Source: Acaryochloris marina MBIC11017 (GTDB lineage: Bacteria; Cyanobacteriota; Cyanobacteriia; Thermosynechococcales; Thermosynechococcaceae). From it: a stretch of DNA of 32,000 nt. The stretch covers positions 88,694 to 120,693 of the forward strand of contig NC_009933.1 of NCBI RefSeq assembly GCF_000018105.1, written 5' to 3'. The position numbers and the translations under genes were made by a program. Positions 1 through 32,000 of the stretch are shown here, one piece after another. The notes under the pieces were generated by a model. It saw only the letters and a program-made list of their open reading frames with translations. It searched no databases and had not been told where the DNA came from. The stretch's first letter is position 1; the number at the start of each line of letters is the position of its first letter.

Positions 1-21
1 AAAAATATTTAGTTTTTTCCT

Positions 22-61
22 GGATCCCTAGCTATTCGCGTAGCTGGGATTCCTTTTTTTT
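22..61 (+). terminator. Terminator-like hairpin plus T-run
   Basis: Imperfect hairpin GGATCCCTAGCTA-ttcgcg-TAGCTGGGATTCC followed by a T8-9 run. The T-run is on the + strand only, so it would terminate a + strand gene upstream of the window. Confidence 0.4.
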
Positions 62-277
62 AGGGCATCGTCACCTCCTGGGGGGAAATACAAAGATTCT
101 TAGTGAACCATACTACGCTTCAGCCCTCAATACGCAAAGGCTTTAAAACAAAAGATCATCAAGGGTTTCAGAATCCTGGGCAGCATGATTCGATGAGGAA
201 AAAATGGGTCAATTCCTCGAATGAGAATGAAGAAATTTGTTGCTTGATCAGAGAAAATCTAAATTGGTATCTGGGAA

Positions 278-1549
278 TTAATTTGGTGGCCGAGGGTGTT
301 CTTTCCTATATCCACCCTCAATGACTTTAGATACACCTGAAGTAATGGACGACATTATTGACCTCCTTTCGTTCGGTCTATCATTGTCCTGTAATCTTCT
401 AACAGACTGAGATACAAGCGCTAATGGCAGCAAGATTATATTGAGAATTACTGGGCTGAATCCCAGATGTCCTCGCCAATCGTCTTGAGTTCTCTCCAGT
501 TGATGGCATCGCTGATTCTCTGGGGTAAGTCGATGCCTCGCGACATTAGCAGCCTCGTGACTGCTACGCCGACGAAAAACCAGAATGTGTTTCTGAGCAT
601 TGGTCAGTTCTCCAGGCTCATGAATATGACTCTCCTTATTGGTTTGTTTGAAAATCTGTTGAATAGCTCTGCCGATTTTCCCGCCCAGCCGTGAGGCGTC
701 AACCCTTTTTACAGTAGGCTTCTCGATTCCTTCGGGATGAATTAGCTGGGTCTTGTCAGGTTGTGGGAATCGAACTAGGCAAGATCCATAAGTGATAAGG
801 TGCTTGAGATATTCAAGAGCCTTTTGATAAAGCTGCCTAATTCTTTCGCCAGAAAGCTTGAGCATTGTCCCAATCTCGCGATAGCTATGACCGTCTCTCC
901 TTGCACGGACAATAAAACTTTCGCGATCAGGGAGCTGAGCAATGTAGTCTTTCATATTGATACTCTCGGCAAAATCCCAAGAATCTAGCTGTTCAAGATC
1001 TTCAACAAAATCAAGACATTCAATCCCTTGCTCTGTCCCAGTCAAGACATTGAGGCTAGAGGTATCAACTACTCGTGCTTTACTCCAGGCGTTAGTAATT
1101 ACTCGATGTGAATATCCTGTACGTTCAGCCAGTTCATCTAGAGTGGGTTTTCGTTCTAACTCCAGCTTTAAGTCTTGTTCAGCTTCATCAATTTTTTTTA
1201 GGTGTTTCGTAATTTCTCTACTGAGTCCTCTTTGTTCACAAATCAACTGCCTGATTTCAGTTCTGATAGGCTTAACAGCGTAGGTACTGAATTGAAAGCC
1301 CCTCGATAGATCAAATTTTTGAATAGCAATGGATAGTCCTAGGGTTCCAGCATTCACTAAATCGTCCCAGTCAACTAATCCGCGATATCGTTTAGCTTCA
1401 TTGAAGACTAACCGCTGATTCTTTCGTATAAAACGGTCTTCAGCCCTTCTGTCACCAGCCTGAGCGCGTTCAATCTGTGGGTACTGGACTTTGCGGCTAA
1501 AAGGTCCGGTCTCCAGGGATTGCGAATTGAAAACATTGGTGTATACCAT
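278..1549 (-). CDS. Sigma-70 family RNA polymerase sigma factor (group 3, SigF/FliA-like) with ~175-aa C-terminal extension
   Basis: 423-aa ORF. Region 2 is DLVNAGTLGLSIAIQKFDLSRGFQFSTYAVKPIRTEIRQ. The region 3 linker is KPTLDELAERTGYS. Region 4.2 HTH is LPDRESFIVRARRDGHSYREIGTMLKLSGERIRQLYQKALEYLK. The ORF continues ~175 aa past region 4 and includes the hydrophobic stretch FSPVILNIILLPLALVSQSV. Confidence 0.85.
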   Translation of the reverse strand: MVYTNVFNSQSLETGPFSRKVQYPQIERAQAGDRRAEDRFIRKNQRLVFNEAKRYRGLVDWDDLVNAGTLGLSIAIQKFDLSRGFQFSTYAVKPIRTEIRQLICEQRGLSREITKHLKKIDEAEQDLKLELERKPTLDELAERTGYSHRVITNAWSKARVVDTSSLNVLTGTEQGIECLDFVEDLEQLDSWDFAESINMKDYIAQLPDRESFIVRARRDGHSYREIGTMLKLSGERIRQLYQKALEYLKHLITYGSCLVRFPQPDKTQLIHPEGIEKPTVKRVDASRLGGKIGRAIQQIFKQTNKESHIHEPGELTNAQKHILVFRRRSSHEAANVARHRLTPENQRCHQLERTQDDWRGHLGFSPVILNIILLPLALVSQSVRRLQDNDRPNERRSIMSSITSGVSKVIEGGYRKEHPRPPN

Positions 1550-1575
1550 TGTTTAAACCTTCAGATCCGTAATCT

Positions 1576-1623
1576 GTGTCTAAGGTTTTCGGACCCTCTG
1601 GTTGTTTGATCGCGGTTAGAGGG
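1576..1623. repeat. Direct repeat copy 1 (about 47 bp) containing an internal hairpin
   Basis: gtgtctaaggttttcggaccctctggttgtttgatcgcggttagaggg. It is near-identical to 1672..1718, with one T indel and one substitution. The internal stem is GACCCTCT/AGAGGGTC and a T-rich run follows. Confidence 0.9.
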
Positions 1624-1671
1624 TCTTTTAGTTTTTTCATCAAAGGCTAACGGTGCAGTTAGCCTCAATCG

Positions 1672-1718
1672 GTGTTTAAGGTTTCGGACCCTCTGGTTGT
1701 TTGATCGCGGTTAGAGGG
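1672..1718. repeat. Direct repeat copy 2 (about 47 bp)
   Basis: gtgtttaaggtttcggaccctctggttgtttgatcgcggttagaggg, offset 96 bp from copy 1. A separate 7-bp-stem hairpin, GGCTAAC-ggtgca-GTTAGCC (1645..1664), lies between the copies. Confidence 0.9.
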
Positions 1719-2389
1719 CAATAGTAATCTTGTGTCGTCGGCAATCTAGGTAGCGAAGATCGAAATACCCTATTACCTAAAACGTGTTTGCAGTGGAGAA
1801 ATCGTTGATACTTCATGTCACCCCCCGATAAGCATTTGTTTTAATTGCTTGTTCTGTTTGTTTTCAGTCCAGAGGACAGATTGAGAATTGTGTAGCTAGA
1901 TAGTAAAAATTCTCATTAAATATAGTACATATGTATCAAAAATATCAATCATTCACCTCTTTGTAAATGGATTCTTAGGGTGTGCTTGTCGAGAATCAGG
2001 GATAAGGAAGAAATTGTGGCTCGGTGAAGAACAGTTTCTTTGCCTCAAGAACTATTTGAAAGACGCGTTAATTCTTGCTGCACATGACTTAGTTCCTTCC
2101 AGGTCTAGCTTTGTTTTGTAGGCAATGAAGGAAGCTACAGGACAAAGAATGAGGGTCCATTGCACAAATTAACTACCTGATTTGTGGATTGAGTCTCCCT
2201 GAGCCGTTTTGACGGTAAATTAGGAAGCCAATTTTTTCGCTTCTTAATTGGTATAGATAAATATTACATGTTACACATGGATTATGCAATTAATGATGAA
2301 ATGCTAGCCTAAAGTTTGAATCTATACGTATTCAGTTGTAAATATAGCTTTACCAATAAATGATGTAATTTTTGGAAGAAGTATGAACA

Positions 2390-2671
2390 ATGAAAAAAGT
2401 AGTGATCAACTGGAAACTCGCTGAAGTAATGCAAGCTAATGGTATTAGCCCAACCGACCTTGCTGCTGAGATGAAAATTAGTCGGAATGCCATATCAAAA
2501 ATGAGAAAGCATTACATGCCACGCATGGATGGTGAAAAGCTAAATAATTTATTGATATCCTTAAACACTTTGAGAAAGCCTGGAAAGAGGCCAATACGAG
2601 TAAGCCACTTGATAGTTGAGAGCTATACGTTGGAGGAAATGGAGCGGGCAAAAGTTGGTGAGTCTACATAG
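2390..2671 (+). CDS. XRE/Cro-C1-type helix-turn-helix transcriptional regulator
   Basis: 93-aa ORF with an HTH-like segment, ISPTDLAAEMKISRNAISKMRK. It is divergent from the sigma gene across an ~840-bp AT-rich intergenic region. Confidence 0.75.
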   Translation: MKKVVINWKLAEVMQANGISPTDLAAEMKISRNAISKMRKHYMPRMDGEKLNNLLISLNTLRKPGKRPIRVSHLIVESYTLEEMERAKVGEST

Positions 2672-2731
2672 ATTTTGATCTCATAGCTACTCTCCCTACC
2701 CTTCCTGTGTAGCTCATCGGCCACACAGAAA

Positions 2732-3595
2732 ATGCTCAAAACCACATTATTGTCACTTGGATTGTTGGCGATCACATTCTCGTCAGCCCTCGCCAATCCC
2801 GCTACAATTCCCATAGACAAGGCATTTAAACACACTCAGAAGCTAGAAGTTTCAGATGTAGATCATCTATTAGACTTCACGGATACCCGCTACCGGGTTA
2901 TCAAAGCCTTTCCCAGTAACCCTCAACAGTTGCGGGCCTTAAGCCTGTCTCGTAACGATCATCAGCAACTCCTTCTCAAGTGGACTCCCAACGGCACAGC
3001 CAAAAAGGCCAGTGTCTTCCTACGAGTCATGGGTCCAGGGGGAGAGCAAACCATCACCCTCTTGGTGAAGCGGTCTGGTAATGAACCGGACAATATCAGA
3101 ACAGCGTTTGTCCCCAGCCAAACCGTCTCCAAAGATGCCGTGATCGGGGAAGTAGCTGAAATTCCCCCCAAGCCAACTGTTGCACCCATCCCTAACCAAC
3201 TCATTCGCCCCAACTGGAAATCCCACAATTCACCCAAAACCGCACAGCCTGTTAAAGCTCCCTTAACCCTCACTCACCCGAAATCCCCACCCGTCCTCAA
3301 ACTCAGGGCGACACCCAAACCCATTCCCAGAATTGCCAAGGTCACTACTACAGGTCGGCCCCTTATCGACCGCACAACGCTAGACAACAAAGCCTTAGCC
3401 AACTACCTGTTGAGAGGACTACACCGGGCCAGAGGACTGCGGCAAATCAACCGCCATCACGACAACTACTGGTTCGCTCAATCAATGGCCCGCTATCTCA
3501 AACGAGGAGTGTCCGTTGATAAGGCCCTGCGCTGGTCCCGACTGCCTGAAAAAACCTTCAACGACCTCCTCGGCCACGGTGGTGTCAGTCGCTGA
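2732..3595 (+). CDS. Secreted protein of unknown function; possible periplasmic or outer-membrane T4SS component
   Basis: 287 aa. Signal peptide MLKTTLLSLGLLAITFSSALA, a beta-rich N-domain, a Pro-rich linker (PPKPTVAPIPNQ...PKSPPVLKLRATPKPIP) and a basic helical C-terminus. It is the first gene of the + strand cluster. Any VirB9-like role is only a guess. Confidence 0.6.
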   Translation: MLKTTLLSLGLLAITFSSALANPATIPIDKAFKHTQKLEVSDVDHLLDFTDTRYRVIKAFPSNPQQLRALSLSRNDHQQLLLKWTPNGTAKKASVFLRVMGPGGEQTITLLVKRSGNEPDNIRTAFVPSQTVSKDAVIGEVAEIPPKPTVAPIPNQLIRPNWKSHNSPKTAQPVKAPLTLTHPKSPPVLKLRATPKPIPRIAKVTTTGRPLIDRTTLDNKALANYLLRGLHRARGLRQINRHHDNYWFAQSMARYLKRGVSVDKALRWSRLPEKTFNDLLGHGGVSR

Positions 3596-3617
3596 AAGTA
3601 CTGCTGTTAAGGCAAAT

Positions 3618-3647
3618 TTGCACCTTCAAAGCCATCTTACCTATGTT
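3618..3647 (+). promoter_or_regulatory. Recurrent promoter-like motif P1 (TTGCAC-N18-TATGTT)
   Basis: aaatTTGCACcttcaaagccatcttaccTATGTTtc. It ends 32 nt before the ATG at 3680. It is one of six motif copies with identical 18-nt spacing. Confidence 0.6.
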
Positions 3648-3679
3648 TCTATCGTCCCCCCATCGGAGATTGAATCGTC

Positions 3680-4336
3680 ATGCAATCCCCCTTCCTCCAA
3701 CACACTCGGCACTATGCCCATAAATACGGACCTCAATGGTCTGCTCCAGTCCTCCTCGTCATCCTCACCCTCTGCCCCGTTTTTCTGCCATTAAATCCAG
3801 GCACCCAAATCGCCTGGTTAGAAATCATGGCACTGGTCTGGTCCACCGCCCTCTTCCTGCATCTCTATCAACTCCTCAATATTCAAACCAAGCTGGGCCT
3901 CTACCTCTTCTTCTCCGGGATGATTGCCTTGGTTCCCTCTATGGTGAAAGCCCAAAACGTCGGCAATGCCCCTTCCAGTGCCTGTAACTCCGGCTTCTTC
4001 CTGATCGGCCCCATGCTCGGAGCCGTGGATACTTCCTTGGGCTGGTTTCTGGGTGGCGTCCTCGCTTACTCCCTTTGCGCCTTTATGATTGCCTTGATGA
4101 TTGTCTTCTTCCTTGTCGTCATCGTCGGTTTAGTGATGGCTGGGGCAGAATCCCACAACAGCAAACGCACCCTGTTTGAAGTCCTCTCCCAATATCTGAA
4201 CGTGATCATCACCATGATGGTGATCGCCTCATTGGTGACCGTCTTTAACCTGCAATTGAGTAATAACGGCAACGCCGCTCCTATCCCCGTCGGTGGACAG
4301 AATCAGCCCCAAGGCGCGACCTCTGTGTTGAACTAG
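3680..4336 (+). CDS. Polytopic membrane protein; candidate VirB2/TrbC-like pilin precursor
   Basis: 218 aa with several TM helices. A possible leader cleavage site is VKA/QNVG. It is followed by ACNSGFFLIGPMLGA, which resembles the VirB2 segment ICTFILGPFGQ, and by two hydrophobic helices. It sits immediately upstream of VirB4. Confidence 0.5.
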   Translation: MQSPFLQHTRHYAHKYGPQWSAPVLLVILTLCPVFLPLNPGTQIAWLEIMALVWSTALFLHLYQLLNIQTKLGLYLFFSGMIALVPSMVKAQNVGNAPSSACNSGFFLIGPMLGAVDTSLGWFLGGVLAYSLCAFMIALMIVFFLVVIVGLVMAGAESHNSKRTLFEVLSQYLNVIITMMVIASLVTVFNLQLSNNGNAAPIPVGGQNQPQGATSVLN

Positions 4337-4347
4337 GAGGACATTAC

Positions 4348-7300
4348 ATGACCCAGACCGAACAGATTGAAAAAGAACTGCGCTACGGCAAAATCAACCC
4401 CTACATCGGCCCCACTCAATTCCAAGTCCTAAGTGGACAGCAGATTATCACCCTAGCGGCCAGTGGCTGCATCTGCTTTATCCTCGGCTTCTCCATCGGC
4501 TGGTTTATGGCTGTATTCCTCTGGTTAGGAATCTTTGTCCTCACTGTGTTGGCCTTGGGCAAAGACTACTCCCGCATCTTTGCCCGCATGAGCAAACAGC
4601 GACGGTACTACAGTGACCGTCCGAACTACCAAGTCAAGGGAGGAGTCCCCCTGATGGTGATTGAACTACCTGAACCCTTCAAACTCAGTCAGCTTTTCCG
4701 CCGACAGACTAAGCAGAAAGCCTTGAAGAAAATAGAGCCTGAATTTGACCTCAGAGCCTATGGAGAAATGCTCCTCGGTGAAGACATCGGCTTCTATCTT
4801 GTCCATCAAGACAAGCATGACCGAGCCATGCTCATTTTTGGCTTCACCCTAAAAGGGATTGACCCCACCCTGTCAGAGCAAGATGCAATGGACAGATTGC
4901 AGACCATTGTCATGGCCCTCCAGAAAATTCCTGGCATCGAACTCAAATTCTTCTGGGACGTGGAAGGTTCTGCTGATGCAGTCCTCCTTCATCAACATGA
5001 TCTCGTCACCCACAACGATCTAGATCTTCTCAGTGAAAAGCTGATCAAAAGTGAGGCTCAAGTCGCCGTTGACCTCGCCGCAGAAGGTAAACTTGTCCAT
5101 TCCGTCATCCGTGTCTATGCCAAGTATCGCCTCAGCTTAGCCGATGACTATGCCGTCAAAGAAGACCGCTTAGATAAACTCCTCGCCCATACCCAGCCCC
5201 TAGTCGGCACCTTCCAAGAATATCTCAACCCCCAACCCGAAGGCTTTAGCTCCAAACAAGCCTGGGAGAAAGTCTTAGACCGGGCCTATCAAGCCGGGTA
5301 TATCCCCACCGTCAAAGCCTTGACTCAAATGGGCGTCAAACCCCAGCCTATGAGCAAAGAAGACCTGTGGGCCATCGACTGGGAAGACACCCATGCAGAA
5401 CCCGCTGACCCCTGTCCTCAATCGATTACCTACAGTGAAGCGGGCCTGTCTCCCTTTAATGAAGATCAGCCTCTGCCCTATCACATCCTCGGAGAACTGT
5501 TCAGCCCCGAGCGAGGCTTACCCGCCGTTCCCACCCCCTACCTCTACACCCTCTATCACCCCATCAAGGATCAATGGGCTGCTCTCGTCAAAATCAACCA
5601 GCTTAGTACCTACAACAAAATCGATAACTTCCTCTCTATTGGTTACATGAAATTCCTCCTCCAAGCCCTAGAGGGATTTCATGGCTATCGCCTGATCTCA
5701 GAAATCACCCAGATTGAACCTGACTCCCGCCTGAAGCTCGTCAACTCCGCCATCAAAGAACGCAACCGCAAAGCCATCGATGCTCAACTCCTGCACAGCA
5801 CCCGCAACGTCCAGGCAGAGACGGATGTGAATGAACTCGTCGATGCCTCCCGTGAACTTAGTTCCGGTCGCTGGCCCCTCAAAGTCAGCCTCGGAATCTG
5901 GGTCTATCGAGCTGACAAAGCCAGCCTTACCGCTGCCGTTCAAGACCTGATTCGCCGACTGCCCACCAGCAAAACCGAGCAAGTCAGCAATCACCTGATG
6001 ACTCATTGGATCTCCAGTCATCCCTTCCACTGGCAAAGCTTGTTCTCCAAACCCCAACTGCGGCGAGAAGAATACCAATGCAATCAGGGGGTTCCCTTGA
6101 TGCCCCTAGTCCATCCCCAAACCATCGATAAACAGGGTATCCCCTTTGTCTCTCGCGGCGTTGCCATTCCTGTCCATCTCAACACAGCCTTAAAGAAGAA
6201 TCTGATAGCCATCTTTGGACCCATGGGAGTGGGTAAATCCGTATTGATGAACCGGATGATCCTAGAGAACATCATCCACCGCATCTTTACCGTCGTGATT
6301 GATGTCCCCCCTGGAAACGGCAAGAGTACCTATCAGCCGTTTTTGAAGCAGCTTCAGGCCATCAATGTTGCTGCAGCCTACTTCAATATCAAAGAACACA
6401 TCATCAACGTCCTCGCTGAAATCGATACAAGCTGGGCAGGCGATCTCCTCAGTGTCCAACTCCTGAAGAAAATCAAGCAAAACCACCTCAGTCTCCTGCG
6501 GGCCTTAGTCCTAGGAGATGACCTCGACCATCCCCTCTACAAAACCATCAAGTCTGTCCTGGCATTGAGCTATCAAGACTGGCGGGCCTTATCGGAGATT
6601 GATCAACGCTATCGCATCGCCAAAGCCGCTGCCTTTGGGTCTGAGCCATCCCAACGAATGCCTATCCTCCAAGACTTCGTAGATTACTTTCCCCAGTGGG
6701 TGAGACAGTACAAACAAGACAAAGACTGTGAGGATTTGGAACTGCAAGCCATCGCCATGATCCGCACGGAACTGGAAGCCGTCCTCACTACGGATCTAGG
6801 AGCTTCCATCAATGGCATCAACACTTTTAACTTCGACCTCCAAACCCTCGTCATTGGCCTGACGGACCTGCAAGACCCCCAAGAGAGCGTCATCTATTCC
6901 ATGGCTGCGATTAACTTGATGGAGCTGCAATCGTTCCGCTATCCTCGCTCCGCCATCTTTGGCGATGAAATCTCCACCACCTTTAAGTACCGCTCCATCT
7001 CCATCCGCTTCGCTGAGATCTGCACGAAGGGAAGGAAAGAAGCCAAGAACGTGGTTATTGCTGGAACTGAAGAGAACACCCTCGTTCAGTCAGAAGGAGG
7101 CCGAGATATCCTTAACAACCTGGATGCTGTCTTCTATGGACATTGCAATCCCACTGCCGTTGAGAATGCCTCTAAGCATCTGCGCCTCAAGCCTGAAGTC
7201 CTCTCCAAATATGTCCGAGCTGAATATGCCCCCAACCTCGCGGAACTCTGCACCTCCTGGTATCTGCGGAAAGGGAATCAACACTATGAACTGCTGTTCT

Positions 7301-7473
7301 ACACCTCAGCCCTGATGATTGCCCTGCTCTGTACCCAACCTGAAGAAACTGCAGCCAGGGACCGGATCCTGGCTCTCTATCCTGACAATCCCCTCCAGGG
7401 CTATATCAAATTTGGGCATCTGCTGAAACGGGCTTACAAACTCAACCTACCCCTGTCTCATATCGGAGCCTAA
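4348..7473 (+). CDS. virB4: VirB4/TrbE-family T4SS ATPase with N-terminal VirB3-like two-TM module
   Basis: 1041 aa. The SD sequence AGGAGG lies 7 nt upstream of the ATG. Two N-terminal TM helices (IITLAASGCICFILGFSIGWFMAVFLWLGIFVLTVLAL). Walker A is IFGPMGVGKSVL (about 6211..6240). The Walker B-like motif is SAIFGDEIST. The VirB4 motif is GRKEAKNVVIAGTE. Confidence 0.9.
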   Translation: MTQTEQIEKELRYGKINPYIGPTQFQVLSGQQIITLAASGCICFILGFSIGWFMAVFLWLGIFVLTVLALGKDYSRIFARMSKQRRYYSDRPNYQVKGGVPLMVIELPEPFKLSQLFRRQTKQKALKKIEPEFDLRAYGEMLLGEDIGFYLVHQDKHDRAMLIFGFTLKGIDPTLSEQDAMDRLQTIVMALQKIPGIELKFFWDVEGSADAVLLHQHDLVTHNDLDLLSEKLIKSEAQVAVDLAAEGKLVHSVIRVYAKYRLSLADDYAVKEDRLDKLLAHTQPLVGTFQEYLNPQPEGFSSKQAWEKVLDRAYQAGYIPTVKALTQMGVKPQPMSKEDLWAIDWEDTHAEPADPCPQSITYSEAGLSPFNEDQPLPYHILGELFSPERGLPAVPTPYLYTLYHPIKDQWAALVKINQLSTYNKIDNFLSIGYMKFLLQALEGFHGYRLISEITQIEPDSRLKLVNSAIKERNRKAIDAQLLHSTRNVQAETDVNELVDASRELSSGRWPLKVSLGIWVYRADKASLTAAVQDLIRRLPTSKTEQVSNHLMTHWISSHPFHWQSLFSKPQLRREEYQCNQGVPLMPLVHPQTIDKQGIPFVSRGVAIPVHLNTALKKNLIAIFGPMGVGKSVLMNRMILENIIHRIFTVVIDVPPGNGKSTYQPFLKQLQAINVAAAYFNIKEHIINVLAEIDTSWAGDLLSVQLLKKIKQNHLSLLRALVLGDDLDHPLYKTIKSVLALSYQDWRALSEIDQRYRIAKAAAFGSEPSQRMPILQDFVDYFPQWVRQYKQDKDCEDLELQAIAMIRTELEAVLTTDLGASINGINTFNFDLQTLVIGLTDLQDPQESVIYSMAAINLMELQSFRYPRSAIFGDEISTTFKYRSISIRFAEICTKGRKEAKNVVIAGTEENTLVQSEGGRDILNNLDAVFYGHCNPTAVENASKHLRLKPEVLSKYVRAEYAPNLAELCTSWYLRKGNQHYELLFYTSALMIALLCTQPEETAARDRILALYPDNPLQGYIKFGHLLKRAYKLNLPLSHIGA

Positions 7474-7476
7474 GTC

Positions 7477-8622
7477 ATGAACCGTAACCAAGCTGTTCTC
7501 TTGTCCCTGATCATTGTTTTTTCTAGCCCCCAGCTTACCCAAGCCCAAGTCTTCTCTGATGACATAACCCTACCGAAGAATGCCCCCACCTTCCCATCGG
7601 GTAGTCCCAGTACCACAGGGGATGTCAGTGTAACCCAGGATAATCCCTTTGACGATAGCCCTAAACCAAACTTCCTCAAAGATATCTTCTTGGGTCCGAG
7701 CAACAATAGACCGATTCATTCCAGCACCTTGAAGCTGTTCGATATTCTCGGAAAAGCCCAGAAAGGCTTAAAGAGCTACAAGTTTGCTGAACAGGTCTAT
7801 AAGGGCATTACGGGGAAAAACGCTAACAGCATCACCGATGGAGTATTTGGAATTCTAGAGCAGTACGGCATTATTGACCCCCAGAAAGCCACCACTGCCT
7901 CAAATCGCTCCACCCCCATCCTGATTGGTCAAGGGAATCAAGGTCCCGCCTATGCCACGGCTGGCTCAATCGGAGCCTTAAAGCTGGAACCCAAAGAACC
8001 TTATGAATGGCGGGTCAAAGCCTTAAACGAAAACATCGTCTACAAAAACGCCATCCAAAAGACCGGGGACTTCGTGTACTCCCCAGAAGCTCAAGAGATC
8101 CTCAAAGTCCAAGATCAAGTCGCCGCTGATGCCAGAGACGCTGCCGCTGCCGCCGCTCAAGGGGGGCTAGAATCCGTCCTCGCCTCTACCCAAGTCAAAG
8201 ACCAGAGCATCTATGCCAGTACCGTTGTCGGTGAATATGGCACCTCCGCTCAAAGCGCCAAATCCACCCAAGCCGTCAACAAACTTGAGACGAAGCAAAA
8301 CACCGAGATTGCCAACATCTTGGCGGGCAATGCCTTTCAACTGAATGCCATCAACGAATCAATGGTCCGCAACACTTCAGCCTTGGGCAATATCGTCACC
8401 ACCCAATCCATCCTCGTAGACAAACAGACCGTTTCTCAATATCTAGATGCCGCTCAACTGCGACAAAACGGTCAGATATTTACCACCCTCAACAACCACT
8501 ATTCCTATGAAAAGCGCAAGGATATGTATCAACACCTGGCCGCAGCCGACACCAGTAACCTGCTTCATTTCCCAAACTTGGTGGAACCTCAGCCAAATCC
8601 TTCAGGACAAACGCAACCGTAG
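7477..8622 (+). CDS. Secreted helical protein; possible VirB5/TrbJ-like T4SS component
   Basis: 381 aa. The start is 3 nt after the VirB4 stop. Signal peptide MNRNQAVLLSLIIVFSSPQLTQA. The C-terminal half is Ala/Gln-rich and predicted helical. The assignment rests on position and topology only. Confidence 0.55.
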   Translation: MNRNQAVLLSLIIVFSSPQLTQAQVFSDDITLPKNAPTFPSGSPSTTGDVSVTQDNPFDDSPKPNFLKDIFLGPSNNRPIHSSTLKLFDILGKAQKGLKSYKFAEQVYKGITGKNANSITDGVFGILEQYGIIDPQKATTASNRSTPILIGQGNQGPAYATAGSIGALKLEPKEPYEWRVKALNENIVYKNAIQKTGDFVYSPEAQEILKVQDQVAADARDAAAAAAQGGLESVLASTQVKDQSIYASTVVGEYGTSAQSAKSTQAVNKLETKQNTEIANILAGNAFQLNAINESMVRNTSALGNIVTTQSILVDKQTVSQYLDAAQLRQNGQIFTTLNNHYSYEKRKDMYQHLAAADTSNLLHFPNLVEPQPNPSGQTQP

Positions 8623-9925
8623 GATAGCCATCGCTCTGGTCTTGGGGGTGATCATCGTCCTCTATCAAGCGACCCATGCCCATGCGGATTTTGCCGAAGA
8701 CCTGATCAGCGATTTAGAACCCTCCGTTGCCCATGACGCATTTTGGGATGACCTCTGGAACGCCACCTTTGACCGCTCCACGGGTATTAGTGGTGATACC
8801 CAAAGAATTGCCTTTGGAGCTGTGGGTACAGTTGTCCGATGGGTGACCCTGATTGCCTTATTCGTGGTCCTTCTCCATTACGGGTCGGGGATGATGTCCA
8901 GCGGCACCAGCTTGCGAAAAGGCAATGAGTTCACCATTAAAAGTGTCTTCCCCGTCGTGGTCATCCTCGCCCTCCTCGCCAATCAGTTTGCTGGGGTCCA
9001 TGCCGTGGGGATGTTCGTCAATCAGGCCCGCTTAGGGATTACGGGAGAAGCCTATGCTCAATCTGAGTTTGCCACCACCTTCCGCAGTGCGATTAAGGAT
9101 GCCTATTTCTCAGAGAAGTATCGAGAGAATGTGGCCTTTCGCGCCAAGCAATGCAACCAGATTGAGACCCCCATCACCACCATTCCCTCCTTAGAAGAAC
9201 CCACGAATCCCGAGACGCCCCTCACGGATGAGCAGCGTCAGTACTACAAGAAGGTTCGGTGTATTCAGTCGATGGTGGACTATATCAAAACCCTGCAAGC
9301 CAAAGTCGAGGCTGAATGTGCCGATGGCTGTGTCGGTACAAGGGTGGGTATCGTCAAAGACTTGAAGAGGTACGGGGTCCAAGGTGTGCCTGCGATTGTG
9401 GCGGAAAACCTGGATACCTTCGTCATCCCCATTCAAAAACTAGGAGAACTCGCGGCAGATGCCGCTAAGCATGGGGCACAGGAGACCTACCGCCTAATCT
9501 TCCGAGCCATTCAATGGGCCTGGACCTCGTTTTTGAATATGGGGTTCTATCTGACGGCAGTCGGCGCACCGATTACCTATGCCATTTCCCTGATGCCCAC
9601 CAAGCGACATTTTCTCTTTGATTTGAACCTGTTCTCCCTGCTGATGTTTTCCCTAGCGGAGTTTGCCAATATCTTCTGCATTGGAATCGTGGCCCTGATG
9701 CTGCAACGACCCACCCTAGTTGACTTGGGCGGGTATATCTTCCCTTTGACCTATGGATTGCTCGCCCCCTTGGTGTCCGGTTCAATCTTCCTCGGTGGGT
9801 TTAAGGCCGCTGCTAGTTTTCGAGGGGGTGCCTTGGGTGTTGCCAGTGCAGCGGGGGGCATTGCAGGGGGCATTGCCACCTCAGCGATGATTTCAGCCCG
9901 GAACCGCCGAGAGCAATATTACTAA
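8447..9925 (+). CDS. Polytopic membrane protein, VirB6/TrbL-like topology (start uncertain)
   Basis: An N-terminal signal-anchor (KRNRRIAIALVLGVIIVLYQATHAHA) is followed by at least 5 TM helices and a Gly/Ala-rich tail. The in-frame ATGs at 8447 and 8507 overlap the upstream gene by 176 and 116 nt. No canonical start lies nearer the signal-anchor. Confidence 0.6.
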   Translation: MPLNCDKTVRYLPPSTTTIPMKSARICINTWPQPTPVTCFISQTWWNLSQILQDKRNRRIAIALVLGVIIVLYQATHAHADFAEDLISDLEPSVAHDAFWDDLWNATFDRSTGISGDTQRIAFGAVGTVVRWVTLIALFVVLLHYGSGMMSSGTSLRKGNEFTIKSVFPVVVILALLANQFAGVHAVGMFVNQARLGITGEAYAQSEFATTFRSAIKDAYFSEKYRENVAFRAKQCNQIETPITTIPSLEEPTNPETPLTDEQRQYYKKVRCIQSMVDYIKTLQAKVEAECADGCVGTRVGIVKDLKRYGVQGVPAIVAENLDTFVIPIQKLGELAADAAKHGAQETYRLIFRAIQWAWTSFLNMGFYLTAVGAPITYAISLMPTKRHFLFDLNLFSLLMFSLAEFANIFCIGIVALMLQRPTLVDLGGYIFPLTYGLLAPLVSGSIFLGGFKAAASFRGGALGVASAAGGIAGGIATSAMISARNRREQYY

Positions 9926-9931
9926 ACTAAT

Positions 9932-9961
9932 TTGCTGCTCCTTCCTCATTCTGTCTATGTT
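9932..9961 (+). promoter_or_regulatory. Recurrent promoter-like motif P2 (weaker -35)
   Basis: aatTTGCTGctccttcctcattctgtcTATGTTca, with the 18-nt spacer. It ends 39 nt before the ATG at 10001. Confidence 0.45.
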
Positions 9962-10000
9962 CACACTAAGCCCATGAGGTCATTGAGAGGTCAATAAAAA

Positions 10001-10474
10001 ATGCCCTTATATCTCACCCTAATCGTCGTCTTTGTTGCTTTTGCCATTCTGCTGATGGTCATTCGAGGTGGAATGGCTGAACTCAATCCCCTATCAGGCT
10101 TGATGGCCTGTGTTGTCTTGACGCTGTTTGCCGCTTATCACCGCATCTTTGCTGGGGCAGACCAGCTTTCGGGGTTAGATTCTTTTTTCACCTTGGGTTG
10201 TGGGTTAATTACCTGTCAGCTCTTTATCCCTGAGTTTCGATTCTGGTGGTCGGACTTCCGGTTTATCTATGGCATGACCGTGCTGTTCTATTTCGCCTTC
10301 TGCTGGACCTTTGACCATATATACATCGTTTGGTTTTGGTTTACGGGATTTGTGCTGTTTCTACTGTTGGTGCAATTCCTTTTTGGAGTGGCGAGTTCTG
10401 GTGGTGGGAGAAGGATTAGAGGGGTTTGTGATCCTGATTCCGAGTTTGATTATTCGATCTACGACGAGTGGTAA
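10001..10474 (+). CDS. Small integral membrane protein (about 4 TM), unknown function
   Basis: 157 aa, strongly hydrophobic and Phe/Trp-rich. It is the first gene after motif P2. Confidence 0.65.
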   Translation: MPLYLTLIVVFVAFAILLMVIRGGMAELNPLSGLMACVVLTLFAAYHRIFAGADQLSGLDSFFTLGCGLITCQLFIPEFRFWWSDFRFIYGMTVLFYFAFCWTFDHIYIVWFWFTGFVLFLLLVQFLFGVASSGGGRRIRGVCDPDSEFDYSIYDEW

Positions 10475-10480
10475 TGAACG

Positions 10481-11158
10481 ATGACTAAGAAACTCTCTCG
10501 CTTCCTCCCCCTACTGGTGGTATCCGCCTTACTGCTGAATATCCTCGTATGCTTTTCCTGGTTTACTCAAGGAGCTAGAGCGCAAGCCCCCTCTCAGGTG
10601 TATATCCAAACCGACTCTGGGTTGGTGGTCAAAGGTAAGCCCGTGGATCCCCTCTACCGGAGTGATGAGGTGGTGATGCGGTTTGCCCAGGAATTTGTCT
10701 CCGTGGCCTACACCTGGCCGATGAATGGCGAAGGTCAAAATGAAGGCAAGCTAATCTATCCCCTGCCCATGTACACCCAAGCTTTCAAAATCCATCCTGA
10801 TATCCGGGCAGAGTGGTTAGGGCGTCAGCATATCACCTATGCCAAAGCCAAAGACCCTTTTGCTAACTATGTGGGCAAGCCCCAGCATACAAAGACGACC
10901 ATTACGGGAGCCAAGATTGAGCGTATGGACCCAGAGGCCCATGAATGGGATGTGCGCTTGTATGCCACCCAATACCGCTTTGATGGTCAAAACAACCTGA
11001 TCTTTAACCCCGTCAAGGTCAACAAGATATTGACCCTGAGAGCCGTCCAAGGCTTTCGACCCAACTGGCAAATTGCCGATACGGACCTGGGCCGCATGAT
11101 TGATGATGCCCTGCATTCAGAGCTACTGATTACCAACATTGTGGATCTGCCCACCTAG
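10481..11158 (+). CDS. Bitopic membrane protein; candidate VirB8/TrbF-like (NTF2-like) T4SS component
   Basis: 225 aa. N-terminal anchor FLPLLVVSALLLNILVCFSWF followed by a ~190-aa soluble domain. The size, topology and gene order fit VirB8, but I recognise no diagnostic motif. Confidence 0.5.
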   Translation: MTKKLSRFLPLLVVSALLLNILVCFSWFTQGARAQAPSQVYIQTDSGLVVKGKPVDPLYRSDEVVMRFAQEFVSVAYTWPMNGEGQNEGKLIYPLPMYTQAFKIHPDIRAEWLGRQHITYAKAKDPFANYVGKPQHTKTTITGAKIERMDPEAHEWDVRLYATQYRFDGQNNLIFNPVKVNKILTLRAVQGFRPNWQIADTDLGRMIDDALHSELLITNIVDLPT

Positions 11159-11191
11159 AACAACCCAGAGAGCAAAGACAAGGAGCGAGAC

Positions 11192-12544
11192 ATGCCGACA
11201 GACAAACGCCAGGTCGAGGAAGCCAAAGCGGCATTGTTGGATGACCCGGAACTCAATGAACTCTTAGAAGAGAACAAGATTGCTGAAGGTCGGCCCATCA
11301 ACGATCTAGAGAAACTGGTCGATCCAGGGGATAAAGTCAAACATCCCTACTATCTCCAGCCCTGGTTCAGGATTGGGAGTATCGCCATCCCCCTGATCAT
11401 CCTGGGATTTGTGGGCTATAAGATTTGGGGGCCAAAACCCCCGGTGGTGATGGCCTTGGGGGACAAGGATAAGCAGATTATCGAGCTGACGGAAAAACTT
11501 CAGCAGTCTGAATTAGAGAAAGCCCAGCTTACCCAAGACAATATGGGATTGACTCAGGCCGCAGAGTTAGAGCCATTTCAACAGCGACAAAAGCGGCTCA
11601 AGCAGCAGGCTCAGAAAGCTCGACAAGCCAAACAAAAGAAGCCTGTGCCTGTGGGGGGTAAACCCGTTCAGCGCCAGAATACCGTTAGCCTTCCTCGTCG
11701 GCTCTATCGCAGTCCATCTCCCAAAAGCAGCTTTACCCCAGCTAACCCCAGCCCCTCCTTGCTTGCGAAGGGTCCCTCATTGAGTGAATGTGTGGGCTAT
11801 GTGGAGCGGAATATTAACGTTCCAGGCTGTAAACGCTATCAGATTAGCCAGAAACCCCAGTCATCACCTCAGACCAATTCCATTGTCAAAAACCCAACAG
11901 TCCCTCGTCCCGCCTATACGCCAAGGCCCCAGACTAAGCCTGTTAAGTTGGCCTTTGCCAGTAAGAGCAAGTCCAAACCTCGGAAAAAAGTAACGCCTGA
12001 CTATCAGGTGAACTTTATGGCAGGTGAGATTCAAACGGTGGATCAGTTTGAGGCGGAGTTCTATGGTGCAGGCCAGAGCGCTACTGCACCGACGCGCACC
12101 TCAATGAAGGCCAAAGTGATTGATCATGTGGAATGGTTATCCCCTCAAGAGGCTCAACAGATGGTCATCCCTTTGAAAATTACCAGTGGTCCCCACAAAG
12201 GTCAGATGGCTGAGGCCAAGATTCAGCAGATGAATGGCTTGCAGTTCACGGCTCATGTGGTCAGCATCAATGGTCAAGCGATTGAACCAGGGACGATGGA
12301 GGTCAGGCGCAAGAATACCAAGTACCTGAGAGCGCAACTGAAGCGTCAGGGAGGAGAGTCTTTTGGGGATAGAGTGATGGGGACGGTAGCTGCAATAGGT
12401 GGGGAGATTGCCACGGATCAGTTAGTGGATGTGCGGGGTGGGAGTCACATTTCGAGGCTCGTATCTAATCCTCAGCGTAGGACCAGGGAAGTGACGCAGT
12501 ACTGGCGGTTCGATGGAGAGGTTGAGTTGGTGCCAGTGGGTTGA
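11192..12544 (+). CDS. Bitopic membrane protein with coiled-coil, Pro-rich linker and C-terminal beta domain; VirB10/TrbI-like architecture
   Basis: 450 aa with an AAGGAG SD sequence upstream. Acidic N-terminus, TM segment IGSIAIPLIILGFVGYKIW, coiled-coil, a long Pro/Lys/Ser-rich linker and a C-terminal ~150-aa beta-rich domain. Confidence 0.55.
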   Translation: MPTDKRQVEEAKAALLDDPELNELLEENKIAEGRPINDLEKLVDPGDKVKHPYYLQPWFRIGSIAIPLIILGFVGYKIWGPKPPVVMALGDKDKQIIELTEKLQQSELEKAQLTQDNMGLTQAAELEPFQQRQKRLKQQAQKARQAKQKKPVPVGGKPVQRQNTVSLPRRLYRSPSPKSSFTPANPSPSLLAKGPSLSECVGYVERNINVPGCKRYQISQKPQSSPQTNSIVKNPTVPRPAYTPRPQTKPVKLAFASKSKSKPRKKVTPDYQVNFMAGEIQTVDQFEAEFYGAGQSATAPTRTSMKAKVIDHVEWLSPQEAQQMVIPLKITSGPHKGQMAEAKIQQMNGLQFTAHVVSINGQAIEPGTMEVRRKNTKYLRAQLKRQGGESFGDRVMGTVAAIGGEIATDQLVDVRGGSHISRLVSNPQRRTREVTQYWRFDGEVELVPVG

Positions 12545-12602
12545 TGCGGTGTGTATCAAAGTTACTGAATTGTTTACAGAAAACATCAAACTGCAGCAAC
12601 GA

Positions 12603-12637
12603 TTTCAGCTCAATTCACCACATGTACTGAGCTGAAA
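12603..12637. terminator. Perfect 10-bp-stem hairpin between convergent genes
   Basis: TTTCAGCTCA-(15 nt)-TGAGCTGAAA. It lies 59 nt after the stop at 12544 (+) and 19 nt after the stop of the - strand ORF 12656..13054. There is no clear T-run. Confidence 0.4.
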
Positions 12638-12655
12638 GCCTGATAGTGATTTGAA

Positions 12656-13054
12656 TTAGGCTTTAGATCCCTCGGGACTGTATTGCTTCGTAAGTTTATC
12701 ATGCAATTTAAACCAGCCTGAAAGCCTCAATCTCATCCATAAACCACTTAGAATCATTTTTGCAGGACCGTTAATAATACTAAGATCCTTAATGCTCTCC
12801 CAAATAGTTATTCCGGCAGCTTTGCGATAGTCAGTACCAGTAATAACGCCTAAAAAAGTTGGCATGTTATCACGAGAGATACCATACTTAATACAAAAAT
12901 CAGCTAATTCATTGCAATATTGAACGTATTCTAAGACATCTTGGTTGGTAATTTTTTTTATTTGAATATCTGCCAAAATAGCTCTTGCCTCTAAAAAAGT
13001 AGGGGCAGTTGTTGATTTTTGAGCACAATTAAAGGCTTCTTTGTTATAGTCCAT
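12656..13054 (-). CDS. Hypothetical protein (AT-rich island)
   Basis: 132-aa ORF in the low-GC block. I recognise no motifs. Confidence 0.45.
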   Translation of the reverse strand: MDYNKEAFNCAQKSTTAPTFLEARAILADIQIKKITNQDVLEYVQYCNELADFCIKYGISRDNMPTFLGVITGTDYRKAAGITIWESIKDLSIINGPAKMILSGLWMRLRLSGWFKLHDKLTKQYSPEGSKA

Positions 13055-13395
13055 ATTTCGATAAATTAACGACTTAAATTAATTTTGGAAATGAAATTAC
13101 AGTTTGCAGCTTTATAATTTGAGTAACTAATTTATCATATGCTTTTGGTGAAATATCAATTTCAAGAATTTAATTTATGCGAATGCTTATATTTCTTCAC
13201 ATTAGCAACTCTCATATTACTTTTTTATACAATTAAAAAAATCATAAACTACAGCTTTTGTATGCCTCTTAGAATATTCGTTTCATGATGTGCTATTAGC
13301 TCAATTTATGCCACGATCTGGCCTAGAATTTTAGTCATGAACCATATCGTTAGCTTGATGTTGAAAGAGGTCTTGTCCCTGTTATATCAAACGAT

Positions 13396-13531
13396 TTTCA
13401 CCGCATAAGTTATCATGCCTATGTTTCCTTTGTAGCCCATCTACAGGGGATTCCTGTTTGTAACCCTCACTGTTCTCAAGCGATGCCCTACCCTCATCGC
13501 CTCCATCCTTATTGCAGCCTTTCAGACCCTT
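13396..13531 (+). pseudogene. Decayed duplicate of the promoter motif plus first ~26 codons of the hydrolase gene at 16596
   Basis: 13416..13531 aligns with 16558..16673: 116 bp with about 8 mismatches. It carries its own TTTCAC-N18-TATGTT motif. Both candidate start codons are mutated (TTG to CTG, GTG to GTA). The reading frame runs directly into AT-rich DNA. Confidence 0.85.
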
Positions 13532-13634
13532 AGTAAAAAGGAATTTTCCAGAGTATTTCTAAAGAAAATTAGTAGAATAATCTGTTGTTTCTCGTCAGTT
13601 ATTCAAATTAGAATCGAGTTAAAATATTTCAATT

Positions 13635-14609
13635 TTATGTTGGGATAAATACCAAAGCCTGTTGAACCAAAGTTCTTTGTTTCTTGCCGGGAAAGATTTT
13701 TGGCTCTGATGTAAACCAGCCATCACCATGGTAAATAGCCCAAAATGTACCTTCCCAACCATCAACATCTGCATCATCTTTCAAAAGACCAATTTTTGAG
13801 TATTGTGGTTCAGATGCAAAAAAATTAAATTTACTAGCAATACCAGATTTGATAGGCCGTCTAGCATTATCAATAAACCAACGCAATATTTCACCGTGTT
13901 CATCATTTGGGTTTATACCTGGAATGTCAACCCAGTAGCTTTCATGCGTAAGTGTATCTCTTGTTCCGAGCTTAGAAGTACTACCGTACTGTATAGAGTA
14001 ATTGGAAACTTCATCAAACCTGGGTGCATTTTCCAAAATATCGATAGGTTCTTTATACTCTGGCGGATTGTATGTTGCTGCAGGATCTAATAAAGTCATG
14101 GTATTTACACCACCAAGGAACTTTGCAGCATAGGCTCCTACATAGCTACCTAAGCTATGGGCAATTATGTTTATCTGCTTTGTTTCCACACGAGCTTGTT
14201 TCAGTATCTCTGACAGGGCATGACCAACACGTTCAACAGTTAGTGAGACAGAAATATAGTTTAGTGGTATCCCCTTTAAAGTGCTGCTTTTTGCAGCAGT
14301 ACTCCAGTCCATGATTAAAATCTGATCGGATGGACTAATTCCGTATAGATTTTCAGTATTGACATGTGGTATTACTTCGCCTTGTTTAGATCGAATTATT
14401 TCATCAAGGCTATTTACAAAGTGTTCAATCCTACTAGATTTAGGACTACTATTAAATCCGTGTATAACTATCCATATATTTGGTGCATTAGCATCTATTT
14501 TGTAGCCTCTTTCTTTGTGGTTATATGGAAAAAGAGATACTTTATAATTGATACTGACTTCATATTCTAGACTTGTTTTAAGCTGGTCTAAATCAGGATG
14601 ATTATTCAT
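13635..14609 (-). CDS. Pancreatic-lipase-family (PF00151-like) lipase or phospholipase A1
   Basis: 324 aa. Motifs are collinear with pancreatic lipase: IVIHGF, IMDW, VERVGHAL, NIIAHSLGSYVGAYAA (nucleophile elbow GxSxG, about 14150..14170) and TLLDPA (catalytic Asp context). No N-terminal signal peptide. Confidence 0.8.
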   Translation of the reverse strand: MNNHPDLDQLKTSLEYEVSINYKVSLFPYNHKERGYKIDANAPNIWIVIHGFNSSPKSSRIEHFVNSLDEIIRSKQGEVIPHVNTENLYGISPSDQILIMDWSTAAKSSTLKGIPLNYISVSLTVERVGHALSEILKQARVETKQINIIAHSLGSYVGAYAAKFLGGVNTMTLLDPAATYNPPEYKEPIDILENAPRFDEVSNYSIQYGSTSKLGTRDTLTHESYWVDIPGINPNDEHGEILRWFIDNARRPIKSGIASKFNFFASEPQYSKIGLLKDDADVDGWEGTFWAIYHGDGWFTSEPKIFPGKKQRTLVQQALVFIPT

Positions 14610-14785
14610 TTGATTTTTAGAGATACTCTTGAATTGTGATAGTTAGAACTATTTATTTAAAAGATTGTTTGCTCTTAGCTCTATAACTTAACTTGTATTT
14701 TGAAAAGACTATTAGCACTTTTAAAGTCAATCTTTAAAATTATTTAATATCTTTCTAAAATTTCTGTGACTCATTTTCTCTTAAC

Positions 14786-15712
14786 TCAAAAACCCTTACT
14801 GACAAACTCTTGAATTGAATTCATCATTTCTTCAAAAAAAGGATTTTTAGGTTCCAATGGAGAGCCATTTAAAGCCAAGACAGGTTCTTTCAGTACAACA
14901 CTGGCGTGAGGAACATTGAAGTGCTTGCCAATCCTATAGAACTCAGTGTTCTTATTATTCTTTGTAGTTTTGAAAATTAGTTCCTCTACCCCCTCAATAT
15001 CCGCCGCCTGGTCGCATTCAGAGTGAGCTACGAATAGAGGTTGGCTTAAAGGACTTTTTTTACCAAGTTTTCCAGTTATTTTTTCTACTTCTTGAATAAG
15101 ATTAGACAGCATTTTAGCGCCACCTGTATCCATCCTTGAGTATCGGTAGGGGTTATCGCCAATGAGGGGTTCACCCCATCTATCCTCCACCAAGTCAACA
15201 ATTGATGAAATTGGGGTGCGTAGTAAAAATTCCTTAAGATTACCCTTCTTCCCCGCAATATCTAACGCAGCAGAGAACAGAAATATGCCTCCATTGATAT
15301 CATCAGAATCTTTCATTGCCATAAAGACACTTAAAGAACCCCCAGTTGAAAGCCCACCAATGGATACTTTCTTCCCTTTAGTTTTTGCGTATTCAACCGC
15401 AAATTCTACATTTCGCTTCCATTCTTCTAAAGAAACACCTTTCATCCCATTCGGATTAAGTAGGCCATGACCTTGGAGTAATGGAATATAAACATTGAAC
15501 CCTAAAGTCTTGTGGAAGAACTCACCAATTGCCCTCATGAAATAGGGAGAGTCGGTCAAACCATGGATTAGAACAATTGCTTGATCACGCTGATCTTCCC
15601 ATTCCATAATTACGGGATGACATTCTGGTCTAATATCTGCTTCAGTAATATAACTGAAATTCTTATAATATTCTTCCCAGATTTTGAAATTATTTTTTGA
15701 ATAATCTAACAT
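14786..15712 (-). CDS. Alpha/beta hydrolase, Est/YvaK-like carboxylesterase or monoacylglycerol-lipase type
   Basis: 308 aa. Motifs are VLIHGLTDSP, LLQGHG, IGGLSTGG (GxSxG, about 15342..15362), an Asp in AHSECDQAAD and a His in NVPHASV. No signal peptide. Confidence 0.8.
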   Translation of the reverse strand: MLDYSKNNFKIWEEYYKNFSYITEADIRPECHPVIMEWEDQRDQAIVLIHGLTDSPYFMRAIGEFFHKTLGFNVYIPLLQGHGLLNPNGMKGVSLEEWKRNVEFAVEYAKTKGKKVSIGGLSTGGSLSVFMAMKDSDDINGGIFLFSAALDIAGKKGNLKEFLLRTPISSIVDLVEDRWGEPLIGDNPYRYSRMDTGGAKMLSNLIQEVEKITGKLGKKSPLSQPLFVAHSECDQAADIEGVEELIFKTTKNNKNTEFYRIGKHFNVPHASVVLKEPVLALNGSPLEPKNPFFEEMMNSIQEFVSKGF

Positions 15713-16537
15713 GCTATATATCCAAATCTTAAAAATGAATATAGGAATATATTCGAGTATATAAAAACATATTCAATTTTAGTTGTTTTGGCAAATGAAA
15801 TACATTTTTCTTTGCCTTATGGACTATTTGTGATACTCAATAATAATATTTCTTTCAGGTTGCATAAAATATCAATTTCGATCTGATATATACTGAATTT
15901 ATTGAGATTAAGTCTAATTATTTAGAAAAATTTAATAGGTGTAAGTTTCTATGTCTTTGTATTACTGGTTAATGATTTATCACAAATTTACGAGCTTTAA
16001 TCGATATTTAGGTTGATAATAAGCCTCTGTCCTAAAAATAAATGTATGTTACTTGCCCTTTCACGATTTAAGGTCAAATTATGTCACAATGCCTTGATTA
16101 AAGATGAGATCAATAAAGAATGATATCCTGACCTAAAACCTTGATAGGATCCTCTCTACTCGATCTTAAATTTCATATTAAATTGATTACTAATTGGTAA
16201 AAGTAATCATGTTGGTTACTTTTACCTTAGTGGTGCGTAAACTTTCTTATGCTGAAAATAGAAGAGCCTAAAGAATTGATATCAATGGTAGAAACCATCA
16301 CTTTCGTTGAATTTTCCTGAAGAACCCTCACCCATAATCCTTTATAGAATCCTTTGCTCGTAAGTGATACAAAGGTAAGCAACCTTGAATTTTGGAATAA
16401 GTTACACATGTGTAGCCAAAATTTTGTGTTGCTAATACTGATTAGTGGCTTTTCCTGATATCAAGTCTGCATCTTTGGTAAAGGTGACTTCCCAAGCTAT
16501 GCAGGCAACAGCCTCAACCCCTGACATATCAACCCAT

Positions 16538-16567
16538 TTGCACCTCAAAGGTCATCCTGCCTATGTT
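16538..16567 (+). promoter_or_regulatory. Recurrent promoter-like motif P3
   Basis: ccaTTTGCACctcaaaggtcatcctgccTATGTTtc. It ends 28 nt before the TTG start at 16596. Confidence 0.6.
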
Positions 16568-16595
16568 TCCTCTGTAGCCCATCTACAGGGGATTC

Positions 16596-19500
16596 TTGTT
16601 TGTGACCCTCCATGTTCTCAAGCGATGCCCTACCCTCATCGCCTCCATCCTGATTGCAGCCTCTCAGACTCTTCCCGTCTGGAGTCAAACTCAACAAGTC
16701 GGGTACTATCCCGCCCTAGAACTCGCCAATGTTCCTGGGTTAATCTACGAACCACCCCCGGAAGCTCAAGGGGTTTCCTTCTCCAGTCTCCCCGGTGCCA
16801 GCTCTCCCGGTTGGGTTGTCGTGAATGACCCCAACCTCAACTATGACCCCAACCGGGCTTGGCCCGCTGGAGCCACACCAGATCGGATCATCAAGTTTGG
16901 AGACTTAAAGCAAAACCCTCAGTTTGCAGGTTTTACTAAACACAGTCTCAGAGACTTTAACAATGCCATTGGCACCGACATCGGAGGAGTGCCCATCGGC
17001 CAGATTGAACTAGTCAATGGCCTCAACCTTGAACAGGTTAAAGACATTTACAACAACGGCGATATCAAACTCAAAGACTCAGCTCCCCTATTCCAAGCCG
17101 TCGTCGGTGTCGTTCTAGATCCCACAGGTGCCCAGAAGCAGCTTCAACGCAATGCCCTGAGTACGGGCAAGAAAGCTCTGATTAACGAACTGAATAAAAA
17201 CCCAGCCCTCAAAGATATCCCCTTTGAAGACCTCCTAGATGGCAATTGGCAAGGGGTACTCCAAGAAGGTGAACAGGTCTTACTTCGAGAAATTGGCAAT
17301 GACATTCCCGCAGAGCTGCGCCGCTTACCCGTGGGTGCTCTCACCATTGAAGTCATAGAAGGCAACTGGAAATCCGCCCGACAACGCGCCCAGAACTATG
17401 CCATTGATGAGATCCAAAACTTCACCCTCAATGAAATCATCCAAGAATTCCCCGAACTCAAGCAAGTGCCCATCGGTGGCATCGTCCATATCGCCAATCA
17501 GCCCCTAGACCAAGCCCTTCCTCAACTGGCAGATATGGCTTTAGAGCAATTCCCCGGCATTGAAGACAAGATCCTAGGCTCCGTCCCTGGCCTCAGTGAT
17601 ACGGCCCTTGGGTCTATCGTCGCTCCCGTCGTCTTCAACCTTCTAGCAGGGGATATATTTGGTCGGTTTGATATTGCCCATAGTGGTCAAGATGGGCCAG
17701 AAGAACATTATGGTAGGCCGATCAGTGGGGGCACCCCTGATGCAAAATTCAAGCCAGAACATGGGATTAAGAGTGCCACGAGCAGGAGCAAGCGACCAGA
17801 GCGAGGGTTCCCTCGGTTTGAGATGGCCCCTCTTGAACCAGGAACTACGATACTTGGTGATCCACTTCTAGGAAAGGAATGGATGAGTCGGGATCAGGAA
17901 GTGCCAGGGTGTAAAGGGTTTCTCTGTCTGTTTGGCAATAAGGAACGTGCAGGTATCAAACCCTTTGGCAATGGCTCTCTCACTAAGTTCAGCCTGGGGA
18001 ATATCACGGAATATGATGACAAACCCGCAGAAGCCAGACTATGGATTGACTTTCAGATCTGTGTCACCATCCTATTTGAGAAGCACTGCACAGCTCATAT
18101 CTTTAGTTTCAAAACACCATGGAAAGTCAAGGTGGGGGGCATCTTCCCGATCCTCGCCCGTCGTAGAGTCCAAGATTACTTTCCAGGGATTAACGAGAAG
18201 GCCAGAACCATTGACTTCTGCCAAGTCCCTGACTTCTTAGGGGGAACGACAACATCGGGGAATAGTCCCCCACCCCAAGGCGAAGTAGAAGCCTTTGAAC
18301 AATTCAAGTCAGATTCAGCCGCCATAGGCTTAAGCTTTGACCGAGATCCCCAAGGTCGCTTACTGGTGAATGAAGAGAATGAGGATGCGACCATAACCTG
18401 GGTTGCTCAGGAAGCAGGAACCTATGGATTTGAAGTGAATCAAGCAGACAATGGCACGATAACCTTTAATTACACGGGTGTTACACATCCATCGCCATCC
18501 CAAAGTGCAACCACCAGTAATGATGGTTTTTCGGGTGTTTTCCCAGGGACACTTCAACACCAACAGAGCAACAGTGGTTTGCAATCTAAAGCCCAATCCA
18601 ATGGCGTTCAGCTCCAGCCGATTGATGGGTCAAGTGGTGCCCCACAATTGACGGGCATACCGGGTAGACCAGGGGCAGTCAGTAGCCAGGGAATTACAGC
18701 CACCAAACCCTCAGATCCTCAACATCGTCTGAGACAGTATCTCGCCCGCATTGCCTTGGGTGAATCATCTGGGGGAACGGATATTGACGCCCATCCGAAT
18801 ACAGGAGCGTATGGGGAATATCAGTTTATCCCTGAGACGAGGCAAATAATTCTGGAGCGTTATGGTCTGGATGCTTGGTCAACGAATAAAGCCGAACGCG
18901 ATCAGGCGGCAGTGGCCTTGATCCAAGCCTTTGGTGATGAGATTGGGACGGACATTCTCGGCTTGATTGAGGCGGGTGAGTTTGAGCAAGCGGATCAGTT
19001 GCTCGGTCAACATGTTTACAGTCATGCTGGGAATGTACTTCGGTATGGTCAGTTCACCTCTTTACCGGGTGGAGCTGAACAGCATGAGATATGGAAAGAC
19101 CCTGCAATTCTGTCTCAATATGGTCCGAATGGGAATGCAGGGCAGAATCCACTGCTGGCAGCAATCAATACGAATTCACAGCGGTGTAATCCTGCGTTGT
19201 TGGCGAGCAATGGAAGTGTCAATTTTCAGCAAGGATCGGGGGTGGCGTCTGGGAAACTGGCTAACCCTTTAGCTGACTCATCTTACGTTGTTACAAGTAA
19301 TTTTGGATGGCGTTACGATCCTTTTACAGGGGACACTGACTGGCATTCTGGAATTGATTTAGCCCATTCCGCTGGCACCCCATTTAGGGCTGCAGATGGT
19401 GGAACAGTTGTAATGAGTCAATGGAATGGAGATTATGGGAATTTCATTCTGATTGACCACGGCAACGGGTTGGCGACTTGGTATGCTCACAATCAAACCA

Positions 19501-19685
19501 ATTATGTAAAAGTAGGTGATACCGTAGATCCGGGACAGGTCATTGGCACAGTAGGAAGCACAGGCAGATCTACTGGTCCCCATATAGATTTTGGAGTGGT
19601 TGAAGGCTATGTAAAAGGGAATATCCATTCAGGGACTAACGTTGACCCCAGAAAACATATCAACTTCAAGGGATTGAGGCAGTAA
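16596..19685 (+). CDS. Secreted bifunctional cell-wall hydrolase: lambda-lysozyme-like (GH104-type) lytic transglycosylase plus M23 peptidase
   Basis: 1029 aa. TTG or GTG start with signal peptide HVLKRCPTLIASILIAASQTLPVWS. About 18720..19100 encodes LGESSGGTDIDAHPNTGAYGEYQFIPETRQ...AERDQAAVALIQ...FTSLPGG, collinear with phage lambda R. About 19290..19640 holds the M23 motifs WHSGIDL, YAHN and GPHIDFGV. The N-terminal ~650 aa have no recognisable domain. Confidence 0.85.
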   Translation: MFVTLHVLKRCPTLIASILIAASQTLPVWSQTQQVGYYPALELANVPGLIYEPPPEAQGVSFSSLPGASSPGWVVVNDPNLNYDPNRAWPAGATPDRIIKFGDLKQNPQFAGFTKHSLRDFNNAIGTDIGGVPIGQIELVNGLNLEQVKDIYNNGDIKLKDSAPLFQAVVGVVLDPTGAQKQLQRNALSTGKKALINELNKNPALKDIPFEDLLDGNWQGVLQEGEQVLLREIGNDIPAELRRLPVGALTIEVIEGNWKSARQRAQNYAIDEIQNFTLNEIIQEFPELKQVPIGGIVHIANQPLDQALPQLADMALEQFPGIEDKILGSVPGLSDTALGSIVAPVVFNLLAGDIFGRFDIAHSGQDGPEEHYGRPISGGTPDAKFKPEHGIKSATSRSKRPERGFPRFEMAPLEPGTTILGDPLLGKEWMSRDQEVPGCKGFLCLFGNKERAGIKPFGNGSLTKFSLGNITEYDDKPAEARLWIDFQICVTILFEKHCTAHIFSFKTPWKVKVGGIFPILARRRVQDYFPGINEKARTIDFCQVPDFLGGTTTSGNSPPPQGEVEAFEQFKSDSAAIGLSFDRDPQGRLLVNEENEDATITWVAQEAGTYGFEVNQADNGTITFNYTGVTHPSPSQSATTSNDGFSGVFPGTLQHQQSNSGLQSKAQSNGVQLQPIDGSSGAPQLTGIPGRPGAVSSQGITATKPSDPQHRLRQYLARIALGESSGGTDIDAHPNTGAYGEYQFIPETRQIILERYGLDAWSTNKAERDQAAVALIQAFGDEIGTDILGLIEAGEFEQADQLLGQHVYSHAGNVLRYGQFTSLPGGAEQHEIWKDPAILSQYGPNGNAGQNPLLAAINTNSQRCNPALLASNGSVNFQQGSGVASGKLANPLADSSYVVTSNFGWRYDPFTGDTDWHSGIDLAHSAGTPFRAADGGTVVMSQWNGDYGNFILIDHGNGLATWYAHNQTNYVKVGDTVDPGQVIGTVGSTGRSTGPHIDFGVVEGYVKGNIHSGTNVDPRKHINFKGLRQ

Positions 19686-19687
19686 TC

Positions 19688-20053
19688 ATGAAAAAACTAC
19701 TATTTGCGGTAGCATTTCTGTTGTTAAATGCATTACCATCCCAGGCTTCACCCCAGGCCGAGGCTTGCCTCAATAAAACCATTACTCAGACAGAATCTAG
19801 CGTTTCATCGGCTCAGTTAGTTGCGTCTATCGAGCATGATGGAAGCCAGTACCATTACATAGAGGGGGCATCAAGTAACCCCAGGATTCCTGATGCAAGA
19901 ATTTTTTTGAGAACGGATCATCAAGGCGGATGTGAAGAGATTATGTCTTACCTAGTTGGTTCCGCTCCATCTGAAAAAGTTTTCCGGGAAAGGCTTGGCA
20001 GTGAAGTTTTCCTTAAGCTTCAGCAGCAGGCCAAGGCATCAAAGTCGAATTGA
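19688..20053 (+). CDS. Small secreted protein, unknown function
   Basis: 121 aa. The start is 3 nt after the hydrolase stop. Signal peptide MKKLLFAVAFLLLNALPSQA. Confidence 0.6.
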   Translation: MKKLLFAVAFLLLNALPSQASPQAEACLNKTITQTESSVSSAQLVASIEHDGSQYHYIEGASSNPRIPDARIFLRTDHQGGCEEIMSYLVGSAPSEKVFRERLGSEVFLKLQQQAKASKSN

Positions 20054-20143
20054 TAAACCTAATATCGGGTGCGACTACTATAAAGGTATGGGCAAAGAAG
20101 TTACCAATAAATTTATCCAAATCTTCCTCTAACAAGACTGAAT

Positions 20144-20173
20144 TTGCACCCCACAATACAATCTACCTATGTT
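20144..20173 (+). promoter_or_regulatory. Recurrent promoter-like motif P4
   Basis: gaaTTTGCACcccacaatacaatctaccTATGTTcc. It ends 30 nt before the ATG at 20204. Confidence 0.6.
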
Positions 20174-20203
20174 CCTGTTAGCTCCACCTAGCAGGAATTT
20201 TTT

Positions 20204-22006
20204 ATGCCCCAACAAACCACGCAACCCGCACCAGAATACAGAGGGTTCCACAACATTCCCATCAACTATGGCTGGCTCACCGTAGGCTTTCTCAGCATCG
20301 TCTTTATCATCTGGCTCAGCACCCTCAATCGACGCAGAACTCAAATTCCAGAGGGAATGCCAAATGCCAGAGAAGCCACCCCCAAAGAAATCAAAGAAGG
20401 GTCCAACAAAGCCAGACTGATCCGAGCTGAGGGTGATATCGAGAAGTCCGCGATCCAACTCAACCCAGAAACAGGCATCACCCTTGGACCTATCAACCCC
20501 GGTGGCCTCGTCTCAGGCAAAAGCGGTGGGGGAAAAACGGAAAGCTTTGCCCTTCGCCTGATCGAATCCCTCGCGGAAGATGGAGCCTCCCTGCTGATCA
20601 GTGACATCAAAGGCGAACTCATGGAGAAAACCGCCGCCTATCTCCATGACCTCGGCTATGACATCCACTTTCTCGCCCCTGGCATCAAAGAAACCTCAAA
20701 GTACTCCGTAGAAAAACTCCCCTTCTCCGGTGGCCTTAACCTCCTCGACCTGATCGCCAATGATGAAGACCTCGCAGGCACCCTTGAGCTGACCCGAGGC
20801 ATCAACATCAACGCCGCCGAGAACTATGAACGCAGACATCAATACTTCGGTCCCCAGTCCGACCTTCTGCAACAGTCCATGATGCTCGGAGCCAAAAGCA
20901 GTGAATATGCCGACATGCTGATGGTCTGGGAACTGATGGGCCTCAACAACATCGCCGAACGCTTAGCCGCAGCCAAAGACAACGACAAGATGGGGAAAGG
21001 ACTCCCCTACTTTATGACTCATCTGAGCCGAGGACTCAGAACCGTCGCTCATAGCTCCAGTAGTGCGAATCCTGGTCCCACCATTCAATCCACCGCTAGT
21101 CAGAACTGGGTTCAATTCCTCGACCCTGAGATCGCCAGATGCATGACCAAGACCACCATCCCCTTGGACCTCACGGGCAAACAAGCCATCTTCTTCCGTA
21201 TCAATGAAGACCAGCTAGAAGCCACCAAGACCTATCTCGCCGCTGCCATCCATATGCTGGTGAAGCGCAATATCAGGTATACCCGTAAACGTCAGAACAA
21301 CCTCGGCGTCATCATCGAAGAAGCCAGTTTCACCTTATTCCCAGATGCGAAGAAATGGTCTGCCCTAGGACGGCAAAATGGCCTGTTGCTGTGGATGATT
21401 TATCAGCAAGAAGAACAGATGCAGGAACTCTATGGCGAGAAGCGATGGGAAAGCACTGCTGCCAACCTGCCCTCCCGCATCTATATGAATCAGGGGTCCT
21501 ACAAGAGCAATCAAGTCATTGCCAGCCGCTTAGGGAAGAAAACCATCATCAGCACCACGGAAAATGAGTCCTTTGGTTCCAACCGTTCTCGGAGTCGCAA
21601 TGACAGCTTTCAACAAGTGGACTTGATGACCGCAGACCGCTTAGACGCCATGAAGAAACCAGGGCAGTGCATCATCGTCGATGCCTCCACCAATGGTCAC
21701 CCGATTATCTATGAGAAGAAACAGCTTCCCTATGACAAGAACAGCTCCCAGGCCAAGATTAGGGAGCAGTGCAAAGACGCATGGCGAGAGAACATCCTTC
21801 CCAGCCTGCAAGAGGAACATCAGAAGCACTTTGGGATGATCAATGTCCAAGTGGCAATGGAGAACAGAGCCGCAGCCGCAGAGGATCTACTCCCACCTTC
21901 AGAGTATTACGCCATTGAAGAAGAAGCCGCTGAGATTGACGCAGAAGAAGCCACTGAAGACACCACAGATATAGACGAACAGGAGGATATTCAAGATGCA
22001 GCATAG
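20204..22006 (+). CDS. virD4: Type IV coupling protein (VirD4/TraG family)
   Basis: 600 aa. N-terminal TM segment GWLTVGFLSIVFIIWLSTL. Walker A is SGKSGGGKTES (about 20517..20546). The TraG/VirD4 signature is LGVIIEEASF...GRQNGLLLWMIYQQEEQMQELYGEK. The C-terminal tail is highly acidic. Confidence 0.9.
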   Translation: MPQQTTQPAPEYRGFHNIPINYGWLTVGFLSIVFIIWLSTLNRRRTQIPEGMPNAREATPKEIKEGSNKARLIRAEGDIEKSAIQLNPETGITLGPINPGGLVSGKSGGGKTESFALRLIESLAEDGASLLISDIKGELMEKTAAYLHDLGYDIHFLAPGIKETSKYSVEKLPFSGGLNLLDLIANDEDLAGTLELTRGININAAENYERRHQYFGPQSDLLQQSMMLGAKSSEYADMLMVWELMGLNNIAERLAAAKDNDKMGKGLPYFMTHLSRGLRTVAHSSSSANPGPTIQSTASQNWVQFLDPEIARCMTKTTIPLDLTGKQAIFFRINEDQLEATKTYLAAAIHMLVKRNIRYTRKRQNNLGVIIEEASFTLFPDAKKWSALGRQNGLLLWMIYQQEEQMQELYGEKRWESTAANLPSRIYMNQGSYKSNQVIASRLGKKTIISTTENESFGSNRSRSRNDSFQQVDLMTADRLDAMKKPGQCIIVDASTNGHPIIYEKKQLPYDKNSSQAKIREQCKDAWRENILPSLQEEHQKHFGMINVQVAMENRAAAAEDLLPPSEYYAIEEEAAEIDAEEATEDTTDIDEQEDIQDAA

Positions 22007-22433
22007 TCAAGACCAGACCTTAGAGCGGGATGCAGAGAAAGGAATGCACCTGGCCGAGGAAGGGGTAGAAAAAGCAGCCAGACTGACGGCTGAGACTCTA
22101 CGAATACTTAGGGCACAACTCGCTAAGTACAACAATCGAGTGTCCATTAAATTTGAGTCACGAGCAGATGATATTGCTAACGTCAAAGCAGGGATGCAAG
22201 GAGGACTCAAGGGTGTACAGCTCAGGCAGATTGTCAGGGCGGGTGACTCGATCAAGGAAGTGGCTCAGCGAGCCCAGTCAGCGGAGAAAGTGAAGCTGTA
22301 TGAGGACCGGGTCATGTCCAGGGCACAACATGAGTTGAATCGAGAGAAGGTGGAACATCGTCGTTCCCAGCAGTCGCAGCAGTCCCAGAAACAGAGTCAA
22401 AGGCAGTCTCAGTCTCAGAATCTGGGATTGTAG
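21996..22433 (+). CDS. Hypothetical helical protein with Gln/Ser-rich tail, translationally coupled to the coupling protein
   Basis: 145 aa. Its ATG overlaps the virD4 stop by 11 nt. The tail is RRSQQSQQSQKQSQRQSQSQNLGL. Confidence 0.6.
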   Translation: MQHSQDQTLERDAEKGMHLAEEGVEKAARLTAETLRILRAQLAKYNNRVSIKFESRADDIANVKAGMQGGLKGVQLRQIVRAGDSIKEVAQRAQSAEKVKLYEDRVMSRAQHELNREKVEHRRSQQSQQSQKQSQRQSQSQNLGL

Positions 22434-22478
22434 TCGGTATCAATCTAAGTTTTAAAGTCAGAAATAACAAATCAACTA

Positions 22479-22570
22479 CCCCGCTGCAAGCAGACGAGGT
22501 ATGAAATACGACTTGCTACCAAACCGTAGATTTGGATCGCAATTCCATTTCTTCGCTGTAAGCAGCGGGG
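22479..22570. repeat. 92-bp segment bounded by 9-bp inverted repeats
   Basis: CCCCGCTGC (22479..22487) pairs with GCAGCGGGG (22562..22570). The near-direct repeat AATCAAC flanks it at 22470..22476 and 22571..22577. An internal GCAAG/CTTGC stem is present. It lies 46 nt after the stop at 22433. Confidence 0.5.
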
Positions 22571-22914
22571 AATCAACCCCTACTAGATTGAATTATATAG
22601 TCTAAGAAAATTGAAATATTGCAAGTTTACTTGCCAGAGAGTTCGCAAGTGAAAAACGACAATTCCTGATTCTAGCAGCAGTTATTTTCGATTTATGGTT
22701 AATTAGTTCAGTAAAATACTCAATTTCATTTAAAATACTCCTTTTAAAATCTTTTGAATGCCTTATTAAACTTAGCCTTTAAGATTTTTATCATCCCTAT
22801 TACAACCTATTTAGCTTCCAGAGAATGCTTAAAATTGCCTCAAATAATTTTTAATAATATCCTGGTTAAATAATAGGTAAAATATTTTAACTAAAAATAT
22901 AATTTTTCTAGGAG

Positions 22915-23415
22915 TTGAAATACATAGTTATGCCAATAGTGTATGGAAATGCTGGTAAATTTTTTGGAAATTACTGGTATATGAATTTTAACTTTGATTT
23001 TGAGCTTGGTGATGCATCAGAAGCTTCTGGAAATAGTGGATTTTATCTAATTCATGCCAGCAGATTAGTTTCTGTTAAGCCTATAGGGTTTTGCCTAGAA
23101 TTATCTGAAAAGCCATTAAAATATCAAGTTGTTTATTCTAGTGGACATACTATTCAATCGTATGGTGATCAGTATTTCTACGATAAGTCACCTTCAGTTT
23201 ATAGATTAGAGAAAAAAGCCGATTTTGACTACTCTTTACTTATGCCTGAAGAAGGAGGCAATGGGTTTCAAGCACAGCCTCATGTAGTAGGAGATGGTTT
23301 AGTGGTATACGGAACTAGCACAGGTAATGCATTTGTGCTAACGGGTACAGAGGGAGGAAACCCCCATTTAACCTTGAAGATATCACCATTAGGTGTCGAA
23401 GTTGGAAATGGCTAG
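22915..23415 (+). CDS. Hypothetical protein (AT-rich island 2)
   Basis: 166-aa ORF. The start may be the TTG at 22915 or the ATG at 22930. It is Gly/Tyr/Phe-rich and has no recognisable motifs. Confidence 0.45.
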   Translation: MKYIVMPIVYGNAGKFFGNYWYMNFNFDFELGDASEASGNSGFYLIHASRLVSVKPIGFCLELSEKPLKYQVVYSSGHTIQSYGDQYFYDKSPSVYRLEKKADFDYSLLMPEEGGNGFQAQPHVVGDGLVVYGTSTGNAFVLTGTEGGNPHLTLKISPLGVEVGNG

Positions 23416-23658
23416 AAAAATAACAAGGTCTTTGAAATATCTTCTTCTAAAATGAAGAATGGTTTTAATAACTTTATTATAATGAAGTGAGAAAATTAGA
23501 TTCCTTAAAATATTGTCAATGACCTAAATTAGACCTCTTGTAGAATTGATCTAACGATCTGATTTAAGATAGAAAACCTAAATTTAGATCGCAGTATAAA
23601 TTTTTTTGTTAGCTCATCACTAAACAAACATTGCAAGAGGTCTATTGTCCAAGGCGTA

Positions 23659-23764
23659 ACATGAACTGAATTGCGAGAAGGTTGAACATCGTCGATCCTA
23701 GCAACCAGAACAGTCCCAGAAGCAGAATCAAAAGCAGTCCCAGCCCCAGGATTTTGGGTTGTAG
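23659..23764 (+). pseudogene. Decayed duplicate of the 3' end of ORF 21996..22433
   Basis: 106 bp collinear with 22328..22433, roughly 80% identical by eye. It includes the terminal ...GGGTTGTAG, and an in-frame TAG interrupts it. Confidence 0.8.
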
Positions 23765-23968
23765 ATTTAGGGCTTTGTAATCGATTGCTGCTGTACTTGG
23801 GAAATCTAAGGATGCAGATGCGGGAACTAACTAAATTAAAAGCCTGACGTCACTAGCTTGGAAAATCACTTCACAAAAATTTAAGGCTAAATATCGCCTT
23901 AAATATTTGCATATAGGGGTTTCAATTATCAGGTGTCTTATAACCGTAGTTTTACGAAGATTAACGCG

Positions 23969-24364
23969 ATGAAGCAACCGAAATTTGATGAAAATAGTAG
24001 TGACCAAGAGACCTTTGCACCATTTATCCTTGATAATTGCATGAATTCAGAATGGAAAGATGTGAGGCTTATCTTTGGAGAATGGGAATGGTTTGAGGAG
24101 AACTTTGGAACTGAAACATTCGACGGATACTATTTCAACGGCTATGGGCTGCAAGGGCTGGTGATGGCAGTACGTCTTGATGCAAACTTGGATGTTGAGC
24201 CAGAGACCATTCACTACAATTCAGAAGGAGACATTTGCAATATCCACTTCACAGAAATGGCGGAAGCGATCACAACTGCCAACCTTGCCTCGGAAATGAT
24301 TAAGGACAAGGCGCAATTGAAACGAGCGATCCAAGTTGCGAGAGAAAATGGTTTTGAAGATTGA
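23969..24364 (+). CDS. Small acidic hypothetical protein
   Basis: The ORF is open from 23933 (GTG), and the ATG at 23969 is the more likely start. It is acidic with Trp/Phe-rich segments (EWEWFEENFGTETFDGYYFNGYGLQGL). The NGYG..GL pattern vaguely recalls small immunity-type proteins, but I cannot verify that. Confidence 0.5.
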   Translation: MKQPKFDENSSDQETFAPFILDNCMNSEWKDVRLIFGEWEWFEENFGTETFDGYYFNGYGLQGLVMAVRLDANLDVEPETIHYNSEGDICNIHFTEMAEAITTANLASEMIKDKAQLKRAIQVARENGFED

Positions 24365-24615
24365 AAGCAGTAAGCGAAAAGCTTCTTAAATAGTGAATTT
24401 TCGAAGTGGTAAAGATGAAAAGGGTTTTAGACGACAATTTTCATTGATTACCTCTATGTTCAGAGTGATATACGTCAGGTTTCGTATAAATATAGCGAGC
24501 ATTCAAGTATGACCGATAAGATCGACCTGACTTCTCAAATTTTAGAATTCAGGAACATTGGACTGCCCTTGATAGCGATCCGATAGCTGCATTCACCTAA
24601 TCAAGACATGTATCA

Positions 24616-24810
24616 ATGAATATTCTTAAAAAGATAATTGGATTTGGTTTATTAATTTATAGCGTTCCAAGAGTTGTGCATGTAATGAAGCAGGTTATCG
24701 AGAGTGGTGGTGATCCTCAAGCAATTGGAGCCGCTACCGCGTCCGTTTTATTTGTCGCCATTGGCCTTTGGCTACTGTTCTCAAAGGATAAGGATAGAAA
24801 CCCTTCATGA
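24616..24810 (+). CDS. Small two-TM membrane protein
   Basis: 64 aa with two hydrophobic helices separated by ESGGDPQ. Confidence 0.4.
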   Translation: MNILKKIIGFGLLIYSVPRVVHVMKQVIESGGDPQAIGAATASVLFVAIGLWLLFSKDKDRNPS

Positions 24811-24951
24811 AGGAAGGTTGTGACTACCCCTCAGAATTCTCATAAAACCCTTATAGCCTTCTCAGTCAATTACAGGGAATCACCCAGTTCGTCATCATTC
24901 CAGCTTCAGACACCCCTCGTACATTGAAGTCATTGAAGTTGGAGAACAAAC

Positions 24952-25284
24952 ATGAAACGCATTCATCAAACCGCTTTTTCAGTCTTAACAAGCTTTACCG
25001 TCCTCAGTATTGGCCTTGCTTCCTCCGCCCTAGCTGAAACCATCACCGTGACCCGTGGCCCCAATGGTGCAGCCCATCAGGTCAAAGTAGACCGTATTCC
25101 TCAAGATGCTCAAGTACGATCTGAAACTCCTACCACCGGATTTCCTAACATTGTCACCCGTGGCTCTCATGGTGCGGCTCACATCGCTAAAACGGACTCA
25201 GACCGTGACACAACTGCTCAGTCTTCGGTAAGACGTCAAGTTATCACTCGTGGCCCGAATGGTGCAGCCTACATTGCCAATTAG
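24952..25284 (+). CDS. Small secreted protein with three TRG(P/S)xGAA(H/Y) repeats
   Basis: 110 aa with signal peptide ...LSIGLASSALA. The repeats are VTRGPNGAAHQVKVD, VTRGSHGAAHIAKTD and ITRGPNGAAYIAN. The gene has the GC content of the native cluster. Confidence 0.6.
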   Translation: MKRIHQTAFSVLTSFTVLSIGLASSALAETITVTRGPNGAAHQVKVDRIPQDAQVRSETPTTGFPNIVTRGSHGAAHIAKTDSDRDTTAQSSVRRQVITRGPNGAAYIAN

Positions 25285-25413
25285 GTCATGAGAGCAACAA
25301 CGAGCTGACCCAGAGTCCTTCATTCCCCCCAAGAGCTGATTGCAAGTTCACCTCACGTTGCAGTCAGCTCTTCTCTTCGTCACAATCTCCCTTTTTTCTC
25401 CAACAGACCCCTT

Positions 25414-25452
25414 ACGACTGAGGGGACAACTCCTTAGTCGTGGGTTTTTCTT
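25414..25452 (+). terminator. Rho-independent terminator
   Basis: Stem ACGACTGAGG/CCTTAGTCGT with one G-U pair, an 8-nt loop, then GGGTTTTTCTTT. A second long hairpin, AGAGCTGATTGCAA/TTGCAGTCAGCTCT, lies at 25332..25371. Confidence 0.6.
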
Positions 25453-25536
25453 TAAACCTTCATTACACAGATCCAAATATCCTCGCACCTTAAGTACAAA
25501 AGGCTGAAACCTCAAACACAGTTCCCAAATAACGAT

Positions 25537-25566
25537 TTGTCCCTCCCAGGTCATCTTGCCTATGTT
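25537..25566 (+). promoter_or_regulatory. Recurrent promoter-like motif P5
   Basis: cgaTTTGTCCctcccaggtcatcttgccTATGTTtc. It ends 28 nt before the ATG at 25595. Confidence 0.55.
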
Positions 25567-25594
25567 TCATAGGTAAACCTCGCGAGGGTTTTAA

Positions 25595-27118
25595 ATGTCT
25601 ACCTTCAAAGACCTATACAACACGGCGAAGGAGGCCGAGGATGTCGCCTTTGCCCTGTCCCCGATCCCCCTTGGATTCGTCAAGAGTGGGATTCAAAACG
25701 TCGGTGTGCCCTTAGTCGTATCGGCTGCGGCCACCCATACTCCATTTATCGCCCCAGTCGCAGGTGCTGCCATTCAATGGGGGAGTGATGCCCTTCAGTC
25801 AGGCACCCATACTCTAGCCCAACAGGCCATGAGTAACTTTGGGGAATCCGTCATGTCTGGCCTACCCGCCTTTGGTGGGATTCAAACCAGCTTTGATTGG
25901 ATATCATCTCAGTCCGCTCAAGTCGCCCTAGCAGGTCAGGATATGGTCACCCATGCCGTGGGTGCCGTGGGGTCCTCCGTCATGTTGGGTCGCACCGTCA
26001 CCAATTCAGCCGTATTGACCTTTCAAAAAGTCAGGCATATAACCGTGGGCGAAGTGATCGCTAGTGGTCAACGGGCCTTAGAGCGGTCCCAAGAATTCTT
26101 GGAGAATGCCGCCAGTTATGTTCGCCAAACCGGGATACGAGCCGAATTATTTGTAGAACAGGAGTTTGCAAAATTGTCTAACACCGAAGAACAGACCACT
26201 AACGTTCAACCGACTGAATCTCCAGAGCAAGCCACCGTGTTCGCCACGGATAAAACCCAAGGTGAAGCAGAAACTCAAATCAAATCTGCGGCCCAAGTCG
26301 AATCAAACGGCACCCAGCCCGAGGTTAACTATCAGCCCTCTGAGAATGGCAATAGTCATACAGAGAATGGCAGACAGGCCAATATCTTTGAGGCGGCAGT
26401 GGAAAGCGCTGTTAATGTAGTCAATCCGATTCGTTCTGAATCTTCTCAAGAGGCAGAAGATTATGTGTTGGGTCTGGTGGATAAGTTAGCCGCTGGCAAT
26501 ATGAACGTGGATCGGCTGTATATCAAGATGGATGGCATTGACATCTTCAAGATGAAGAATGGTGCCCCGGATCCATCAACCTCGATCACGGATACTCAAC
26601 GAGACGCCTTGCAGCAAGCCTTGGAAGACCCCGCAGCCTTTGGGGGGAATCTGGTGATTAAGCAGGGCAATAAAGTCTTACTGAACATCAAGGACGGTCG
26701 AATACTGCACAACCCAATGGGGTTAGCTAAGCAATCTCTGAGTGCTGAAATGGAAACGAAGGAACACCTTCAACAGCAACAGCCAGAGGCTAAACAAGCG
26801 GCAGTGCCCAATAATCCTGCTGAGGGTCTGTGGTCGAAGTATGGAGCCAATGTCTCACCTGATTTGAGAGGGGCTAGGCTAGCGACGGAAAATGCCTTAA
26901 AGGATGGACTGAAACCCAAAGAAGCGCGGGCGATGTTGGCCCAATCCGCTCACTTCCAAGGTCTTAAAGCCGATAAAGGAGCATCAGTTGCAGAAAAAGT
27001 GATTGCCCGCACAGTGAAGACTGCTCAGGCTAGAGTAGCCCAGCAACAGCGACCTAAGCAGAAAGTACAGCAGAAGGAGGAGCAAAAGCAGGCAGCAGTG
27101 ATGGCACCGGGGCTTTGA
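25595..27118 (+). CDS. Hypothetical 507-aa protein; candidate T4SS-associated factor by promoter sharing
   Basis: The N-terminal ~130 aa are Gly/Ala/Val-rich. The centre is acidic and Gln-rich. The C-terminal tail is basic and Gln/Lys-rich. I see no catalytic motif. Confidence 0.6.
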   Translation: MSTFKDLYNTAKEAEDVAFALSPIPLGFVKSGIQNVGVPLVVSAAATHTPFIAPVAGAAIQWGSDALQSGTHTLAQQAMSNFGESVMSGLPAFGGIQTSFDWISSQSAQVALAGQDMVTHAVGAVGSSVMLGRTVTNSAVLTFQKVRHITVGEVIASGQRALERSQEFLENAASYVRQTGIRAELFVEQEFAKLSNTEEQTTNVQPTESPEQATVFATDKTQGEAETQIKSAAQVESNGTQPEVNYQPSENGNSHTENGRQANIFEAAVESAVNVVNPIRSESSQEAEDYVLGLVDKLAAGNMNVDRLYIKMDGIDIFKMKNGAPDPSTSITDTQRDALQQALEDPAAFGGNLVIKQGNKVLLNIKDGRILHNPMGLAKQSLSAEMETKEHLQQQQPEAKQAAVPNNPAEGLWSKYGANVSPDLRGARLATENALKDGLKPKEARAMLAQSAHFQGLKADKGASVAEKVIARTVKTAQARVAQQQRPKQKVQQKEEQKQAAVMAPGL

Positions 27119-27142
27119 TTTTCATAGATGAATTAACTAGTG

Positions 27143-27177
27143 AAAACCCTTGGCTCTTCTTGAGTTGGGGGTTTTTG
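27143..27177 (+). terminator. Rho-independent terminator
   Basis: AAAACCC ttggctcttcttgagttg GGGGTTTTT. The stem is extended by GGCTC/GAGTT with wobble pairs, and a T5 run follows. It lies 25 nt after the stop at 27118. Confidence 0.65.
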
Positions 27178-27355
27178 TCATAAAAAGTAGTACTTAGAGA
27201 AGTGCTCAAGTGACTTGCCGTAAAGATGCTTTTCTTTTGCTCTAACGAAAATGGTCAGGCTGTATGCTTAAGAAGCTGCGTATCTTAAGAAAATCTTAAA
27301 TTAAGGTATAAATCAGCCATTATACCCATCTAAAGTTATTGGTGGTTTTAAAACT

Positions 27356-27592
27356 ATGTCTCCTCCCCTTATGCGCCGTCTCTGGCAAATGATTGAATCG
27401 CTTCCCCAACACTCCCTTGAGAAACTGGATGACTCAGGTTTGGTAGCTTGGTTGCTATCTTACTTAGAACGTCATCACCACCTAAAAACGGACGAACGGA
27501 AAGCCGCTGAAAGTTATCTGAATAACCATATCCTGTTGATTCGTGATATTGCTGAATCACGTCAAATCCATCACTGTCCTCTCGCGGGCTGA
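27356..27592 (+). CDS. Hypothetical small protein
   Basis: 78-aa helical ORF, preceded by a TATAAAT-like element at about 27308. Confidence 0.45.
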   Translation: MSPPLMRRLWQMIESLPQHSLEKLDDSGLVAWLLSYLERHHHLKTDERKAAESYLNNHILLIRDIAESRQIHHCPLAG

Positions 27593-28270
27593 TTCACCAT
27601 AAATAGATTGGGTAAAAGCTCAAGGTGCACAACAGCCCATCTATGCAACATCGCCAGCGAATGAAACCCTAGAGGCTCAGGAATAGCCCTACAAAAAAGC
27701 TAAACAGGATCATATAAAGCCATAACAACTTCATCAATTGACGTATTGGCGCTGTTATTTTCCTCGCCATGGGCAAAAAAGTAGATTTATCATCGGTAGA
27801 ATGTCATGGGAAAGAGGCATAAGTTTTGCCGATCCATTTTGGACATTCAACCTTCTTCGCTATTACTCTCTAGATGAGAAATAAGTTAAGAAACATAAAT
27901 CATGAGCTAACACTACTCATCTATTAGTCTGTAAGGCTACCCTTTTAGATATCCAGGCTGTTTCATCGAAAATCTAAAAGTCAATCCTTGAAAGCAAGTC
28001 TTCATCAGCAGAAATTGACTTTGGCACAAAATTTTAGACTCAATATAAGATGTAGAGATCATAAAAATATTATAAAGGTACTCATTAAGAAACTATAGAT
28101 AAGTTAATATTATTGCCATAATAAACACGACAAATCATTCTTATATAGATTTGTCTTGAGAGAGGGATATCCCTTTCTAATAAATAATGCTGGCCAGCTT
28201 ATAAATTTTTGCTTAGACTATTCGTCAAGCCAGCCCTAGGTACTCGGATCCAAGGGCTGGTTTGCCATTA

Positions 28271-28525
28271 ATGATGATTAAAACGCTTGAGCCTAAACAG
28301 AAAGACCTCATATTTTGCAGTTACCGTAACTCCTCGCCTCGGGTTGAGGTGGTACGGGTCACTAATATCGTGAACTGGTACTTTGAACGGGTTGTTTTCC
28401 CACAACAGCATCTAATGTTCAATGCACCTCGAAAAGCACACCTTGAAATCCATAGCAGTGAAATCGCCACAGCTATTCAGGTGGATTGCATTCCCTGTCA
28501 GCGATTACGTGTAAAAACAGCTTAG
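28271..28525 (+). CDS. DUF1830-like small protein (cyanobacterial family)
   Basis: The ORF is open from 28262 (TTG), and the first ATG is at 28271. The core VRVTNIVNWYFERVVFPQQHLMFNAPRKAHLEIHS matches the NWYFERVVFPGQ signature I recall for DUF1830. Confidence 0.65.
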   Translation: MMIKTLEPKQKDLIFCSYRNSSPRVEVVRVTNIVNWYFERVVFPQQHLMFNAPRKAHLEIHSSEIATAIQVDCIPCQRLRVKTA

Positions 28526-28804
28526 TTGATCTGGGGGGGAATGGAGATGAACTGTACCCAGATGCTAACAGAGTACTTGCTCCATCAATTTCCATGGTGG
28601 CGGGGGAGCCAATTGCGCTATGAACCCGCCAGCAAGACGGTCTATGTTTACTGTAAGTACATGCGTTATCTAGAAATTTTGTTGCATGAGGTCGAGACTA
28701 TTTCCCGACTAGATATTGGAGTGGAACGATTCATCGTCACGGTGCCTCATGAGATGGATATGGTCGTTAAGTGTCAGCCAAATTCGCAGCCTGAGATTCT
28801 GTAA
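28526..28804 (+). CDS. Hypothetical small protein, abutting the DUF1830 gene
   Basis: 92-aa ORF starting directly after the upstream stop. The likely ATG is at 28541 or 28547. Confidence 0.45.
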   Translation: MIWGGMEMNCTQMLTEYLLHQFPWWRGSQLRYEPASKTVYVYCKYMRYLEILLHEVETISRLDIGVERFIVTVPHEMDMVVKCQPNSQPEIL

Positions 28805-29007
28805 GCTCAGGTTTCAAAGGGTTTTGTAAGGTTACACAAAATCAGAAGTGTATTTACCCTGCATAAAAATAGGCTTCTCTGTTTCCACAAATCTTATATT
28901 GAGTATAGAAACCCCTATCAATAAATGAGGAGCATTACTTTAGACACGGATATTTATTTGGGAAAACTAAAATCATAGAAGTATATAAATAAATATTTTG
29001 ATGTTAA

Positions 29008-29917
29008 GAGGATGTATGAAAAGTCTCATCTAACAAAGAAAGCTCTCTCGGCATAAGCTGTAGGTTCTAACAAACCCGCACCGAGTGAGCCATGAGTAAA
29101 GCATATAGTAGCAACCTAACCCTATCCCAATATGAACTGATAGCCCCTCTAATTCCGCCAGCCAAACCCGGTGGACGTCCTCGCTCCGTAAATATGTGGG
29201 CAGTCCTCAACGCCATATTTTATCTAGTGTCACAAGGCTGTAAATGGCGAGACCTCCCGGGGGATTTTCCCTGCTGGTCAACGGTCTATACCTATTTTCG
29301 CAATTGGCGAATAGATGGGACTTGGGTCAAAATTCATGACCGGTTGTGCAGTTGGGTCAGGGCTGATAATGATCGTCCTGCCAGCCCATCACAAGCCATT
29401 ATTGATTCTCAAAGTGTCCCCACAGCAACCATGGTCAATCAAGCGGTGGGCTTTGATCGTGCCAAATACACCAAAGGGCGAAAACGGCACACAGCAGTTG
29501 ATACCCTCGGCTTAGTTCTACGGGTGGTGGTCACGGCAGCAAGTCTGCCTGAGCGTGAAGGTGGCAAAAAGGTCCTCACTGCAGTCCATCAGATGGCAGA
29601 GGCGGTCCAACGGCTCTATTTGATTTGGGCAGATGGGGGGTACAGCGGTCAACCTTTTCTCCAGTGGGCGATGGACAATTTTCGATGGGTGATTGCGGTT
29701 GTACTCAGACCTGAGCAGACCAAGGGGTTTGTTCTGCTCAAGAAACGCTGGGTTGTGGAGAGAACGTTTGGTTGGTTCAATTGGTATCGACGATTGAGTA
29801 AAGATTACGAGCGATTAACTGATTCGTCAGAAGCGATGATTTATATCTGCATGATTCGACTCATGGTCAGGCGATTGGCCTAAACCCTGAGAGGCTGATC
29901 ACTTTTCATACATCCTC
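29008..29917 (+). mobile_element. Intact IS5-family insertion sequence (IS1031/IS427-like subgroup), 910 bp
   Basis: Perfect 17-bp terminal inverted repeats: GAGGATGTATGAAAAGT (29008..29024) and ACTTTTCATACATCCTC (29901..29917). They are flanked by a TAA direct repeat at 29005..29007 and 29918..29920. The element encodes a single transposase ORF. Confidence 0.9.
29092..29883 (+). CDS. IS5-family DDE transposase
   Basis: 263 aa. The N-terminal HTH is LSQYELIAPLIPPAKPGGRPR...LNAIFYLVSQGCKWRDLP. The DDE region is IDSQSV...KGRKRHTAVDTLG...ADGGYSG...KKRWVVERTFGWFNWYRRLSKDYE. Confidence 0.92.
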   Translation: MSKAYSSNLTLSQYELIAPLIPPAKPGGRPRSVNMWAVLNAIFYLVSQGCKWRDLPGDFPCWSTVYTYFRNWRIDGTWVKIHDRLCSWVRADNDRPASPSQAIIDSQSVPTATMVNQAVGFDRAKYTKGRKRHTAVDTLGLVLRVVVTAASLPEREGGKKVLTAVHQMAEAVQRLYLIWADGGYSGQPFLQWAMDNFRWVIAVVLRPEQTKGFVLLKKRWVVERTFGWFNWYRRLSKDYERLTDSSEAMIYICMIRLMVRRLA

Positions 29918-29937
29918 TAAAGATAATCGCCAGTATT

Positions 29938-30399
29938 TTGTCGGGATGTGCTGTTCTGACACTAGCAGTATGTGATGCTCCTAGTTCTGTAGCTTCTACA
30001 CAGAGCATTGAGATAACTGAGCAAATTCAATCTAATATCTCTGAATATGACTTATTTAATCGTGCTCTTAGAAAATATGAGCAAGGAGATTATAAAGGTG
30101 CAATTGCAGATTTTGACCAAGCTATTGCTCTTAATCCTCAGAACGTAATGGCCTATATTCATCGAGGGTTTACCTACGATGATATGAAAGAGTACTCCAA
30201 AGCCATTGCGGATTTTGACCGAGCAATTGCTCTTAATCCCGAACTGCCAGCAGCCTATGGAGGACGGAGTGCTACTTATTTCTCTTTAGACAATACATCG
30301 CAAGCAAAGCAAGATCTGGAGACTGCTGCAAAGCTTTTGAAGGAGCAGGGGGAGCAGGCGAAATATCAGGCAATGTTGGATATTCTGGATTACCTCTAA
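29938..30399 (+). CDS. TPR-repeat protein, a lipoprotein whose 5' end is severed by the IS
   Basis: At least three TPR units (AIADFDQAIALNPQNVMAYIHRG..., AIADFDRAIALNPELPAAYGGR...). The ORF now opens at the TTG at 29938. The original ATG and first two codons lie at 29001..29007, upstream of the IS. Confidence 0.75.
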   Translation: MSGCAVLTLAVCDAPSSVASTQSIEITEQIQSNISEYDLFNRALRKYEQGDYKGAIADFDQAIALNPQNVMAYIHRGFTYDDMKEYSKAIADFDRAIALNPELPAAYGGRSATYFSLDNTSQAKQDLETAAKLLKEQGEQAKYQAMLDILDYL

Positions 30400-30868
30400 A
30401 TACTCCAGTATGGAGTTATTCTCTTCATTCGGTTTCAAGAAAATTTCTGAACTAGACCTTATCATCTAACATTTGTTCTATTGTTGCTGATAACGCCCAG
30501 CCTGTTGGTGCAATAGCCCATATTGAGATGCGCAGGTTTGAGGTTAACCAGATAGAGGACATTGCACGAGGGAATAGGGCAATTCAACTCCCTATCGGTT
30601 GAGCAAACCCATACTTTTTTGATGCATGGCCTGAAATTTCAAGCATTGAAATTCAATCATGACTTGATATTTTCGATGAGTCGCGAATACCAGATCATGG
30701 CCTCATTGTTGCACTGCTATTGAGATCGCAACCAAAAGATGCGGATCCCCCAAAGAGCCCAGGATGGCCAGTAAGATTTAGCCCATTGTTTCGTTTCTTG
30801 CCTATCGCCCTGGGCTTGATCCTAGTTTTTTGCGATTACTCTTGGCAGGTGAAACCCCAGAAATCAGC

Positions 30869-31594
30869 TTATCGACCTAAATTCAGTTGTCGATAACCCA
30901 TCAGTCTTCGAATTCCATTTAGAACCCCAGTCGGTAACTTAAGAAGCACATACTGATGGAGTAGCATCAGGGTATCAGGGAAGGTTTTTTTAAAGCGCAT
31001 CGACCATCGACCCAAGGCATCGGTCACCGTTTGAGCACTACTTTTCGTTGCATAAGTTGTGGTCCCCGTGAAGCCAATATGCTTGAAATCCTTGGATTGG
31101 AATAAATATTTATCCACAACCCGTTTGGGTCCTAAATAACCCATCAGCTGATTGAACGGACTACTGGTTGAATCATGAAATGCAATGATTCCCCCATCCA
31201 CAACAAATCGAGACCAAAGCAGAAAATCTTGCTCTACCATGTCATGTTCATGGTTGCCATCAATAAACAGCATACCGATAGGTTGTGTCCATCCTTCACA
31301 GGCATCTGCTGATGTTTTCACAATGGGAGTGACTAACTCTCTAATCCCAGCACTCGACACATTATGTTCAAACTCTGGATAAGAATCTTCTTGATGTGGG
31401 TCGATCGCATAGATATGAACGTTGTTACCTGCCGCTGAGCCTTGGCTGAGGCAAATCGTTGACTTACCTTTCCAAGAACCAATTTCCACGATCACCGTGC
31501 CAGGAGGACAGGCCTTCGCCTGCGAGTACAGGAATTGAGCTTCTGAATCAGTAAGCCATCCCTTTACATAGTCAGGAATGTTTGGAGTAATCAT
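30869..31594 (-). CDS. Class I SAM-dependent methyltransferase (Methyltransf_24/CmcI-like)
   Basis: 241 aa. The SAM-binding motif is VIVEIGSWKGKST, followed by IYAIDPH and LFIDGNHEHD. Confidence 0.8.
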   Translation of the reverse strand: MITPNIPDYVKGWLTDSEAQFLYSQAKACPPGTVIVEIGSWKGKSTICLSQGSAAGNNVHIYAIDPHQEDSYPEFEHNVSSAGIRELVTPIVKTSADACEGWTQPIGMLFIDGNHEHDMVEQDFLLWSRFVVDGGIIAFHDSTSSPFNQLMGYLGPKRVVDKYLFQSKDFKHIGFTGTTTYATKSSAQTVTDALGRWSMRFKKTFPDTLMLLHQYVLLKLPTGVLNGIRRLMGYRQLNLGR

Positions 31595-31664
31595 TTTTCA
31601 AACTTTTTGATTAATAAAAATGTGGCTCTCCGGGAATTAGCGTGGTAGCCGCTAGATATAGTGT

Positions 31665-31862
31665 TTAGGTCACAGCGAATGTCTGATACCCATTGAGGTC
31701 AAGAGAAATCCTTTGGAAGAGTCTTTCAATATCGAAAATACCGTAGCATCGTCTTTTTAAGACTTTGACTCGGTTATTAAATCCTTCCACTATTAGACGA
31801 CAATCGAGCTGACGGATTAATGACGATGTCACGTCGGCTATAGCTATGAAGAAACCAGGCAT
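31665..31862 (-). pseudogene. ISL3-family transposase C-terminal remnant
   Basis: VEGFNNRVKVLKRRCYGIFDIERLFQRISLDL matches the conserved ISL3 C-terminal signature EG(I/F)NN(K/R)IK(V)IKR..(Y/F)G. Only about 65 codons are open. A possible element end (GTGGCTCTCCGGG...) lies near 31621. Confidence 0.6.
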
Positions 31863-32000
31863 CCCCTGAGAAGGATAAAACTAGATCTCAATTCCCTAGA
31901 AATGATGTGTGAGATCGCGTTTCTAGAATTCAATCTCAAGAAAAAAGACACTTTTTACATCCCTAATCAATAGAGGGCTGTACAAGTGCCTAACAAAAGA

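Follow-up and report, generated by a model that had tools for sequence, protein, structure and literature searches.

A recurrent promoter-like element and an orphan sigma factor point to a transfer switch encoded by an Acaryochloris conjugative plasmid

INTRODUCTION

What reads the short promoter-like element that recurs ahead of the transfer genes of this plasmid, and does the plasmid encode the reader itself? The window analyzed here, a stretch of 32,000 nucleotides, is part of an Acaryochloris conjugative plasmid. An earlier note on this DNA had described six copies of a bipartite motif heading modules of a type IV secretion system (T4SS), and had proposed that they form a regulon read by a group 3 sigma factor encoded beside the cluster or, alternatively, that the conserved block is an operator for a nearby XRE protein. 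We have followed up these proposals by comparing the window with related plasmids and contigs.

RESULTS

Transfer modules and motif copies in the window

The features of the window are collected in Table 1. Its VirB4-like protein (4348..7473) returned 126 matches in PLSDB, and the genera among the matches listed were cyanobacterial throughout. The relatives were typed as MPF_T by MOB-suite, with their MobF falling outside the region that corresponds to the window; the cyanobacterial type, MPF_C, has profiles of its own (PMC4027160). Between the modules lies a low-GC cargo insert at 13 to 16 kb (GC 34 to 35%) with lipase and hydrolase genes on the - strand (Pfam), which is bordered by the decayed duplicate of copy D. 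A terminator-like hairpin divides the low-GC cargo stretch from the module that follows it.

Table 1. Features of the window and the motif copies that precede its gene blocks.
Feature	Position	Strand	Description
sigma1, orphan sigma-70-family factor	278..1549	-	423 aa; Pfam regions 2, 3, and 4
sigma1 5' leader	1576..1722	-	Conserved stem-loop, present twice in tandem, ACCUCA after each
XRE/HTH_26 regulator	2390..2671	+	Pfam HTH_26; divergent from sigma1
Copy A (seventh, diverged)	2672..2728	+	ATTTTGATC...CCCTACCCT; motif 2672-2702; identified from sequence
287-aa protein gene	2732..3595	+	Signal-peptide-like N terminus; first gene of the transfer region
Copy B	3615..3649	+	Heads 3680..9925; composite and matrix match
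VirB4 block	3680..9925	+	218-aa gene, VirB4-like ATPase gene (4348..7473), then 381-aa and 492-aa genes
Copy C	9929..9963	+	Heads 10001..12544; weakest -35, TTGCTG
157-aa block	10001..12544	+	157-aa, 225-aa, and 450-aa genes
Decayed D-site duplicate	13377..13531	+	Motif 13393-13427; 155-nt local alignment to 16519-16673
Copy D and hairpin	16535..16592	+	Motif 16535-16569; hairpin 16568-16592; heads 16596..19685 and 19688..20053
M23-peptidase gene and next gene	16596..19685, 19688..20053	+	Downstream of copy D
Copy E and hairpin	20141..20195	+	Motif 20141-20175; hairpin 20174-20195; heads 20204..22006 and 21996..22433
Coupling protein (VirD4/TraG-like) gene and next gene	20204..22006, 21996..22433	+	T4CP Pfam domains
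Terminator-like hairpin with T run	25411..25444	+	15 pairs, 7 GC; just upstream of copy F
Copy F	25534..25568	+	-35 TTGTCC; heads 25595..27118
507-aa transfer-region gene	25595..27118	+	Downstream of copy F

All six reported copies, on the + strand with their hexamers and an 18-nt spacer, were borne out when checked against the sequence, as were the intervals between TATGTT and the start codon (32, 39, 28, 30, and 28 nt) and the conservation outside the hexamers (ATTTGCACC, CAT, and TGCCTATGTTyC). The copy at 13396 is indeed a decayed duplicate, lying inside a 155-nt duplication that takes in the first ~78 nt of the M23-peptidase gene; the start codon has been lost in the copy. The count of six, however, falls short by one diverged site, copy A, which reads ATTTTGATC...CCC-TACCCT with its hexamer at 2697-2702, 29 nt ahead of the ATG at 2732, and is followed by a hairpin at 2705-2728. 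Its orthologues in relatives bear an intact motif. Orthologues were also found for copy B (in L001, L002, L003, L015, L022, and L026), for copy C, and for copy F (in L001 to L003), and every copy in the window is intergenic and co-oriented with the gene downstream.

The composite TTT-N21-CTATGTT has six matches in the window, all on the + strand, where shuffled sequence predicts 0.09. TATGTT by itself shows no enrichment in the window (17 matches against 15.5 expected), so the signal resides in the composite. When a position matrix was built from nothing but 11 sites of other plasmids, all non-orthologous, the six window sites scored 24.5 to 51.4 bits, with the next-best window position at 6.0 and the best score over 200 shuffles at 16.5. 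Scores are bimodal at each locus, being either at least 20 bits or below 9.

Anatomy of the element

The element spans about 37 nt and is asymmetric and bipartite, with the consensus rATTTGCACC-N9-CAT-yyTG-CC-TATGTT-yC. It thus offers a -35-like TTGCAC, an 18-nt spacer (shortened to 17 nt in the divergent contig L025, at both of its sites), and a -10-like TAnnnT with an invariant CC directly before it. Across the hexamer variants TATGTT, TACCCT, TATCCT, TACGTT, TACTCT, and TATATT, the TA and the final T are always kept, TATCAA in L022 being the single exception. The window and its relatives together hold about 44 sites, all co-oriented with the next gene, and the start codon lies 28 to 34 nt past the hexamer in 24 of the 36 sites that have a downstream open reading frame. 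One further contig, L024, starts inside the motif; the repeats break assemblies, so contig ends are not evidence for start sites.

Orthologous positions are retained across plasmids at 84 to 89% DNA identity and beyond, and paralogous classes whose spacers have diverged still retain both blocks, which favors selection over recent copying. A generic sigma-70 scan does not flag the sites, their match to the E. coli consensus being too weak (only ~7 of 12 positions), while the non-consensus bases CAC, CC, and GTT are strongly conserved; together, these properties imply a specialized reader. Every sequence test that we ran on the promoter and regulon reading was passed, and the repeats are very probably copies of one dedicated, putative promoter.

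The plasmid-encoded sigma factor

Sigma1 carries regions 2, 3, and 4 within residues ~20 to 255 (Pfam Sigma70_r2 at 40-103, r3 at 116-186, and r4 at 203-250), followed by an extension at residues ~256 to 423 that is confined to its own family among 1.8 billion representatives. It has no region 1.1 or long N-terminal part, and SigA and RpoD structures align with it from residues 18 to 31 onward. The group 3 label given to it earlier fits this domain content, but only in part: sigma1 passes only the superfamily model TIGR02937, scores below the curated cutoffs of TIGR02980 (103.6 bits against 234) and TIGR02479 (92.9 against 189.6), which cover SigB/F/G and FliA/WhiG, and finds its best subfamily match, also below cutoff, in cyanobacterial RpoD (112.6 against 384.5). 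Its region 4.2, S-x-E-R-I/V-R-Q-L, likewise resembles that of primary sigmas.

The -35-reading helix ERIRQ is invariant among 19 homologues, and this primary-like helix fits the invariant TTG of the element. Residues F79, F87, S88, Y90, N44, and L47 are conserved as well; we take these, from sigma-70 structures, to match the pockets that accept the flipped -11 A and -7 T, and their retention fits TAnnnT. The homologues fall into two clades that differ in region 2.4 (KPIRTEIRQ versus PTLWSEVRD), and the -10 block is identical in both.

Although sigma1 is encoded beside the T4SS cluster here, as the earlier note had it, its conserved neighbor is another gene: in 8/8 related replicons examined it is syntenic with the replication gene CyRepA1 and not with the T4SS. 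At the fetched loci, no motif above 9 bits lies upstream of sigma1 and none precedes CyRepA1, and there is thus no sign of autoregulation.

Sigma1 and the motif occur together

Full-length sigma1 is present in 6 of 72,556 PLSDB plasmids, and a BLAST search with the motif returned the same six. Two further contigs, from strain NIES-2412, carry both. The motif is absent from two Acaryochloris T4SS plasmids without sigma1, L007 (best score 8.9) and L008 (-0.8), and the plasmids that lack both include ones from the same strains as carriers. In a presence matrix, no window gene other than sigma1 follows the motif, nor does any other regulator gene in the regions examined. VirB4 identity to the window protein is 26 to 29% in motif-positive compact plasmids versus 26 to 31% in motif-negative ones. 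Each sigma1 clade is found with each T4SS type, and no combination lacks the motif.

On balance, the likeliest reader of the element is RNA polymerase carrying the plasmid's own sigma1. The proposal that an element-encoded sigma reads these promoters thus gains comparative support, while the argument is still one of guilt by association. The co-occurrence may partly stem from shared backbone ancestry and recombination, so that the nine replicons are not independent. The missing motif ahead of sigma1 and its synteny with the replication gene also weigh against sigma1 as the reader.

Alternative readers

The strongest competing explanation accepts a real promoter and assigns it to a host sigma, SigA or a group 2 factor. 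The extra conserved bases would then come from gene conversion among the copies or from a plasmid activator or repressor, and sigma1 would serve the neighboring replication module or something else. TTG-N17/18-TAnnnT is general sigma-70-type architecture, and a host sigma could read it, since the recognition residues kept by sigma1, in region 4.2 and the base-flipping pockets, are also those of host primary and group 2 sigmas. The constant position of sigma1 next to CyRepA1 and the divergence of its clades in region 2.4 beside an unchanged motif also suit this explanation, and duplicated A sites are bordered by pieces of the 287-aa gene, evidence that copies have spread via duplication and recombination. 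Set against this are the strict match in presence and absence with sigma1, down to T4SS plasmids of the same strain that have neither, the weak consensus match with its conserved non-consensus bases, the survival of both blocks in paralogous classes despite spacer divergence, and the lack of any other regulator gene that follows the motif in the regions examined. We consider reading by a host sigma possible but rather unlikely.

Hairpins after the hexamer raise another explanation, in which the repeat works as RNA, inside a long polycistronic transcript, through processing, antitermination, or translational control. In site classes A, D, and E, the hexamer runs directly into a strong hairpin (z -3.5 to -5.5) whose 3' arm overlaps a Shine-Dalgarno (SD)-like sequence. 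The 10-bp hairpin of copy D (-14 kcal/mol, z -4.4) carries the SD sequence AGGGGA in its 3' arm, and that of copy E shows two compensatory pair changes among orthologues. The few compensatory changes in these hairpins would sit upstream of a start site at +7, which counts against a simple promoter reading and obliges it to take on an extra assumption, and the tightly fixed distance to the start codon would also suit an RNA element. The covariation is weak, however (45/500 and 32/500 shuffles attain the observed value), there are no Rfam matches, and classes C, H, I, and J have no hairpins while the blocks show promoter geometry with tolerance for 17 or 18 nt. Some copies, moreover, follow opposite-strand cargo (13 to 16 kb) or the terminator at 25411-25444, where read-through is unexpected. 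An RNA-level role for the repeat as a whole is therefore very improbable.

The XRE protein had been offered as a reader in its own right, with the conserved block, or the inverted repeat that follows it, as an operator through which all modules are repressed. Its gene lies between sigma1 and the first module, and homologues are present in L001, L005, L014, and L015. None was found in the fetched regions of L002, L003, L004, and L006, however, which make up four of the nine motif carriers; the complete plasmid pMB08 retains just a 19-aa remnant, and the one HTH match in pMB06 is weak and distant (E 3e-5) and lies far from sigma1. The motif itself has no conserved dyad: a small ACCT..AGGT dyad in the spacer is missing in classes C, E, and F, and the inverted repeats after the hexamer vary by site class and are absent in several. 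Such an operator is hard to credit. Hardest of all to credit is a selfish or neutral dispersed repeat with no regulatory role, such as a miniature mobile element, as the repeat is multi-copy and lineage-restricted with one decaying duplicate but shows neither terminal inverted repeats nor target duplications, and its shared orientation, mostly fixed start-codon distance, and preserved orthologous positions speak against it.

Control upstream of sigma1

The XRE protein probably belongs instead to a variable switch acting on sigma1. The corresponding slot in L002, L003, L004, and L006 holds small genes that read from sequence as ribbon-helix-helix-like, and sigma1 would be gated by a divergent small repressor whose type varies, XRE here and ribbon-helix-helix-like elsewhere. 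The 5' leader, which includes a hairpin at 1591-1626, is conserved upstream of sigma1 in 9/9 replicons, with arm changes of CCCTCT/AGAGGG versus CTCTCT/AGAGAG. Its ACCUCA boxes are complementary to the UGAGGU SD region of sigma1, and the structured leader may use these anti-SD boxes to mask the ribosome-binding site.

DISCUSSION

The regulon had been taken to consist of T4SS modules, a limit that did not hold up, since in relatives the motif also precedes the gene for the MobF relaxase, the ParM/StbA partition operon, and other genes of the backbone. The motif thus appears to mark a plasmid-backbone regulon. Throughout this family of Acaryochloris conjugative plasmids, each backbone transcription unit would have one promoter copy, usually 28 to 34 nt before its first start codon. 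In the window these would be six T4SS units (the 287-aa gene, the VirB4 block, the 157-aa block, the M23 hydrolase, the coupling protein, and the 507-aa gene), joined in relatives by the relaxase, partition, and other backbone units just named. Expression of sigma1 alone would then activate the entire backbone for transfer and maintenance, including in places where the T4SS has been split into separate units by inserted cargo.

Element-encoded sigmas with their own promoter class include SigN (ZpdN) of Bacillus subtilis pBS32, the clostridial plasmid and island sigmas TcdR/BotR/TetR/UviA, and the phage sigmas SPO1 gp28 and T4 gp55. There, as here, a sigma of a mobile element goes with a recurrent promoter that departs from the host consensus and precedes the element's operons. 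The putative targets here, however, are the genes by which a cyanobacterial plasmid conjugates and partitions, the relaxase gene among them; sigma1 has region 3, a primary-like region 4.2, and a unique C-terminal extension; and no motif of its own class precedes it, whereas autoregulation is common in such systems. Other conjugative elements reach a similar layout by other means. The KorA and KorB repressors of IncP plasmids (RK2/RP4) act on palindromic operators in a global regulon, and they likewise spread one signal across the promoters of transfer, partition, and replication-related operons, but the Acaryochloris signal lacks symmetry, is spaced like a -35/-10 pair, and is found alongside a sigma factor. 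AcaCD of IncC plasmids and SetCD of SXT/R391 are FlhDC-like activators that work with host sigma-70. They share with this plasmid the same motif before each transfer operon and an element-encoded master regulator, but no FlhDC-like activator gene was found here.

The hairpins recall IS10, which Davis, Simons, and Kleckner reportedly found in 1985 to be protected from outside transcription, only read-through transcripts folding and being silenced. Here too the ribosome-binding site would be sequestered by a hairpin whose 5' arm lies upstream of the native start site. Unlike in IS10, this is deduced from hairpin position in three site classes and does not hold for the motif in general.

Taken together, motif and sigma1 point to a self-contained, previously undescribed on-switch for plasmid transfer, as judged from comparative sequence analysis. 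How it might be triggered is suggested by sister plasmids, where the first gene of the T4SS operon encodes a single protein with a sigma domain, a transmembrane segment, and then an outer domain like the 287-aa protein (tblastn of the latter against the C-terminal half of these fusions, 33% identity, E 1e-23 to 1e-38). Sigma1 and the secreted 287-aa protein could be the two halves of a split trans-envelope signaling device, a conjecture that we put forward as doubtful. If it is true, a surface cue (meeting a recipient, for example) would release or activate the sigma, and the sigma would fire all motif promoters together, those of the T4SS, the relaxase, and partition included. This would be a sigma-based one-component conjugation switch, and the first regulatory circuit for plasmids with the cyanobacterial type of T4SS.

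Origin and gene content of the window

The window is DNA of a conjugative plasmid of the cyanobacterium Acaryochloris. Its nearest PLSDB record is A. marina MBIC10699 pREC4 (89% DNA identity), followed by A. marina S15 unnamed15 and Acaryochloris 'Moss Beach' pMB06 (84% each). A VirB4-like ATPase, an M23 peptidase and a VirD4/TraG-type coupling protein were recognized, and other window genes had no family matches. Relatives of the VirB4-like protein lie on cyanobacterial plasmids, and the genera among the matches listed are all cyanobacterial. The transfer genes are interrupted by low-GC cargo inserts at approximately 12.6 to 16.4 kb and 22.4 to 25.5 kb. The longest ORFs at 7477-8622 and 8447-9925 overlap by 176 nt, compared with 74 to 116 nt in annotated relatives, which is probably a matter of start-codon choice and not a frameshift. 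Searches of the whole window with Rfam (gathering thresholds) and a tRNA scan found nothing.

Coordinates of features in the window and in related loci (L numbers)
Feature	Sequence	Position	Strand	Remarks
Seventh motif copy	Window	2672-2702		ATTTTGATC...CCC-TACCCT; immediately 3' of the XRE stop codon; 29 nt before the ATG at 2732
VirB4-like ATPase	Window	4348..7473		
M23 peptidase	Window	16596..19685		1029 aa
Coupling protein	Window	20204..22006		VirD4/TraG-type
Post-hexamer hairpin	Window	2705-2728		
Post-hexamer hairpin	Window	16568-16592		
Post-hexamer hairpin	Window	20174-20195		
Sigma-fusion protein	L004	25605-27305		
Sigma-fusion protein	L006	27127-28833	-	
Sigma-fusion protein	L014	17449-19155		
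Sigma-fusion protein	L007	16179-18257		
287-aa gene remnant	L004	25320-25424		
287-aa gene remnant	L005	18881-18985		
287-aa gene remnant	L015	15790-15882		
287-aa gene remnant	L014	17170-17268		
Alternative motif	L007	44243-44280		
Alternative motif	L007	46812-46849		
Alternative motif	L007	46893-46930		

Copies and anatomy of the motif

The earlier note described six copies of a bipartite, promoter-like motif (TTGCAC-N18-TATGTT), and their coordinates, hexamers and 18-nt spacer were all reproduced. The pattern TTT-N21-CTATGTT has six matches in the window, all on the + strand, against 0.09 expected, and TATGTT by itself is not enriched. A position matrix trained on 11 non-orthologous sites, all from other plasmids, retrieved exactly the six sites at 24.5 to 51.4 bits, with the runner-up position at 6.0 bits and a top score of 16.5 bits among 200 shuffles. 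In every related locus the scores are bimodal, lying at 20 bits or more or below 9. The spacing to five start codons also held (32, 39, 28, 30 and 28 nt from the hexamer end), as did the description of the copy at 13396 as a duplicate, which belongs to a 155-nt duplication (13377-13531) of the M23 site together with the 5'-most ~78 nt of its gene. The count of six, however, had missed a seventh, diverged copy. The motif observation is thus confirmed and extended.

The decayed duplicate of the M23 site and gene start adjoins the low-GC (34 to 35%) insert at 12600-16400, whose lipase-like and alpha/beta-hydrolase genes lie on the other strand, and other cargo occupies the same place in relatives. 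Because of this, motif copies appear to mark recombination or insertion boundaries.

Across approximately 44 sites from the window and its relatives, a few of them counted twice where fetched loci overlap, the consensus is rATTTGCACC-tCAAAGGy-CAT-CyTG-CC-TATGTT-yC, with information peaks at ATTTGC, CAT and TGCCTATGTTTC. The spacer differs among paralogous site classes (e.g., CCCACAATACAATCTG in the coupling-protein class). The hexamer occurs as TATGTT, TACCCT, TATCCT, TACGTT, TACTCT and TATATT; the TA and the final T are kept across these variants, and CC always stands directly before them. Hexamer and start codon are 28 to 34 nt apart in 24 of the 36 sites with an ORF downstream, and a strong terminator-like hairpin precedes the copy that heads the 507-aa gene. 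All sites are intergenic and on the same strand as the next gene, and a neutral repeat is an unlikely explanation of the motif. Its anatomy reads as that of a sigma-70-family promoter, and we hold with high confidence that it serves as one. Only ~7 of 12 positions match the E. coli consensus, which is why a generic sigma-70 scan of the window did not list the sites, and the conserved non-consensus bases imply a specialized reader. A Bacteroidetes-type promoter (TTTG / TAnnTTTG) was dropped because the host is a cyanobacterium, and contig ends were rejected as stand-ins for start sites because assemblies break at repeats.

Extent of the proposed regulon among related plasmids

Scanning the complete plasmid pMB08 and most of pMB06 placed the motif upstream of the MobF relaxase gene, of the ParM/StbA partition operon and of a gene beside an ArdC-like gene, as well as before a gene in the small-gene block that opens the pMB06 record. 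The proposal of a regulon for the type IV secretion system (T4SS) therefore stands in that the motif heads T4SS modules, but the regulon is wider, taking in MobF, ParM/StbA and other backbone genes. In window-type plasmids, where the T4SS is split by cargo, there is one motif copy per fragment. In a second plasmid group (pMB08, pMB04, pREC1 and one NIES-2412 contig) the T4SS operon is compact and uninterrupted, and its VirB4 shares only 26 to 29% identity with that of the window; here the motif occurs once or twice, at the operon head only.

Each of two divergent contigs carries a single motif variant throughout: every copy in L026 (8972, 9920, 16236 and 18848) reads CCTAyCCTCT, and both copies in L025 (116 and 969) read TAyCCT with a 17-nt spacer. 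This pattern points to concerted evolution within a replicon. Remnants of the 287-aa gene (C-terminal end, signal peptide) flank tandem copies of the site that heads it, and we interpret them as traces of repeated duplication of a unit made of motif and 287-aa gene. In eight loci (L002, L004 to L007, L014, L015 and L026), filamentous-haemagglutinin/TPS, CHAT-domain, Ser/Thr-kinase and NB-ARC/NACHT ATPase genes form a conserved neighborhood beside sigma1 (the orphan sigma-70-family factor of the window) and the replication gene CyRepA1; in L026 they lie beside the transfer region, and they are also present in the motif-negative L007.

Co-occurrence of sigma1 and the motif

Full-length homologues of the 423-aa sigma1 were found on 6 of 72,556 PLSDB plasmids, and a BLAST search with the 46-nt motif returned six plasmids, the same six. 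A. marina NIES-2412 adds two contigs that bear both sigma1 and the motif. The sigma1-less Acaryochloris T4SS plasmids S15 unnamed10 and pMB03 are without it (best scores 8.9 and -0.8), and BLAST found no match to it on at least three other T4SS plasmids of the genus. When the presence of every window gene was tabulated across ten replicons, only sigma1 tracked the motif; the 287-aa protein, VirB4, M23 and the coupling protein are equally distant in motif-positive compact plasmids and in motif-negative plasmids. Both of the two sigma1 clades are found with either T4SS type, and all four combinations retain the motif, which argues against a single event of shared ancestry.

Searching for a record identical to sigma1 itself returned none. 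Strict-pattern scans gave five single matches in 185,579 species genomes and three in JGI metagenomes, from unrelated organisms; these were set aside as approximately the number expected by chance, with low matrix scores and no homology to the window. The same scans missed expected Acaryochloris copies, whose genomes may be masked or missing, and so are uninformative on Acaryochloris chromosomes. Sites in L026 all read TAyCCTCT, and its sample also holds P0009, a sigma1 homologue with W at the 433-equivalent position. No conclusion on co-variation of sigma and motif was drawn, since L026 can be paired with P0009 only tentatively and pREC4 has both TATGTT and TAyCCT sites alongside a single sigma. 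A search of S15 unnamed10 (L007) for another recurrent promoter found only a three-copy promoter-like motif, GCAA-N11-GGCGG-GGTATATTAyC, before small backbone genes and away from the T4SS; this motif may serve another regulon, specific to that plasmid. L007 and pMB03 (L008) have nearly identical T4SS head regions, so their comparison yields no footprint.

Sigma1 as the candidate reader

Sigma1 had been labeled a group-3 factor; regions 2, 3 and 4 are present and region 1.1 is absent, as the label requires, but the protein reaches none of the curated subfamily thresholds. The closest of its partial matches were to cyanobacterial RpoD-type sigmas and SigF. In region 4.2 the helix S-x-ERIRQL, invariant in 19 of 19 homologues, is that of primary sigma factors and fits the invariant TTG. 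Also conserved are F79, F87, S88, Y90, N44 and L47, which in sigma-70 structures correspond to the pockets that receive the flipped -11 A and -7 T, and their retention fits TAnnnT. The replaced tryptophan pair of region 2.3, and a region 2.4 that differs between the two clades where the motif does not, point the other way. The residues retained are common to host sigmas, so that sequence cannot reveal specificity. Overall, the strict co-occurrence leads us to lean towards sigma1 as the reader, as the earlier note had proposed, but the shared residues weaken that claim. They also speak for the main rival, in which a host sigma reads the motif with or without an unknown co-factor; we consider this possible but doubtful.

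The sigma1 family is very small, with approximately 20 proteins found among 5.8 billion clusters, and its C-terminal extension is absent elsewhere among 1.8 billion representatives. AlphaFold models the sigma domains well, and the extension has pLDDT <50 except for a hydrophobic helix (366-387), which at a guess might be a membrane anchor. The extension (codons ~256-423; window 278-786, - strand) evolves unlike the sigma domain: dS is 0.2 to 0.4 versus saturated, and dN/dS is 0.5 to 0.8 versus ~0.15, the latter from the single comparison with unsaturated dS. Its reading frame is nevertheless uninterrupted in each of the 19 homologues. This pattern could stem from recent recombination or from a nucleotide-level element, for example CyRepA1 replication control overlapping the 3' end of the sigma1 ORF.

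Possible control of sigma1 and the XRE alternative

The 5' leader of sigma1 (1576-1722, - strand) holds two tandem stem-loops of ~35 nt. After each comes the sequence ACCUCA, complementary to the UGAGGU of the Shine-Dalgarno region that immediately precedes the start codon of sigma1. This arrangement is kept upstream of sigma1 in 9 of 9 replicons (as a single copy in pMB08), with compensatory changes in the arms, and has no Rfam match. It looks like a translational control element.

As an alternative, the conserved ATCyTrCC block of the motif had been proposed to be an operator for the XRE protein, the HTH regulator encoded at 2390..2671. Homologues of XRE occur in five of the nine motif-bearing replicons, the window included. 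The regions retrieved around the sigma gene yielded none in the other four, in which the position divergent from sigma1 is taken up by small genes of ribbon-helix-helix-like appearance. The complete plasmid pMB08 retains only a 19-aa remnant of XRE, and pMB06 has only a weak, distant HTH match (E 3e-5) far from sigma1. Dyad symmetry was sought in the motif and none is conserved. An XRE operator is thus unlikely; a small regulator that varies while sigma1 and motif stay constant is better explained by a variable switch acting on sigma1 than by operator sites in the motif.

The 287-aa signal-peptide protein (2732-3595) is homologous to the C-terminal half of 567- to 692-aa 'sigma-70 family' proteins (~33% identity in L004, L006 and L014; ~25% in L007), which in sister plasmids are encoded at the start of the compact T4SS operons. 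In these proteins a sigma domain at the N-terminus is followed by a hydrophobic segment and a 287-like domain; in pMB03 the sigma and 287-like parts are adjacent, separate genes. The fusion ties a sigma domain to the first protein of the transfer region.

Hairpins downstream of the hexamer

One sequence feature, more than any other, fits poorly with a simple promoter reading: a stable hairpin that starts 0 to 2 nt after the hexamer in three site classes (287-aa, M23 and coupling protein; z -3.5 to -5.5), its 3' arm overlapping the Shine-Dalgarno sequence in two of the three. It is weak or absent in the other classes. Compensatory changes are few (e.g., CCTGTTAG/CTAGCAGG, CCCGTTAG/CTAGCGGG and CCCATTAG/CTAATGGG) and statistically weak, the observed value being reached by 45 of 500 and 32 of 500 shuffles. 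That the motif is itself an RNA-level element is unlikely. Were transcription to start ~7 nt past the hexamer, the 5' arm would lie outside this promoter's transcript; only read-through RNA from upstream would then fold and hide the ribosome-binding site, and each module would be insulated from outside transcription. IS10 has the same arrangement of a read-through-only hairpin masking a ribosome-binding site, and the position of the hairpins here suggests IS10-like insulation of modules.

Relation to known systems and significance

The proposed system shares its logic with element-encoded sigma factors that have private promoters, such as pBS32 SigN, TcdR-like sigmas and phage sigmas, and its scope with plasmid backbone regulons such as those of IncP KorA/KorB and IncC AcaCD. 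The Acaryochloris case differs from all of these in host, target genes and sigma subtype, and in having neither palindromic operators nor an autoregulatory copy. Our literature search found no paper on this motif, on the role of the sigma1 family or on the regulation of cyanobacterial T4SS plasmids, and no regulator or promoter described for a cyanobacterial T4SS. Cyanobacterial conjugation has hardly been studied. According to the paper that defined this T4SS class, such systems had been the subject of neither experimental nor computational work (PMC4027160).

Large plasmids make up approximately one-fifth of the Acaryochloris genome and carry adaptive traits such as re-acquired phycocyanin genes (PMC11633204). 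If the reading given here is true, one small gene and one ~37-nt sequence would set the entire programme of transfer and maintenance in a family of large Acaryochloris plasmids, giving a testable handle on the timing of plasmid transfer and an orthogonal sigma/promoter pair of potential use in cyanobacterial engineering. It would also be an example of a regulon that keeps a conjugation system functional once cargo insertions have split it into units.

Follow-up and report, generated by a model that had tools for sequence, protein, structure and literature searches.

A decayed copy of a promoter and gene start in a cargo hot spot between transfer operons of an Acaryochloris plasmid, a probable scar of recombination between sister plasmids

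In a family of Acaryochloris plasmids, the DNA between the stop codon of a 450-aa gene and the -35 box of the M23 hydrolase operon serves as a cargo hot spot. In the plasmid studied here, the promoter and first codons of the hydrolase gene occur twice in this hot spot, as a 155-bp direct repeat whose upstream copy has lost its start codon. The upstream copy is probably a scar of unequal or illegitimate recombination between sister backbones, which stacked two cargo modules in one site. The window, meaning the whole 32,000-nt stretch that was analysed, comes from a 120,693-bp plasmid within a ten-replicon, 8.36-Mb genome. Its relevant features are the following.

11192..12544, plus: 450-aa gene, last of the upstream transfer operon; no Pfam or NCBIfam match
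12545..13260, minus: cargo module A, an orphan 132-aa gene and AT-rich spacer; G+C 0.32, GC3 0.29
12656-13054, minus: the 132-aa orphan ORF of module A, without a family match
13261..13374, plus: decayed MITE copy of hot spot 1, 114 nt, with the TIR TAGACCTCTTGCAA and a TA target duplication; 81% identical to consensus
13377..13531, plus: upstream copy, probably dead, of the promoter, leader hairpin and first 24-26 M23 hydrolase codons; a decayed 155-nt match
13532..16518, minus: cargo module B, a lipase-family gene, an esterase gene and a small ORF; G+C 0.34
13635-14609, minus: lipase-family alpha/beta hydrolase (Pfam Lipase, 1.7e-7)
14786-15712, minus: Hydrolase_4-type esterase (Pfam Hydrolase_4, 1.3e-10)
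16227-16409, minus: small ORF of module B, the fourth of the block, 90% conserved at the amino acid level in one relative
16519..16673, plus: functional copy, with a conserved upstream sequence, the promoter, leader hairpin, gene start and signal-peptide-like codons; 86-92% conserved in four sister plasmids
16596..19685, plus: 1029-aa cell-wall hydrolase, first gene of the downstream transfer operon (C-terminal domain, Pfam Peptidase_M23, 3e-29)
22315..23764, plus: second hot spot with a like scar, in which 23646-23764 duplicates the last 119 nt of the ORF at 21996-22433
23530-23644, minus: second MITE copy, in hot spot 2, abutting the left edge of the 23646-23764 scar

The block between the transfer operons has about 33% G+C versus 50-51% in the flanks (0.32 in 12545-13264, 0.34 in 13532-16518, 0.23-0.31 in intergenic stretches), and 300-nt windows inside it span 24 to 43%. 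GC3 is 0.26-0.34 in the three cargo genes and 0.47-0.61 in the flanking core genes (G+C 0.50-0.51). A sequence-only reading of this DNA had described such a contrast. The computed profile confirms that the contrast is real and puts the flanks at about 51%, not the 55% given there. That reading had also placed the three ORFs of the block on the opposite strand, as they are (12656-13054, 13635-14609 and 14786-15712), and had seen foreign-looking cargo splitting the transfer cluster at an operon boundary, which is supported. None of the cargo proteins had a match in PADLOC or NCBIfam. The sole homologue of the 132-aa protein, 67% identical, lies among unrelated neighbours on a metagenome contig. 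The 1029-aa hydrolase is annotated in sister plasmids as an M23 family metallopeptidase.

The edges of the hot spot are sharp. Homology stops exactly at the TGA of the 450-aa gene (12542-12544), with unrelated DNA beyond it, in all eight copies from six elements; the right edge precedes the -35 box by 4-25 nt. Seven different contents were found in the interval from the 450-aa gene to the M23 gene, each close relative having its own cargo. Those at hot spot 1 include the following.

Plasmid pMB06: LRR, COR and DUF4062 genes
Plasmid pREC4: a RecB-like nuclease, VapC and a recombinase
A. marina S15 plasmid: a hydrolase and other genes
Contig C8: further different genes

An empty site occurs in contig C3, a diverged sister plasmid of the same genome, where 60 bp separate the homologues of the flanking genes and the same promoter motif directly follows the stop codon. 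The comparison with related plasmids proposed in the sequence-only reading has in this way yielded both an unoccupied site and, in pMB06, pREC4, S15 and C8, alternative cargoes. The backbone genes are collinear in C8 (72-96% at the amino acid level, or 88-96% in another comparison of backbone proteins), a sister plasmid co-resident in the same cell, in three Acaryochloris plasmids from PLSDB (83-92% at the nucleotide level) and, more distantly, in C3; the orthologues of the 450-aa gene stand at 88% (C8) and 45% (C3) at the amino acid level. The 450-aa gene was not found in the other 400 cyanobacterial genomes sampled, and a family-level DNA search added only three genomes, so that the comparison covers about eight elements. 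In a published MobF relaxase phylogeny, pREC4 groups with pREB7 and pREB8 (PMC9324425). An integrase-driven island or an integron cassette was considered and rejected: there is no recombinase domain in the block or the adjacent genes, there are no inverted-repeat sites at its borders, and no Rfam family was matched in the window.

The closest known parallel is provided by the hotspots of the SXT/R391 ICEs. In these elements variable DNA occupies fixed intergenic sites (HS1-HS5) of a syntenic transfer backbone, and the boundaries are identical at the nucleotide level between elements with unrelated contents. The left junction of HS2 lies right after a stop codon and its right junction at a set distance before the following gene; earlier insertions have left nested remains, and recombination between co-resident sister elements has been invoked (Wozniak et al. 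2009, PMC2791158). The Acaryochloris plasmid family likewise has HS2-like edges at a stop codon and ahead of the next gene, in addition to a syntenic backbone, differing cargo at one site, sharp borders and an unoccupied version. Unlike the SXT/R391 elements, these plasmids form a cyanobacterial family whose transfer system is unrelated and poorly annotated, and it is partial copies of backbone genes (promoter plus 5′ end, or 3′ end) that record what was there before. Because the same logic has been described for proteobacterial ICEs, the hot-spot pattern seems to hold for conjugative elements in general and not for one lineage only. The result is a nucleotide-level picture of how co-resident Acaryochloris megaplasmids gain and shuffle accessory genes without harming their transfer operons: the point of entry lies precisely between a stop codon and the promoter that follows, and each exchange between sister plasmids can leave behind a dead piece of backbone.

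The two copies of the repeat (13377-13531 and 16519-16673) are 88% identical over 155 nt, with 18 mismatches and no gaps (BLAST E = 1.6e-51 in a search against the 8.36-Mb genome), and outside both ends identity drops at once to random levels (1-3 of 10 positions). An earlier count of about 8 mismatches in a 116-bp match was accurate; 13416-13531 and 16558-16673 differ at exactly 8 positions. The promoter-like motif of the functional copy consists of a -35 element TTGCAC (16538-16543), an 18-nt spacer and a -10 element TATGTT (16562-16567), followed by the leader hairpin at 16568-16592. The repeat then covers 26 codons counted from the TTG at 16596, or 24 from the conserved GTG at 16602. What is dispersed on the plasmids is the 45-nt promoter motif only, which lies ahead of other transfer operons and recurs upstream of about 18 genes on four plasmids. 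The match was rightly taken for a true copy of the M23 gene start and not a dispersed repeat. Exact-pattern scans for the promoter and leader in metagenome and genome contigs gave no match.

In the upstream copy, the TTG has become CTG (13454) and the GTG has become GTA (13460-13462). Both starts are indeed changed, as had been claimed, but CTG need not be inactivating by itself. Since the functional copies of two sister plasmids also have CTG at this position, only the change from GTG to GTA is clearly inactivating. In line with the original description, the frame of the upstream copy continues into AT-rich DNA; it is 64 codons long, lacks a start codon, and no long frame is present. Judged by these changes, the copy has decayed since it was formed and is now probably inert. 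It differs at 18 positions from its own downstream copy and at 18 from the pREC4 copy.

The duplicate is not a singular event. Fragments of the cognate backbone genes are found inside the cargo of this plasmid and four relatives, five elements in all, at three hot spots, and all seven scars lie in direct orientation, each in its own hot spot.

This plasmid: scars of the flanking genes at hot spots 1 and 2
C8: 81 nt from the 3′ end of the 450-aa gene, and about 160 nt of promoter and hydrolase sequence
S15 plasmid: a 92-113-nt promoter fragment
L013 (metagenomic contig): 232 nt from the 3′ end of the 450-aa gene
pREC4: a fragment of about 225 nt with the virD4 promoter and gene start

The hot spot 2 duplicate of this plasmid is 79% identical to the local ORF and closer to the C8 version (86%). 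An upstream fragment, taken with the cargo on its left, matches a native junction between cargo and intact promoter elsewhere: the C8 fragment with its cargo Y matches L015, and the S15 fragment with its hydrolase has counterparts in this window and in L013. In C8 and in this plasmid the upstream fragments stop at the identical nucleotide, directly after CAGACYCTT, with unrelated DNA on either side.

L013 contains module B itself, the same pair of hydrolases in the same order, this block being 85% identical overall. To the left of this block is the 3′ fragment of the 450-aa gene, with no duplicate of the promoter or gene start. Identity is a mosaic: 91-100% (95-100% in another estimate) from the esterase to the promoter (14832-16545), 75-82% (or 75-80%) in the lipase gene and 82% in the adjacent backbone. 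These differing segments indicate repeated exchange. There is no homology between 13532-13670 of the window and the matching L013 flank, and divergence begins inside the 3′ end of the lipase gene.

In the reading we favour as the probable one, the hot spot would hold two stacked modules, A (the orphan 132-aa gene and the MITE) and B (the esterase and lipase-like pair). The upstream copy would be the remnant of a promoter-hydrolase junction that once closed module A as its right end. This junction would have been cut after about codon 26 on joining DNA of a sister backbone, which brought another module along with an intact promoter-hydrolase junction belonging to it. This could happen in one step, through unequal or illegitimate recombination of sister plasmids; formation of a cointegrate or tandem backbone followed by deletion would be an equivalent route in two. 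The available homology would have been the entire sister backbone, and the 155 bp would be what remains of it rather than the recombination substrate, because L013 lacks the duplicate, the pREC4 copy is equally close, C8 shares the breakpoint and the scars recur. Recombination with a diverged sister element had been the second choice of the sequence-only reading, and it agrees with the empty site, the recurrent scars and L013.

This order of events and the illegitimate nature of the junction at 13531/13532 are what we infer from the repeat, the decay of its upstream copy, the hot spot and its empty version, the repeated occurrence of scars in one orientation, and the presence elsewhere of module B without the duplicate, all of which are seen directly. 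The original junction between module A and the hydrolase gene is likewise presumed, since no donor with module A beside an intact hydrolase gene was found; the only other context of the 132-aa homologue is unrelated. No partner sequence could be identified at 13531/13532. When the left and right backbone were compared for discordance from a recent crossover, the ranking of the sisters by similarity was identical on both sides. The breakpoint that C8 and this plasmid share beside different neighbours is not predicted by simple independent illegitimate events; it needs common descent followed by cargo turnover, or a hot spot of breakage.

In homology-facilitated illegitimate recombination, as in unequal crossover of tandem or cointegrated replicons, one junction forms in extended homology and the other is illegitimate, and a truncated duplicate of the anchor gene is left beside the new DNA. 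The duplicate described here would be of this kind, with a sister plasmid in place of transformed foreign DNA as the putative donor. The scar is a well-documented case of a known, ordinary process and reveals no new mechanism or function. Such scars can serve as markers for ordering cargo acquisitions, and as direct repeats they also offer a way for modules to be lost.

The sequence-only reading had instead preferred that a small circle, with the two hydrolase genes and a piece of promoter and gene start (about 120 bp in its estimate, about 155 bp by the present alignment), entered the resident promoter by a single homologous crossover of the Campbell type to give the 13.5-16.5 kb sub-block. 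Direct repeats of the crossover segment with sharp ends (13377-13531 and 16519-16673) do flank the sub-block, as they would after integration of a circular element, and the topology is formally the same as that of the sister-plasmid model if the circle arose by illegitimate excision from a sister plasmid. We consider this origin unlikely. L013 is a relative that carries the block without the left repeat, in its native context between the end of the 450-aa gene and the promoter, an arrangement that the sequence-only reading had itself named as a refutation. Divergence between the two repeats amounts to 12%, and the pREC4 copy resembles the upstream copy just as closely as the downstream one does. 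C8 has the same right breakpoint with other cargo. The scars of the 450-aa 3′ end in relatives are on the opposite flank, where a circle with promoter homology alone does not account for them, and there is no recombinase or attachment site.

A role for the MITE would concern the left ends of the scars. The repeat is 114 nt long and has no coding capacity, with the TIRs TAGACCTCTTGCAA and TTGCAAGAGGTCTA, flanking TA and about 51 genomic BLAST matches; it is IS630/Tc1-mariner-like, the link to the IS630 superfamily being by resemblance only. This 120-kb plasmid has only two copies, each within 1-2 nt of the left edge of a scar, that of hot spot 1 ending 2 nt before the upstream repeat copy. Homologous recombination between MITEs in sister plasmids, or a transposase-driven rearrangement, could have joined the modules, so that the left scar edges would be MITE insertion sites and not random breaks. 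Consistent with this, the hot spot 2 fragment starts exactly at the TA target of the C8-type gene (GGGTA/TTGTCC in C8), where the MITE sits, and the DNA across the MITE is unrelated; no duplicated homology lies beyond the far side of either copy. Against it, the C8 scars have no adjoining dispersed repeat, the hot spot 1 copy lies at a natural boundary of core and cargo where simple insertion is possible, and the right breakpoint at codon 26 is left unexplained, so that only the left junctions could be covered. As the whole explanation MITE joining is improbable; as a contributing step it is compatible with sister-backbone recombination, and because both copies on the plasmid abut scars, joining mediated by a transposable element may have had a share in the mechanism, in place of plain illegitimate recombination. 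The breakpoint CAGACYCTT was also considered as a MITE pseudo-end: it resembles the terminal repeat TAGACCTCTT only directly, not inverted, and the break falls after it, not before.

That both MITEs lie at scar edges and that the fragments of two co-resident plasmids end at an identical nucleotide suggests a further, rather improbable, view in which cargo capture would be semi-specific, depending on small mobile repeats and on a favoured breakpoint where the signal-peptide codons end. On that view the plasmid family would possess a dedicated mechanism, guided by repeats, by which accessory modules are stacked and exchanged between transfer operons.

Finally, the upstream copy might have been kept for a function, either as a second promoter whose antisense transcripts cross the minus-strand cargo genes and reach the hydrolase operon or as a decoy site for the regulator of the transfer regulon. 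Its -10 hexamer, spacing and leader hairpin are intact, the C8 fragment retains every invariant promoter position, and two plasmids retain fragments that share a right end. This is nevertheless very improbable, as three positions invariant in 18 other copies of the motif are mutated here (the G of ATTTG, which belongs to the -35 element, the C of CAT and the T before GCCTA), and two of the five close relatives have no upstream promoter copy at all. The likely remaining effect of the upstream copy is to form a direct repeat with the functional one, so that module B could be deleted between them.

The window spans 88694-120693 of C9, one of ten contigs of an 8.36-Mb genome (6,503,724; 374,161; 356,087; 273,121; 226,680; 177,162; 172,728; 155,110; 120,693; and 2,133 bp). 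We take C9 to be pREB8, and the contig C8 to be pREB7, of Acaryochloris marina MBIC11017, which carries plasmids pREB1 to pREB9. The database neighbours of the window are all Acaryochloris plasmids, typed as conjugative and MOBF. In a relaxase phylogeny, pREC4 of strain MBIC10699 falls into one group with pREB7 and pREB8 (PMC9324425). Another paper describes 37 Acaryochloris strains (PMC8949462). The backbone genes encode a VirB4-like ATPase, a 450-aa protein, an M23 hydrolase and a VirD4-like coupling protein, and their order is collinear on C8 and three public Acaryochloris plasmids. The first hot spot for cargo is the gap between the genes for the 450-aa protein and the M23 hydrolase:

11192-12544, plus strand: 450-aa transfer gene
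12656-13054, minus strand: 132-aa gene, which with its spacer forms module A
13377-13531: upstream copy (relic) of the hydrolase promoter and gene start
13532-16518: module B, an esterase and lipase-family pair with a small ORF
16519-16673: functional copy of the promoter and gene start
16596-19685, plus strand: M23 hydrolase gene

The sequence-only reading had described this gap as an AT-rich block containing a duplicate of the downstream promoter and gene start, an observation confirmed here with two small corrections. The compositional contrast is real, with G+C of 0.32-0.34 across the block (cargo-gene GC3 0.26-0.34) and 0.50-0.51 in the flanking transfer genes (GC3 0.47-0.61), although the flanks stand at about 51% G+C and not the 55% first estimated. 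As had been seen, the three cargo ORFs all lie on the minus strand. A repeat search of the window extended the duplicate to a direct repeat of 155 nt with 88% identity; ungapped comparison gave 18 mismatches, with identity at chance level right outside both ends, and the figure of about 8 mismatches in the 116-bp part proved to be exactly 8. The repeat includes a promoter-like motif (TTGCAC, 18 nt, TATGTT) and reaches 24-26 codons into the gene for a 1029-aa protein that has an M23 peptidase domain at its C-terminus. In the leader, past the -10 hexamer and ahead of the start codon, is a hairpin with a 10-bp stem and a 5-nt loop (16568-16592 in the functional copy, 13426-13450 upstream), followed by a T-rich run. 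An AGGGGA ribosome-binding-like sequence lies within its 3′ arm, and the hairpin may serve as an operator or in the control of translation.

The upstream copy has decayed. Both of its possible start codons had been called mutated; the change of GTG to GTA is clearly inactivating, while that of TTG to CTG, six bases 5′ of the conserved GTG, is not clearly so. Its frame does run on as described, for 64 codons to a stop with no start codon. The coding part of the relic differs from the functional copies at 5-7 of 67 positions, those copies differing among themselves at 2-9, and the 39 nt upstream differ at 9-18 positions. Overall, 18 differences separate the relic from its own partner and as many from the pREC4 copy; it was therefore not copied recently from its neighbour.

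The promoter motif itself, ATTTGCNNC-N15-CTGCCTAYGTTYC, occurs about 19 times on C3, C6, C8 and C9, all contigs of this genome, each time 30-45 nt before a start codon; sites in the window include 3612, 16532, 20166 and 25531. The genes that follow are transfer and other plasmid genes, a distribution that looks like a plasmid-specific regulon. The motif copy at 13390 carries three changes at positions invariant in the other 18 copies; the upstream copy on C8 keeps all three. Candidate regulators nearby are a sigma-70-family gene (278-1549, minus strand) and a Cro/C1-type HTH gene (2390-2671). A perfect 37-nt direct repeat (1587-1623 and 1682-1718, 95 bp apart) is located just upstream of the sigma-factor gene.

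Each element has its own cargo at hot spot 1. It comprises LRR, COR and DUF4062 genes in pMB06, a RecB-like nuclease, a VapC toxin, a recombinase and others in pREC4, and two hypothetical genes, an alpha/beta hydrolase and a short M23 gene in the S15 plasmid, with further sets in C8 and two draft contigs. The edges of the site are nearly fixed. On the left, in eight copies (six elements), homology runs precisely as far as the TGA of the 450-aa gene, and on the right it restarts 4-25 nt before the -35 element. The sister backbone on C3 (45-55% protein identity) has an empty site, with the flanking genes 60 bp apart and the stop codon of the 450-aa-gene homologue directly adjoining the same promoter motif. 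The hot spot is therefore a few bases, reaching from a stop codon to the next promoter.

Fragments of backbone genes are left as scars at this hot spot and at two others, in this plasmid and its relatives:

C8, hot spot 1: 81 nt copied from the 450-aa gene's 3′ end, 96% identical to the window version and 87% to the gene on C8 itself
C8, hot spot 1: about 160 nt of promoter and hydrolase start
S15 plasmid: 92-113-nt promoter copy, ending about two codons inside the gene
L013, an unrelated metagenomic contig: 232-nt 3′ fragment of the 450-aa gene
Window, hot spot 2: 23646-23764, repeating the last 119 nt (22315-22433) of the ORF at 21996-22433
pREC4, third hot spot: about 225 nt of virD4 promoter and gene start, 11754-11975 and 12754-12977, direct, 80% identical

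The virD4-start scar of pREC4 lies 1 kb upstream of the real start and encloses one minus-strand gene; the same hot spot measures only about 150 bp in the window and about 7 kb in C8. The duplicate in hot spot 2 is 79% identical to the 3′ end of its neighbour and ends at the stop codon. Its identity to the C8 orthologue is higher, at 86%, a sign of exchange with a sister plasmid. By our own count, all seven of seven scars are cognate to a gene flanking their own hot spot, and all seven are in direct orientation. This is the pattern expected if sister backbones, directly aligned, recombine unequally. Transposition, or the insertion of unrelated circles, does not predict it.

The C8 upstream fragment and the cargo on its left align with contig L015, in which the same cargo precedes a promoter and hydrolase gene that are intact. 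The S15 fragment and the window's functional copy have a common left flank (16494-16518 in the window), and before the S15 fragment lies a homologue of the window esterase (44% protein identity). These alignments assign each upstream fragment to the cargo on its left, and by analogy 13377-13531 would once have closed module A (the 132-aa gene and a MITE) on its right. No donor combining module A with an intact promoter-hydrolase junction was found.

The lipase-family protein of module B has only two homologues in a collection of 5.8 billion proteins. One is on L013, after a 95%-identical esterase and in the same order as in the window, the pair of Hydrolase_4-type esterase and rare lipase occupying 834-3006 there and 13635-15712 here; on a third contig, L012, the lipase is paired with a 470-aa Hydrolase_4 protein. 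The L013 alignment spans 13671-16545, with identity of 91-100% from esterase to promoter, 75-82% in the lipase gene and none beyond, unevenness that indicates repeated exchange. To the left of module B, L013 has the 450-aa-gene fragment, a SLATT_2 gene and another end of the 450-aa gene, an arrangement in which module B is native to a sister element's hot spot. No promoter copy lies left of module B on L013. The sequence-only reading had preferred a Campbell-type entry, a circle carrying 13.5-16.5 kb inserted by single crossover through about 120 bp of homology, and the presence of module B without the duplicate on L013 argues against it, being one of the findings that this reading had itself named as refuting. 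Recombination between sister elements, offered there as the alternative, is favoured by these comparisons.

A similar organisation is known from the SXT/R391 ICE family, which has five intergenic hotspots whose conserved/variable boundaries are equal despite unrelated contents; one left junction falls right after a stop codon, and the right junction is a fixed distance before the next gene (PMC2791158). Nested remains of earlier insertions have been described there, and the authors discuss recombination mechanism and selection as causes, noting frequent recombination between tandem elements (PMC2791158). The window locus has the same hotspot organisation, but in a cyanobacterial plasmid family, and is a further example of it. 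What it adds is the backbone-gene fragments left as scars.

How the individual junctions formed admits more than one explanation. The upstream fragments of C8 and C9 share one end point to the nucleotide (after CAGACYCTT, equivalent to position 16673), as gapped local alignment with the two functional copies showed. Common descent followed by cargo turnover would explain this, as would a tendency to break where the signal-peptide codons end; beyond the breakpoint C8 and C9 match at 7 of 32 nt, which is chance level, and the DNA flanking the two fragments is unrelated on both sides. The left junctions suggest a role for a 114-nt MITE with TAGACCTCTTGCAA terminal inverted repeats and TA duplications, which BLAST finds about 51 times in the genome, including 38 times on the chromosome. 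C9 has only two copies:

13261-13374, plus strand: MITE ending 2 nt before the upstream fragment
23530-23644, minus strand: MITE 1 nt before the hot-spot-2 fragment

Both adjoin the left edge of a backbone-gene scar, an association unlikely to be due to chance. The hot-spot-2 fragment starts at a TA found in the C8-type gene (GGGTA/TTGTCC), the DNA past the MITE is unrelated, and no homology continues across either MITE on C9. Recombination between MITE copies, or rearrangement adjacent to them, may have made at least the left junctions, but the C8 scars have no dispersed repeat alongside.

A second dispersed repeat of about 125 nt (22468-22592), bounded by CCCCGCTGC and GCAGCGGGG, occurs in about 24 copies, most of them plasmid-borne and 11 of them on C4. 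It begins 35 nt after the stop of the ORF at 21996-22433, at the left edge of a second AT-rich island. On C8, an insertion of about 1.4 kb (2906-4303) splits the orthologue of the gene at 10481-11158. It contains a 437-aa minus-strand ORF, has 35-nt inverted repeats of 91% identity at its edges, and looks like an IS element.
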